Source: Diadema antillarum
Taxonomy: Eukaryota
Direction: 5' to 3'
Length of the DNA stretch: 64,000 nt
NCBI RefSeq assembly: GCF_040938485.1
Contig: NW_027271635.1
Coordinates: 1,798,001-1,862,000, forward strand
The notes beneath the pieces are model-generated. The model did not search any database and was not told where the DNA came from. It worked only from the letters and a program-made list of their open reading frames with translations. Both the position numbers and the translations under genes were made by a program. Below, one piece after another: positions 1 through 64,000 of this stretch. Numbering within the stretch: the stretch's first letter is position 1; the number at the start of each line of letters is the position of its first letter.

Positions 1-780
1 CAGACAATGAGCAGGGGTGTCCCTTTTTGTGCTAACTTATTGGGATATGAATTTCAATTGAATATAATTCATCTTCTTCTTCCATACAACAAAGTAAATT
101 GTACGAAATGTTTAGGTTTTATGTTTTTACATTCCGGTAGCAAACAAATTAAAATGAATTATTTTTTTAAATGGTTTATCACCATTGCGGCATAGTTTAT
201 ACCAGAATTGATAAATGTAAGGCATATACATAAACATGTGTCCCATTTATTAGACTGGTTATGTTGTGAGTGAAAATCCTGACAACCTAAAAGCTTGCGT
301 GGGTTGTCTGAGGCTTGCGAGACAAAGCAACAAGTATTGAATGCAAATTGCATTCCTAGTATTTTTTAAATCCACTGAACATGATTTCGCAGGTATAGAC
401 GAAATGATTTATTACCAGCTTCTTCAAAAGGGAAAATATAACCATAACTTGATGACAATAGTTAATTGGCCTATTCTGGCGTGTTATACCGCGGGATCTG
501 CGACCGACCGTCTCATTCAACGAGAAGCTTGTTGAGACTAAAGAAGCCATGTAAAGCGTGTACTTCCTTTTTTCATTTGCCTGCCCTGCGACCAAATCAT
601 GTGAATGAATTCCCTGGCAGCTCAGTGTCGTCATAGCTTGAAATAGTTATGTATTTGTATGTAAATTATGGACCCTGAATGGCGGAGCGTTGTTTGAGCA
701 TACACAAGGACAATGCAATGTATATTTGTAATCCTGTATGTCAAAAAATTAATAAACGATTGTAATTATTCACTATGTCA
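1..780 (+). mobile_element. Possible highly decayed LINE ORF2 C-terminus and 3' UTR
   Basis: Fragmentary resemblance (KVNCTKCLGFMF ~ V...K.LG; NEFP ~ WN.LP) with many stops, ending near AATAAA; weak. Confidence 0.25.
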
Positions 781-1088
781 ATTTATGTATGATATATGAA
801 CATTCGTCTGATTGTCCATTTTCAGGATATCATCAATCATGATTATGATTTTCTGTGTCGGTTTTTTTCTATAGCTGTAAATATGCAAACCTCATAAGAT
901 TGTTTTAAATAGTGCTTTCTATTATTAGTCCTCTTACAAGAACTGTTGTGTTGAAACAGAGCTACTACAAGGATTTGCGTGTATGGAAAATGTTATGTTT
1001 CCATCCTTGTCATTGAAAAAAAAAAATGTGAAGTAGCACTTACATGTGTAACATTCTTCCAACCCCTTGTGATACATTCTTTATCCCT

Positions 1089-1122
<34 letters not shown>

Positions 1123-1602
1123 CTCTTACCAGTTGATATTCTTTCCTTCAAGTAAACGCTTTGATGTCTTGAATACAAAGAGGCTAGTTATGGGTAGTAG
1201 GTATGTGTGCTTGTCAATTGTTCATAACACAGTATTTATGATTTGCAGAAATTATTTTAGCAAACTTGAGAAAGTTATAATAAGAGCGATGATGATGATG
1301 GTGATGATGATGATGATGATGAGAATTATCAGACTGATGATAACAATGATGGCGATAATAACATAAAACAGATTAATGATGGCAATAAACACGAAGTCGT
1401 TACTTTTTATAACGTCATATTATCTTCAACTTACAAAGTACAAACATACATATTCATAACATTTAAGAACAATACAGGCACGATGACAGGTATGGGTCTT
1501 CTGGACGCAGCAAATTCCTGACTCAGGCACTGGTCTATTTAATGTAAATTAACGGTATGTACGGCAAGGCGCCCTCTCTTGGCTTTCTAGCTCTTCCATT
1601 CC

Positions 1603-1648
<46 letters not shown>

Positions 1649-2039
1649 CTCGCTCTCTCTCTAGACCACCAGACTTTTTTTTTTTAGTATACATTGTATT
1701 CATGCAATAAGATGATGGAAAAAGGAAAGCTTTTATACACTCTTTATAATGTTTGACTGCCAATCACTGATGAAAGTTAGATCCTAATTGTTACCCTTTC
1801 GAACGCAATATGCCGAATGTCAAAAAGAAAAGAAAAGAAAAAAAGAACAGGGGAAGGGGAGGAGATGACGTTCCATATTATTCTCTCCCTATCACTGAAT
1901 TTACAGATGCAAGAAAAATGTCCCTATTATTTTGAATTAAACAAAAACAAATCTTCGGATATACAGAATTGTCTGTATCTATGAGGCAATGATCAAAAGA
2001 TGAAAAATGTGTGGAATTGCTCGTATCGACTGATTAGTA

Positions 2040-2100
<61 letters not shown>
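2040..2100. repeat. (TG)n microsatellite
   Basis: Direct reading; (CT)n also at ~1606-1660 and (GAT)n at ~1288-1325. Confidence 0.95.
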
Positions 2101-2106
<6 letters not shown>

Positions 2107-2855
2107 CAAAGCTGCATAAGGATGTACGATTTCATTGGGATCATGATGGCAGAAACGCTGTCCACAACACAGATAAACTACCAGTCATTCATTCAGTGGG
2201 TAATGTTTGTTGTTCCGAAAATTTGTTGATCCAAAAATGAAATCATCTTCGTTATTCCGAAGGTTCATTATTCCGAAACACACAAAATCTCTGTAACTAT
2301 AAGACGTTCGGTAATCCGAAAGTGTATTAAGGTTCGCTTATCCTAATATTGCGTCTTTTGTTCAAAAATGAAATAAGGCTTGTTAATACGAGAACGATAA
2401 AAGATGAATTATGCGTAGAAAATAAAGAATTCATCGCTAATAGGTTCCATAACCCTTTTTTTCTGCCTTTTAATGAAATTCTGTGTGGGCGTGTGTAACG
2501 AAGCCTACCTACTGATGTTTGGTTTATCCGACAACAGTTGAATAATGGCGCTTTTGATCTGACAACTTGACGATTGATCGACGTAACAGCCTCGGCAAGG
2601 CAACAAAGACGGAATTCAAGTGCGAGTATTGTATTCAACATCCGGGATCGGAATAACTCCCCCAGTAGCTGACGCGTATGGTCTTATAATAGTCAGTTTG
2701 ATATACCGCACCTCGTAACTGCTTAGAATAGCATAAGCGTCTTTCATCTACAGTTTATGCAATCTGTGTTCCTTGTCCATTTTATCGTGCAATTTTTCAG
2801 ACGAGAAATAGAAGGTGCTGAGGACAACGAAGGATAGGGTTAACTACTTGCCACC

Positions 2856-2934
2856 ATGGCTTCTTCAAATCTTATGACAAATTTTGAGACTGTCATGGTC
2901 AGTTTTCTCCTCATCACGTTATCATCATTTTCAG
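2856..2934 (+). CDS. Gene S exon: signal peptide MASSNLMTNFETVMVSFLLITLSSFS
   Basis: ATG in ccaccATGg context, 26 codons + 1 nt (phase 1) ending at the N-gap. Upstream acceptor ttttcag at 2800 implies a 5'UTR intron. Confidence 0.7.
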
Positions 2935-5900
2935 NNNNNNNNNNNNNNNNNNNNNNNNNNNNNNNNNNNNNNNNNNNNNNNNNNNNNNNNNNNNNNNNNN
3001 NNNNNNNNNNNNNNNNNNNNNNNNNNNNNNNNNNNNNNNNNNNNNNNNNNNNNNNNNNNNNNNNNNNAATATAGGTGAAAGTATTCTTTTTAATGAAGAC
3101 CTCAATCTTATCAGGTAACTTTCGCTCGAGATAAAGTTTAGCCTTTACCGGGCACGTTCCCATCTTTTATTTGAGGGTGATCACTAATAAGAATTAGATT
3201 TAATAATCGCTTTAATGCCACATCAAACAAATTCTGTTTCTCACTTATTTCAATCCTCTTTGAAAATCTGACTTTACCTCTCACATATCTACCGATATAT
3301 TCATTCATACAATGCAAATCTTGCGTGAAAATGTATACACAAGAGTCATATAATGAAGCATAATATTATGCAGCTATTTATTTTAATGTTCCTTGCAAGT
3401 AACTGGATGCACGCTTCCTGAGGACCTTGACAGTGATTTGATCGTTAGTGACGTAAAGGAGGAGTACGAGTCAGGCAGCACCATCTACATTTCATGTCCG
3501 CCAGCTCCTTACATCAGCTCAGTTGGTACGACCGTTGCATTCTGTACGGACTTTGGATGGGTGCCATCGATCGATATCGACTGTTATGGTAAGACAACAA
3601 TGACAGATTGGAATTACTGGAAGTGATATTACCAGACATCTGCAGAGCTAATAACATGTTGTCATAAATCTATTCTCCTCATATTTATTCCTACAGCTCC
3701 CCCCCCCCCACACATACACACACACTTGTACGATTTTTTTAAAATGAAATTTGTTGATACAGTTTTGAATTGATTCTGATGCTCACGTTTTACCCGGCTT
3801 CTGGACCAGCTTCTCCGAGAGTGTTTAAAAAAATGTATTTAAGAATAATTATAACAACGTCAGCTGCGCCACAAGAAGAAATCAAATTCTTAAATGTTGC
3901 AAGACATTGAAATCTGGACAAGAGGTAGCTAGCATGTGAACGTTTATAATATTTGGAATCATCATTATTTTAGGGATTTTTGGACTGTGCACATAATAAG
4001 GGTACTCGAGGAAACATAGTCTAGACCAAAAAGGTACTTTATTCAGTAGACATCAGTTCTTAACTTTCCCTAACGCAAGGTAAATCTGGGTCTCATTGCT
4101 GCTTTTAAGGTGTTGTTTGTAGATAAATTACGATAATACCATTCACAGTCAATATCACAATCACTCTTTAAAAGAAAAAAAAATGTTTAGCTAAGGTTTA
4201 AACGCCCCCCCCCCCTTGACTTCATCTCTATCAGCTCCTTGCAACCGATCAGAGGTGGCGGGTTTATCATCGTACTCCTTGCAGTCTAGAGAGGATTCCA
4301 GTACTATCGCTACCGATCCCCAATTTGCACAAGGAGACGTTCTCAGCTACACCTGTGTAAGTAGCTATGAGTCAGCTTCAGAAACCATGGAATGTGACGA
4401 CGGTACATGGATTTCGTCACCCCCGTGTTTAGGTGAGAAATAATGGTTACTTTTGAGTTTGACCGCAAATATAATACATAGAACTATTTATAAACACACA
4501 AATGAAAAAAAGGGTACGTATTATGCATACTTCGTCCCAGACACATCGAATTGACGTACGAAACGAAACATGACAACATGACTCGAATTTACTAAAATTA
4601 TGGATACACCTCAAAGGAAAGTACACTGATAGCTTCATGTGTGTCAAATAGAGCCTACTTAAGCCTGCAGGCTAGTTTACAGGGTGACAGGGTAACCACC
4701 CCCTCCCCCCCCCCCCCCCGAAAAAAAAGGAAACAGAGAAAATAAGCAGACGCTTCCTGCGAAACTCGGCAAAATTGACCTCTAATATTTCGTCATGTAC
4801 GTCATGTCCCAAAATGTGACTTCATGAGGAGTGGAAACCAATGGACGTGGATGGATATTAACACGTCATCAGCGATCTGTACGAAAGCTCGTGATGAGAG
4901 TATTCATCGATAGTGGAGCACAGAATAGTTTGCAGGAAAGACGTCTGTTATTCCTACACTGCATTCGTGCAAAAAAAAAAAAAAAAAAAATGTGCAGAAA
5001 ATTTCTCATGCAGTAAATGCCATGAATCTCTATCTATTATGTTATATTTGCAGAAAAGATTACAAAATCTGAAAATCTAATTGAAAGGAAAACTTTGCTG
5101 TTATCCAATGATTCTGTCTATATTTTGTTTTTAGTGATACTCTGGACACTGTCTTCCGAACTATATCATATAAATTTACTTCTCCAGTTCTCTTAAATTA
5201 CGTGAGTCTTGATCTAATATCGATCACAAGCAATAAGTCTATTTACATATCCTATAATAAATTATTACATATTGTGTGTCACTCACATCCAGGTAGTCAT
5301 ATACATGTAATATACAATTAATCTACGAGTATTCATTGTATTTATCATATCTACGTGTACATAATTTCTTTTATGTTTATGTGCACTTACATAATTTATA
5401 TGCGATAACAATTATATTCAGCGTTATTCTCTCGCCCCCCCCCCCCTTCCCCGATTATGTGATTGCAGCACCATGCCCCATTTCTGAACTGGGCCCACGC
5501 CTCTCGCACAGCGTGGTTACGGGTGAGTTGATCGATGATCAGTATAGACATGGGTCGGTTGTTTCATTTACCTGCTCCAGTGGAACTCTTGTTGGAGACT
5601 CATCTGCAGAATGTGTAGACGGTTCTTGGAGTCCCAGTCAACCCACTTGTTCAGGTGAGAACTGAATCGAGTTTTGCTTCACTTCAATACAGTTCAGAAC
5701 CTAGATTAGAGAGAGAGAGGGGGGGGGGGGACGTCTTCTTGAAGAACTATGTGAATGTGTGGATGGCTCATGGGCCCAAACAACCCAGTTGCCTACAATG
5801 AGGACTGTTTTGAATATCGCCTAATCTGCGCGATGCGATTCGGAAGTGAAATGAAGCAAAGAAGGAAAATAAAAAAAGAAAGGAAATGAGAAAGAGAAAC

Positions 5901-8900
5901 AAATTCTATATAAATCTTCGTAACAAAAAAAAAAAAATGTTTAGTGAATACTTCGGTTTATTCACAAGGTTTTAAGTTAAGGGTTTTCGGCGCAGCGTTT
6001 TACATACATTGGTCTGATTGACTGGTGTAATATTAACAAAAGTAAACGACGGGAAACAACTATATCCTTTGCCGTATAAATTGTGTGTCTTCGTTGAGCT
6101 CTTTCTGTGTTTTATCTATTGGTTGTAAATCATAGAGTTTCCCTATTGCCATCATGTATGCCCTATCACTCATTGAATATAGGGTCGTATAGAAGACTAG
6201 TTTCCACTGTTTTTTTTTTTTTTTTGTTCAATGAAACTTGTTTTTCGAAATATCGAAAGTGTAAGAAAAGATAAGCGGGTTGATGTCGACATGAAAATAT
6301 TGATCGTAATTTGTCAAGAGTTTTCGTTATGGATCAAGTTAGAAGAAAGTCTTCTGTATTATCACAAACGCACATAAAAGGAACTATGCAACGACTATTT
6401 ATACTTTATTATATTTTCAGTACCTTATTTGACGGTCTCCATAGTCAAGCGACTTGCATCACTATGCTGATGATCTGTGAAGCATCAGTCAATCTGATTT
6501 ACATCAATATCTTTGAAATACATAAAGATGGCATTCAAGATATGGGCGTAGACTCAGGGTGTGGGGAGGGTAATAGCGGCTCCGTATAATACCCAGGTAG
6601 TCGGGTAATCGTTTGTGAATGAATTAATGATGTGTATTGTTACTTTCTGTACATCATTCTGAAACGTGTGTTTTATATATGTGTATCTATGTACATTTTA
6701 TGCCACTTGAATCACAAAATGTTTCCATTTTATGGACGATAAATAAATGAAATGAAATGAAATGAAATGAAATGAAATGAAATGAAATGAAATGAAATTC
6801 AAATTAAGAGGTGTGCTACATTTAAAGGAATAATAATTACAATAACTAAGATAACAGTCTTAGAAATAGTGGTAACATAATAATGGACATCATTTTCTTG
6901 CCCAAAAACTGTGGAAATGGCCAAAATTGTATCAGTTTGCTCACTTATGAAGATTTTTCACAAAGCTTTCCAGACACAGGAAAACGTATCTGTTCGCAGC
7001 ATGCCTTTAGTCTGATCTAGCCTTTGTCAGTCCCCTTTTGAAACTAAGGAGTGTTATGACGCCACTAAGTTGTTTACCCTTGCTTGTTGAGGTGAATGTT
7101 AGATTGGTTCTGCTAATTGGGAGTAAGTTAAGGGCAAAACTCCCTTCTAAGCTATAAATGGAACGAAACAGTTCAGCTCATCATAAGACATTTTGACTGA
7201 AGATTATTTTATTTACATTATTTTCTCTCTTAATCCCTTGTACGCTATTTTGCTGTATCATCCAATAAGACTTAGGATGTCAAAGGCCCAACAGCTTAGA
7301 TGGAAACATCCAGTTGACCCCAGACTTGACGACCTACCCGGCAGGATCATTCATCCAAGTGGCCTGCATGGATGGGTCCACGATGACAGCGGGTGCCACT
7401 TTCACTCTGTGTCAATCCAACTCCTTCTCATTTGCCCTGACCGACGTCGTTTGCAGCTGTAAGATTATTTATTTCTTGTCGCTATCATATTGAACAAGTT
7501 CAATGTAATTGTGAACATAGTTGCACTGATTTTTTACTCTGAAACCTTTGAAATTGTTTAAAAATTATAGTTAACTAATTATTTGATACACTGATACACT
7601 TGAAAATACATGAAACAAATACTTGGTAAAAGCAAAAGGAACCCCTCCAGTAAGATTGCATTCAAATGGGTCTCATTCATGTTTGGTATCAATTTACCAC
7701 ATCAGAAACCAAATACAAACCAATCATCGAGAAGTGGGACAATTTTTCTTGTGACAATCATTTGTTCCCCTCTGTAGATTCACAACGCTCGATGGGTTGT
7801 ATTGGTTGTATTCAAACATGGCGCGACGGACATTACGAATTATTACCTATATGAGGTAGTTTTGCGGGGCAATTATTGTAGTTGGTATTTTGATCGGTCG
7901 TCGAGGTCAGCGGGCAATATTAGCGCGTATCACCCTTCATCCGGGTCTCGCCATTCACTTTACATGTAAATATTCCGGTCAATCACAAAGAGGAGACGTT
8001 CACAAATCTGGGACACACGCACCGCAGAAGAACGCCAATAAATCAACTCATGCAAGGTCGACTACTTCCAGCAGCACTACGTGCCAAACAATGACGAGTC
8101 CATTTGTGCTTAATATATGCACAGTGACCATCACTTATTACAAGTCTCCAAATTGAAGCAGAAGCAAAAACAAAGTGTAAATACGTTCAGATGTTTGAAG
8201 TTCGCCTGTTACAACCACGATTATGTATTTTGGAAGTTGGAGTTGAATGATATACATTGATGAACAATTTTACAATTATTCGACATGTTGGTGATCATCA
8301 ACACGTAAGTCAAATATGGCTTGATCTATATCATAGTGTATATCCGTATTCACATATTTTCCTAATTTACCTAGGGGATAGGTAACAAATATGATATTGA
8401 CTGTCCTTGAGGGAGATACCAGAAAACATTGCCCGCACTGAAAGAATATAAATTATTACCAATATGAAGTAGTTTTGCGGGGCAATTGTAGTTGGTATTT
8501 TGATTGTTCGTCGAGGTCAGCGGGTGATATTATAGTGCGTATCATCCTTTATCCGCGTCTCGCCATTCACGTTACATGTAAATATTCCGGTCAATCACAA
8601 AGAGGAGACGTTCACAAATCTGGGACACACGCACCGCAGAAGAACGCCAATAAATCAACACATACAACGTCGACTTCTTCCAGCAGCACTACGCGCCAAA
8701 CAATGACGAGTCTATTTGTGTTCAATAACTGCACAGTGAGACCATCACTTATTACAAGTCTCCAAATTGAAACAGATGCAAAAACAAAGTGTAAATACGT
8801 TCAGATGTTTGAAGTTCGCCTGTTACAACTACGATTTTGTATCTTGGAAGTTGGAGTTGAATGATGTACATTGATGAACAATTTTACAATTATTCGACTT

Positions 8901-11900
8901 GTTGGTGATGATCTACAGGTAGTCAAATGTGGCTTGATCTGTATCATAGTGTATAGCCGTATTCACATATTTTCCTAATTTACCTAGGGGATAGGTAATA
9001 ATTATGATATTGACTGGCCTTAAGGAAGATACCAGAGAATATTGCCCGCACTGAAGAAATATTACCCTCGTCTTCAACACAAGCAATATTCTTTCAGTTT
9101 GGGCATTATTTTCTGGTCCCTCCTTCAAGGCCAGTCAATATTATATAAGTATCCTACAGAATATGCGGGTTCCCGTCCATTCAATTGAATATCTGCCCTC
9201 TTTTTTATTACTAGTGGACTGCGCGGATCCAGCGGCGAATCAGGAGTCCTTGATGAAGACTGGGGAAGCCTACCAGCACGGAGAAACTGCAACTTATAGT
9301 TGCGCGGATAATTACAACACATTACATGGTTCTGCAACTACGACATGTAACAACGGTGAATGGTTTCCACTTCCAAGCGAGACCTCATGCCGTGGTAAGT
9401 AACTATTTTCACCTTTCTACAAATGTGTAGGCACAATGGTTGAGATTTTAACTGCATACGCCACGTGTACAAGCATGACAAGTGACTGTGGTTCTGAACC
9501 CTGTTGTTTCCTTACGACCGCGTGCAAGAAGTATTACCTGTCACTCATTGCTACTTCAGGGAGTTTCTTTTCGGAGTTTACTTCTTTCTAAAGACAATGT
9601 GTTTCAAATGTCCTAAACTAAAATAGAAAAGTATTTGGATTCTGTTACAAGTCTTCCAAAGGTCACTATAAAGAGCAAAAGGGGCAATATTGCAATACCC
9701 TATTAAGCCCTTGCTTGATGAATTATAAGATAATAATGGAAACCCATTTTCTTTGCTCTTTTTTTTTTCACTAAGAATTATAAAATAATTAAATATTACG
9801 TGGAAATCTACCCGAATGTTCCGATGTAACATCACTGAATCTAAAGACGAAAACGTTCTTTAACGATATGCCTCCAGTGTTAAATTTTTCATTGTCGGAT
9901 AGACGAAAATTCGGAATGACGATCATCGACCATATACGATAATAATCAGGTTCTTTGAAACTTAATAGAAAAATCCAACGCTTCTTGACTTTCATGTATT
10001 TCGTTGGGGGTTTTTTTATACATAACTATAACAATCTACGCTGCGTTCGGACTTTTGTTTACAGTATGCAGGTGGCAGCAAGCAGAAATATTTAGTTTGC
10101 AGGTCTGTTCTTGTACTGTTTTAGGCATGAGCCACAGATTTATGTCTCTGTATACAGTGTGTACCAGGTAGTGTATTCATCACATGATTAATTAAATAAC
10201 GTCACAGACATTCATTATTATCATTCCAGCACGTGGGAGGCCTTGGTATTGACAATATTGCTCTTGGATAATGGGACATTGGTCGTGCAATTATAGGCCA
10301 TTACAGTGCATATGTGCGAGTTCATGCATTTTACTACCCATGAAAATAATTGTCATGAATGTTTCTGTTTATTGTAACACAAGATTTTCTAAGTGGAAAA
10401 TTAAGCAAGGAAATGGGATTCCGGATGAAGGCCCTATGCTTTACCGACTGAGCTATAGAAAGCCCTTGTTCAGTGATCATCCCAGAAACCATAAATTCTC
10501 AATGCTTGAATGGTCAGAAGATAAATGGCAGTGTGATTGTGTGTGTTTCTGGGACGAACACTAAATTAGGGCATTCTATAGCTCAGTCGGTAGAGCACCG
10601 GGCTAGCATCCTGAGGTCTCGGGTTCGAATCCCTAAGGAATCTCATTTTCTTTGCTCAAATTTCCACTAACAAGATTTACTTGTTACAATATAAGGAACT
10701 ATTCAGTCATGAGTGGCAAATAATAGACATATTGACATCATGTACTTATTCTTTAATATGATATAATAGCGTGTTTAAACGAATACTATTAAAGGCTGAC
10801 CATATTATCTTTATCAAATTTATGTCTCACAGCGCCATGTGAAGCGCCCTCTGCAGCCAACCCAAGAGGCTTGTACGAACATGGAGTAAGCCAAACATTC
10901 TCCTGCGATACGTCACCTACTATCAGGAGTACCTTGACCTGTAACGATGGCAAGTGGGAAGGGACAGAGCTAGTATGTTCAGGTACGACTTATCTTGCAG
11001 CACGTCCTTCTACAATCAGTCATCTCCGCCTATCTATAAAATCATCCCACCGAACTTAACAGTCTCATTCACATCCAGAGATATGTTGTTTCCTATAGGT
11101 CCTAGTGTTGTCATGCACCATGTTAACTCGCAGGTTTCCAAATTGTTCTTCTTCAAGATATTATTTGTCTCAAAACTTCATAAATAGCAACATTTCATCT
11201 AACACATGATTTCCCAAAATCTATTAAATATGATATTCATGGTGACAGCTTTCAAGGAATATCATCCTTCTTGCCTATTTCCCTCCTATTTCTCTTTTAC
11301 ACCCAGTTCAACGAATCGATACCTTAATAAGTTAAACTCTCAGTTCATTTGACCATGAAAATAATCTAAGTGATAGGAAAAAGGACGTTCTTTTCAAGAG
11401 CATTCGTTTGTTACAATTAAATTGTTGCGACGAGAGTTCAAAGTTCCCTATATCATCGTTTCATTCCTGTGCATTTGCAGTGTTGTCGATTTACTTGCAA
11501 ATCTTTCCATGAGAAATATATATAACAGGACATGGAATCATGTCCTCCACATAATAACAGACAGTTTAAAAGAACACATAAATCATTGAATCAATTAATT
11601 GAAAATGATATGTATATGTATGTATGATAGATAGATAGATAGATAGATACATATATATCTTTCTAGGGCAAGGAATGGAATATCTAGGAGCGTGTGTAAG
11701 ATGAATGTACCTGGAGGTATTGCTCTTTTTTAATCACTCTCAAGTTATCTTTATTCCATGTCAAATTCAAAAAAGGATGTTTCAGGCCCACAATTCTGGA
11801 TGCTAACATCCAGCTGATCCCAGACTTGACGACTTATCCCAAAGGATTACTTATCAAGGAGGCAAATAAGGGTGGTGCCACAGTGAGCGCGGATGCAGTT

Positions 11901-12921
11901 TTCACAATGCGTCTATCCGGTTCCTTCACATTTTCACTCTCTGACGTCGACTGCAGCAGTGAGTTTTGAAAGATATTGTTGATTATAACGCGGGGACAAG
12001 CATAATTATTTCGACTTTTTTATTTTCTTTTATTTCTATTCTCGTCAAGCAATGTTTTGGTAATGTGACATATTGCCCCAAAATTTAACGTGTGGGTAAT
12101 ATATCATTATCATTATATAAATCTGAAGATGAATTTAACTGTTCAACAAGCATATTGTTCAGGGCTGTCTTTAAAGTCCTGAACACTTTGGATTTCCATC
12201 CCGTAGTTTGTAACTTTATGGTGGGTGTCTTTTTTTTTGTCAGTAAAATGTCAGTTTACTCATCCTCAAGCTCAAAAGCTAAAGTAGCACGTGGCGGCTG
12301 TAATCTTGCAGCTGTAAGTTATTAGGGTGTCGATGGGACTCTAGATAAGGAGGATCATCAATCACTTTTTTCTGAAGTTCCAAATAAAGATATAAATATC
12401 AAGATGAGCAATTTGTATTTCATGATATTGTATATTACATATTATATATCATATATTTTATATCAATTATTATATATTATATATTATAAATCATACATTA
12501 CATATTAAATATTATATATTAGATATTTCAAAATATGCACTATATATATTATATATTATATATTATATTTTATATATTATATATTATATATCACATATCA
12601 TATAATATATAATATATATCATGACATGCTAGTTGTACACTTCAGAGTCTTCATCACGCGCAGTGTCTATTCTTTTTCGCAAATCTAATCATGTCTCTAT
12701 ACATCACTGCCCTTCTTTTCATTCCTTTCGATCCATCTCTGACCATAGCTCCGTGTAATTCCCCACCTGCGGCTCAACCGGAAGGTATCTACGAGAGCGG
12801 AGCGAGCCAAACTTTCACCTGTGATAACTCGCAGGACCAGGCCACTCTAGAGTGCAAAGACGGAAACTGGTCCGATCCGTCCTTCACATGTCCGGATGAT
12901 GATGATATCATCACAAAATAA
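2856..12921 (+). CDS. Gene S: predicted secreted sushi/CCP-repeat protein (~506 aa; signal peptide + 8 CCP exons), join(2856-2934,3400-3588,4235-4432,5469-5654,7276-7458,9215-9394,10833-10982,11776-11958,12749-12921)
   Basis: Kozak-like GCCACCATGG, hydrophobic N-terminus, eight phase 1-1 exons with AG/GT boundaries each encoding a C..C..C..(W)..C sushi pattern. The joined 1521 nt read open to TAA. No TM segment found. First donor lies in an N-gap, so it is inferred. Confidence 0.85.
2935..3067. other. Assembly gap (N)
   Basis: Run of N; covers the first donor of gene S. Confidence 1.
3400..3588 (+). CDS. Gene S exon: sushi/CCP 1
   Basis: caag|...|gtaag, 189 nt, GCTLP...ISCPP...FCTDFGW...DCY. 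Confidence 0.9.
4235..4432 (+). CDS. Gene S exon: sushi/CCP 2
   Basis: tcag|...|gtgag, 198 nt, PCNRS...YTCVSSY...ECDDGTWISSPPCL. Confidence 0.9.
5469..5654 (+). CDS. Gene S exon: sushi/CCP 3
   Basis: gcag|...|gtgag, 186 nt, PCPI...YRHGSVVSFTCSSG...ECVDGSWSPSQPTCS. Confidence 0.92.
5753..5800 (+). pseudogene. Degenerate duplicate of the 3' end of sushi 3 exon
   Basis: gaatgtgtggatggctcatgg-gcccaaacaacccagttg aligns to gaatgtgtagacggttcttggagtcccagtcaacccacttg about 150 nt upstream, with indels and no donor. Confidence 0.6.
6745..6797. repeat. (AAATG)n preceded by AATAAA, probable retroposon tail
   Basis: Direct reading; similar tails at ~20750-20810, ~21775-21830, ~13957-13985. Confidence 0.85.
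7276..7458 (+). CDS. Gene S exon: sushi type A
   Basis: 183 nt (alternative in-frame acceptor at 7270), CQRPNSLDGNIQLTPDLTTYPAGSFIQVACMDGSTMTAGATFTLCQSNSFSFALTDVVCS, donor gtaag. Homologous to 41840-42022 and 38016-38198. Confidence 0.88.
7842..9066. repeat. Intronic tandem duplication, 2 units of ~610 bp
   Basis: Near-identical blocks starting attacc(t/a)atatga(g/a)gtagttttgcggggcaatt at ~7842 and ~8455. Confidence 0.9.
9215..9394 (+). CDS. Gene S exon: sushi type B
   Basis: ctag|...|gtaagt, 180 nt, DCADPAANQ...YSCADNY...TCNNGEWFPLPSETSCR. Confidence 0.92.
10414..10643. mobile_element. Two back-to-back tRNA-like (SINE head / tRNA pseudogene) sequences
   Basis: 10572-10643 (+) has A-box TAGCTCAGTCGGTAGAGC, B-box GGTTCGAATCC and AGC at the anticodon position, but broken stems. 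A truncated inverted copy lies at 10414-10465. Confidence 0.55.
10833..10982 (+). CDS. Gene S exon: short sushi type C
   Basis: acag|...|gtac, 150 nt, PCEAPSAANPRGLYEHG...FSCDTSP...TCNDGKWEGTELVCS. Confidence 0.9.
11776..11958 (+). CDS. Gene S exon: degenerate sushi type A (2nd and 3rd Cys lost)
   Basis: 183 nt open frame, strong donor gtgagt but purine-rich acceptor. CFRPTILDANIQLIPDLTTYPKG...EANKGG...TMRLSG...SDVDCS. Could be a skipped or pseudo-exon. Confidence 0.55.
12420..12620. repeat. Extremely AT-rich low-complexity (TATAT) tract
   Basis: Direct reading; lies in the last intron of gene S. Confidence 0.9.
12749..12921 (+). CDS. Gene S terminal exon: short sushi type C' + stop
   Basis: catag| PCNSPPAAQPEG...FTCDNSQ...ECKDGNWSDPSFTCPDDDDIITK* (TAA). 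Confidence 0.88.
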
Positions 12922-14707
12922 CGAAAAGCTGCATCTACAGCCTCTGCAATGCTAGATATCATGTTGATTACATATCATTCGAAAAAGACAAATGAAAATT
13001 GCAAGCTGAATCCTATGTTTATCGTGTTTTTATCCACCAACACATTATCTAACGCATATTTTTTCACAGTTCAAATGGAATACTGCATGTTTAAAGAAGA
13101 CTTGTATGAAATTGATATTTCATCATTATACTTTAATCGTACTTTAATCTTTTAGGTGGATTAAATCGTTTCTTTTATATAAGATATTTGGTTGGAAACA
13201 TTACTTATGTGAGTTACAATCTGCTCTCTATCAACAACACCAAGTTATTTAGTGTATCTATAAATTACAAAAGCAGCGTTAAACAGGGAAAAGGTAAAGA
13301 GCAGGAAAGAAAAAGGAAGACAAAGAAAGAAAGAAGAAGACAAAAGGTAAGCTAAGAATCCCTTCCCATGCCCTGAGGTCATGAACTGCATCTAAGCTAC
13401 ATAAGGAATGTTGAACAGTTTTAGCTCAAGACCAAAATATACATGTACTATCTGCAAAACTGCACGTACTCTTGCTCGCTATGTCGGACTACTTCATTGT
13501 TGCAGATATCAGGCTTTCACGCAGCATGTAGGAACCAGTAATCCATGCAAATTACACTTTTAAGACATTTTTTTTTCTTCAGAGAAATAGATTATCCATA
13601 CACAAGACCAATTCTTGAATTACCACGCAGCGGGAATAATTCACTCTCTCCCGTTGTTATGTCATAACAGTGCTAAACGAGTGAAACATTTCGGAGGCTT
13701 TATTCGTAGGAATGGTATTCGGGAATTAAATATGATAACAAACAAACAAACAATCAAAGGTTGCGACAATCGCACCTTGTAATACATGTCGATTCATGCC
13801 TGCAAAACCAAGAGTTTTTAAACCGAAATGACTTTGTCTAAATTTTGTTACCTTATTGCTTACTAATTCTCGAGGTGATGTGAATATTTGAAACACTTTG
13901 TTTTCATTTAATTACGGTGTGTGTATGATTGTTTGAAATTATTTGTTGGAAATGGAAATAAATGAAATGAAACGAAATGAAGTAAAATGTTTAAGAGGTG
14001 CGTATATCGAGAGTTTAAGATCTAGATTTATGTTACTGTTTTCTGTGTACGTCTGTGCGTTGAATTTTTTAGGCCGGGTGTACAAATGATTTTCTACCTA
14101 TTGAAAGCGATGGCATATTAGATAGTTCTCACATTTCGTCTTCAAGACATGCGTTTCTCTGTGCTAAAAAAAAAAGTGTAAATGGATCCTTCGGGATCTT
14201 TTTTCTTTTTTGTTGCTCATTAATCAGTTTCAACTGGAGCAGGGAGCAAGATTTGAAAATCAAAAGTTGCAATTTAGTTCCTTAAAACAAGAGACAGACT
14301 GTGTTTTCCATGGACATAGTCGCTCATTAAAGACACGAAGTTTGTTCTTCATTTGATTTCTGTGGTAAAATTCATGTCCAACTAATACCAACTATACAGT
14401 TTGATCGGCCTATGTTCATACTTGTGGTATCCTATATAAAGAAGAACTCCAGCACGTACCAAACAAAATACAGCTTCTAGTTCCTGCCAATGGATTGCAT
14501 AGAGAGTACTTGTACGTGTGGCTGTGTGCATCAGCGTGTTCGTCTATGATTGTGTGTATGTGTGTGTGTGTGTATTTGACTTTAGCTAGAGAAGCTAATG
14601 TTCGCTGTGGAAAATCCCCACATATCACGACTTTGTAAGCCACCATTTTGTAAATCGTCCAAACAAATCTATGAATGTAACCGTGATAAGGTTCTCATTG
14701 AACTATA

Positions 14708-15420
14708 TTCAAATTCAAATTCAAATTCAAATTTATTCCGTTTCTCGACAGTAAAAAAATAACATAACATACATCACTCTTTCTTCAGTGATAAGAATCG
14801 TACCAAAAAAAAATAAAACAAACAAGCAAAGTGAGTTTAACAGAGTAAAACAGTACTTGTATACTTGCAGATACATTACAAAGATACATTACAATGCCTG
14901 AAGTAAATTAAAGTAAAGTTGAATATCAACGTACACAAGGCGAAAAACGGAGGGACCCACTGAAAAGACGAAGCTTGTAGAGTGTGGGCCCCTCGGGAGA
15001 GAAAGAATCAGAGAAAATATTGGTAACAATTATCGGCATCAGGACAGCAACGAAAATGTCTGAAGCAACAACAGCGAAAATAGTTGTAACAGCAGAAAAA
15101 GAAAAAAATAGAGAGGAAAAAATGTTTAAAAACATTGACAAAATAGAAATAGAAATGGAAGCCCATAAAGAGTCAGACAGAAAAGGAAGAAAAACACAAA
15201 ATAACAACATTAACATATAAACGGACATAAAACGACACTGGGACATCGACGAGGCTATAGTTAAACGCAAAAGACAGACTACGACAGGAAGTAAGACTAG
15301 CACAACGGAGATAACAATGCACGAGGGCTGGACGATGGAAAACAAAAACAAGACAGAGACAAGACCAGACGGAAAAAAAAAATCCCTCATTATATAAGCG
15401 TATAGAGTGCAGATCCCGAA
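14708..15420 (-). mobile_element. Non-LTR retroelement 3' UTR remnant (CR1/L2-like, inferred)
   Basis: Minus strand: gaggggcccac-actctacaagct...cttttca-gtgggtccctc stem-loop, then AATAAA and (TTTGAA)n tail; loop shared with the 47393 element. Confidence 0.5.
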
Positions 15421-16496
15421 GAAAATTCCATCAACTGCACGACTAACTTAACCCAAAACTTTATTCACGAACTTGGCGGTGGTCAGCCAGTACGAGCGAC
15501 AATGTGTAATCAACTATGCGGATTTTATGAATAAATAAATATAAATAAATAAATAAAAGACAAACACCCGATTTTCTATTCCTTTTTTTCGAGGCTCACA
15601 GTCGATGGTTACTTAATGATCTCATTTCGACAATGTCGTCATATTCGTCATATCCGTGTTTAACTATACATTTGTACTACAGTACTTAATAATGCATTTG
15701 CACGTAAGACGTTTTGAGTTTGTCCAGTACTGTTTGACTACAACCTTGAAAGAGGTACTTCGTATGAATGTCATCTATAGTACACAAGAAAATCAATACC
15801 AGTTTGTGATTAGTCACTGTGTCAAACAAAACTTCGACAACCATCCAATAGTAAATATCACAGTATAATCAATCATAATGTATTTCATGTTCCTAAGTAC
15901 TAAGGTAAACATGATTATGCAAACATCAGCAGTTCAGACGCAAGAAGTTCATTCTCTCTACAGTTCTCAAACGTCAGTCTTCGTTACATTTGCGCCTTTA
16001 TGTCACTCATAAACATAATTTTCAAAGGACACGATTATGCAAGCTGATTCACACGAAAATATAACGTTTATATCTTGTATGAATATGAATAAATAACACT
16101 TTGGATAATTCCAACATCTCAAAAACTCCTCTATGGGTGTTGCGTCGTTTTGCACTCTCTCCCCTTTCTTTCGGTCTTTTTCTCTTCATCTTCATCTCTC
16201 TTTCTCTCTCTCTCTCTCTTTCTCTTTCCCTATTTGTACATGTATTATAGTTGTTCCTCTTTCTATTGAATTGTTGAGAGTTTCCGACAAAAACAGAATA
16301 GTTATTATATCTGTATTAACATATTTTGCACTTTGATTGTACTGAACACAGTAGTTTCTCTTGGTCCTCGGACAAAAATTTATACAAGAATTCAGAAACT
16401 AAAGTCTCCGTGAAAACGAAGGTTTCCTTGAATTCTGAACTAATAATAACAACATAAACAGTATGTAATTATATCAATGGTTTCATAGATGATCTG

Positions 16497-16582
16497 TCAC
16501 GTCTGTTGAGAATGAAAAGGGCGTTAAGTTGTCTTGAACACTTGTGACAACTTAACGCCCTTATCATTCTCAACAGACGTGA
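16497..16582. repeat. Isolated 86-nt hairpin (37-bp arms, 1 mismatch, 12-nt loop)
   Basis: tcacgtctgttgagaatgaaaagggcgttaagttgtc / gacaacttaacgcccttatcattctcaacagacgtga. Confidence 0.9.
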
Positions 16583-17945
16583 TGGTAAGTTATGACAATA
16601 ATTGCAAATGCAGCACCAACTTAAAGTAAATGTCCTTTTTCTGCTGACCACAAAACATACACATATATCACGCGCAGACACACACAGTCACATGATTATG
16701 TATTAAATACATCATACACGCTCCTTGCAACACACATGCACTGGTTCCACGCCGACATGTACGTAACAAATAACTAGACTAGATTTTAGGGCCTACACAT
16801 TTTCTTGGGAGTGATGCTGTCAGTTAACATAGACGTTTTTGTTTGATTCCAATTTAGGCCTCTTGATGTACTAGAATTGAGATTATTTTCTTTACAGTAA
16901 GATACGAAAACAGACAAATTTCTTAACAAAGCCTCATAAAAAATCTTTCATGTCCACAGGTCGTATTACAGCTGTTAATAATCTCCTGTAACTGCATTAA
17001 GTGCATCACGTTGGTGCAGAAAATGAAAAAGAATATCTTCTACGCCTTCCAAACTTGGTATTGGTGCATGCCTAAAACTTAATACTAAACATTGTAAATT
17101 ATAATTCGTTGCGTGCAATGTTCGGTACTCTCAAACAAGCTACAAATACTGCATAGCACCCTCACCCGCCTTGCCTAACTCTCCTCTGGAACATAATGGA
17201 TTGGTTGATGATATTACCTGGTCTTTCGTTTGGTGAAAATGGTTTAAAAAATGATTATTCCCCTTTCTTTCCCCACTATCGAAGACAAGAAGATGCACGC
17301 TGCTTCCTAAGGAATGTGTATACTCTACGGTGCTTTTTTAACATTCCGTCACGATATTCACTGGTCAGACAAGCAAGTATTTGACCTATTAAATCATAGT
17401 ATTATACATTATCATGCGCTTGTGTGTAAGGTTATCATGCCTGGGCTAGTAGCGGTAAGTCTTAGCCAGCTAATTGATTATTCCCACATCGATACAAAAT
17501 CTACAAGAATAATTTCGACTTCGGCTAGTATCGGGGTGCTTATTTTGTCCTTCACGCGTGATTAGTGTGATGTACGAAAACAATCTTATTTTGATACAAA
17601 GTTGAATATTTGAATTAATTATTTATTTGTTTTAACTGTCAGATTCAAGTTATACTGTACTCAATTAGAATGTTCAATTGATTAATTAATCAATTACTGT
17701 AATTAATTTATCAAGAAATCTTAATATTTGAATTAAACATTTACTTGTTTATTAAACTGTCGGATTCAAATCATACTGTGTTCAATTACTTTGTTCAATT
17801 GACTTTGTATTTCATTTATGTATAAAAAAGAAATTAACAAATAAAATCAAAATCAAATCAAATCAAATCAAGCTCTGAATGCTGGTGCATCTCGAGAGGC
17901 ATATCAAGACAAGTGGGTGATATTGCGAGAGAGGAGGCCAGGTCT

Positions 17946-17990
17946 TCAACGTCCAGCCAGGTCATTGTAGATCACAGCCGGTCCTTTACC
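17946..17990 (-). CDS. M1 terminal exon GKGPAVIYNDLAGR*
   Basis: Strong pyrimidine tract + cag acceptor, phase 0, TGA; AATAAA on minus near 17750. Confidence 0.65.
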   Translation of the reverse strand, partial: GKGPAVIYNDLAGR

Positions 17991-18041
17991 CTGTTTGAAG
18001 AAGAAGAGAAAGTATAACTCTCTATTACATAAAACCGACAT

Positions 18042-18088
<47 letters not shown>

Positions 18089-18585
18089 ATATAAACATTT
18101 GGAGACAGAAAGATAGAGAGAGATGCATAAAGACGCTCTTGTAATACACACTTTTTATTGCATTATTTTTCTGACCCCCCCCCCAAAAAAAAAAAAGGGG
18201 GGGGGTGTACTGTGTGTTATTGTAGATTTTGCTAAACCACTTATACTCTCCCTCCAGTCAAGTATTTTGTCAGGGAAAATCATGTCGTGCCAACCTCCCT
18301 ATTTCAATATTATATTACATGTGTCCTCTACATATCGTGATATGATGCTAATGCGTATGCAATTCATTTTCAAAATGGGAGCTCAAAAAGACACTTTCAT
18401 ATTAATGTTGTACGTGCCAACACGATGCTCCAAATAACATTGAAATGGATTGATGTGGTCTATTTGTATTGGTATCTTATTGGAAGTTAGATGATTAATA
18501 TTTTTCCGTAGTCCGGGTCAATGAAGCAAACGGCTGTCCGGATGGGATCATGCAAATCCACAATGAAACAAACATTGAACCTGAT

Positions 18586-18621
<36 letters not shown>

Positions 18622-21600
18622 TTCAGCATATCACTGCGTTTAATGACGGACGGAACTTCAAAATCCGATGATCGCAGCGATTCAATATTTCTAATGTAAT
18701 GTTTGCATGTTTGGCCCCAGCAAGATGTGTGTTGTTCTGTTTCGTCTTCCTCCTCCACCTCTTCCTTTTCTTCCTCTTCTTCTCCATCTTCCTCTGTGTG
18801 TGTATGCATGTGGTGGGGGTGATTACAATGATGATGACGACGACGACAATGACGATGACGATGCTAGTGATGATTATATGTATGCATGTGTTTTGTAATT
18901 TTGTTTCAGTAAATTTAGCTATTCTCACCGATAGGGCGGCAGAGTATCGAGCGCCGGGAGTCATCAGGTGCTCTGCGGCGAACGGCGAATCGTTACGAGG
19001 CAGTTCCAAGGGGGGCTGCACACCCGGCCTCGTGTTGGGTCCATCCACTCTCCTCGAATACGGCACCAGCGAGTTTTCCTTTCCTGCATGCGTCGTCCTC
19101 CCCGGAGCGTCGGCCATCCTCAGGATGGACGTGCGGTATCTCTCCATAGGGGGATCGAGCACGGAATCGTGTTCAGAATCGTAGCGTTCCGACCCATCGA
19201 TGCTCTTGGCGAAGAACGGTCCCATCTGATCGTACCCCCGCGTCCGAGGATTGTAAGCAAAATTCTAAAACCAGAATTGGAATGAACAAAGATAGGCCTA
19301 TTAGGGAATTCACTTTGACCCCCTTGATTACATGGAATTAACAGAAGAAAGTCAAGTGAAAGAAAAGTCAAAACGCTTTACACATGTGTTTATCTGCGTA
19401 ACAATATGGTGCTGATCTTCATGTACAGAAATTCAAATCGGAATTATTACATGTATTAAATATCTTTAACGTAGGCCTACACTTGCGCACTGCGACTTCA
19501 ATACCATATCAAATTGCACTCGTGGTACGGCTTGATATTCTATACTTTGTATCTTATTCAACAATCACAGAATTGTGCAGAAACAAAATGAAAACAAAAT
19601 ACGCCGAACAGGTAATATGCCGCGGGGTGGGCCGTACCTCGTTTCCATGCATATAAATATCGTCGTCATTGTCGAGCTCCGAGTTGAGATACCCCCTCAT
19701 TCTCCTCCGGTCGAAGTCGTCGTTGAAGTGTTTTGCGTTCCGGTGACGCCTAGCAACAGTTGCCAGGTAACACAGACAGAAGGAGAACACGATAAGAAGT
19801 ACCATGATGCTCACGCCTATGGTTAGCACTGCAATCGCCCACGCCGCTGGAAAAGTAGACGGAAAAATCACGCGATTAACGTAAGGGGAAGAACGTAAAG
19901 ATGCAGAGGATAAACTGGGACAGTATGGTAACGCGAAAAAACAACAACACCTAATCTTGTTTATTGTGGAAGTAATAGTCTTTGGGGTGATATCATGTCC
20001 ACTAGACCTATTTCCGCCATCAGCCCCAAAACAACATATCGTTTTTGTCATGTATATGACTATCATGGCTGACACATTATACTAAACAGGCTAAACTTTA
20101 GCTGCAATAAGGGGTATCGAATAAAGCAAAAAAGACTTCAGGACAATTACTCCTAGGACATTAAGCCCCAGTCCTGGGACCTGTTGCACAAAAGTTGAAA
20201 TCAAACATAAGTCAGAGACTCAATCTAAGTCTCTGAATACTCAGTTCTGATTGGCTGATTCCTGACATACGATCAATTTTCTGACTTATGTTGGATTGTA
20301 TCTCTTTTATGCACCAGGGTCTTGGAGGGGTAATTGTCCGGATGCGATTATCTACTTTAATAGTCGTGAACAGAGCAGCAAAGATCGATTCGATCAAATG
20401 TCGATATTGCGCTATTCATAATCCATACAGCATGTTTTTGAACAAAACATGCATTTATAATGCTGAAAGGCCCTTTACGCGAATGGTATGCAAGGCATTG
20501 TGTTAGCCCCTGTTCGTGTTTGATTTGGGGAATGAGAAGAGGATAGATTGCTGTTTCCCCCCCCCCCCCCCCCAGAATCGTAGAATGTATAAGTATGTTA
20601 GTATTTATTATGCCCCTCTTATACTGATCATAGACACCAACATGCTGTTATTTGTTGGCTGCCCGTTTATCATTCGATAAAATACATGTCAAGTTTAGCA
20701 TATTTCTTTGTAGGCCTACATTCTGCTGAAAAAGTGAAATAATGCTTGAATTTAATTGAATTGGATTGGATTGAATTGAATTGAATTGAACTGAACTGTA
20801 TTGAACTGAAATAAGGCCAAGTGAAAAAAACCCAACATGGTTAAAATCATTAGTTTCTCGATGGATACGTCGCAAAGACAGAATGTAACCCCCATGTTAG
20901 GCTGTTTGTTGTTGTTGGGAATAGCTTTTCTATTAAATGTGTGACTTCCTCATACTTTACAACAGGGGGCGAAATGTGTATGGTTTGGAGAGTGGTGAGG
21001 GTGATTTCATAATGACATTTTCAAAGTAGTTGGGCTTACGTAATCCAGTCGGAGGGGAACTCGTTGTCGCGATGATTTCTATAGGAAATCAATGAGAAAG
21101 AAAGTAAGAGATAAAGAAAAGAGAGAGAATGTATAATATATGGTTTAAGATATTGCATGTTCCTTTCAAGCGAAGCATGAAATATGATTACGATCGGGAA
21201 ATGAGAAATGCCAAAAGCTTGTGAACATTTCTTGATAAAACGCATATACATTCTAATCTGTCTCGAACAAGCGTATGTCCTTTCTTATGATCGTTCGCAG
21301 TTATTTGAACATTGCCGTGTATTTCTCTTCTTTTTTTCAAATCTGGACTTGATTTAAAGAAGGTGATTAAATAAGCCTTTGCTCAAAATAAGCTATACTT
21401 TCTCCAATTTGTGAATTGGTAGAAGAATTCACGTTATTCTTCTGTATTTTCTTTTTTTTCTATGTTTCGGTCATTCGATGTACCTGTGCTCCTTATCTTA
21501 ATCTTTACGCTCGATTTTAAGTGAGACCTTCGCTCGACAAGCTTGCTTCTAAGTAGGTTCCATAATATTTCATTCTCAGATTCCAACTTTCATAGATCGA

Positions 21601-24600
21601 CCACTATGTTCTATATCATGGTTGCAATACTCTATTATGCCTCCTACAGTTTGTAGCTGGATATCATGTATTATTTCATTATTTCATTTTGTAATATTAC
21701 GTCTCTTAGCTGGATGTCATGTATTATCTAATTTTGTTATATTTGATGTATTTCTTTATCGAGAAATATGATAAATAAATTGAAATTGAAATTGTAATTG
21801 AAATTGAAATTGAAATTGAAATTGAAATTCAACGGCGTGTTGGCTACTGTTGGTTTTCTTGATTACATTCGTGTGCATAATGTTCGTGTTTGTGTGTGTG
21901 TGTGTGTTTGTGTTTGTGTATGTGTCTGTGTGTGCGTGCGTATGTGGGTGTGTGCGTGTTACCTTGTGTGTATAAGAAGCTGTTGATATATGGATGATGG
22001 TGCTGATATGATTAAATACGTACCTTCTCGACACACTCGACCAGGGAGAGTCGTCTCGAAGGCATCAGTGTAGCCTTCTCGGCAGGTGCACGTGAAACCT
22101 CCCGCCTCGTCCGAATCGGTACAGTCCGCCTCTGCCGCGCAGTCATTTAGTGTGGCTGTCAAGCACTCGTTTACACCTTCAACAATAGATCCGAATAGGT
22201 ACTTAATCAAGGGGCCACGAAGGGATTCATCCTTTGTCTCTCAATTTGATGGGTGTGGTTGAGATGTACCTACCACATACCTGATGTGCCATCATTGCAA
22301 GGTGCAGGGACAACTGTATACTTGTTTAAAACCAAATTCCATATTCTGTTTATTTCTAACGTCAAATGAAAGTTTTGGCGTTTCTCCACCTAGCAACGGC
22401 AAGACAATTATGATTCATATTGGTAAAATGTCGACGCAAAAAAAACCCGAAAGAACAGAGACAGCAAGGAAGTACTGAACGATGAACGAATGGTACACGG
22501 AGAGGGAGATAGATAGATAGATAGATACATACATACATACATACAGTACATATATACATAGATGACTGCGTGTCTCGCAATGTTATGATTGCAGTAGGAG
22601 CTACAAACTCCTCCTCGTATACTACTAACCTTGGACTTCAATGTCGCCGATTTCATCGGAGCGTATTCTTAGCGATGTCGCCGAGGAACTGAGTGTATCG
22701 TTGACAAAGCCCTCATCGTTGACGAGCTGATCGTAGACGTTCTCTCGCAGCGCCTGGGCGTCATCCGTAAAAGTTCCTGCGAACACCGGTTCGATGTCCG
22801 CGACCACGCTGCCCTCACTGAAGCCGACAACGTTGACCGATAAGAAGCTTCCTTCTGCGATTCGATCCCTGAACAACTCTGTTACCTGCAGGTTTGATGA
22901 TATATCATCAAATTATTGGTTAGGTTCTTTTAATCTTTCTTGCGATACACCGGTGCCCGGATGGACGATATCATTATGCTGTTTATACATAGACTATGAT
23001 ACTCTCCTATATCCAATTCAAAAGTAATGGTACAGTTTCACTTGAGGTGGGGCTTCAGGTTTTCAATATTTTGTTGATGATGATTTTTATTTTTTAGATA
23101 ATAAGAAACCTCTTATGAAACATGAAAGAACATGTAATTCTAAGAGGAATCCAAAGTTTATTTGATAGAAATTGGTTATGAAATGGCTGAGATATCCCAA
23201 ACAAAGCAATTGTGATAAAAGTAAGACCCAACTTTTAGTAGGATCGCTTTGTTTTACTTTTTGTTTATGGATATGTAAGTCATTTCCAAAACCGATTTTC
23301 ATCAATAAACTTTGAATTCCTCTTAGAATTGTATGCTCTGTAACATTTTATAAAGTGCTTTTTAACTATCTCGTAAAAATGTTAAAAGCTGAATCCTCAC
23401 CTCAATCATTACTATCATTAAATCAAATCCAGTCCTTCAACATAGAAAGTAGTGAAATATAAAATGTATCTATCTGCTGCAGACTTTGCAATTTTAGTGT
23501 CAGTGCGCCAAGGGCTGTGGAGGGGCATGACAACTGCGACATGACAGAAAGTAATGCCGATATTGTACTTACAGCGTTAGTTATTGCAGTCACTAAGTCC
23601 TGGTACTCTTGGCTTGAAGGGTCCGTGTAAGAAGAAATGAAAGTCGCCTCTACGCCGTCAATTTCTACAATCACCAACGCCATGCTAAACGTGACCGCAG
23701 CTTCATTAAATTAACAAAACAAACTAGGAAGATGAAGAGACGAAACAATGATGTTTTGGTGTGATTGTATAATGTGCGATGAGACAATTTTAACAAACCC
23801 TGGCTGATATCTGGTATGCATCTGCATGACTGTCTATTTCATTAAATAAGATAAGAAGATCAGGTTGTCTGCATGAAAATCCGTCTACAATTATTCCCCG
23901 CTATACTCCATTCATGTCAATTCGGAGAAAAAAAAACTAATAATATTTACTCGGTTTTTTTTTTTCATTTCTCCCAGAGGTTTACATAATATGAGTTCTA
24001 GATTTGCTTCGGCGTTTTCGCGAATATTTTTTGAATATCATATGAATCCACACATTCCAAAAATTCATAGAGATGCATCAAGTTTACTCCCCGTTCAATG
24101 TGACTTTCTTTCTTCTCATTTGGTAAGGTTCTCCCTTAAGTGGAGATGGGAACATTCGCCTCAAAGGTTCACTGGCATATACTGCTAAGCACGCTGTTTT
24201 TTTACACACTACGTGGGAATTCTAAAGCTGATTGATTTTGAGCTTCCTGTTACGTAGAAGAAATACTTCTGTCTGTAAAATAGGGACAGAATGAGGATAA
24301 TAATGGAATGAAACTAAAAATTAATGTGATTATAGATGTTTGAGTACCAAGATTGCTTGGTGATCCAATGCAGGTTAAATAGATCTTTCCTTCGATTTTG
24401 GAGTGTGTGATTTCATCAAGATTACCTTGCCAAAACAAAATCTTTGAAATTGTAGGGAAGCAAACACGGAGTCGACGGATTTAGACCCATTGCGAATAGC
24501 AAAGGATAAAAAATGAATTGAGTAGGGACAATACACCTCTCCTTCGAAAGAACTTAAGAGGGGAATATTGCATCTAAATATCCTATATTTTTAACCATCG

Positions 24601-27600
24601 CGTCACAATAGTTCGTCATTACTCATGATGTATGTAGTAATCTTCACCCCGGACTAGCCCTTTCAGCGAGAATGAGAAGAAAACTAAAGGAGTACTTACA
24701 GACACAGACGCCCTCATTGTTCAAGGATCTTCCGGGTCGACATTGACAGACAAACATCCCATCAGCATTCTCTTCGCAGAGCTGGGTTTCAAAGTCGCAA
24801 GCATTCCCACATTCGTCTGAAAAAAAAACGGTTACAAAATCATCGTTATTCAGATAAGAGCATTTTGTTGATTACATTGACATTAGACTCTCATGGGCTG
24901 GTAGAATTACGACCGTGTCAACACAATTTGTACAACATTTTTGTTTCGGGTTTTTTAAAGATATTTTTGAAGAAGTTAATCGTGGCTTTATGCCGGGTAA
25001 AGAGAGAGCATACAAAGTACGTTCAAGTTTTGCGTTACGAACTTCTCAACGTGGGCTGAACAGGTTATACTTACTTTACATAAATGCATATTCATGACAA
25101 TTTCCCTTTTGTTTTACCTTGACATGTATCACCGACCGGAGTCTTGCCCGGCAGACACACACAGACCGGTCCTTCCGCAGACTCTGCGCAGTATTCACCG
25201 TCATTGCAGCTCACCGTCCCGCAAGGTTCTGAAAGAAATAACGCACAGGTTTCTTTTGTTTAATTCGAGACCCCCTCTGGACCACCATCACAAAACATCA
25301 TTTACGTGGACAAATAATCAATCGCCAAAGATAAAGACAAGGTCAGCACTTGGATGAATGGGTTTCTTGTTTCCTTCTAGGTTCAAAGGGATGGTATAGT
25401 ATTGGTTGAGAAGAGGATTCAGCTTTTAGCTTTTTGCCAGAAACTTAGAAACCACTTTATGAAATGTTAAAGAGCTTACAATTCGAAGAGGAGTTCAATT
25501 TTTATTTGATAAAGATCGGTTTTGAAATGGCTGAGATATTCAAAAGCAAAGTAAAACAAAGTGATCCTGGAAAAAGGTGGGTCCCATCTTTTATTAGGAC
25601 TGCTTTGTTTGGATATCACAGCCATTTCAAAACCAATTTTCATCAAATAAAGACTGAATTCCTCTTAGAATTGCATGTTCTTTCATACTACATAAGAATT
25701 TTCTATTTATCTCACAAAAAAAGTTGGAAACCTTAAGCCCCATCTCAACCAAAACTATATTATAATCCTTTTAAAGTAGATCTTTCCTCCTCAATTTGGG
25801 ACAAAGTCAAACAGGTTCACTATAAAGAGGGTCAAAGAGTGCTTGATTCTTAATTTATCTTCAGATTAGTTTCAACACTATTACAATGCGTGGCGGTCTA
25901 ATGGATTGTGCGTTTTGCTTTGAATGTCAGTTCCATGGTTCAAGCCTTAGCATGGCATTCTTGTCAGAGATTGAGAAAGAATTTAAGATTCGCAACTCTC
26001 CATTACATCCGAAATGAGAAAAATACGTGCACATGTTTGGAAGGCTATGGGTATTGTGAAGGTTATATTAATGTGGCAAGGATGATAACAATTCTCTGTT
26101 GTAAAGGGACAAATAAATGCCATGAAGGAATGAACAGATTATATGATACCTTCGGTTGGATTGGGTTCAATGGCCTCCGTAGTCCTCCCTAAAGTTGTTT
26201 CTTGTGATTCCGTAGCCGCTTCAGTAGACTTCGATAGAGTGGTAATGGCACTGGTTCCAGCAGCCATGTCAGTTTCACTTGCTGAGACAGATGTATATGT
26301 TTCTTCAGAGCCTACTGTCGTTGCCGATTCTGGCAATGGTGATGTGCTTCTCGTGTCTATTGTAAGACCACTGGTTTCTGCTACAGTCGTGTCAGACGTT
26401 GCTGCCAAAGTTCGCGGGTCGGTTGGAGTAAACGTCTCATCTGAAAATGGTTCGGTTGACACCGTCGATGAAGTTTCGGCTACTGTTGTACCGACGTTTC
26501 CCTCGGTAACGCCGACCGTTTGTGAGGAAATTGAAGGCTCTTCTGATGCTGTAAATGCCACTGTGGTCATCATAGTCCCACTGTTTGGAGAGCCTGTGAT
26601 TGGACCAGTCTGTTCTGTTTCCGCCGAAGTAAGTGGGTCGGTTGCAGTAGACGTCCCATCTGAAAATGGTTCTGTTGACACCGTCGATGAAGTTTCGGCT
26701 ACTGTTGTACCGACGTTTCCCTCGGTACCGCCGACCGTTTGTGAGGAAATTGAAGGCTCTTCTGATGCTGTAAATGCCACTGTGGTCATCATAGTCCCAC
26801 TGTTTGGAGAGCCTGTGATTGGACCAGTCTGTTCTGTTTCCGCCGAAGTAAGTGGGTCGGTTGCAGTAGACGTCCCATCTGAAAATGGTTCGGTTGACAC
26901 CGTCGATAAGGTTTCGGCTACTGTTGTACCGACGTTTCCCTCGGTACCGCCGTCCGTTTGTGAGGAAATTGAAGGCTCTTCTGATGCTGTAAATGCCACT
27001 GTGGTCATCATAGTCCCACTGTTTGGAGAACCTGTGATTGGACCAGTCTGTTCTGTTTCCGCCGAAGTACTTGGTTCCGTTGCAGTAGACGTCTCATCTG
27101 AAACAGGTTCGGTTGATTTCGTCGTTAATGTCCTGACTACTGTTGTAACGACGTTTCCCTCAGTTCCGCTGACCGTTTGTGAGGAAATTGAAGACTGTTC
27201 TGATGCTGTAAGTATCACTGTGGTGGCAAAAGTCTCACTAGTTGGAGAACCTGTGACTAGACTAGTCCGTTCTGTTTCCGCCAAAGTACGCGGGTAGGTT
27301 GCAGTAGACAGTCCATCTGAAGGAGATTTCAATTCCGTCGCTGAAGTTCTGTCATTGACCATTGTTGTATCGACGCTTGCCTCAGTTCCGCTGACGGTTT
27401 GTAATGAAGTCAGAGACTCTTCTGATGCCGTAAGTAACGATGTGGTTCCTACAGTCTCACTGCTTGTAGAGTCTGTGATCGGATTTGTCCGATCTGTTTC
27501 CATGGTAAATATCGTTGTTAGCGAAATAACAGTCCCACTCGCTGCGGAAACTTCCAAAGTTTGTGCTTCTGAAGTGGAATCTGTCAGCTCCATCGTTGTC

Positions 27601-30469
27601 ATTAGATTAGTAAGCCCGTCCTCCGTTACTCCAGTCACACCTGTAGTGCTAACGGACTGCACAGAGGTGAACGTCCCAGCTGATCCTGTTTGCGTCTCCA
27701 CCACTTCTGTCAGACCTTCACCTGTTACAACCGTTCTCTCGGGGCCGCTGACGATTGAGGTAGCGGTGTCTGTATTCAGGTCCGTACGGAGTGACATTGT
27801 CTCTGTTACTTCCAAAGTTGCTTCCGTTGTAGTCGGTTTCCGCGAGGACGTTTCTCCGTTGAAGTCGGTACTTGCGAACGCTGCGGAGGATGTTAGCGTT
27901 TCGGTCAGGGTGAAGGTTGCGTCGGTTGTTACCATGGTTGCTGCTGTATCGGTACGACTCGAGATTGTGGAGGGCGATCCTGGTCCTGTCTCGGTGATGA
28001 CAAATGTGGCAGTCTGTGTGTAGTTAGCAGAAGTGGGATTCGTAGTGGCTGCAAATGCTGTGTAACGGAAAAGTTCGATATTGCACATGGTTTAGATCAA
28101 AGAATATTATTTCATTTGTCTGTCATTCAACATTGCTGACGTGTCCAAGTTTCCAAACTATACCTTCGAAGTCTTTGCATTTTCAACGTAACACGGTAAG
28201 TGAAACGCTGTTGTAAGTTTGACGAAATTATCGGTTGCATTTTAACAGAAATAGTAGGCCCTCCGTCTTTACAAGGCAGTTATATGAGTAAGTATCATCT
28301 ACCGGTATGCAAATTAGTTGAGTGATGGTGTCGTCAGTTAACACTTCTCCAGATTGGTCGGCCTGCACACCCGAAATCCATATCTAAACTTGAAGTAAAC
28401 GAAGAATTAAATCATTTTCATAAAACTATACTGATTTAGCAAATGAGTGTTTCTGTTAAGGACACACTCGTCACTTCTAAAGATGTGCCCCAAGCATTTT
28501 CATATTGACCGCGTGTACATACCGTACATTCATATTTGCTGGAAATAAATGTCACTGAACTTAGAACTTGAATGGAACATGGCATAGAGAAAAAAAAACT
28601 GTTTCACGCAAGTGAGTGTTCGTTCAATTTTGCAAACAATTGACGTCTTGAATGCAAGAGGGGTGAAGATATGGGTGTGATTTTATTTTTTTCAATTTGT
28701 ACAAAGGGAGACAAATTGAAGAAAATCATGCCCCAGTTGAATCTTTGTTGTAAGTTTCACTTTGTAGACACTACCACTGTGCCAGTAATATCCAATAGTT
28801 GATCACATTAAAGTGATTAGTACAAACTCACATTCTCCACACACGCGACCTGGGAGGGTGTCTGGAAAGTAATCCGTAAAACCGTCGTGGCAGGTGCAGG
28901 TGAAACCGCCCGCAACGTCCGTGTCCGTACAGTTCGCATCAGGCGAGCAGTCATTCAGTGCGTTTGCGCATTCATCGACAGCTGTAGCGTTACAAAATAT
29001 AAGAGACAGCGAGAGAGAGAACTAAAATTTGCCGCAAGTATACTTACTTACGTGCATATTCTCCAAACAGGTCAGTAGAATATTTTCTCACTTTGCATGA
29101 TACCTTAACATCATATTCGTAACTATATATTATTTCTTATTCTGGATCCTGTTGATCAGAAGAACAAGAGCATTCTCATTTTCATAGTTCGCATCGCAAA
29201 ATATACATTACAAAATCAACAATCCATAATCCAATCCAACAGAAATGAAAGACGTCTGATCCAATTTCGGTCATACAATACAGCATGTGTTAACATCGAT
29301 ACAATTCGAAACCACGAAAAAAAAACCATCTGCTGAAAATACAAAAACAGAAAAGGACCTATTATTCCTCGCATATTTCTCACGTTTGAAAACAACGGAA
29401 AGATACTGATACCTTGAACTATTACGTCATTGATATCGTCAGAGCGTATTCTGAGCGAAATCGGCGTCGCGCTTGATGTGTCGTTGGCGAAACCCGCGTT
29501 CTGCATCAACTGTTCGAAGATGAGAGTCTGGAGTGCCGTGGCGTTACCAGCAAAAGAGCCAGAGAAATCCAGTTCCACATTAACCACAACGCTTCCATCA
29601 CTGAAGCTGATGACGTTTACAGATTGAAAGTCATTTTCTCCGAGCCGCCCGGAGAAGAGCGCGGCGAGCTGAAAAGAATATAGATAATGTTTCAGAGTAA
29701 TATTGTAAGCTTGAAACACGAATATCATGAGATTGCTCTGAAAGTTTTGCCCCTGTCTATTGCAACGGTAAATTCTATTAAGTTGCATGTTATAATACAT
29801 ACGTAAAGAAAAAATATATAGAAAATGTAAAGAAAAATATTATGCTATTTACATTGGTGATGACCTACAGGAAATATCATACATTGAAATATGGGTAGAT
29901 GACGATTTTGACTCCCCCCCCCCCCCCTTCATTAAATCAACACAAAACAAAAACGTAAGTGAGACAATAATCATATTTTCTTTTTCACCGAATGATTTGT
30001 TCATAGTCTCGAGAAGACAGTAAAAATATGAAAGCAATATCTCCCTGCTGTACATACCTTAGTAAACACTCCATCGTTACGTAAAGAACATAATTCAAGA
30101 GATTAAACTTTTTTTTTGCTTTATAACCTTACAATGTCACAAATATCAGCATTGTTCTTCAATTCCGTATATGTCTACGATATCGCAGAAGAGATAAGTA
30201 GATAGACACGTGCAAGTGTTATTGGCTTCGATGGTAGTTCTTCTGTTTTTCTTTATGCATTGCCATCGTCATAGCGTCGGGTGTGTAGGTTTTACAACAT
30301 AATAACTATAATATATAATATATAATCGTTGGCGTTCCATGCCAAAGACCCGGGTTCGATTCCCGGCGGAGACCAACTTTTCAACTCTTGCACTTTTTCG
30401 AAAAGGGTGAACAGTGAGAGGAATAATGATGCCAAAGCTACGGCACCGTTTTTTACTTCCTCTCTGATA

Positions 30470-30541
<72 letters not shown>

Positions 30542-33500
30542 GGAAAGAAATACATCATAATTTCATTGTACTCACAGCATTTCTTACTGCTGTGGCAAGC
30601 TCCTGATACTGGGTTGAATTCGGATCATTATAAGCATCTGCGAAATCTGCATTTTCACCGTCAATCTCCACAATAACTACGGACACTGCGAAAGTAACTG
30701 CAGCTGTAGAAGAATCAGAGGTACTGTGTATTAGTTTTGGTATGTATGACCGGGACACTGCTGTTTCTAACATGCCTGATAGAAATGTACTGCAATGCGG
30801 ACCATTAAATCATTGAAATAAACCCTTACGCAGTTTTGGTGAAGAGATTTTATCTCCAGATATATCTAACATATATCATTTTCGAGTGTCAAATGGGTTT
30901 CTTCTTTAACATCTTCTGTCATGACATTTATCAATGCTTTAACCTGTTGAGGTCGAGTCCCAAGTATACTCGGGCAGGGGTCTATGGGAAATGCGTGTTG
31001 TAGCAAAATCAGTCCGTCCTCAACGGGCTAAAGACAATCGACTGGTTTAAGTTCATTTGCATGAGGGTAGTGATCATCTTCACTTGTATAACGTGGATGG
31101 AATCGTTAGCATGGTTAGTGTTGGTTAGTGAGAGAATAAAGCGCGATACAAAAGGCCAAAATTAAAAGTGCCGGAAAGCCATGTCATCAGATATCTTCTA
31201 TTTGTTCACCTTTATTACACATAATTAGCAAGTGAATTACTCCTCTGCTTCCAACATATCTCATCTTTTTTTTTTAATGAAACCGGCATTCACGATTCAG
31301 GAGCAGAAAAAGAAATGGAAACAATGATATCATTTTCATAAGAGGTTTCTTATTATCTCACCGAAAAAAAAAATGTTAGAAACCTGGAGTTATGTAGCAA
31401 CCAAAACTATACGATCCCTTTAAATCTATTACATTGCCATCCACGTGACCGACTCACTTATGCATTGACCAGTTACGGTGTCCCGAGTACTTCCGGGTCG
31501 ACAGGAACAGCTGTGACCTCCTTCGGCATTCTCTTCGCAGAGCTCTGTCTCGAAGTTGCATGCGTTGCCACATTCGTCTGTAGAGATGTTAAATGTTCCC
31601 GAACTTAATTACACACGTTTAACACCACCAAAGAATCAAGTGGAAGAAAGAAAATTTTGCTTCCTCTTTTTCCATCATATTCATGCTACCTTATACTGTA
31701 TAAGTTAAACGATAACAAGCAAAGGAAGTTATTGACTACATAAGTTATAAAGAATATCAATTTTACCGTCATCTATGTGTTAGAACTATATCTCCCTGTT
31801 TCGATATTGCCTGACCAATATATTTACCGTTCGCAGAGAGGAAAAAGTAAGTTACCAGTTGTCAGCTCTCGTTCTGGATTTCAATACCCAATGAAGGGAA
31901 TTCAATATGATAATTCGTAGACTTAAAGATTGTTGGTAATTTAGTGATGACACAAAAAAGTGAAATGTATTGATGATGAGATGGATACGAATAAGGTGAA
32001 ATGCAGCTTTAAAGAAAAAAATGAATGCACATTTCAAATGAAGAGGTCTGCAAAGAAACGAAGCTGCGAAAGAAGAAGGAAATGGTGGACAGTTTTCAAT
32101 CGTGTATGTCGATTCTACGTATGCCTTATGTGATTGATGGGGGTAGGGGAGCAAGCTGATGTTAGCCAGTAAAGGGTCTGGACTCTCACTCAGGAGATTC
32201 AAGACTCATATCCTGCCAAGGAGTGTACATCGTCTGACAAGCTGTTCTATACAAAATGTTTAGACCGCCAAGCTTTGTATGTATAATATGCCTATCTAAC
32301 TCGGATAGCTGATTATGAGGGAAACTGATCATGAGAGGAGCCCTCCCATTCAAAGAGCAGAGTACACACTACACAGTCGTACCTTAAGTTAAAATCGGGA
32401 CTATTGATTATTGTGGTTGCTAATTCATCGTTATTTTTTTCGTATTTCTGTCATCATAATCATCAATATCATTAGTATTTATTTTTTTATCATTATCACA
32501 TTATAATGTTATCATTATCATCTCTGTAATCATCATGTTAATATTCATTGTCATCAATACCGTTTTTATTCTAATTTTCAGTACACTGTATCATTAGCAT
32601 GATTCTTTGTATTGACAATGTCATTATCAATATAACTCTATCATTATCATTGCCATTGTTTTTGTAACTGCCTTGTGGCATTTCCTTGCTTCAGCAACAT
32701 GATGAGTGAACATGATGAGTGAGCATGATTTGCTGTTTGTAATAACAGACTGATCAATCGAGAATAACCTAACAGTCTGACAGACTGAACACATTATTAC
32801 CATTTACCAGTGCAACAGGCGGTGATGGTATGGCACTGATGATATTCAATTTATATTTGTCAGAAAATTCATTCATTCAATGTTGATGTGTTTTCAAGCT
32901 GATGGAATGAACATAATATATCATTACCTCTGCAAACGTCATCCACGAGCTCTTTGCCCGGTTGGCATACGCACACAGGCCCATTTGACGATTCTGCACA
33001 ATACTGCCCATCGGTGCAGCTACCTGTTCCGCATGGTTCTGACGCAAAAAACAACAACAACAACAACAAAAATATGTGAAGAGAGAGGGACACCATTTAA
33101 GGATGTACACACAATATTGCAAACCACTAAAAGAATGAAAATGATTCACCAAATGTGTGTGAGAGATTATGTTTTCATCTATAGGTTAACAGTCAAGGAT
33201 CATATATGGCACGGATTGATATCAAAATAAATTTATTTGTAAAGAAATTCTTTTTAATCAGTATTGCTGCGATGTGATATCTTGATTTGCCAGCATTTGA
33301 GAACATTTTGTCGATGTGGATACATCAACCCTTGTCATTTCATTCGTGGATGCATTTGGTAATTTTGTAATTCTTGGAAATATATTGGTATAATCTACAT
33401 AATAATGATTGCAATTTGATTCGACTCTATCAAATATTATTACCTTCCAGCACAGTTGGCTCCGGGGCTTCTGTAGTTCTCTTGTCTGTAATTTCGTCAA

Positions 33501-36500
33501 CTTCTGTTGTAATTCTTACAGTTCTACTCGAAGTTGTAATGTCTGTTCTTTCTCCGGACGTAATGGTGTCTGTTGTAATCCCAGTCACGCCGGATGTAGA
33601 AGCCGGGTCCAACTCGGTTTGCGTTTGCGTCACTGCAGCATCGGTGGACGTCTCTGCATCAGAGTTAGTGTAGACTGTTGTTTGGATCTCGGTTTGCCTG
33701 GGTGTTGCTGTCCCACTGGCTGTTGGTTCAGTTGACTCCGTTTCTTGCTGATTTTCTGTCTGTGTGTAAACAGCAGTGTTCGCTGTCTCCATCGTGGGGC
33801 GTTCAGTCAGTTCATTCGTCCTTGTTGATGCAGTAATGTCAGTGGCAATGACATCGGTGACTGTGTCCGTGTTTTCTGTTCTCGAAGCATCCGTTGAAGT
33901 GAACGCCGTTTCCCTTTCCGTGTACGCTTCTGAAATTTCATCCGTACCATCCCGTTCCGTGATTGTATTTACGTTATCGTCAGTCCCAACTACGTCGGTT
34001 GCTGTCACGCCCAACGTCATCTCATCTGTGTAGCCCTCTGTCTCCGTCGTCGCGTCACGGTCTGTGCCTTGGTCCGTGTAGATAGACGTCGCAGACTCCG
34101 TCTCCACATCCGTTAAAGTTGTCTGAGACGCGCTGACGTCGAGAAGGGACGTCGTTTGCCTTTCCGTGAAGACATCTGTCACTTCGTTCTCCGTCACTCC
34201 AGTGCTTGGGTCTGCCGATGAAACTGTCACTGTCTGTGTTGACAACAATGTTCTTTCAGTCGTGAAAGCGTCGACTGTGGTTATAAATGTCACCTCCGCG
34301 TAATCAGTCGTTGCGCTTTTCGTTGCAAGCATTTCGGTTTGCGTTGCGTTTGTATCCCCGTCTGTGTAAACGTTTGTCACTGCAATGGTTTCCGTTATAT
34401 CCTCATCCGTGACTTCTGTGCTGAAACGGGAAACATAGCTTGTCACAGTTTCCGTAAAGTCTGCAATGTCTGTGCTTAGCTCGTGTGTCGTTGCGGTAAC
34501 GGTATCTGCTTCTGTTTCCACCACGTCTGTTGATTCATCCGTGCCGTATCCTGTGACGGTGCTTAACACCGTTTCTGTGTTGGTGTCTGTAGAATCTCTT
34601 TCCGTTGTCTGCGTGCCAGTCTCAGTAGCTATTTCTGCCAGAGTGCTCGTGTCTGGATCGCTGACACGCTCTGTCTCTGTGATCACTGTTATTCGGTCGG
34701 ATTCTGTCATTCTTATTGTTTCGCCATCGGTGACAGCCTCACTTGGCTCGATGGAAGATGTCGCAGATACCGCAGTTGTTTTTCTGTCTGTACTGTAGAA
34801 AGAATCTGTTGAAAAGTCGGTAAAGAGCGCCGACACTTCTAATGACGTTGTCACGTCTGTAGCCAGACTTCTCTGAGTAGATTCGTCTGTCACTATTATG
34901 TCGACTTCGGTAGTTTCAAAAGCTTCTTCTGTTGAAACAGGTTCTTTTGTCAAATAGAGAGAGAAAAAAAATATATAAAGAATAGCAGCTGCAAGATACT
35001 TGCCAAATTTGCATCATATATTAAGGGATAATGCCAGCAGTTCAAGTCCAACAATACACAAATAACGAATTCATGATCAAAATAATAAAAAATATACTTT
35101 AGCCATGATAACCAGATTATACAGATATTCTTTATATAGAAAGATATCATATAGATGTTAGACATATATGACTCATTTGCCCTATAAAGTAAGTCTGTAG
35201 GTTGTGTTAGAATAAACCTCAAGGGGAACTAGATTTCATGAAAGCACTTCATTATTGTAGACAGCAGTGATATGGTGTATTACATAGTTTCTCATTCTAA
35301 TACAACGAATTACTATAGTGCAGTAGTTTTCTATGTTTAAGAACTTGAGCACAATATTTCAGCATTGAGCACCCAGCAAATGTGGATAAAGCACTTTCTA
35401 TTGTTAGTACTTGCTTCATTGTAATCATTATCATTGATAGTAGGATAATTTTTATTGTTTAATGATTAATCTTTCCGTCAATAGTCATACATTTAGCATA
35501 TTTTTGGTTTGTATTTGTTAGGCCGCTGTGTGAAGCAAAAAAAAAAAAACCCGGACAAATCAAATATTGTGATATTGCATAGGCAACTCTTCTGTGGTCT
35601 TACCTGGGCACGTGAAGGACGGATCGGACCAGCTCCCATCGTTACATTCCAGAGAGGCCTGGTCTAGAGAATTTTCACAGGTGAAAATTTGACTCCCTCC
35701 GTTCTCGAAGACACCTTCCGGCTGAGACGCAGGAGGTGAATAGCAAGGGGCTTTGGTGAGAGATATACAAAAGGGAAAGGGAGAAATATATATAGATATA
35801 TATATATTTTTTTTTACATAAAATCATTTTCAATTTTTTCCGCCAATATGAAAATAGCTATATTTTCCTTGCAGAAACTATTAACCATGGTGTCTTATAA
35901 ACACAGTTATAAAATTATTGGCCTTGCTATCTTTTAGACCTTTAGGCAATTAAAATGCTCTGAATTTGAATCTTAGTGTATTTACGCGTGGATTTTTAAT
36001 TTCTTCAATCGAAATCACCGAATAGATTGTGGCGAGGCTTTTTATTTCACTGCCAAATATATCATGGGGGAATTCATAATTTAAAATATTCTTCTAACTA
36101 ACCTGTCCAAGAGCAATTATTTGTAATGATCTTTTAAGAAATGGTGTCACTGCATGTGAAGGGTTTGTTTGCAAAAACCGATAAAAGTCCATTTTGAAGA
36201 TTTTGACGTACGATGTCAGTCACAAAGTACAAAATACCTTTTAAATGATATATTGGTCACTACATATGTAGGTATATTTTTGAAGTAATGGTCAAAAGAA
36301 GCAAAAAAAATCTTATTATTCTCTCTTATTTTTCTTGACCTTTAATCGCAAATATCTCCATTTGGCAAATATGGACTTATCGGTTTTTGCAAACAAACTC
36401 TTCATATTATTCCGTTTTGACTAATCTGCGCAATACAGTGTACCCTCTAGTGGAGGTGTTTTAGCGCCTCTTTCATGTTTTAGAAATAGTATTTGCAGCG

Positions 36501-37600
36501 AGATGTCGAGTCAAGTAGACCAGCGTAAGTTTGTACGAAGATACTTACAACCTGATAACGAGATGTGATGTGAATGATTGTAACAAGCCAAAGCGAATCG
36601 GCAACTGCGGTGAAACCTAAATGTTCGTCCTAAAAATGATTGGTTTATAATTCTTCACCATGGTCTCAGAAGATACAATGGCATCGGAACCATCAATACA
36701 AGTCAGCAAAAGAAAATTTGCATGTGTGTTGTTGTTGTTGTTGCTGTTAATGTTGTTGTTGTTGTTATTATTATTTAGCATGAGTCATCATATTTTATTA
36801 AATTGCCATTTTTAAAGAAAACTAAGCAATGTACATACCACGGCACGAAGTTTCGCTTGGGAGTGGAGACCATTCACCGTTGTTACACGTCGTAGTTTCA
36901 GGACCGTGTAAGGTGTTGTAATTCTCCGCGCAGGTGTAGGTAGCAGTTTCCCCGTGTTGGTAAGTTTCTCCTGATTTCACAAGGGAATCCTGATTAGCCG
37001 CTGGATCCTCGCAGTCAACTGGACAAAATCATTGATTGATATACTTTCTTTCTGTTTTTCTTGACAACAAAGCAAGAATTGCACACATAAAAAGTAATAA
37101 AGTTGGTGTGGATAGCATTTCAACACTAAGGAAATCCGATGTCTCCTCTGCATCTGGCAATAGGTATTTTCCCCACACAACAGACGTTCTCCTCAAACCG
37201 TTTCATGATTTCCCTAGATTCGTCTCTTTTTTGCTAAAATTTCTCACATGGTGATAAAATCAATGAAACGTTTCTCATGCAATAAAATGAATCAACTAAA
37301 TGTGTCGATGCTTTAAATACTGACAAATCAATAGAATTCTCATGCATTGGAAAGGACGAGAAAGAAGGGATGTGAAATGGAATTCACAAAAGCTTAGTCG
37401 TTGAACTGTAGGTTTCCGCAAATGCTATACAGTGCTAATTCTTGTAAGAATAGAAAACGAATTATACAAGCTTCATGGCAACGCGAACTAACTGAGAGGA
37501 AAATTGACCGAAAAAGTATGTTTCTCGTGTTTCAAAATTTCCCTGTCTGTTTTCTGTCTTTATACAATTTTTCTTTTCTCTTTTTGTGCTAGGGCCTATA

Positions 37601-37634
<34 letters not shown>

Positions 37635-39659
37635 CTGATATATACTAAGAGCAACTCCCTTGATATTTTTTTGTCATATTCATGATAAGCTTTTTCTTTT
37701 CCTTTGTAGTTGATTCAACAAAATTAAACTATATTGTTTTAATCTATTATATAACCGAAAGGTTTGCTACTTCCTACAAGTTGGTATTACAGTATTCGCT
37801 ACATGTTGTCATCGCCTCCCTGTTGCTCTGTAGTATAAAAAAAAGGAGCAACATCAACAATGGAGAGACCGACTATTATGGAACAGTTTTAGATATCTTA
37901 AAATCAGGTATTTGCCATTATTTCTTTATGTGGGTAACGCTTCTTTAACCTGATAAAAAAGGGGTCATTGGCTGCTTCAATACTTTTTTAATAAAATGTG
38001 TCGTGCAAAACTTACGGCTGCAGACGACGTCGGTCAGCGCAAATGAAAATGAGTCGGATTGGCATAAAGTGATAGCTGCACCCGCTGTCATTGTGGAGCC
38101 ATCCATACATGCCACAGTGATGAAGGATCCATCCGTGTAGGTCGTCATGTCTGGTGTCAGCTGAATGTTTGCATCTAAGCTGGTGGGTAAGGCGCATCCT
38201 TATCGTGCGAAGCGTCACAATAGGCAAGAAAATGGAAAATCACAATTTGCCTATATACGCTATATTGCTATTATGCGTTTTGCGATACTTACGCTATCTT
38301 ACTCAGAAAATGAATATTTCTTGGGAGTCACTGCGTGTTTGCATTGGTTTGACTGAACGTCATTCGATCTACAGCCAAAGTCCAATGAGAATTGACCATG
38401 GGTAGGTACAAGATGAAAGAAAAATATAAAACGAGCGGCAATGTGAAGTCAGGAATATAACAACTCATTGCTACATCATGCCCTTGACTAAAATCAGTAA
38501 GTTAGAAAATGGTGAAATGGATCCTTGTCGAATGATTGGATGAGAGGTATCACTTTTTATCAGTTCTTTACTTTACATAAAGGCTGTAAGATACTTTTCA
38601 TCGGCGTTAGTATACTAATGACCGGTATTGCCTATGTATACTACGCTCAGCTGCATTGCCTGTGTATTATAAGTTAGCTTGGAGCTGGTGCCGACCTGGG
38701 AATCTTGAAAAAACAATCAACGCACATTATTTGGTAGGGCGCGAATAAGAGTATCCGCCCTCGATTTTTGATTTGAAATGAAGATCGCTTCTTCATAGGA
38801 GATGTGTCTTCATCAGGTTACATTGACAGCTTAAATACCAGCTATGCGCATGAATTAAGAAGTGAAAAAGGGTGAGTATAAATACAACAGCTTGTCCTGG
38901 TTTGTTCGTTCACACGTGTAGGTCGGGCAAATATATCAGTTCAATCTGTGTGTCCATACTAGAAAATACTTCCCCGAGGAATGCAGCATTTACCTTTAAT
39001 CCACGAACAGACGAACAGCCAAAAAACGGTGGGAAAATTGTTAGACTGCACCTATCCATCTTAGACAAGTACTTGCATGGCCGTATAGTTTCATTTATGT
39101 CTTCTTTATGCATTTTGTTCCTATGTCAGTGACAAGTAATGTCTTCCAAAGGGGCATGTGACACTCCTAATCGATATCCTAATCAAATATTTTATATGTT
39201 TGGATAGATTACTATGCCAAGGGCACTAGAGGAAATTTGATACCATTCAAATTAGAAATTCAAATAAAATTGTACCTGAACATGTTAGATCTGTCCCATC
39301 CCAGTTTCCATCATTACAGGTCAACGTAGCCTCATCGCTGGGTGACGTATCGCACGAGAAGGTTCGGCTCTCTCCATTTTCAAACAAGCCTCGTGGGCTG
39401 GCCGCAGAGGGTGCTTCACATGGAGCTATGAAAGGTAGATATTATGTGCAGTGAGATTGTATAGAAATCTCACAAGTATTACATTGATAGTGATTGCACA
39501 GCTAGTCTTCAATGTCCATCTGTCATCTGTCCTTTTTTTTTTAGATATGTCTTTGAGCATTTCTTCGAACTGAAAATGCACAACGTTGTTAGTAATATGA
39601 AAATCATATTTTGACATTACATACATGTTTATAATTTTAACAGATGTGCCTATGTATGC

Positions 39660-39705
<46 letters not shown>

Positions 39706-42700
39706 TATATCTCTTTCACATAAACAAATAGAGAAGACAAACATACATCACACCAAAAACAAAAAGTACGTTCCTGGGTATGTTTATCGAAAATGTTAGG
39801 ATCATTTAACATCAACCTCGCATTTGCACCTAAATATCAATTTCCAAAAGATACAATGAAAATGCATTTTTTTTTTTACATTTGTAGAATGTGTAATTTC
39901 AATAGGTGTTTACGGATCTATCTAGATTTCCTCGGATCTAGAGGTTCATAGACGTTTGAATTGACCTATCGCTGAATCGTAATATGGATTGATTCCAGCC
40001 ACTTCTGCGGTTACAAATAAATTTGTCTTCAATCGGATGAACAGCATGGTTGGACACAACTAACTTAACTATGAACCTAACCAACTAACTGACCTACGAA
40101 ATCATTAAATATGCCTGTAGGTAAGATGTTTAAACTCCGGGCTGAAACAAAATTATTGGCAACCACTTTGGATCCAAATTTAAGCAATGCAAATGTTACA
40201 ATATTCTTTAAAGAGCGCAGGAACCACTCGTTCAAAGACACGTTACAAAGGTGAAGATATCACGGTTTACATCATGTGTTTCTTCTTATAGGTAGTTCGG
40301 CCTAAACCACGTGATCTATAATCCGTGCAGTTCTACCAACTATTCGATCTAATGATTCGAAATTATTATTTTTGTTTTCACCCTACACTTACCACGACAT
40401 GAAGTCTCGCTAGGAAGTGGAGACCATGTTCCGTTGTTACATGTCGTAGATTGAGGACCATGTAAGGTGTTGTAATTCTCCGCGCAGCTGTAAGTAACAG
40501 TATCCGCGTGTGGGTAGGTTCCTCCTGTTTTATTTAGCGACTCCTGATTCACCGCTGGGTCCTCACAGTCCACTAAAAGACAAAATTATTACGTTCTTTA
40601 TCATTGATGTTGCTCGCAGAAAGTGAAAAATATACTGTATAAAAAACATAAAAGCAATGGACTGCATTCATGCTTTACATGTAACATGTCATGATACATT
40701 GTACGTCTCCTGCAATGATTATGGCATTCTTTCATTCGGGGGTTGGGGTCCCATATATGATTTTTTTTTCAACTCCGGTATAAAACCAACATCATGGCAT
40801 ATCATTTGATACTGATTGCTCTATAGCCACACAGCAACACACAGATTACACGAGTGGTTCAACTTCATGCACGTGTATGTTGATTTGGGTCATACAATAA
40901 ATTGACATACTCTGTTTGCTCATACTGTTTTCGCTCATGATATTCTGCAAAATTCTGTGAACGCCATAGCAGATATCCGGGCTCAGGAAACTGCTTTGTC
41001 TTTTGAAACCAGTTGCCAGGTGTTTCCATTTAAACACTAAAACAATAAACTTAAACAATAAATATTACTATATTGTCAATATTTATCAAACACTACGGAC
41101 AATAATTTAACATGTTATGTCAAGAGAACAGTTATTATTTTTGTTTTATATCAGTATTTTGTCTGCGTTTGTATTCCCATATTATTTTTTTTTCTCCATG
41201 CGATTTCTTCTTTCGTACTTTTGAATTTGTTGTACTGTGTTTCCGATGTTATATTGCATGCAAGGATTTGCAGAATAACAGCCACTGCCCGAGCAAATTC
41301 TCTTTCTCACCGTGTTGAAATGAAATTAAAACGAAAAGAATGAACAAATATATGACAGAAGTGTCGATCCATGTATAAGATTTGAATGAACCAATGGAGA
41401 AAATGGATATCACTCTGCCAACTTATATCATGTATACTAGTATGCATAAATGATCATTTCTCGCTGGCATCCACTATGTCTCATAGCATTTACCAGACTG
41501 TTTACAGTAAGTTACTCTGTTCATTTTGCCCCGTACTGGATGTGCGAAGCATAAGTCCTGTACGGAGATGTACAACTTTTCAGAAATAATAGGTTGGCTG
41601 TAATAAAGAATAGATATCTTAAGGGGTAAATAGAATTTGAACCAAACTAAAATGTCACAAGAACATAAGTAAGTGTTCAATCCAATTTCAAATATCTCAC
41701 AGTCAATAATCTGTCACTGGGGCAACACCTTACATCGTTAATGGGGAAACATTACATCTTCCCTTCCTAAAATAACAGATACCATGGTCCTTATAGCTAC
41801 TTCTATGCTTTCTAATTAGTTGTGTTTGTCCACACTTACTGCTGCAGACGACGTCGGTCAGCGGAAATGAGAAGGAGCCGGATGTGCAAAAAGTGATAGT
41901 TGCACCAGCTGTCATTGTAGAGCCATCCATGCAGGCCACTTGGATGAATGATCCTGCCGAGTAGGTCGTCAGGTCTGGGCTCAACTGGATGTTAGTGTCT
42001 AAGTTGTCGGGCTTTTGACACTCTTATTGGATGAAACACCAAAATAATAAAAGAAAAGAAAGTGAACCACTATCCTCAAATTGCTCATACATTTCAGGCT
42101 CACCATCTACATACAATACTTCAAGCTTTACCTAACACACCTAAGAATGTCTTTGTGGTGGTTTGTTATGTTTTGCGAATTATTTAAACACTTAAAAAAG
42201 GGTCGATAAGTGGTGAATATGAGGTGTGAGTCTATTACTTATCATCGGATATGACGTGTAAGGTGAATGATTTAAATTTCAAAATGCAAGTTCGAATTCA
42301 AATGTAAGGAATGGCAAACTTTGACTCTTGAGAACTCGATATTGTGGTTTGGATAGCTTTCTATCTCAGCCGGTAGATACCTCTAGCATTATGTTAAAAG
42401 ACAATCGTGTAATGGATGTGTTTAGATTTCTCCTAAAATAGCGATGGCGTGAATAGTGATTGTAATACACTAGTACCATTAACAGAAACAAATTATGATG
42501 ATGACATTGATGATGAGTGGTACTTGGTCTAGGTCTTGATTCTCCACAAGTGCTCCAGGTAATATAATTATAGATACTGTTCTTCCAGATCTTCCTATAT
42601 ATCATTAGACTTCAGTATAAGTCACCCACTAATTCATACCCTGGGTCGAAAGTAAAATTGTCTATAAAATCATAATCCAGACCTTCCGTTTTGCTCTGTT

Positions 42701-43754
42701 TTGTCCGATAAGAGTCCGATGGGGCAAGCAAGGTGCAAAACTGTTGTTCATTTTTTGGATATCATATACTGAGTTATTATTAGAAATGTAAATTCTGGCG
42801 AGAGGATCTAGAGGTTTTCAATCTTATAAACATTTCCGCTCATTTGAACCTGTTATACCATGTCTGAAATTTATATGATAATCATTATAATTTCAAAGGC
42901 ACTGATTTGACTGTAAGGAGTGGAGTAAGTTTGATACAGATCCTGCAATACTGTTTTAATTAACAGTAAATGGATGCAACTGCGTACGCCAATCTGATTG
43001 TCAATGGTACTGTAAAATTCACGCCGTTTGTTGTCCTTTGGGTCAAAGTTGTTCGTATGCCTTCTCCTTGTCTTGCAAACAATCAAAATGGAATTATTCT
43101 ATGGAGAAAGTAGTCAAGTAAAACACTACAAACAAAAACAAGAACAAAACTTGCAATACAACATGAAGTCAAGATTTATTTTGCCAGGTAGTAGATAAAA
43201 GAACATTAAGGCTTGATACAGCCCCTGAAGACAAAAAAAAAAATCATACCTGAAAAGAAAAGCAGAAGTGGTTATACGTCGCTAATAATTGGTAGTACCG
43301 AGAAAAATATAGTAGCAGCATCTCTAAATCTAGATGCAATGGCTTGCACGGAGAATGTTTAATTTCTGCAATACTGAGAGCAGAAAATATAGGTAAAAAC
43401 TACATTTAAATCGGAATCAAGTGTCTGCATTTTGCATAATTATAGCGTACCAGATTTTATTCAGGGCAGATGAAATTTAAGTAAATTAGAATCGAGACAC
43501 TTAATTTTATTTCACGATATAAGCCCACTATATGTCGTCTACTATGACGCCCATCAAAACGAGTACCAGCTTGCTTTTACGTAATCAAGAAGTATCAAGT
43601 GAAAATGGAATCAGTTAATAGTGTTGTGCACAAAAAAGAAATGAATGAAATATAAATTCAAAACAAGATCAAATAGTAAGCACTTACGAGCAGTGCACAG
43701 TTCAATCAAGGCCCAGATTACAATTAGGACTGAAGACATCCGGTTGATCGTCAT
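17946..43754 (-). CDS. Gene M1: predicted type I membrane sushi-mucin-EGF-SEA protein (~2218 aa, 23 coding exons)
   Basis: Exons (minus): 43688-43754, 41840-42022, 40393-40572, 39276-39425, 38016-38198, 36839-37018, 35604-35750, 33444-34943, 32928-33038, 31458-31577, 30576-30703, 29413-29668, 28832-28981, 26150-28057, 25118-25228, 24700-24816, 23573-23700, 22630-22885, 22024-22176, 21040-21078, 19638-19846, 18929-19264, 17946-17990. All have AG/GT boundaries and compatible phases; total 6657 nt, open to TGA. Confidence 0.88.
18929..19264 (-). CDS. M1 exon: cytoplasmic tail
   Basis: ttttag|NFAYNPR...GPFFAKSIDGSE...AALS|gtgaga, 336 nt, phase 0-0; homologous to 59332-59712. Confidence 0.8.
19638..19846 (-). 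CDS. M1 exon: transmembrane helix + membrane-proximal tail
   Basis: 209 nt, phase 1-0, AWAIAVLTIGVSIMVLLIVFSFCLCYL followed by basic RRHR. Confidence 0.9.
21040..21078 (-). CDS. M1 micro-exon: juxtamembrane linker IIATTSSPPTGL
   Basis: 39 nt, polypyrimidine + tag acceptor, gtaagc donor, phase 1-1; resembles M2 linker IATTTSSGPGGTL. Confidence 0.75.
22024..22176 (-). CDS. M1 exon: calcium-binding-type EGF 6
   Basis: 153 nt, VNECLTATLNDCAAEADCTDSDEAGGFTCTCREGYTDAFETTLPGRVCRE. Confidence 0.9.
22630..22885 (-). CDS. M1 exon: SEA domain 2, C-terminal half
   Basis: 256 nt, contains FSEGSVVAD. Confidence 0.9.
23021..23421. mobile_element. MITE family 2 copy (opposite orientation)
   Basis: Shares ggggcttcaggtttt, aatggctgagatatc, gaattcctcttagaattg, aaagctgaatcctc with 25384-25774. 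Confidence 0.65.
23573..23700 (-). CDS. M1 exon: SEA domain 2, N-terminal half
   Basis: 128 nt, ...SYTDPSSQEYQDLVTAITNA|gtaagt. Confidence 0.88.
24700..24816 (-). CDS. M1 exon: EGF-like 5 (paralogue of EGF 2)
   Basis: 117 nt, ECGNACDFETQLCEENADGMFVCQCRPGRSLNNEGVCV. Confidence 0.9.
25118..25228 (-). CDS. M1 exon: EGF-like 4 (paralogue of EGF 1)
   Basis: 111 nt, PCGTVSCNDGEYCAESAEGPVCVCLPGKTPVGDTCQ. Confidence 0.9.
25384..25774. mobile_element. ~390-bp MITE family 2 (AAAGGGATGGTATAGTATTGGTTGAG-type ends)
   Basis: Imperfect TIRs and an internal palindromic core (aatggctgagatat / atatcacagccatt); homologues at ~23021-23421, ~48770-49150, partial ~31270-31424. Confidence 0.7.
26150..28057 (-). 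CDS. M1 exon: S/T-rich mucin-like stalk 2 (636 codons) with 73-aa tandem repeats
   Basis: 1908-nt phase 1-1 exon inside ORF 26139-28088. Confidence 0.92.
26400..27400 (-). repeat. Coding tandem repeat, 219-nt (73-aa) period
   Basis: Anchor tctgaa(a/g) recurs at 26442, 26661, 26880, 27099, 27318. Confidence 0.92.
28832..28981 (-). CDS. M1 exon: calcium-binding-type EGF 3
   Basis: 150 nt, VDECANALNDCSPDANCTDTDVAGGFTCTCHDGFTDYFPDTLPGRVCGE. Confidence 0.9.
29413..29668 (-). CDS. M1 exon: SEA domain 1, C-terminal half
   Basis: 256 nt, phase 0-1, contains FSDGSVVVN. Confidence 0.9.
30329..30540 (+). mobile_element. tRNA-Gly(TCC)-like 3' half followed by a unique body and (CA)n(TA)n tail; SINE-like
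   Basis: Perfect anticodon stem TTGGC/GCCAA around GTTCCAT and perfect T-arm CCGGG-TTCGATT-CCCGG; 5' half replaced by AT-rich sequence. Confidence 0.55.
30576..30703 (-). CDS. M1 exon: SEA domain 1, N-terminal half
   Basis: 128 nt, phase 1-0, ...FADAYNDPNSTQYQELATAVRNA (typical SEA L.dp.S..y..L motif). Confidence 0.88.
30943..31027. mobile_element. 85-bp piggyBac-like MITE, copy 1
   Basis: TTAA-CC(T)GTTGAGG...CCTCAACGGG-CTAA; reverse-complement homologue of 46399-46483. Confidence 0.75.
31458..31577 (-). CDS. M1 exon: EGF-like 2
   Basis: 120 nt, ECGNACNFETELCEENAEGGHSCSCRPGSTRDTVTGQCI. Confidence 0.9.
32928..33038 (-). CDS. M1 exon: EGF-like 1
   Basis: 111 nt, PCGTGSCTDGQYCAESSNGPVCVCQPGKELVDDVCR (6 Cys). 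Confidence 0.9.
33444..34943 (-). CDS. M1 exon: acidic Thr-rich mucin-like stalk 1 (500 codons)
   Basis: 1500-nt phase 1-1 exon inside ORF 33430-34953; T/S/E/D-rich, no Cys. Confidence 0.9.
35604..35750 (-). CDS. M1 exon: sushi C2
   Basis: aaag|...|gtaaga, 147 nt, PCYSPPASQPEG...FTCENS...ECNDGSWSDPSFTCP. Confidence 0.9.
36157..36404. mobile_element. ~250-bp MITE family 1 (TGAAGAGTTTGTTTGCAAAAACCGATAAGTCCAT TIR)
   Basis: ~34-bp imperfect TIRs; homologues at 57234-57482 and 47642-48251. Confidence 0.8.
36839..37018 (-). CDS. M1 exon: sushi B2
   Basis: ccag|...|gtatgt, 180 nt, DCEDPAANQ...YTCAENY...TCNNGEW...SCR. Confidence 0.92.
38016..38198 (-). CDS. M1 exon: sushi A2
   Basis: taag|...|gtaagt, 183 nt, CALPTSLD...VACMDG...LCQSD...VVCS. 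Confidence 0.9.
39276..39425 (-). CDS. M1 exon: sushi C1
   Basis: atag|...|gtac, 150 nt, PCEAPSAASPRG...FSCDTSP...TCNDGNW...LTCS. Confidence 0.9.
40393..40572 (-). CDS. M1 exon: sushi B1
   Basis: ttag|...|gtaagt, 180 nt, DCEDP...YSCAENY...TCNNGTW...SCR. Confidence 0.92.
41840..42022 (-). CDS. M1 exon: sushi A1
   Basis: taag|...|gtaagt, 183 nt, CQKPDNLD...VACMDG...FCTSG...VVCS. Confidence 0.9.
43688..43754 (-). CDS. M1 exon: signal peptide MTINRMSSVLIVIWALIELCTA
   Basis: aaaATG, 22 codons + 1 nt, donor gtaagt, hydrophobic core with a CTA cleavage-like end. Confidence 0.8.
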
Positions 43755-44318
43755 TTTGAGTTGCAGATACTGGTGTGGCGGAATAATCTCATCAAAAGCA
43801 ATGGACAGATACCAGGTGTAGCTATATAATCGACTGATATTTTCTCTCCTTGGATGATAACGTCTTCGCTCACTAGTGAGGGCGTAACTTAGATGGTCAG
43901 GTAGAACACTAATTTCTCACCGTAATACTTTTTTACTGCAACATTTTACGAAAACGCCAATGTGAAAGGTGGTATGCTTTGGTACGGCCTCGATAGTCAC
44001 AACTGTCTTGTTCAAGCGTCGATGGTGTGCTTTCGTCACGCTGCCGAATTACGGGCGTGAGCTATATAGATTTGGGACCGCATTTCGTGGAGTAGCATGT
44101 TGACCCTCCCCTCTTTTCCGCAAATCGTACAAGGGCAAATTTGCTCTAAGCTTGATTTTGTCAACAAAAAATGAAATGCATCTCTTACATCCTAGTGCAG
44201 CGATTCCTGACAAAGTTTGATAACACTGCATGCTTAACATCGGAAAGAATATCTGAACTACATATATTTAATTGTGCCGGAATTAAAGTAAAGAAAACTT
44301 GAACATGTCTCTTAATAC

Positions 44319-44349
<31 letters not shown>

Positions 44350-44491
44350 TTTTGCATGTCATTGTTGTATATGTACATGAATAGAATCATGAATGTGTAG
44401 AGAAAGGACAGTATGATAATCATGAAGAAAATATTCTCCAACAGGAATTGATTTAGAAAGAAATATCTGTTTAGCTACTATGTTCCAAGTT

Positions 44492-44653
44492 CAGGGGCGG
44501 ATCCAGGAATTCTGTAAAGGGGGGGGGGGCGTGACTAATATTTCTGGTGCCACTTCCGGGTTTCATTTCCTTGTTTTTCTTTTTATTTCTTTTGTTTTTA
44601 ACGAAAAATAAGGGGGCGTGCGCCGGTTGCGCCCCCCTCTGGATCCGCCACTG
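44492..44653. mobile_element. 162-bp MITE with CAGGGGCGGATCCAG / CTGGATCCGCCACTG TIRs
   Basis: 15-bp near-perfect TIRs with GC-rich sub-termini. Confidence 0.75.
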
Positions 44654-45017
44654 AACAGTCAGGGAGACTACCTATTTTGAGGGAAGATTGAAATCCCCCA
44701 AAAGAGGGAACATTGAACCGCGAGTAGATGTTACGTAACGGAGCGACGCGATATGGTCAGAGCGAACCGTTACAGATGTTCTTTTTCCAGTCGCTATGAG
44801 AATAATTCACCGAGAGGGAGAGACAGAAACACGTACACACACGCGAGCGTACACACACGGAGGGTCATCCGCATCGAGTTGGAGGACGGATCGTTGTGTG
44901 TAGCTATTTTTAGCGCTCCTCTCTCTCCCCCTCTCTCCCCCTCTCTCCTCCATCGTTCTGTTGCTGCGTACCCGTGATCAGTGATGATGCTGATAAGCAA
45001 AATCCCCAATCACTTAC

Positions 45018-45200
45018 CTTTCGCGACCCCCATGGCAGAAAAAACAAAACAGCAAGTGAATTGACCATGCACATCGACATCGTGTTGTTGCAAGGAGCTT
45101 CAAACCATGGAGGTAGAACTACCTCCATGTTCAAACACAGGCTCCTTGGTTGTTGGAAGGCGGAGCATGGTCGTGCAGACCTATGTTTTGATCGAAGTTA
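45018..45200 (-). other. Possible upstream (5'UTR / alternative first) exon of M1
   Basis: Consensus donor AAG|GTAAGT at 45018/45017 and a candidate acceptor (ccacaccag) 15 nt before the M1 ATG; 5' boundary unknown. Confidence 0.35.
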
Positions 45201-46398
45201 GAGCACGAGGAAGAGACATGCAAGTTTGAAGAACAACAAAAACCTTCACAAGACAAGACTAATAGTGAGAGGTAATTATCATCTATTAACTCTATTTCAA
45301 TTTCAACTATTTTAGTTAAAAGCATTTAAAAGCATATGTGATTGTGACGTGTTGATCAAACATTTCTAGAGACAAAGTGAGGGTGGACATCGCAATATAG
45401 TTCCCTGGTTCATTACCGTGATAGTGTACGTGTGATGTTGCGATGATCTAGATGAGGTAACCTTGTGGTTGCATGAGGCTTGTAACTTTTAACCCAGTGA
45501 GCATGATCGCAAGAGAGCAAGAAAGTATGAGGACACTGATGGTCATGTAGCAAAAGAAAGAACCCCGGAACTCCGGCGGTCCGCAGTTGACGTTCGACGG
45601 CTGTGCGAGAGCTCCAGCGTCATGCAACCTATTAGAACACCTACGGTGGCGGTCCTCTCTTGCTCTTTTCATTCGGACATTCCACAGAAATACGGGCAAA
45701 CCAGGAGTTTAGGGGACCGGACTATCTAAGTTCAATACCAGTTCTCACCAATTCTTGATCATTTGACGAAAAAATAACTGAATTGTTGATAGAAATATCG
45801 GCAAAAGCATGACAGGCTACCACAATTCCCACAGACGTTGAAGCTCAGCGGTAACAGCGCTCACGTACGCACGGTACGTGCGTGCACTGTGTTAACGCGA
45901 TTCATGCATAGCGCATTGCAGACACACACACAGTCCGTCCCTGTGTTTCGTTGAATAAGAACGCCTTGAAAGAAACTATGACACGGAGATTCAAAAAATA
46001 CACTTTGGATTCGCGTTTTCATCCTTCAATTACAAATTTTCCTCACTATATGTGAATATTGATTTTTGGAGGAGATAAACTTTATTTATTCATCTTTCAT
46101 TGGGTGAAATTTCAATATCAACATTAAATGAGGATTTTTTAAGGTGAATTTTTAAAGACATGCATGTCAAAACGATGCAGTGATAGCCATTGACTTTGTA
46201 CGCGTCGAGCTTCGGCCAGAGACTGCGGAAAGGTCATGAATAATTCATTAAGTCCAACTTTCCCGATTTTTCGCGAATATCTCCATTCCCTAAAAATCGG
46301 CTGTCTCCCTGACTGCTGAAGTTCGTCTTTCTTTAATAAATTGCAAGAAAATAGAATAAAACACAAACTATTGAAAACAAGAACCAATCAAACCTTAA

Positions 46399-46483
46399 CC
46401 CGTTGAGGACGGTTTGATTTTGCTACAACACGCGTTTCCCGTAGACACCTGCCCGAGTATACTCGGGACTCGTCCTCAACGGG
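46399..46483. mobile_element. 85-bp piggyBac-like MITE, copy 2
   Basis: TTAA|CCCGTTGAGGACG...CGTCCTCAACGGG|TTAA; TTAA TSD with CCC/GGG ends is the piggyBac hallmark. Confidence 0.85.
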
Positions 46484-47261
46484 TTAAACATTCAGTAAAT
46501 ATAGAAATCTTCATTTTTATCATCTAAGTACTATAAAAATGGATTCCAATTAGTTTGCTATTAATAGTTTAGATATTAGTTTGAACTATCCACTTCTTTC
46601 ACACCATTCTCAGAAAACAAAAGAATGCATTCTTTTAAGAAATTGCAGTTTTTCGTTAGTTTGCGCTTTAAAAATATCACTGTAATAAGTGAATATTAAG
46701 ACAACAATAATTTTATATGCTAATGAGTCTGCATATGTCATATCATATGAAATGTTTGATTCCATGTTTTTAAAGAATGAAACTGTTCATGCATATCCAA
46801 CCCGTCAATCCCATGAATATCATTTGCCTTTGACTAGGACGGTTTTTGCAAAATCTTTATTCTCCTTTTCTAGACCAAAATTCTAGAATTCTCTGGATAA
46901 TAGTATAAAAGAAGCTTTAAGTTTTTATACATTTTCTTTAAAGTTAAAGAATCATCTAAAAACTTCGTACGCAGCATAATTCATTTTTCTTTTTTTACTT
47001 TTGATTTTCAAAGTTGTTGTTGCTTCGTTATTCTCACTACTCTTTCTTCATCAGCGAGCCCGTGCTTCTGTGCCTCCAGTGCCCTGGATATGACCCACCA
47101 TTTTCCTCTCCTCTCCCCTCCTCCCCCCCCCCCCCCCCCCCCGCCTTGTCCACCTCGGACTTACTACCTTCTTCACTACTATATCTTTCTATCCTTCTCA
47201 ATTTTTTCCTTACAAGAGAGCCGCCATGTGTTTGTTAATGTGCGTCCGTAAGTGTGCTTGT

Positions 47262-47392
47262 NNNNNNNNNNNNNNNNNNNNNNNNNNNNNNNNNNNNNNN
47301 NNNNNNNNNNNNNNNNNNNNNNNNNNNNNNNNNNNNNNNNNNNNNNNNNNNNNNNNNNNNNNNNNNNNNNNNNNNNNNNNNNNNNNNNNNNN
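47262..47392. other. Assembly gap (N)
   Basis: Run of N; abuts the left arm of the nested palindrome. Confidence 1.
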
Positions 47393-47642
47393 GGGGACTG
47401 CATTCTACAAGCTCTGCTTTTTAGCAGTCCCCTCCATTTCCAGCAATATCGTTTATGCATTTACCACAGTGACGTAACAGATATTTGTATCTCTGTTGAT
47501 AATTTACCTATATTTTTCTTACAATGTTATTCTGTTCATCGCATTGTGGTACATATTTCATGACGTCTGTGTATATGAGTGTTTCTTTGTATTTCTTATT
47601 TGTTTGTTGGAAGTGAAATAAAATCAACTTGAACTTGAACTT
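47393..47642 (+). mobile_element. LINE/SINE-type 3' end (stem-loop + (ACTTGA)n tail)
   Basis: ggggactgc-...ctacaagct...-gcagtcccc stem-loop, AATAAA, then tandem tail; truncated by N-gap. Confidence 0.55.
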
Positions 47643-48251
47643 GAAGAGTTTGTTCGCAAAAACCTATAAGTCCATATTTGCCAAATGGAGATATTTGCGA
47701 TTAAAGGGGAAGGCTAGTAACTGATCAGTGGGAATCAGTGGAAATGCTGGGAGATGATTGTTCCAATCCTTATGGGATTCATTCAAGAGTTAATTGTATA
47801 TCTATTGTTGTGTGAAAATGATTTGCTTAAGAACGGTCTCATATTCAAGTAATGTGCAGATTAATGCTCCGTCACTGACCAGGGACGCTAACCTGGAAGC
47901 ATTAAACTGCACATTACTTGAATATGAGACCATTCTGAAGCAAATCATTTTCACACAACAATAGATATACAATGAACTCTTGAATGAATCCCATAAGGAT
48001 TGGAACAATCATCTCTCAGCATTTCCACTGATTCCCACTGATCAGTTACTAGCCTTCCCCTTTAAAGGTCAAGAAAAATAAAGAGAATATTCAGAAAATG
48101 TTTGCTTCTTTTAACCATAACTTCAAAAATGTACCTTTGTATGGCGTGACCAATATATCATTTAAAAGGTATTATTTTGTACTTAATGACAGAGACCGTA
48201 CTTCAAAATCTTCAAAAATGGACTTATCGGCTTTTGCGAATAAACTTTTCA
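47642..48251. mobile_element. MITE family 1 copy interrupted by a nested insertion
   Basis: Both TIRs present; the internal gcgaTTAAaggtc site seen in the other copies is split and duplicated. Confidence 0.8.
47705..48061. mobile_element. 357-bp foldback element with ~166-bp TIRs and TTAA TSD (Kolobok-like AG...CT ends)
   Basis: TTAA|AGGGGAAGGCTAGTAACTGATCAGTGGG...CCCACTGATCAGTTACTAGCCTTCCCCT|TTAA; arms 47705-47870 and 47895-48061. Confidence 0.85.
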
Positions 48252-48338
48252 TATAATATATGTATGTACATATGTATATAACTACTTGTATACACACACA
48301 CACTCAAACGCACACACACACGCACACACACACACACG

Positions 48339-48383
<45 letters not shown>

Positions 48384-48387
<4 letters not shown>

Positions 48388-48630
48388 GTTCAAGTTGATT
48401 TTATTTCACTTCCAACAAACAAATAAGAAATACAAAGAAACACTCATATACACAGACGTCATGAAATCAGTACCACAATGCGATGAACAGAATAACATTG
48501 TAAGAAAAATATAGGTAAATTATCAACAGAGATACAAATATCTGTTACGTCGCTGTGGTAAATGCATAATCGATATTGCTGGAAATGGAGGGGACTGCTA
48601 AAAAGCAGAGCTTGTAGAATGCAGTCCCCT
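48384..48630 (-). mobile_element. Inverted near-identical copy of the 47393-47642 retroelement 3' end
   Basis: Reverse complement matches with only a few substitutions. Confidence 0.75.
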
Positions 48631-48677
48631 CATAAAGAAAAAAAGCAAAAGAACAACAACAACAACAACAAATTTCC

Positions 48678-48708
<31 letters not shown>

Positions 48709-48769
48709 TGTATATACATATATATCATGTGATATTTCAGTCAAAACTATGTATGCCTCATCCTCATTC

Positions 48770-49150
48770 TCTGGTTGAGATGCAATAAAGAGTGTTTAAA
48801 CAGATTATAAAGTTTTGATTGACATGTGGTTCATATTATTCATTTTTGATCAGATAACGAGAAACTACTTATAAGATATGAAAGAGCAAAAATTCTAAAA
48901 TTAAATCAATGATCAATTGATGAAAATCGGTCTTAAAATGGCTGAGATATTCAAAAACAAAGTGGTCCTAATAAAGGATGTGTCCCTTTTTCTTTTTGGA
49001 TATCTCAGCCATTTTAAAAACTATTTTCATCAAATTAACTTTGAATCCTCCTGTACACTCCTTCATGCTTCATGAATTGTCTCTCATTATCTCACAGAAA
49101 GTTAAAGACCTGAAGTTTCATCTCAACCAAATCTTTAATATCATCTCATT
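48770..49150. mobile_element. MITE family 2 copy
   Basis: ggttgaga...aatggctgagatattcaaaa...ggatatctcagccatttt...catctcaaccaaa. Confidence 0.6.
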
Positions 49151-50808
49151 AAGTTTCTTTTGCTTTGGCTAGATTATTTTAGTATACTTTATTACTGACA
49201 TCTCAAAAAAGATCAGGGCATGCTTTTGCTATGAATACATTGTTCAAATATTCTAGAAAATACCAGTGAGTTGATGGTACTCTAAGAACTATTTGTTTGT
49301 TTCTTTATCTACTTGAATATTGTCATTGTAATCGACAGGAAAAACTTGTATGTAATGCTTGTGCACGGGCTCTATTAAAGCTTTTAAATGTTCATTTTAA
49401 TTAACTAATCGGTAGGAAAATATTTTGTATAATTCATTCCATGCATTGCATTATTGAAATACCAAGGCATAGCCTACTAAGCGGTCAAATGGGTGTGTAT
49501 CAACAAAGAGAACTTTTCATTTCCAGAATTGACCCGATTAAGTACACAAAGTATCCTATAGTTACAACTGGTTTATTTTTCAAACGCCTTCTTATTGTTG
49601 TACTATTGACTGATATCCGATGAACCCGGGACCACCCTGATAGCAAATACACTAACCTTGTCCAGTAAACGTTAGCACTGATTTTTTTTTCTATAGGGTT
49701 TGTGTGTAACGGCCATTTTTTTTCCCTGATGAAACAGAAAATAACGACTGGAACAACGTAATTTAAAAAAAGACAAAAAGGAATATGGTATGAAAAAGGG
49801 TCAGTAGACGTAGCCGACAGTTGGGAATGGCTTTCAGTGTAACTAATTTCGCATTGCAATGATTTATATTAATTGGATTATAAACGCAGATCTTACTAAA
49901 TCTGATGTATGTCAAAAGGATAAAAACCAACGGAAAAAAAAAAACTCAAGAAAATCATTAGAACGATATGAGTCAGCAGATGTCTATAGACCAACAAGCA
50001 TTTAATGTCCTGCCAATTAACTGACACTGACAAAATAACTTTTTTTCAGTGGCGTAATGCAGTAGAGAATATACAGAAATAAATTCTCTACCCCACCCAA
50101 ACAGAATGTATGCACAAGAAAAAGCACAATGGGAAATATTTGATATCCGGGATTAGTCTTGACGTTGAATCCACTTATGTTCCTTGAAACATTTTATTGA
50201 AGTGACGTACATGTTTCTGCTGACAATCTGTGATTGAATCGTATTGAATTCTTAGACCGCCACATAGATCTGTTTGCGGACGTCAGAAGTTGCGTGCTAC
50301 TTGATACAATCAACATACGCGTATGAGTTGATTTTGTTTTTTGGAGGTTTTTTTTTTTTTAGTCGTGCCTATGGTTACTGTCGACATGCCATTGCCAATC
50401 GTCGTCTGCTGGTCGTTTGTTTATAAAGTCACGTGATCAGCTAACACTTGAAAGCTTGAATTGTTGAATGTGAATTACAGCCAGCATTAAAGTGAGATGA
50501 ACAATTTTAGAGAGAGGAAGAGAAAAAAATGCGAGGAAGAAAACAATTTTGAACAATTTGGGCGGTTTTTCGTCGATGATTTTGGCAGTAAGCACTCGAT
50601 TGTCTTTCTCTAACCTTTTGTGTTACATCGTTTTTCTTCTTCATTATTCTCAATGTAATTTTGAGTTCATTTTACTAGGATTTCTTTTCAATTCCTGTAC
50701 AAAAAAAAACCACTTTTACAGCCTCCCACAATAGTGACGTTACTGCAGGCTAAAAATCATATGAACAAAATATGCTTTTTTTTTTGTTATTCACAGTTTC
50801 TCCCTCCC

Positions 50809-50983
50809 NNNNNNNNNNNNNNNNNNNNNNNNNNNNNNNNNNNNNNNNNNNNNNNNNNNNNNNNNNNNNNNNNNNNNNNNNNNNNNNNNNNNNNNNNNNN
50901 NNNNNNNNNNNNNNNNNNNNNNNNNNNNNNNNNNNNNNNNNNNNNNNNNNNNNNNNNNNNNNNNNNNNNNNNNNNNNNNNNNN
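50809..50983. other. Assembly gap (N)
   Basis: Run of N. Confidence 1.
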
Positions 50984-51151
50984 AGGTTGTTGATTCTATT
51001 GACAAAACTTTATCAAAAAACAATAATGTCCGCTAAACGTCCCCCCCCCCCCCCCAACCCCTTACTTAAAAACACTTAAACAGTGTTCAAATTCTTGGAC
51101 TAAGTGTTAAGATTTTACCTTTGCGTTCGCCCACTGCGGATGACATTATTT

Positions 51152-51838
51152 GTGACCGTGCACCTCAAAACGAACATAAAGTCGCACACACTGATTTTGC
51201 GTGAGGACTGAAAATAAGTGAAATGAATCAACCTAGCCGAACTTGACTTTTTCATATTTTCTGAAAATGTGGGTCTTCTTTTACATAATGCTAAAATTTG
51301 GTATCATAAAACAGGCAGGAAAGTGTTTTTTTAGCAGTTTATCTCGAACATTTTTGGTAGAATAGTGTGATTAGGTGTGTCTTTAGAATCCCTTTTTCAT
51401 TTCTGAAAAACCTTGTCCACACTCTTCACTTTCAACTCTAATAACTTTTGAAAGGATAGTGCTACTGCTTTGAAAGTTGACATTAATTATGGACAGAATG
51501 TGTTAATGAGGCATGCTTAAATTAAGTTTAATCTGATAATCCCTTCATTGTTGTTACTCTGGTGGTTTACTTCCTGTTTTTTGTCCCATTCATCGCATAG
51601 CCAGCACGGTTTGGTAAAGATTAAGCGCTTGAATAGACATTGCACTTTAGAGCCTCTTTTCTCAGTTCACACTTTTCCTGAGGTTGTGCTTTCTTTCCAA
51701 TATTTAGATAGGTTAGGAGAGTTCATTTGATTTGAGTTATACATCATTTTAAAGCTTAAAGTCTGCTCTTTCAGAATATGGTCTTAACTAAAAATTCATA
51801 TCTGGCGACTTTTTGTTTGTTTTGAGGTGCAGGGTCAC
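51152..51838. mobile_element. 687-bp non-autonomous DNA transposon with ATTT TSD (Sola1-like, inferred)
   Basis: ATTT|GTGACCGTGCACCTCAAAACGAACATAAAGTCGC ... GCGACTTTTTGTTTGTTTTGAGGTGCAGGGTCAC|ATTT. Confidence 0.65.
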
Positions 51839-53841
51839 ATTTGATCATAATGTGAATAATTTGCTTGTGGATAGAGTGAATAATATCAAATGACTCATGG
51901 TCCATTTCTTGGGGAATATAACAAAAACATACGAATATGTGACTCTAGTGGATGCAATAATATGAGTAACAGACATTTGTGAGAATTGAGACAAATCAAA
52001 CATTTTAATTGTAAAAATTCTAGCATTTCTGAAGTGCTTGATGAATCCATGCCACTCCATCGCTGGAGAAAGGGCTATACGATTTGTGCCACAGTAATGA
52101 TAGTGGAACAAGCATTTTTTTTAAGGGGGGAATAAATTCTTCTACCATAATGAAACAACAATTGTCTTGTCTTATCTTCCACAGAAGGAGCATTATCCGT
52201 TATCAGTAATATTAAGTCAAATGATATAACCATGCAAAAATAAACATTCTTTTGGGACCTTCTTTATGGATTCCTTATGTCATATCACGATGTGCTGTAG
52301 TTTTCTTATACAGCCATGACATCACATGGATTAATCCAGATTAAAAAAATAAATAAATCATAACCTTTGAATAGATCTGTTTTGATATTTCTGTTTTTAC
52401 TAAGTTCAAATTATGTTTGGGGTACACTTCCTTATAAACTCCCCCCTGGACAAGAATCAATATGCATGTGATGACTGTTATTCTCATGTAGTCTAATTTC
52501 TAATGTCTCCATATTTATGGCATTTACAGCTACAAACACGCACACGCACACACACACTGCCAATTTCTAATCTAAATATAATTCAATTGAAAATGTTATG
52601 ACATGAAAACAATAATGATGCCCTGGTGAAAGAAACAGATATTACTGAAGTGTTTCCAATACGTGTTGAATAAGCAATCCTTGTGGCCACCAAATTAGGA
52701 CTTTAACGAAATAATAGTTTAGATCTTATGCTGATAATCAATCGTGTCGAATGGAATATTGTCACGCTTACTGCGGCGGTTTATTATGCTATTTACAGAC
52801 GGGGGAAAATTCGCAACTGTGCGTATTTGCGGTGCTTGGTATTAATAATGAGGTCGGTGATGGATTGGATAATATTGACTTTCGCCAACAGCCTTGTTGA
52901 ATTTCTGGGCGTTGGGCGGTGTGCGGTCCAGCCCTTGGGTTCAAAGTACTGCTGCGTGGAAATGCACTAGTAGAGGAATATATAGTAGACTAGGGCAGGG
53001 AGACGGGGAATCGAGTGGGCCTGTGGTGTGCAGTGATGTGGTGACCAGTGAAAGGGGGCTTGGTTCAAAGGTTCCAAAGGTTGGATTATTCGGCAATTAC
53101 GTGTATTGTTGCGTTAACATGTTTTCTCTAAAATACATAATTACGATTTACAATGCTTACACAGCGCATAACAGTGTATATGTCAATATGCGTTCACTAA
53201 ATGTAAAGACTATAACACAATATCCTATCGCAAAGGTACCCAGTGTGTTTCCTTAAACTGTAAAAAGATACATTTTCAAAGCAGAATGGAATTTACTGAT
53301 ATCGGTAATTTGTTTAATATTCCTTATTTCATAAAGTAGAGGGAGTAACTATATGATATTTTGCAAATGTTCGTTTGCCATAAAATTTGGTTGTTCTCTT
53401 TGGAATAACAAGTAAGTCTTTACTTTTTGAACGAAGGTATTATTCTGGTGTAGAATTATGAAGTAACTCTCTCAAATAGTGTACAGCTAGCAAATAAAAA
53501 CATTACAAATTTAGGAGCAATTAAACTGTCTAGAACTTTGTACTGGAAGCCAGTGTAAGTTTCTTAGAACTGGTAACATGTGTTCACATGTTTTATTTTC
53601 TATTTCATATGCTAACCGCGCAGCAGTGTTTTGAACGACTTGTAATCGTAATACATAACCGAAACTCCACATCGTAATCCGTAAAAATCAGCATGGCACA
53701 TGTAGAAAGCATGAACCACACATTCTGTTGTGTACTTGTCGATAGATTCTCGAATATTCCCAATTCTATATTATGATGCGAATGAAGCAAAGTTGCATTT
53801 TTCTGAAACAAATAAATAATACAATACAAATTCAAAACAAA

Positions 53842-54797
53842 ACTAGAAATGTCGCTACGGCGACTGGTATGCCTCCGCCATAATGCATGGTTCTCTTAAT
53901 AGGTCTATAGTACAATGTCTTGACAAGATGTGATGACAGTTTCACGTAATTGGCAAAATATTAAAATGACAGGTTTGTCACAAATGTGCTGAATGTTCAC
54001 TTTACTTGAACAAGGCTTAATTGGATGAATAACTAAGTTGTCAGAGTGCAGGTATTTGGGAATTCGAGGATTTTTACTTGACTTCTGACCCTTTTATAAG
54101 TTTATGCATTGAGTAATTTCAGTATTAAATGGTGAAATATTAGTATTCAAACCTGGCCTTTGACCCATGACATTTGACCTCTTGGCAAGAAATTTCTCAC
54201 AGAATATTTATTGGGTAATACATGTATATTTCAAGTTTCAAGAAAAATCATGCAGGCATTGCATAAATATGAGGTAAGTAGTCACATTTTGAGGAGTTGA
54301 CTTTGACCTTTGACCCCCTGACCTTTGATCCGTGACCCACAAATTCCCTAGATAATCACTGCCAGTCAGTACATGCATATATACTAAGTTCCACAAAGAT
54401 ACCTTGAACCATTTGCGAGATATGGAGAAACACGCACTATTTCAACATTTTGACTTGACCTTCGTCCCTTGAACTTTGACCTCATGACCCGAAACTCTCT
54501 CTGGAGAATCTTTATTCAGTAGTACATATATACACCAAGTTTCAAGAAAATACCTTGAAGCATTGCATGGATATGGGGGAAATAGTGAAATTTTGAGCAT
54601 TTGACTTTGACCTTTTGACCTTTGACCTTGAGCATGTGCACCTACAAGTTGATAGGCACAACTTCGTCCACTCATACATACATGCCAAGTTTTATTAGTA
54701 TACCTCAAACGGTTTTTTAGTTACGCTGTCCACAAAATTGATTACGGACGGAAGGACGGACGGACGGACAACCACTTCGTGGCGGAGGCATACAAAA
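53842..54797 (-). mobile_element. Helentron-associated non-autonomous element (HINE / DINE-1-like)
   Basis: Minus strand: T-run, subTIR TATGCCTCCGCCA, (GTCC)n microsatellite, TGACCT-type internal repeats, inverted subTIR TGGCGGAGGCATA, hairpin GTCGC-cgta-GCGAC, end CTAGT + T-run. Confidence 0.75.
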
Positions 54798-57233
54798 TCA
54801 TCCAAAATAACATCCAAAATTCTACCAAATTGGATTGCTTAAATTGCAGTACATGACGGTGTACAATTAAAATCAAGAGACTGTATACCTTTAACTGTCA
54901 AAAAAAAAAGCGAAGGGATAAAGAGAAATTATTGATTCAATTAAGATTTCCAAATAGGACCGCACCCAGAACTGATCCTCTGGGACTCCGTGTGTAAATA
55001 AGTGAGTGAATTATTTTTTGGTAGCAGAAGAGTTATTCAAGACTTATATCAACATAAGGAAAAACACGAACATGATTAGGTATGGTACAAATTGTGTATT
55101 CTTTCTGGATACGGTCTTTAGGAAAAGCAGTTACTGTTGAGAGAATGTTTCAGACTGAAAGTTTCATATGGTGAAAACGACAAATCGGAATCGCTATACC
55201 TGCGTGCGTACCTAGTGTCACCATGGCCTTTACGAGCACTGTCTTTACCCGAGTGTTTACGAGTGCACTCCACGAGTGAACACATCGGTCATGGCGCGCG
55301 TTTTGACAACTCATTACTTGTCCAGTGTTTTTCTATGGTGGGACCAATTCCAGGGTGTGTATACTTGTCACACATTTTCTTCCAACATGTCCAAAAGTGA
55401 TTATATTACCTACTATTTTCGACAGCTATTACAGAGAACTGTAAGAAGGACGTATGACATTGTCAATGCTCATGGAATGCTTCGCATATTTTTATTCAAT
55501 AAATCACACAAGATAGAACCATCGCAAATTCAGTACAAAATGAAGTAGTTCAATTGAGTTGTAATTTGAGAATTGACATTCATGAAGCAACCGATTTCAC
55601 TTTATCTCTCTAAAAATATATTATGTCTTTTGAATGTGAAACGTTAGAAACATATGATAAAAGCAATAAATAAATATAACATGTATCTTAGATTTGGTCT
55701 GCCTCCGAACAGACTACACTTCACTACATATAGAACGAAAGACGATGGTGACTTCTTATACTTGCTTCATATTATGAACATCTCAACAACAACAAATAGA
55801 ATATCAAGGACTACAGTAAACTCATGCTTGAGAATGTCAGGTGCAGCTGTGTAATGCTCTATATGTTTTTATTTGAACATTACTTTGAAAAATGAGTCAC
55901 ACGCTCTGCTGCCACAGCTTACCAAGTCCCAAAAGCTTGGCAGTTGCCAAAAAAAAAATGCAAAAGGCCTTTTCACCGCTGCAGCAGTGACTTAGGAGCA
56001 CAGCTCATTGGGCGTTGGCCGACTGCTGTCACTGTGCTTTGTGACTTTATGGCACGGAGCTAAGACAGCTGCTTTCTTGTTCTTCAACCTGTCATTATAA
56101 TCATCCAATCATTTCTTTATGTTACTTCTAATGCAACAGATGATCGGTCTCTGCAAATTAGCATCACATAATAAACGTAGTGAGCATGATGAGTACAAAT
56201 CGATGATTTACACTATTCAACGACTTTAAGCCGGATGTATTCATATAATGATAAACATTTTCAAATTTATGCTGATTGCTCTTCTGATGAGCTATTACCA
56301 TCCTGTTGAATCCGCCTGCACATATTCAACGCATTTCAGCAATTTGAATCTACTTTGTATGCATTAGATGATGACCCGTCGAGCAAACCTAAAGGGCATA
56401 CTCCCGGAATGCCTTTGTTAAGACATGTGTATAAGGGTATTAAAGTAATGATTGTTCAACAAACCGATCTGCGGAGGCTGTGAATGCGGTGACAAAGTCA
56501 AAGTGTCGACCACAAAACTCAGGACTGGTTATCACTTGTTCTTTTTATAAGGCACTTCTTTCAAGCTTTCTCCTACATATTTCCTTCAAAACGTACGTTC
56601 AGACGCTCAGTCTAAATCTTTTTCATATTCTAAACGAATGTATTCGCAATTAGAATTTGGCACTTTGCAGACATAATTCTCATTTTATCAATTTTTGAGA
56701 TCATAGATATTCCACAAACAAATTTTGCTACGTAAATTTTTTTTTCATCATCATCATCCTTATCATCTCCTCGAGATGGTCAACGTACATGAGATATCCA
56801 CGTAAGGTTCAGATTCAACAATTGGAAAAGAAAAAATATCATGCCGTTAAGCAATGCCTGGTCTGTTTCCACATTCGCAATGCGTCAACATGAATGTGAC
56901 TTCCTGCTGCATATTAAACATAGAGGCAAACTGCGAGAAATGCGTGTCGTAAAAGGCCCTTATAGAATGGTACATATTCCGTGACGCCTTGCCTGTAAGG
57001 AGCACAACTAAGAGGGCGGTATTGCTTCTATGCTTTTCCAGCCGGATTGCAGACACAGGCTAAAGGGAAATCAAGCTGTAGGAAACCGTTTTGTATCTCA
57101 ATGCTTTTTCAACATCGACATTTGATGTAGATTACTCTCAGTTTAACGAGAATTAAAAAGAGGTGAAACAGAAATAGGTGGGGAAACCTCAAAAAAATGG
57201 AAACTGTGACCAGAAACACCTTTTGACAACATA

Positions 57234-57482
57234 TGAAGAGTTTGTTTGCAAAAACCGATAAGTCCATTTTTGACGATTTTGAAGTACGGTCTCTGCCATA
57301 AAGTACAAAATAAAACCTTTTAACTGATATATTGGTCACTTCATATCAAGGTACATTTTTGAAGTTATGGTCAAAAGAAGAAAAAATTTTCTTATTATTC
57401 TCTTTATTTTTCTTAACCTTTAATCGCAAATATCTCCATTTGGCAAGTATGGACATATCGGTTTTTGCAAACAAACTCTTCA
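57234..57482. mobile_element. ~250-bp MITE family 1, TA-flanked copy
   Basis: TA|TGAAGAGTTTG...CAAACTCTTCA|TA. Confidence 0.85.
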
Positions 57483-57782
57483 TATATTTCACACATTCAT
57501 GTTTTGAAGTAATAATGAGGCATTCGAAAGACTTTTGTGTCTGTCGAGGAATCACAGGTTTGCATTGCATAGACAGGAATCCTAACCTACATTATTGCTT
57601 TTTTAAGCCCCCTGTTGACATGACTTTCTTGCTGTGACGCCACCAGCACTTGAGGCTTGCAGTGCTAAACGACATCATCCGGGATACTAGTATGCGCAAA
57701 GAAGCACTGTGACGTCATCACGTCGGTCCTGAGTTGGCAACGTGAATGTGATGATTTGCAAAGTCGTCCGTGCCGTCTTTCG

Positions 57783-57809
57783 TCAGTGCGAAAAGTAGTC
57801 ATTGTATTG
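57783..57809 (-). CDS. M2 tentative terminal exon QYNDYFSH*
   Basis: tttcag acceptor, phase 0; YND matches the M1 terminal exon (IYNDL); weak pyrimidine tract. Confidence 0.4.
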   Translation of the reverse strand, partial: QYNDYFSH

Positions 57810-60035
57810 CTGAAATTCCATAATCATAACGATACCAAAAAATGAAAGAATTTGTAAATTATGTGATACAATACATTTCTTTCTGGCCATCGATATTGTC
57901 TTTGATTTCAAGAGCTCATTCCTATCACAATGATTTTATCTTATGATAGTGTAAATCCGATTTAGTCGTGTTTGCCACATGCTTATTATTTATTTTGCGT
58001 TTAAACAATCCAAGCCATGATGGCTTGGATGTAATGCACTTCTGAAAGAAATGTTTCCATTTCCAAGAAGGAATACATACAAATAAGCGGTGTTAAGATT
58101 ATTTGTAAGCTGAATAATGTCTTTGTCAAAGAACCCCTACTCAAGGTCTGCTGCGAAATTGATTTACACATTTTAGTATATGGGTAAAAACATAGATGTA
58201 CCCGATAATAGAAAACTTTACCCCATTCATTCATTGCTATAACTACATCACTCAAACATAAATAATATGCAAAATATTTTAAAAGAAATGAAATCACAGA
58301 GAAGGTAAGGTCAACCACTAGCCGGACACAGTTTGACGAAAATTTATCCTTTATATTCAAATACAGTCACGAGGGCTGTAGTTGAGAGAAATAGGTGATT
58401 ACCGAGTAGGATAATTTGAATAACAGTAAAATGATTGAAAGACATCAAAAAGTTTCGAATTTTCAGATTTATGTCTCTGACGTGTAGATGGCCTCCTAAT
58501 CCTCAAAAACAGCATACAGAGAGGTATAGATCCACACCAGCGTGCTGTTAAGCCAGTGTGTTAAAGCCTACAACTTACGCCGATATTTGGTCCTATGGCG
58601 CCCCCGTTGTCTATAGAAGGACGCCCTCTTGTGAGACCACGCATTTCCGAACCGTCGACGACGCGGGCATAAAATATATCTGGCGTATAGGACGATGACT
58701 GCTGGTAGTATGGGTCGCTCTCAAAGGAGCCGTTGTCGAGCCCATGGTCGCCTGGTAGTGCCTCATTTTGTCTCAGATATGACTGTCAAATAAATTCAAA
58801 AGTGTATCATATACGATGATAACTGTGCAGATCACATTTTTTTCATAAATTTGGCAGTCTTTACATAACAACCGAAATATTGTTATACTGACAGAGGAAA
58901 TGATGTTAAACTGTTATATTTGTGAATATCTTTCACTTATTTATTCTAATAGCTTATAATGACCTGACCTGAGAAAATGAGGAAAATGTTTACAAACTTT
59001 GGTTTGTCTATTTTGAAAGTTATTATGTAAAGCTTCGTACGGTTCGCTTACACACCGCATGACAATACATCTCGTAGTTGAAATAGTAATTTCTTTTTCG
59101 GTACAGTATGATGTTTGCCCGTCATAAGGGAAAAACAAAGATACAAACATGCTTCACTCCGATTTCAAATGAATTAGATGCTGACTGACATTGCGGTTGG
59201 TCTGCTTATCTTCCAAAGTGTTAACATGCCATTATTAACATTGATCAACGAGTCGTATGGATGATATTCTATTGATATAAATTGGGCGAACTTCACACCA
59301 TTAAGGCAGATTAGGGAGAAAGAAAACGTACGGCAAGATGTTCGGGCACTCGAGGCCTCATCGCACCACCCCGGCCCATTCTCCCGAGGACGTCTCGGAG
59401 AACGCGCTGCATGCTGATCATGATGGACGTTTCGACCGGGTCAACGGAAAAGCGACGGCGTGATGTCGATTCAGACTCGTTGCCGTCATCGTCCAACTGC
59501 GCCTGCGCACGCAGTGACTCGGGTTTGGTCCAGCCTGGCTGGAAGTCCCTCTGCCTACGAGCCATCGATGACCTACTACCACTATAGCGGCTTGCCCCGC
59601 GGTCGCCGAAGGAAGAATACTCTGAGCCGTCGATGACTGGCGCGTAAAATGCTTCAGGGCCGTCGGGGGCGGACAGCCTAGGATTGCGAAGAACAGCTCG
59701 TGATGTGAAATTCTGAAAAGAAGAAAGAACACAAAGATATCTTTGGTGATAAGAAATTGAATCATGAAATGCTTGACAAGAAAATAAACAAACTGTAAAC
59801 TGTTGAAAACATTTTACATTATCTTGAATGACATACATGATTATAGTGAATGCTCCAAATCATTTGGTCGACTGTCTATGTGAAGTTAATCAAAACCTTT
59901 TCAGATATACTTTGTTGTCATCATGATGATACAAAGACAAATAAATCATTCAAATTTAATCAAATGTCTGGCGAATTGGATATCGCAGTAGTATACATTA
60001 TTATAGTAGCTGAACAATATAAATGTCCTTTATTG

Positions 60036-60096
<61 letters not shown>

Positions 60097-63000
60097 TATT
60101 GTTATGAATTTGCTACACTTTCAACAGAGCGGTTTTCTTTATATTTCTTTTAGAAACTAAACTAATTTCTCTGAGAATACAAGTAGATTTAGAACATGTC
60201 AAACATCAGGATCTGCATGCTTTGTCCTAGAAGCCCGCAGCGACCTAATCGTCTCATCACTGGTTATCATCTCATCAAAATCCCTTCTAATAAACCTACT
60301 ATACAAAGAAAAGTCAGTCTCTCTTGGTGATAAGACTCAGCTTTAGCGACATGTATTTGCTGAACTTATGGCAACAAAAATTGTCACTGTCAGCTGGAGG
60401 AGAGATAATCCTATTTTACTTCATAATCTTCTGGCACACGGACTTTCGACCATACTGTCATCATAATTGTTGTTATTTTCATCATCATAATTGTCATTAC
60501 ATTAGATATTTTTTGTTCATCTTTCGAACTAGTAAATCTTAATTGAGTCAATTTTGTATGTCCTTGACAGCCTGCCGATGTACTTAAATAGTTACACACG
60601 CATCAATGTAAAGCAGTTTGGAATTCCGCGCAGTACTACACAACTATGAAAGATGGTGATGACCAACTCTGCTACTGGTATGCTTCGAGTCTCATTCGCA
60701 TTCATTCCCACCAGTCCCCCGAAGGGAGCATCAACAGTCATACAAAGGAGGGACTCTAACAGGTTTTCAGGCACTCACGTCCGACCAGTCGGATCCGGCG
60801 ATCCTGTTACGTACGACAGCTCCAGACTCCACGGGATCCTTCCCTCCGCGTCGAAGCCCGTATCGCCGTCGATATCGAGCACATATCAAGCAAAGCAGGC
60901 AGCAAAGGGCTAGGAGGATGGCGCCAACGACGACACCGACGATGAGGACGGCAACTTGCCACGGGGCTTGAAATTGATTAGTAATGACCAAAATTATCAT
61001 CTTGATATCGATATTATTAATGCATATCTAGTGAACTCACGGAGATTTCTGCTTTTATATTAAGCACAAAATGACATAAGACAGGTACGGGGGAAAATGC
61101 TAATGATACAAATGGTATCAGCGAGAAAGATTGCACATAATCATTATCTCCGGGCAACAAAAGGTATCATGATTAAAATCAAGTAGACAACTTTGTGGAG
61201 GGCCGAACGAAAACTATAGTAAATTTTCATTAGTGCGAACTTGGAGAAATATTCTTGATTGTATGATTGAAAGTATATGACCCCTCTCAGTAGGACGGGA
61301 CCAACCAGGAGTTTGAACCATCCGATTTATTCGGTATGATTTCAGCTTCATCTTTGGGAGATACAAGTGACGAGGAAAGGAATACAGCAATAAAGTCAGA
61401 TCATTACCACGTGATTCCGACGAAACAATGTCATGAATGTTGTAGGAATATTTCAATTGTTCCCATGAAGAGTGACGGTTTTACTGAGATTTACCGCTCA
61501 GGTCTGCATAATTTTTAACGTAATTTTTAACGTAATTGAGATCGAATATAAAAGGCATTAAAGTTAAAGCCCGAGAAACCTAGTGGGAAAAGAAAGTGTT
61601 ATTAACGTGTGAAAGTAAAGGCAAAGAAGATGAAAAATCTTCATGAAGAGTATATAGAGGATGGGACTGAAAGGAAAAAGAGGTAGACAATAAGGATACA
61701 CATAAGTGAAGGAGAGATAGACAGAAAGATAGAGAGATACAATTTGTAGAGAGAGTAAACATACCGAGTGTTCCACCTGGTCCACTACTCGTCGTGGTTG
61801 CGATTGTTGTGCTCTCCGGTAAAAGTGTATAATCTGTAATGCAATGACAGACGAGTGCCAAACGATTAGATCGTATCAAATATTAGCAATATCAAGGACG
61901 TTATAAGCGAGCTCGCAAATAAAATTGCACCCTTGATGTATAGCTATCTGTATGTTTGGTTAAAGCAAAAAGAAAAAGAAACTAATCAGTTTTGAGTAGG
62001 AGCCATTTCATTTGGGGACTTACAAGACTCTTATTCACAATCATGATCAAATTCTTATGCAATTCTTTTCAGATTCAACTATATTCTGGTTATACTTGAA
62101 TAGAATATATTCTTCACTTGAGCAGATACTATCAAGTAGAAATTTCATGAGTTCACATTTGAAGCAATTCCTATTTGAATTAATAAAGTTGTTGTTGTTG
62201 TTGTTGTCGTCGTCGTTTTAGAGTGCTGTAATCTAAACTGCACATAGATGTGTACAGACATGTCACGGATGGTGACTACAAAATAATTATTCAATTTCAT
62301 TCAAGACAAATGAATTGAAATGAAGTGAATTGAATATTTCGACATAAAAGAACAGGCACGGACTCACTGAAGCCGCAGACACGCCCGGGTAGTTCTGCGG
62401 GGAAATAGTCTTCGTAACCATCCCAGCACTGGCACGTGAATCCACCGGCGTCTTGTGTATCGATGCAATCGGAGAACTCCGAGCAGTCGTTCAGATCGCT
62501 GGCGTTGCACTGATTCAGAGCTGTATATCAATAGCAGGTGCAATATCGATCAAATTTGACATTTTTCTTTTTACTATCGTCATTATAATAGGTTCCGGCA
62601 TCGTCAACGGAATATACTGGAATAAACATGATGCATTTTCTCATTTTTAGTTCGTAAGTGTTTTGCCATGCATATGGAAGATACCTCTGCTCTGTTTCGT
62701 AAAGAACGGCAACTTGCAAATGGGAAAGATTATATGTAAATCCTCTGACAGTTATGGACCTCCCTCGATTTCCTTACCCATTTTTGATGCATGGAAATCC
62801 AACGGCAACGACCTCGAGTACTTTACATATTCACGAGCTTACAATTATACAGATAGAGAGTCCAACAGAAACACACAGACAATCACTAACAGTTACAGCA
62901 CCGGCAGTTATATTTTTTAAAAACCAACAATTGGCTCAATAAAAAAAGAAGATAATCGTTGGCATTTCGCCATCTCCCCAACCCCCCCCCCCCCAAAAAA

Positions 63001-63431
63001 AAAAGAAACGCTCAAACACATCGAGACACTAGTCCTGACAGCAAAAACAAAATTTAATCTAAAATCTCGCCTTATACATGTTACAAGAGTAGTCAAAGGT
63101 TTATGTAATAGATTTGTGGATACTACCGGGGTCTATTTTGCTTTATTCCTGCAACTTCTTCTTGCAGACAGATTATGAGACCATTGGTTTAATTGGCTTG
63201 CTTACGTTGAACAGAGATACTGTTTGGACGAAGGAGGAGACTGGAGTTTGCGTCATCAAAAAGATAGTAGCTGTTGTTTACAGCCTCGGTCATGAGCATA
63301 GAGAAGAGTTCGTTGGAGTCGTCCGTGAGGTTGAAATGCACGTCGAACTCGGTCCCGATGCTGCCAGCGAAGAATCGGTACATTGTGGTTGTCACGTAGC
63401 TCAGTCTGATGCTCGTGTAGAAGATGTACAT
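57783..63431 (-). CDS. Gene M2 (5'-truncated by window edge): SEA-EGF-linker-TM-cytoplasmic tail, paralogue of M1
   Basis: Exons (minus): 63206-63431, 62368-62520, 61765-61833, 60779-60966, 59332-59712, 58579-58782, tentative 57783-57809. Same exon phases as M1, with homologous EGF, TM and tail motifs. Confidence 0.85.
58579..58782 (-). CDS. M2 exon: cytoplasmic tail 2
   Basis: gacag|SYLRQNE...DPYYQQ...IFYARVVDGSE...NIG|gtaagt, 204 nt, phase 0-0; not in the supplied ORF track. Confidence 0.8.
59332..59712 (-). CDS. M2 exon: cytoplasmic tail 1
   Basis: tttcag|NFTSR...NPR...GPEAFYAPVIDGSEY...PEHLA|gtacgt, 381 nt. Confidence 0.85.
60779..60966 (-). CDS. M2 exon: transmembrane helix
   Basis: 188 nt, phase 1-0, PWQVAVLIVGVVVGAILLALCCLLCLICARYRRR, donor gtgagt. 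Confidence 0.9.
61765..61833 (-). CDS. M2 exon: S/T linker
   Basis: 69 nt, phase 1-1, YTLLPESTTIATTTSSGPGGTL. Confidence 0.8.
62368..62520 (-). CDS. M2 exon: EGF-like
   Basis: 153 nt, LNQCNASDLNDCSEFSDCIDTQDAGGFTCQCWDGYEDYFPAELPGRVCGF. Confidence 0.92.
63206..63431 (-). CDS. M2 exon: SEA C-terminal half
   Basis: gcag|MYIFY...FFAGSIGTEFDVHF...SVQ|gtaagc, 226 nt, phase 0-1. Confidence 0.8.
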
Positions 63432-64000
63432 CTGCAGTTGATGCAAATACAATTATATACAATTTGTCGGAATGTCAGGAAAATTTAGCACGATTCAACA
63501 AAATGTATATCTTAAGATAACTTTTAGACGTGTGTGCATGCACGACAGTCTTTCATTGCTCCCCCCCCCCCCCCCCTTCTCAATCCGACCCTGGCCTCCA
63601 TGGACCATTTGATAATTCTCTGAATTCTGACGTTCGACAGTGTCAAATTAACACAACGAAGTGCCAGGTGAACACTTTTCAACACCATCACAACATACTT
63701 TCTACACTTCATACTTTCTACACTTGTCGATGTGGTGCTCTGTTGATACATGATCGATGTTAGATTAAAACCCATGGTGTTAAATCTAACACCTATGTTT
63801 TTGTAGTGTAGTTGATTGTTGGTTTGTTTCTTATATGCACCATTTAATTTTCAATAAAAGATGAAATAATGCTCTCGAAAATCGTGCATCTTGCACATGT
63901 CACAAATCACAAAACTGTACGCATAATATATAATTATACACTGCCACTTACCGATCGGCTGATGATCGTGGTAAGATCTATGTACAATGGGCTTAGTGGA

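What the first reader, a model, noticed from the sequence alone, without database searches (positions are those of the whole stretch)
2856..43754. Convergent secreted / membrane-tethered gene pair sharing one sushi cassette (candidate receptor-decoy system)
Seen: gene S (+) and gene M1 (-) face each other and carry the same distinctive A (183 nt), B (180 nt) and C (150/147 nt) sushi exons. By hand count, S-B differs from M1-B2 at 10 of 59 residues, and S-A differs from each M1 A exon at 11 of 60. Flanking introns show no similarity I can see. S has a signal peptide and no TM. M1 displays the cassette at the tip of ~1100 aa of mucin stalk and has a signalling-type tail. Established: CCP modules bind complement and carbohydrate ligands, and soluble/membrane pairs occur in the vertebrate RCA cluster (factor H/C4BP vs CR1/CD46/CD55). 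Inference: S is a soluble competitor or scavenger for the M1 ligand, or the reverse, in an invertebrate immune, barrier or gamete-surface system. I do not recognise this pair as a named family.
Basis: partly seen in the sequence, partly recalled or inferred. Interest (0 to 1): 0.82.

Follow-up and report, generated by a model that had tools for sequence, protein, structure and literature searches.

The report
Secreted copy of a mucin's sushi head
In the sea urchin Diadema antillarum, a giant membrane-anchored mucin with six sushi modules at its tip lies tail-to-tail with an unannotated gene that appears to encode a membrane-free copy of those modules; selection has kept that copy intact, but a decoy role is untested.

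Summary
The window is Diadema antillarum. Gene S (+, 2856-12921) and gene M1 (-, 43754-17946) share colinear sushi (CCP) exons. S has L-V-E-L'-N; M1 has L-V-E-L-V-N. These exons are 80-83% identical in DNA, and the introns do not align.

M1 is more than sushi plus stalk. All 22 exons join in frame into a 2,205-aa protein: signal peptide, 6 CCP, mucin, EGF-EGF-SEA-EGF, mucin, EGF-EGF-SEA-EGF, transmembrane segment and a 165-aa tail. This is a MUC3/12/17-style membrane mucin with a CCP head. NCBI splits it into three "uncharacterized" models and omits the transmembrane exon. Relatives exist in D. setosum (87% identical head) and in Lytechinus ("mucin-3A-like", 41%).

S is not called as a gene, and no RNA run was available. 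Even so, its exons show purifying selection (branch dN/dS 0.16, CI 0.09-0.28). Its 480 visible codons are open, and the duplication predates the D. antillarum/D. setosum split. It has no transmembrane exon. Its signal-peptide exon runs into the assembly gap, so the N-terminus is unverified.

The soluble competitor or decoy reading is plausible but remains inference. Moderate interest: a new variant of known kinds.

The parts
2856..2934 (+). S exon 1: ATG in a strong Kozak context, 26 codons with a hydrophobic core; truncated by the assembly gap at 2935-3067
   Evidence: hydropathy. The exon end and frame across the gap are unknown.
3400..3588 (+). S CCP exon s1 (189 nt, phase 1-1), weakly L-like
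   Evidence: Pfam Sushi below threshold; 30% identical to M1 L1.
4235..4432 (+). S CCP exon s2
   Evidence: Pfam Sushi 28.1 bits, above the 20.7 cut-off
5469..5654 (+). S CCP exon s3
   Evidence: Pfam Sushi 35 bits
7276..7458 (+).
   Evidence: CCP fold shown for the L1-V1 pair.
9215..9394 (+).
   Evidence: Pfam 32.9 bits; 10/59 aa differences from M1 V2
10833..10982 (+). S exon E (150 nt, short CCP)
   Evidence: 13/49 aa differences from M1 E
11776..11958 (+). S exon L': degenerate L copy that has lost Cys2 and Cys3. The frame is open and the GTGAGT donor is good, but the acceptor is A-rich and weak, so it may be skipped.
   Evidence: branch dN/dS 0.28-0.33
12749..12921 (+). S terminal exon N: CCP, then a lost donor (GT to AT), read-through PDDDDIITK and a TAA stop
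   Evidence: ATTAAA at 13160
43688..43754 (-). M1 signal-peptide exon
   Evidence: identical to the start of XP_071505067.1
35604..42022 (-). M1 CCP head, six exons: L1 42022-41840, V1 40572-40393, E 39425-39276, L2 38198-38016, V2 37018-36839, N 35750-35604
   Evidence: same as NCBI model P0001
33444..34943 (-). M1 mucin exon 1 (500 aa, S+T 36%, D+E 21%)
28832..33038 (-). M1 module 1: EGFa 33038-32928, EGFb 31577-31458, SEA 30703-30576 plus 29668-29413 (GSVVV motif), EGFc 28981-28832
   Evidence: Pfam SEA E=4e-22 and EGF_CA
26150..28057 (-). M1 mucin exon 2 (636 aa, S+T 41%), including a 219-bp repeat x4.1 at 26416-27321
22024..25228 (-). M1 module 2: EGFa 25228-25118, EGFb 24816-24700, SEA 23700-23573 plus 22885-22630 (GSVVA motif), EGFc 22176-22024
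19638..19846 (-). M1 transmembrane exon with the start of the cytoplasmic tail; absent from all NCBI models
   Evidence: Homologous transmembrane exon in the same position in Lytechinus.
17946..19264 (-). M1 tail exons 19264-18929 and 17990-17946 (ends ...VIYNDLAGR-stop)
   Evidence: Equals the NCBI 113-aa model. Tail is 52% identical in Lytechinus.

Best explanation
**What it is.** M1 is an old echinoid type-I transmembrane mucin. Its order of parts is: signal peptide, six CCP modules arranged as two L-V-(E/N) triplets, mucin, EGF-EGF-SEA-EGF, mucin, EGF-EGF-SEA-EGF, transmembrane segment, and a tail with tyrosine motifs. In the Diadema lineage the CCP head was copied in inverted orientation. 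The copy gained its own start exon and three further CCP exons, lost the splice donor after its last CCP, and now ends in a stop. The result, gene S, encodes a protein of 7-8 CCP modules with no membrane anchor.

**What is shown.** The paralogy, the gene structures, the absence of transmembrane exons in S, and purifying selection on S.

**What is inferred.** S is secreted and presents the same recognition modules as the M1 tip. It would then bind the same class of ligand in body fluid or mucus, acting as a soluble counterpart (competitor, scavenger or opsonin-like factor). M1 would sense or hold that ligand at the cell surface, and could shed its own head through SEA self-cleavage.
For: - **Paralogy.** The L, V, E and N exons are colinear at 75-83% aa identity, L' is a more diverged copy (53-57%), and the introns are unalignable.
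- **M1 model.** 21 exons join with no stop and the 15-codon last exon completes the frame, with every phase fitting. Exons 1-10, and separately 11-19, match the NCBI models P0001 and P0016 exactly. The order CCP head, mucin, SEA, EGF, transmembrane exon, tail is repeated in Lytechinus and, as far as the fetched DNA reaches, in D. setosum.
- **Domains.** Pfam finds Sushi, SEA (E=4e-22) and EGF_CA. The AlphaFold model of L1-V1 has pLDDT 86.6, and all the top listed Foldseek hits are CCP-containing proteins, many aligned over tandem CCP pairs such as C4BP CCP1-2, factor H 19-20, CD55 and CD46.
- **S is under selection.** Pairwise dN/dS is 0.17-0.23, Fisher p=2e-13. The S branch gives 0.16 (bootstrap CI 0.09-0.28) over 216 codons, with D. 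setosum as third taxon. By my arithmetic from these branch lengths, about 0.7 would be expected if the S lineage were neutral.
- **S is old and intact.** By the same arithmetic the S/M1 split is about 2.4 times older than the species split. The chance of keeping 480 codons stop-free under neutral change is 0.003 at only 0.1 substitutions per site, and no simulated sequence stayed stop-free at 0.2 or 0.33.
- **No anchor in S.** No hydrophobic segment and no downstream exon.
Against: - S is not called as a protein-coding gene in the NCBI annotation of this assembly.
- No S-like protein of 187-595 aa or 522-1,660 aa from either Diadema species is in the 5.8-billion-protein collection.
- No RNA run could be listed, so transcription, splicing and co-expression are unverified.
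- The signal-peptide exon is cut by the assembly gap.
- L' has lost two of its four cysteines.
- The extra CCPs s1-s3 have no counterpart in M1, so S may bind something else.
- The NCBI model for the middle of M1 ends in a mini-exon (VQI-stop at 21346-21337). If real, this would give M1 a membrane-free isoform of its own.
- No ligand is known for either protein.
Confidence: 0.6

Rival explanations
1. S is a real, selected secreted CCP protein, but it has taken on a function of its own. For example, it may be a humoral recognition or regulatory protein with a different ligand. Its position next to M1 would then only reflect how it arose.
For: - S carries three extra CCPs (s1-s3) with no M1 counterpart.
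- It has lost the second V module, and its L' is degenerate.
- 13/49 residues of E and 12/48 of N differ from M1.
- The duplication is old, with dS about 0.6-0.7.
Against: The shared L and V modules are the slowest-evolving copies at the protein level (S-branch dN 0.04-0.05, dN/dS about 0.10). That fits retention of the ancestral binding surface. There are no functional data either way.
Confidence: 0.25
2. S is an untranscribed or decaying partial duplicate (a young pseudogene) that merely still looks open.
For: - Not annotated.
- No RNA evidence obtainable.
- The terminal donor is lost.
- L' has lost two cysteines and has a weak acceptor.
- The first exon cannot be verified because of the gap.
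Against: - Branch dN/dS is 0.16 with an upper bound of 0.28.
- All eight visible exons keep open frames and AG/GT sites in phase.
- The chance of this under neutrality is at most 0.003.
- The copy predates the split of two Diadema species.
Confidence: 0.12
3. The inverted copy is an assembly artefact, such as a misjoined haplotig.
For: There are three N gaps in the window, one of them inside S exon 1.
Against: The copies differ by 17-20% in exon DNA and their introns do not align at all. S also has unique exons. Haplotypes would be near-identical throughout.
Confidence: 0.01

Closest known systems
Vertebrate regulators of complement activation: soluble factor H and C4BP versus membrane CD46, CD55 and CR1
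   Same: - Proteins built of tandem CCP modules, one phase 1-1 exon per module.
- Soluble and membrane-bound paralogues sit side by side in one locus.
- CD46 and CD55 also place the CCP head on a Ser/Thr-rich stalk.
- The top listed fold matches are all CCP-containing proteins, most of them from this group or other complement components.
   Different: - Only generic CCP similarity, about 17-30% identity; no orthology is shown.
- M1 has giant mucin domains, SEA and EGF modules and a long tail that these regulators lack.
- No link to C3 or C4 was tested.
SEA-type transmembrane mucins (MUC3, MUC12, MUC13, MUC17)
   Same: - Large Ser/Thr-rich exons with tandem repeats.
- A SEA domain with the G|SVVV motif, flanked by EGF modules next to a single transmembrane segment and a cytoplasmic tail.
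- NCBI's automatic name for the Lytechinus relative is 'mucin-3A-like'.
   Different: - An N-terminal head of six CCP modules.
- The mucin plus EGF-EGF-SEA-EGF unit occurs twice.
- The stalk is acidic and poor in proline (2-5%).
- Orthology to the vertebrate genes was not tested.
Decoy or soluble receptors that arose by gene duplication (for example DcR3, IL-1R2)
   Same: A paralogue keeps the extracellular recognition modules of a membrane receptor but has no transmembrane segment or tail.
   Different: This is an analogy from my own knowledge, not a test. Here no ligand, no expression and no competition have been shown, and S carries additional modules.
Sea urchin CCP mosaic proteins SpCRL and SpCRS, and the 63-kDa sperm membrane protein that gave the SEA domain its name
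   Same: Echinoid proteins that combine CCP modules with Ser/Thr-rich regions, or EGF modules with a SEA domain. This is recalled from memory and was not tested here.
   Different: None of them appeared among the hits to the M1 head.

Membership tests
CCP / Sushi module (Pfam PF00084) | Four cysteines in the C1..C4 pattern within about 60 residues | tested here: met
   Met by all modules of S and M1 except L', which lacks Cys2 and Cys3
CCP / Sushi module (Pfam PF00084) | Profile score above Pfam's curated cut-off | tested here: inconclusive
   V, s2 and s3 pass (28-35 bits against 20.7). E, N and s1 are below the cut-off. L and L' give no hit. Profile-profile comparison of L against the other modules is not significant.
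CCP / Sushi module (Pfam PF00084) | CCP beta-sandwich fold | tested here: met
   The L1-V1 model has pLDDT 86.6. All the top listed Foldseek hits are CCP-containing proteins, many aligned across both modules as tandem CCP pairs. The protein-language-model neighbours of L are Sushi clusters.
Regulators of complement activation | Specific sequence relationship to factor H, C4BP, CD46, CD55 or CR1 | tested here: not met
   Only generic CCP-level similarity, shared equally with factor XIII B, beta-2-glycoprotein, C2, factor B and SVEP1
Regulators of complement activation | Binds C3b or C4b; decay-accelerating or cofactor activity | not testable with these tools
   Needs protein assays
SEA-type transmembrane mucin | Long Ser/Thr(/Pro)-rich domain encoded by large exons with repeats | tested here: met
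   500 aa and 636 aa, S+T 36% and 41%, but proline only 2-5%. 219-bp repeat x4.1.
SEA-type transmembrane mucin | SEA domain with the G|SVVV cleavage motif | tested here: met
   Pfam SEA E=4e-22, two copies. GSVVV in the first and GSVVA in the second. Cleavage itself was not tested.
SEA-type transmembrane mucin | EGF modules beside SEA, then one transmembrane segment and a cytoplasmic tail | tested here: met
   The same order is seen in Lytechinus.
SEA-type transmembrane mucin | Orthology to vertebrate MUC3/12/13/17 | not tested
   Only NCBI's automatic name 'mucin-3A-like' for P0020. The SEA region has no significant match to any solved chain by sequence.
Soluble decoy of a membrane receptor | Shares the receptor's extracellular recognition modules | tested here: met
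   75-83% aa identity over L, V, E and N
Soluble decoy of a membrane receptor | Lacks a membrane anchor and signalling tail | tested here: met
   (genomic sequence only)
Soluble decoy of a membrane receptor | Expressed and secreted, and competes for the same ligand | not testable with these tools
   No RNA run listed. The signal-peptide exon is cut by the gap.

The most novel reading that the evidence does not exclude
S is a Diadema-specific soluble decoy or scavenger that evolved from the head of a microbe- or glycan-sensing membrane mucin. The two outermost M1 modules, L1 and V1, change fast between Diadema species (dN/dS 0.39, against 0.12-0.16 for the inner modules), while the S copies of the same modules are held almost constant (about 0.10). 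That pattern would fit a surface receptor under pressure from a pathogen or symbiont, paired with a conserved soluble partner. This would matter in a species known for pathogen-driven mass die-offs.
Probability: 0.15. Interest if true: 0.7.

Novelty: new variant of a known kind. Interest (0 to 1): 0.45.

Why it matters
**Annotation.** It adds a probably functional gene (S) that the public annotation misses. It also shows that one 2,205-aa membrane mucin is split there into three "uncharacterized" models that leave out its transmembrane exon. The Lytechinus relative is fragmented in a similar way.

**Mucin evolution.** M1 shows a MUC3/12/17-style EGF-SEA-EGF-transmembrane design in echinoids, capped by a CCP head and conserved from Diadema to Lytechinus. 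This bears on where membrane mucins came from.

**Gene birth.** The S/M1 pair is a clean natural case of a membrane protein's recognition head becoming a stand-alone, probably secreted protein through partial inverted duplication and loss of one splice donor.

**Testability.** If S and M1 share a ligand, they would form a simple invertebrate soluble/membrane recognition pair that can be tested directly.

Tried and rejected
- **RNA evidence.** The look-up of sequencing runs listed no run, so read laying could not be used.
- **Earlier scan notes.** Nothing near this place and nothing by words. Genome-wide notes gave the organism and a similar mucin elsewhere.
- **L-type profile against 1.84 billion representatives.** Only the M1 model itself was strong; the other hits were generic repeats.
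- **Search for an annotated S.** The M1 head as query at 187-595 aa found only a Ciona SVEP1-like protein.
- **Profile-profile comparison of L against the other CCPs.** Not significant.
- **Single-sequence AlphaFold of L1-V1-E.** Useless, pLDDT 49. A 5-row alignment was needed.
- **SEA/EGF region against solved structures by sequence.** Nothing significant.
- **Remnants on the S side.** I looked for a mucin, EGF, SEA or transmembrane remnant downstream of S, and for a lost V exon between L' and N. None was found.
- **S orthologue in D. setosum.** It could not be reached: the fetched locus ends before the M1 transmembrane exon, and the next look-up would have needed a typed spliced protein.
- **S-like exons in Lytechinus.** None in the 5 kb downstream of the Lytechinus gene. 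None would be expected, because S is far younger than that split.
- **Literature.** The searches found no paper on a CCP-headed echinoid mucin.
- **Assembly artefact.** Rejected on divergence.
Full report
**1. Source and setting.**
The window is eukaryotic, about 37% G+C, with three N gaps at 2935-3067, 47262-47392 and 50809-50983. An exact protein match places it in Diadema antillarum, assembly GCA_040938485.1, contig JBFRCO010000747.1. Earlier notes of this scan had already named the genome as Diadema. They had also flagged, on another piece, a "sushi-tipped MUC3/12/17-type" mucin.

**2. The observation.**
A pattern scan and tblastn with the window's own exons locate the sushi (CCP) exons on both strands.

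| Gene | Exons in order |
|---|---|
| S (+) | s1 3400-3588, s2 4235-4432, s3 5469-5654, L 7276-7458, V 9215-9394, E 10833-10982, L' 11776-11958, N 12749-12921 |
| M1 head (-) | L1 42022-41840, V1 40572-40393, E 39425-39276, L2 38198-38016, V2 37018-36839, N 35750-35604 |

- Every internal boundary is AG...GT in phase 1-1.
- The shared part is colinear: L-V-E-L'-N in S and L-V-E-L-V-N in M1.
- DNA similarity is confined to the exons at 80-83%, apart from the degenerate L' exon at about 70%, and the introns do not align.
- The similarity is far beyond chance, and too diverged to be an assembly duplicate.

**3. The gap.**
The S start codon at 2856 sits in GCCACCATGG. It opens 26 codons with a hydrophobic core and then runs into the N gap. 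The end of that exon and the frame across the gap cannot be known from this sequence, and I did not fill it. The signal peptide is therefore plausible but not verified.

**4. Gene S.**
- Joined without exon 1, the eight CCP exons give one open frame of 480 aa.
- The last exon has lost the donor that M1 uses (GT to AT). It reads nine more codons to a TAA stop.
- No transmembrane-grade segment is present.
- No copy of any M1 mucin, EGF, SEA, transmembrane or tail exon, and no convincing open frame, lies on the + strand before the M1 3' end.
- The two stop codons are about 5 kb apart, tail to tail.
- L' has lost Cys2 and Cys3 and has an A-rich acceptor. It may be skipped, which would keep the frame.
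- s1-s3 have no M1 counterpart. s1 is faintly L-like.

**5. Gene M1.**
Open-frame and splice-site analysis of the minus strand shows more than a stalk. After the head comes:
- a 500-aa mucin exon;
- EGF-EGF-SEA-EGF;
- a 636-aa mucin exon containing a 219-bp repeat;
- a second EGF-EGF-SEA-EGF;
- a transmembrane exon and two tail exons.

Twenty-one exons join with no stop and the 15-codon last exon completes the frame, giving a 22-exon, 2,205-aa protein in which every phase fits. Pfam confirms SEA (E=4e-22) and EGF_CA. The first SEA has GSVVV, the classic self-cleavage motif, and the second has GSVVA. The tail is 165 aa and carries YDQM and VIYNDL.

NCBI cuts this gene into three "uncharacterized" models:

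| NCBI model | Content |
|---|---|
| 949 aa | Ends by reading into an intron |
| 1,095 aa | Starts at an internal Met with no signal peptide; ends in a four-codon mini-exon |
| 113 aa | Tail only |

The transmembrane exon is in none of them. Where they overlap, their exons are identical to mine.

The merged model is supported by relatives:
- The Lytechinus variegatus relative has the CCP head, mucin, SEA, mucin, EGF-EGF and the first part of a second SEA in one NCBI model.
- That relative then has the rest of that SEA, an EGF-like exon, a homologous transmembrane exon and a tail 52% identical, in the same order.
- The D. setosum orthologue (head 87% identical) shows the same exon order as far as the fetched DNA reaches.

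**6. Are the L exons sushi modules?**
Pfam does not recognise them, and a profile-profile test is weak. Other evidence supports a CCP fold:
- Sequence search of the Protein Data Bank aligns L1 plus V1 to CCP pairs of factor B, vaccinia complement control protein and factor H.
- Language-model neighbours are Sushi clusters.
- An AlphaFold model of L1-V1 built on five natural sequences (pLDDT 86.6) matches only CCP-containing proteins among the top listed hits, many of them as tandem CCP pairs across both modules.

L is therefore a divergent CCP with Phe in place of the usual Trp.

**7. Is S alive?**

Against:
- It is not in the NCBI gene calls over window 11337-17946.
- No S-like protein from either Diadema species is found in the size ranges searched.
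- No RNA run could be listed.

For:
- Pairwise dN/dS between S and M1 exons is 0.17-0.23, Fisher p=2e-13.
- With D. setosum as a third taxon, the branch leading to S has dS 0.52, dN 0.082 and dN/dS 0.16, bootstrap CI 0.09-0.28, over 216 codons.
- By my arithmetic from those branch lengths, about 0.7 would be expected if the S lineage had been neutral.
- The same arithmetic puts the duplication at about 2.4 times the depth of the D. antillarum/D. setosum split.
- Over that time a neutral 480-codon frame would almost surely have acquired a stop. The chance of staying open is 0.003 even at 0.1 substitutions per site.

I conclude that S is, or very recently was, a functional coding gene. These are distance-based estimates on short exons; a codon-model test with more species is needed.

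**8. History.**
The Lytechinus head is also two L-V-(E/N) triplets, so the six-module head is ancient. S is 75-83% identical to the Diadema M1 modules, but only 36-39% (L) and 40-57% (V) identical to the Lytechinus ones. S therefore arose within the diadematoid lineage, by an inverted partial duplication of the head. It then lost the second V, let L' decay, gained s1-s3 and a new first exon, and lost the last donor. The direction, head to S, is inferred from this.

**9. Function.**
Nothing here tests a ligand. By architecture, M1 is a membrane mucin that holds a CCP recognition head far from the cell. It could shed that head at its SEA sites and may signal through its tail. S is the same head without an anchor. 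The most economical reading is a soluble counterpart that binds the same class of ligand. Whether it competes, scavenges or opsonises cannot be said.

Between the two Diadema species the outermost M1 modules evolve faster than the inner ones: dN/dS is 0.39 for L1+V1, 0.12 for L2+V2 and 0.155 for E+N. The S copies of L and V are the most conserved (about 0.10). This is suggestive only, as the numbers are small.

**10. Comparison and novelty.**
- The pair works like the vertebrate soluble/membrane complement regulators, but it fails the test of specific relationship to them.
- M1 meets the architectural criteria of SEA-type membrane mucins. Orthology to them was not tested.
- The literature searches I ran found no paper that describes a CCP-headed echinoid mucin or its secreted paralogue.
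- I class it as a new variant of known kinds, of moderate interest. The concrete gains are an unannotated gene under selection and a corrected model of a large mucin gene.

Noticed in passing
window 17946-43754 (-): The NCBI annotation of D. antillarum splits M1 into three 'uncharacterized' models of 949, 1,095 and 113 aa. The transmembrane exon (19846-19638) is in none of them. The middle model starts at an internal Met with no signal peptide.
   Followed up: yes
window 21337-21346 (-): A four-codon terminal mini-exon (VQI-stop) closes the NCBI 1,095-aa model. If it is really used, M1 would have a membrane-free isoform.
   Followed up: partly
window 58564-63452 (-): A second related gene (M2) lies upstream of M1 in the same orientation. 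Visible parts: a SEA fragment 63452-63192, an EGF 62527-62300 (58% identical to M1 EGFc), a transmembrane exon 61027-60770, and tail exons 59859-59314 and 58785-58564. Its 5' end is outside the window.
   Followed up: partly
window 26416-27321: A 219-bp (73-aa) tandem repeat, 4.1 copies at 91% identity, lies inside M1 mucin exon 2.
   Followed up: no
window 7838-9062: A tandem duplication of about 612 bp (92% identical) lies in the S intron between L and V. Palindromic inverted repeats lie at 9003-9145 and 10420-10614.
   Followed up: no
window 40393-42022 versus L003 11714-13800: The two outermost M1 modules (L1, V1) differ by 15-16% in DNA between D. antillarum and D. setosum, against 5-8% for E, L2 and N and 13% for V2. 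Between-species dN/dS is 0.39 for L1+V1 against 0.12-0.16 for the other modules.
   Followed up: partly
L004 9544-9711 and 36779-41075: The Lytechinus variegatus 'mucin-3A-like' model also looks truncated. An L-type CCP exon lies upstream of its annotated start. The second SEA part, an EGF, the transmembrane exon and the tail lie beyond its end, and the tail is called as a separate 146-aa gene.
   Followed up: partly
window 47262-47392 and 50809-50983: Two further assembly gaps lie outside the finding.
   Followed up: no

What the first reader, a model, noticed from the sequence alone, without database searches (positions are those of the whole stretch)
18929..59712. Conserved, internally repeated cytoplasmic motif F[YF]Axx[VI]DGSE in both membrane paralogues
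Seen: the M1 and M2 tails are otherwise hard to align, yet both start NF...NPR and contain GPFFAKSIDGSE (M1, ~19190-19225) and GPEAFYAPVIDGSE (M2, ~59620-59660). M2 repeats the motif in the next exon as IFYARVVDGSE (~58650-58685), which suggests duplication of a motif-bearing exon. Inference: three retained copies in diverged, probably disordered tails point to a short linear docking motif for an adaptor, phosphatase or trafficking protein. I know of no named motif matching it.
Basis: partly seen in the sequence, partly recalled or inferred. Interest (0 to 1): 0.7.

Follow-up and report, generated by a model that had tools for sequence, protein, structure and literature searches.

The report
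Conserved tail motif in urchin mucins
Two neighbouring sea-urchin genes for mucin-like surface proteins carry, in otherwise fast-changing and unstructured inner tails, a ten-residue peptide kept across distant urchin orders, so it is probably a docking site for an unknown cell protein, though not one that relies on tyrosine.

Summary
The window is from Diadema antillarum. Both genes lie on the minus strand and encode Sushi/mucin/EGF/SEA/TM surface proteins. F[YF]Axx[VI]DGSE occurs exactly three times in all six frames (about 1e-5 expected), all in the two cytoplasmic tails.

All three copies are conserved in other urchins:
- The M1 copy is present in the S. purpuratus ("mucin-17"), L. pictus and L. 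variegatus orthologues.
- Both M2 copies are present in the S. purpuratus gene just upstream of the M1 orthologue. The second copy is its extreme C-terminus (…FFARVIDGSE, then stop).

Across eight tail exons the only invariant columns are F, A, D, G and S of the motif. Each uses several synonymous codons, so the constraint acts on the protein. AlphaFold gives no structure around the motif.

- Tyr is Phe in five of eight copies, so phosphotyrosine readers are unlikely.
- "NF…NPR" is not conserved.
- M2 tail exon 1 ends at 59332, not 59380.
- In M1 the motif heads a conserved block of about 45 residues.
- Both assembly gaps lie between the genes.

Best reading: an unnamed docking motif shared by three euechinoid genera; the partner is unknown. 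Interest is moderate.

The parts
19187..19216 (-). M1 motif copy, FFAKSIDGSE
   Evidence: Conserved as FFAKVIDGSE in S. purpuratus and FFAKVFDGSE in both Lytechinus species.
18929..19264 (-). M1 tail exon, 112 codons, phase 0/0. The motif heads a conserved block of about 45 residues (motif, then DS.LDP..ERY..S..RM).
   Evidence: Acceptor and GTGAG donor read. 100% match to the NCBI Diadema model P0001. Orthologue alignment.
17946..17990 (-). M1 last coding exon, GKGPAVIYNDLAGR then stop
   Evidence: The C-terminal peptide GP..I[YF]NDLA is conserved in S. purpuratus and Lytechinus.
19638..19846 (-). M1 transmembrane and juxtamembrane exon. The motif starts 54 residues after the membrane span.
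   Evidence: Splice sites read; hydrophobic span.
60779..60966 (-). M2 transmembrane and juxtamembrane exon (GTGAGT donor). The first motif copy starts 54 residues after the span.
59332..59712 (-). M2 tail exon 1, 127 codons, phase 0/0. The 3' end is corrected from 59380.
   Evidence: BLASTP against the S. purpuratus exon L001:1897-2244 gives E 5e-16, and both end ...HLA before GTA.
59620..59649 (-). M2 motif copy a, FYAPVIDGSE
   Evidence: The S. purpuratus counterpart is FFARVYDGSS.
59374..59439 (-). Predicted amphipathic helix in M2 tail exon 1 (residues 92-113). This is the second conserved block of the M2 tail.
   Evidence: AlphaFold pLDDT about 85. Nearly identical in S. purpuratus.
58579..58782 (-). 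M2 tail exon 2, phase-0 acceptor TTTGACAG. The reading frame runs on to a stop at about 58561-58563. A GTAAGT after 58579 could be a donor.
   Evidence: The orthologous exon L001:2925-3089 is the last coding exon of the S. purpuratus model.
58645..58674 (-). M2 motif copy b, FYARVVDGSE
   Evidence: In S. purpuratus it reads FFARVIDGSE followed directly by the stop codon.

Best explanation
The three peptides are copies of one constrained short linear motif. Its core is F-[FY]-A-[KRP]-[VS]-hydrophobic-D-G-S-[ES], usually with a Pro two or three residues upstream.

It lies in the largely disordered cytoplasmic tails of two anciently duplicated, tandem euechinoid genes. These genes encode SEA/EGF-type transmembrane mucin-like proteins: M1 is the orthologue of S. 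purpuratus 'mucin-17', and M2 is its upstream neighbour.

Shown here:
- The motif's position in the tails.
- Its conservation in orthologues and paralogues.
- Constraint at the protein level.
- A predicted disordered context.

Inferred: it works as a docking peptide for a cytosolic partner, such as a sorting, scaffolding or signalling adaptor.
- The aromatic/hydrophobic half (F-F/Y-A-x-V-hydrophobic) would supply the contact.
- The invariant Asp-Gly-Ser, often followed by an acidic, Ser-rich stretch, would supply a turn and a possible phospho-serine switch.
- Recognition does not need tyrosine.
- The peptide can work either internally, about 54 residues from the membrane, or as the free C-terminus.
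For: - Exactly three matches in 128,000 six-frame codons, all in the two tails, against 1e-5 expected.
- The M1 copy is kept in S. purpuratus, L. pictus and L. variegatus. Both M2 copies are kept in the syntenic S. purpuratus gene.
- Diadematoida and Camarodonta are different euechinoid orders.
- In the alignment of eight exons, the only invariant columns are F, A, D, G and S of the motif.
- Each invariant residue is encoded by two to four synonymous codons.
- Flanks diverge. M2 exon 2 has 17 identical columns of 82 between species, mostly at the motif.
- AlphaFold on the M1 tail exon gives mean pLDDT 54.5 and no secondary structure, with its mildly best blocks over residues 11-30, which include the motif. 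The M2 motif region scores about 51.
- No Pfam family covers the tails.
- The first copy sits at the same distance from the membrane, 54 residues, in both Diadema genes.
Against:
- In M1 the motif is only the start of a conserved block of about 45 residues, and M1 and M2 align over 37 columns. The working unit may therefore be longer than ten residues.
- Conservation of the M2 copies rests on two species only.
- No RNA evidence for the Diadema exon joins could be obtained.
- No proteome-wide motif scan could be run, so its spread outside this gene pair is unknown.
Confidence: 0.6

Rival explanations
1. The motif is not a separate unit. It is simply the best-kept stretch of a longer homologous tail module: the motif plus a downstream helix-forming segment, which fold or bind together.
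For: - M1 orthologues share about 45 contiguous conserved residues starting at the motif.
- hhalign aligns M1 and M2 over 37 columns.
- M2 exon 1 has a second conserved block predicted as a confident helix.
Against: - M2 copy b stands alone. In S. purpuratus the protein ends right after DGSE.
- In M2 the motif and the helix are about 60 poorly conserved residues apart.
- Across all eight exons, only motif columns are invariant.
Confidence: 0.2
2. It is a phosphotyrosine-dependent site (ITIM-like I-x-Y-x-x-V, SH2/PTB ligand) or a YxxPhi endocytic signal.
For: The Diadema M2 copies read FYAPV and IFYARV. These fit Y-x-x-V, and for copy b the ITIM pattern. The motif definitions come from general knowledge.
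Against: The Tyr position is Phe in five of eight copies: all four M1 orthologues and both S. purpuratus M2 copies.
Confidence: 0.05
3. It is a protease site of the caspase type, cleaved after the invariant Asp before Gly-Ser. This would release or unmask part of the tail, as in dependence receptors.
For: Asp, followed by small Gly and Ser, is invariant, and a hydrophobic residue precedes the Asp. The analogy comes from general knowledge.
Against: - The position four residues before the cut is K, R or P, which is unusual for caspases.
- The invariant F and A, seven and five residues upstream, would not be needed.
- In S. purpuratus M2 copy b, cleavage would remove only three residues.
Confidence: 0.07
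4. The similarity is neutral leftover from common ancestry or recent gene conversion between neighbouring paralogues, with no function.
For: The genes are tandem paralogues.
Against: - The DNA of the copies differs at most synonymous sites, so there has been no recent conversion.
- The flanks have diverged while the motif has not, in both genes and in two orders of urchins.
Confidence: 0.03

Closest known systems
Vertebrate MUC3/MUC12/MUC17 (and MUC13) SEA-type transmembrane mucins
   Same: - The same ectodomain logic: Thr/Ser-rich mucin domain, EGF-like domains flanking a SEA domain with a G/SVV(V/A) site, one membrane span, and a short cytoplasmic tail that controls localisation (review PMC13643018).
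- NCBI names the urchin orthologues 'mucin-17' and 'mucin-3A-like'.
   Different: - The urchin proteins add N-terminal Sushi domains and a doubled mucin-EGF-EGF-SEA-EGF module.
- Their tails end in ...NDLAGR/NDLAMH or ...DGSE, not in the class I PDZ ligand that anchors MUC17 to PDZK1.
- No tail similarity to vertebrate mucins was seen. Fish MUC1-like hits carry quite different tails.
- Orthology was not tested.
MUC1 cytoplasmic tail docking motifs
   Same: Concept only: a SEA-type membrane mucin whose disordered tail carries short conserved docking peptides.
   Different: The fish MUC1-like tails recovered by the SEA profile (P0003, P0008, P0041) share no motif with M1 or M2. MUC1 signalling relies on Tyr sites, which are not conserved here.
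FFAT motif (two phenylalanines in an acidic tract; VAP ligand)
   Same: Two adjacent aromatic residues followed by Ala and acidic/Ser residues, in a disordered region.
   Different: The FFAT core is E-F-F-D-A-x-E (general knowledge). Here the residue after FF is Ala, followed by K/R/P, and the acidic residues lie downstream rather than upstream. The resemblance comes from memory and did not hold up on inspection.
EFRRPY[VI]..G[SD]E peptide in tails of other echinoderm SEA-EGF-TM proteins (Diadema P0030, Antedon P0035)
   Same: The same kind of protein, the same tail location, and an ending of two hydrophobic residues, one variable residue, then G-[SD]-E.
   Different: The profile comparison with the motif is not significant: probability 1.3%, P 0.04. 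The motif HMM does not find it. It is a lead only.

Membership tests
SEA-type transmembrane mucin (MUC3/12/17 architecture class) | Large Pro/Thr/Ser-rich mucin domain | tested here: met
   Thr/Ser-rich exons at 26142-28091 and 33433-35013.
SEA-type transmembrane mucin (MUC3/12/17 architecture class) | SEA domain with a G/SVVV-type autoproteolysis site, flanked by EGF-like domains | tested here: met
   - Pfam SEA scores 4.8e-16 on the S. purpuratus orthologue. It is weak on the single Diadema exons.
- GSVVV and GSVVA are visible.
- EGF_CA appears on exons.
Cleavage itself was not tested.
SEA-type transmembrane mucin (MUC3/12/17 architecture class) | Single membrane span followed by a cytoplasmic tail | tested here: met
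   Hydrophobic spans followed by basic stop-transfer residues in exons 19638-19846 and 60779-60966, and in the orthologues.
SEA-type transmembrane mucin (MUC3/12/17 architecture class) | Class I PDZ-binding C-terminus (S/T-x-hydrophobic), as in MUC3/12/17 | tested here: not met
   The C-termini are ...NDLAGR...NDLAMH and ...IDGSE. The definition is from PMC13643018.
SEA-type transmembrane mucin (MUC3/12/17 architecture class) | Orthology with the vertebrate genes | not tested
   No tree was built. The names 'mucin-17' and 'mucin-3A-like' are automatic annotations.
Short linear motif (docking peptide in a disordered region) | Short conserved island between diverging flanks, constrained at the protein level | tested here: met
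   The only invariant columns among eight exons, with synonymous codon variation at all five. Flank divergence.
Short linear motif (docking peptide in a disordered region) | Lies in intrinsically disordered sequence | tested here: met
   AlphaFold pLDDT is about 50-66 with no secondary structure at the motif in both tails. This is a prediction only, from shallow alignments.
Short linear motif (docking peptide in a disordered region) | A defined binding partner or modifying enzyme | not testable with these tools
   This needs pull-down, structure or complex prediction.
Phosphotyrosine / YxxPhi motifs (ITIM, SH2, PTB, AP-mu ligands) | Conserved tyrosine | tested here: not met
   Phe replaces Tyr in five of eight copies.
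FFAT motif | Core E-F-F-D-A-x-E within an acidic tract | tested here: not met
   Positions 4 and 5 are A and K/R/P, and the upstream flank is not acidic. The consensus is from general knowledge.
Caspase-type cleavage site | Asp before the cut, a small residue after it, and a suitable residue four positions upstream; cleavage releases a meaningful fragment | tested here: inconclusive
   D-G-S is invariant. The upstream position is K/R/P, and one copy lies three residues from the C-terminus.

The most novel reading that the evidence does not exclude
The peptide defines a new class of docking motif. It would couple echinoderm SEA/EGF membrane mucins to a dedicated, still unknown cytosolic adaptor. 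It would be usable both internally and as a free C-terminus. The EFRRPY[VI]..G[SD]E peptide of a crinoid and of a third Diadema paralogue could be its older form. That would make it a phylum-wide tail code replacing the PDZ ligand of vertebrate MUC3/12/17.
Probability: 0.3. Interest if true: 0.5.

Novelty: new member of a known kind. Interest (0 to 1): 0.38.

Why it matters
Membrane mucins build the glycocalyx. What is known of their cytoplasmic tails comes mostly from work on vertebrate mucins. Here an invertebrate family with the MUC3/12/17-type ectodomain lacks the vertebrate PDZ ligand and instead keeps a different short peptide, once or twice per tail, across distant urchin orders.

This gives a concrete, small and mutable handle (about 12 residues) for asking how such proteins are sorted, anchored or signal in sea-urchin embryos and adult epithelia. 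It is also a candidate new entry for motif catalogues.

The finding also shows that the Diadema annotation splits M1 into at least two models, an ectodomain and a 113-residue 'uncharacterized protein'. That split hides the tail from domain-based surveys.

Tried and rejected
- **RNA evidence.** The look-up of sequencing runs listed no RNA run for 58400-61100. Read laying could not be used, so the Diadema exon joins rest on splice signals, reading phase and orthologues.
- **Exon-wise word-index searches.** The M1 tail exon found only the Diadema 113-residue model. M2 tail exon 1 found nothing. The length window of that tool excludes full-length relatives, so these blanks mean little.
- **Use of the single HMMER library job.** I spent it on a SEA-exon profile rather than on the tail, because a 16-column motif profile scores only 27-30 bits, too little for 1.8 billion sequences. 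The full-length hits were then scanned locally.
- **M2 orthologues in Lytechinus.** None lies within 10 kb upstream of the M1 orthologue.
- **Two ENA contigs with SEA fragments.** They returned no DNA.
- **PDB profile searches.** Searches with the tail and with the motif block gave only chance hits, for example ARVVDGSEF inside propionyl-CoA carboxylase beta at E 0.65.
- **Link to the EFRRPY...GSE peptide.** Not significant.
- **Literature.** Nothing was found for the peptide strings, the S. purpuratus locus name or urchin SEA mucin tails.
- **Motif classes recalled from memory.** By inspection none fits: FFAT, LIR, clathrin box, RVxF, LxxIxE, PxIxIT, internal PDZ ligand and the cadherin beta-catenin core. 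No ELM scan was available.
- **Spliced models.** All searches were made exon by exon, by reference.
Full report
**What is in the window**

The M1 tail exon is 100% identical to an NCBI protein of Diadema antillarum, so the window comes from that sea urchin. Both genes lie on the minus strand.

M1 runs from about 43.7 kb down to 17946. In order it has:
- Sushi exons at 42023-35602.
- Two modules of Thr/Ser-rich mucin exon, two EGF exons, a split SEA domain with GSVVV or GSVVA, and a calcium-binding EGF exon.
- A transmembrane exon at 19638-19846.
- The tail exon at 18929-19264.
- A last exon at 17946-17990.

An earlier first-reader note on 17946-43754 describes the same architecture.

M2 enters from beyond 64000. 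It has a SEA exon, an EGF_CA exon, a transmembrane exon at 60779-60966 and two tail exons. The NCBI annotation splits M1 into an ectodomain model (P0002) and a 113-residue 'uncharacterized protein' (P0001).

**The observation**

A six-frame scan finds F[YF]A..[VI]DGSE only at 19187-19216, 59620-59649 and 58645-58674, and [VIL]DGSE nowhere else. The expected counts are 1e-5 and 0.08, and the strict pattern appeared in none of 100 shuffles.

The two assembly gaps lie in the space between M2 and M1, with no ORFs or homologous exons nearby. They do not bear on the finding.

**Relatives**

Word-index searches with single tail exons are limited by the tool's length window and gave almost nothing. 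I therefore used the one exhaustive HMMER job on a profile of the three SEA exons and scanned the 41 hits locally.

One hit is S. purpuratus 'mucin-17' (P0005 and its isoforms; full length is P0045 at 1734 residues). It has the same architecture as M1, including a signal peptide and Sushi domains. Its tail carries GPMFFAKVIDGSE and the same C-terminal peptide as M1.

A region search with that tail added L. pictus 'mucin-3A-like', which carries FFAKVFDGSE. The L. variegatus locus has the same tail exon.

**The M2 orthologue**

In the S. purpuratus locus L001, the gene immediately upstream of the M1 orthologue, on the same strand, ends at base 3092. It contains:
- A transmembrane exon.
- A tail exon (1897-2244) with AAFFARVYDGSS, which ends ...RVPDHLA before GTAAGT.
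- A last exon (2925-3089) that ends ...VFFARVIDGSE directly before the stop codon.

BLASTP of the Diadema exons against these gives E 5e-16 and 1e-7.

Three points follow:
- Both M2 copies and the exon that carries the second one predate the split of Diadematoida and Camarodonta.
- The exon is used as coding sequence in the S. purpuratus model.
- The true 3' end of Diadema M2 exon 1 is 59332, where a GTACGT donor lies, not 59380.

In Diadema the frame runs on for about 31 codons after copy b. A GTAAGT after 58579 might be a donor. Without RNA this stays open.

**Strength and nature of the constraint**

- In the alignment of eight tail exons (M1 from four species, M2 exons 1 and 2 from two species), the only invariant columns are F, A, D, G and S of the motif.
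- Their codons vary: TTC/TTT; GCC/GCT/GCG; GAT/GAC; GGG/GGC/GGT; TCG/TCC/TCA/TCT. Selection therefore acts on the peptide, and recent gene conversion is excluded.
- The second position is Phe in five of eight copies.
- The derived core is F-[FY]-A-[KRP]-[VS]-[IVFY]-D-G-S-[ES], with Pro two or three residues upstream in most copies and often an acidic, Ser-rich stretch after it.
- 'NF...NPR' is not kept.

**Context of the motif in the tails**

- M1 orthologues conserve about 45 residues beginning at the motif, plus the last 10 or so residues of the protein.
- M1 and M2 tails align over 37 columns (E 1.8e-5).
- M2 exon 1 has a second conserved block that AlphaFold predicts as a helix (residues 92-113, pLDDT about 85). 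The motif regions in both tails score 50-66 with no secondary structure.
- Pfam finds nothing in the tails.
- The first copy begins 54 residues after the membrane span in both Diadema genes.

**Mechanism**

Shown: a peptide-level constraint on a short island in disordered cytoplasmic tails, in one or two copies, tolerated both internally and as the free C-terminus.

Inferred: a docking site for a cytosolic partner. The aromatic/hydrophobic half would be the contact surface, and Asp-Gly-Ser would be a turn and a possible phospho-serine switch.

Tyrosine-dependent readers are unlikely. A caspase-type site is possible on paper, but it fits poorly with the invariant F and A, with the basic or Pro residue upstream, and with a copy that lies three residues from the C-terminus. 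A longer bipartite module is the main rival.

**Comparison with known systems**

The ectodomain matches the MUC3/12/17 class, but the tail lacks the class I PDZ ligand that defines the localisation of those mucins. Fish MUC1-like hits have unrelated tails.

The following gave no match:
- PDB searches.
- The motif HMM run over all fetched proteins.
- Literature searches.

A similar-looking peptide, EFRRPY[VI]..G[SD]E, occurs in a 7197-residue Diadema paralogue and in a crinoid protein. The link to the motif is not significant.

**Limits**

- No proteome-wide motif scan or ELM comparison was possible.
- M2 conservation rests on two species.

**Verdict**

It is an unnamed short motif of a known general kind, of moderate interest.

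Noticed in passing
window 4276-12894 (+ strand): A run of Sushi-domain exons on the opposite strand resembles the N-terminal Sushi part of M1 and of S. purpuratus 'mucin-17'. It may be a third, convergent relative or a partial duplicate. No tail motif lies downstream of it in the window.
   Followed up: partly
window 17946-43754 (-): The NCBI annotation of Diadema splits M1 into at least two models: a 1095-residue ectodomain (P0002) and a 113-residue 'uncharacterized protein' (P0001) that starts inside the motif-bearing tail exon. The transmembrane exon belongs to neither.
   Followed up: partly
window 17946-17990 (-); L001, L002, L003 last exons: A second conserved tail peptide sits at the M1 C-terminus, GP.[VI]I[YF]NDLA followed by two residues. 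It is kept in four urchins and its function is unknown.
   Followed up: partly
window 59374-59439 (-): A conserved amphipathic helix is predicted with confidence in M2 tail exon 1 (VDP.ETSI..S..RVL.DV). It loosely resembles the DS.LDP..ERY..S..RM block that follows the motif in M1.
   Followed up: partly
P0030 residues 7097-7125 (Diadema, elsewhere in the genome); P0035 residues 1081-1095 (Antedon): A 7197-residue Diadema SEA/EGF membrane protein and a crinoid protein share EFRRPY[VI]..G[SD]E in their tails. P0030 also has PIYYAR just upstream, which recalls IFYAR of M2 copy b. No statistical support was found for a link to the motif.
   Followed up: partly
window 29411-29668 and 22628-22885 (-): The two M1 SEA domains keep GSVVV and GSVVA, the canonical self-cleavage site. 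M2 has GSIGT, which may not cleave.
   Followed up: no
window 19638-19846 and 60779-60966 (-): Both membrane spans end in Cys-rich stretches (CLC, CCLLCLIC) next to basic residues. These are possible palmitoylation sites, as at the MUC1 CQC.
   Followed up: no
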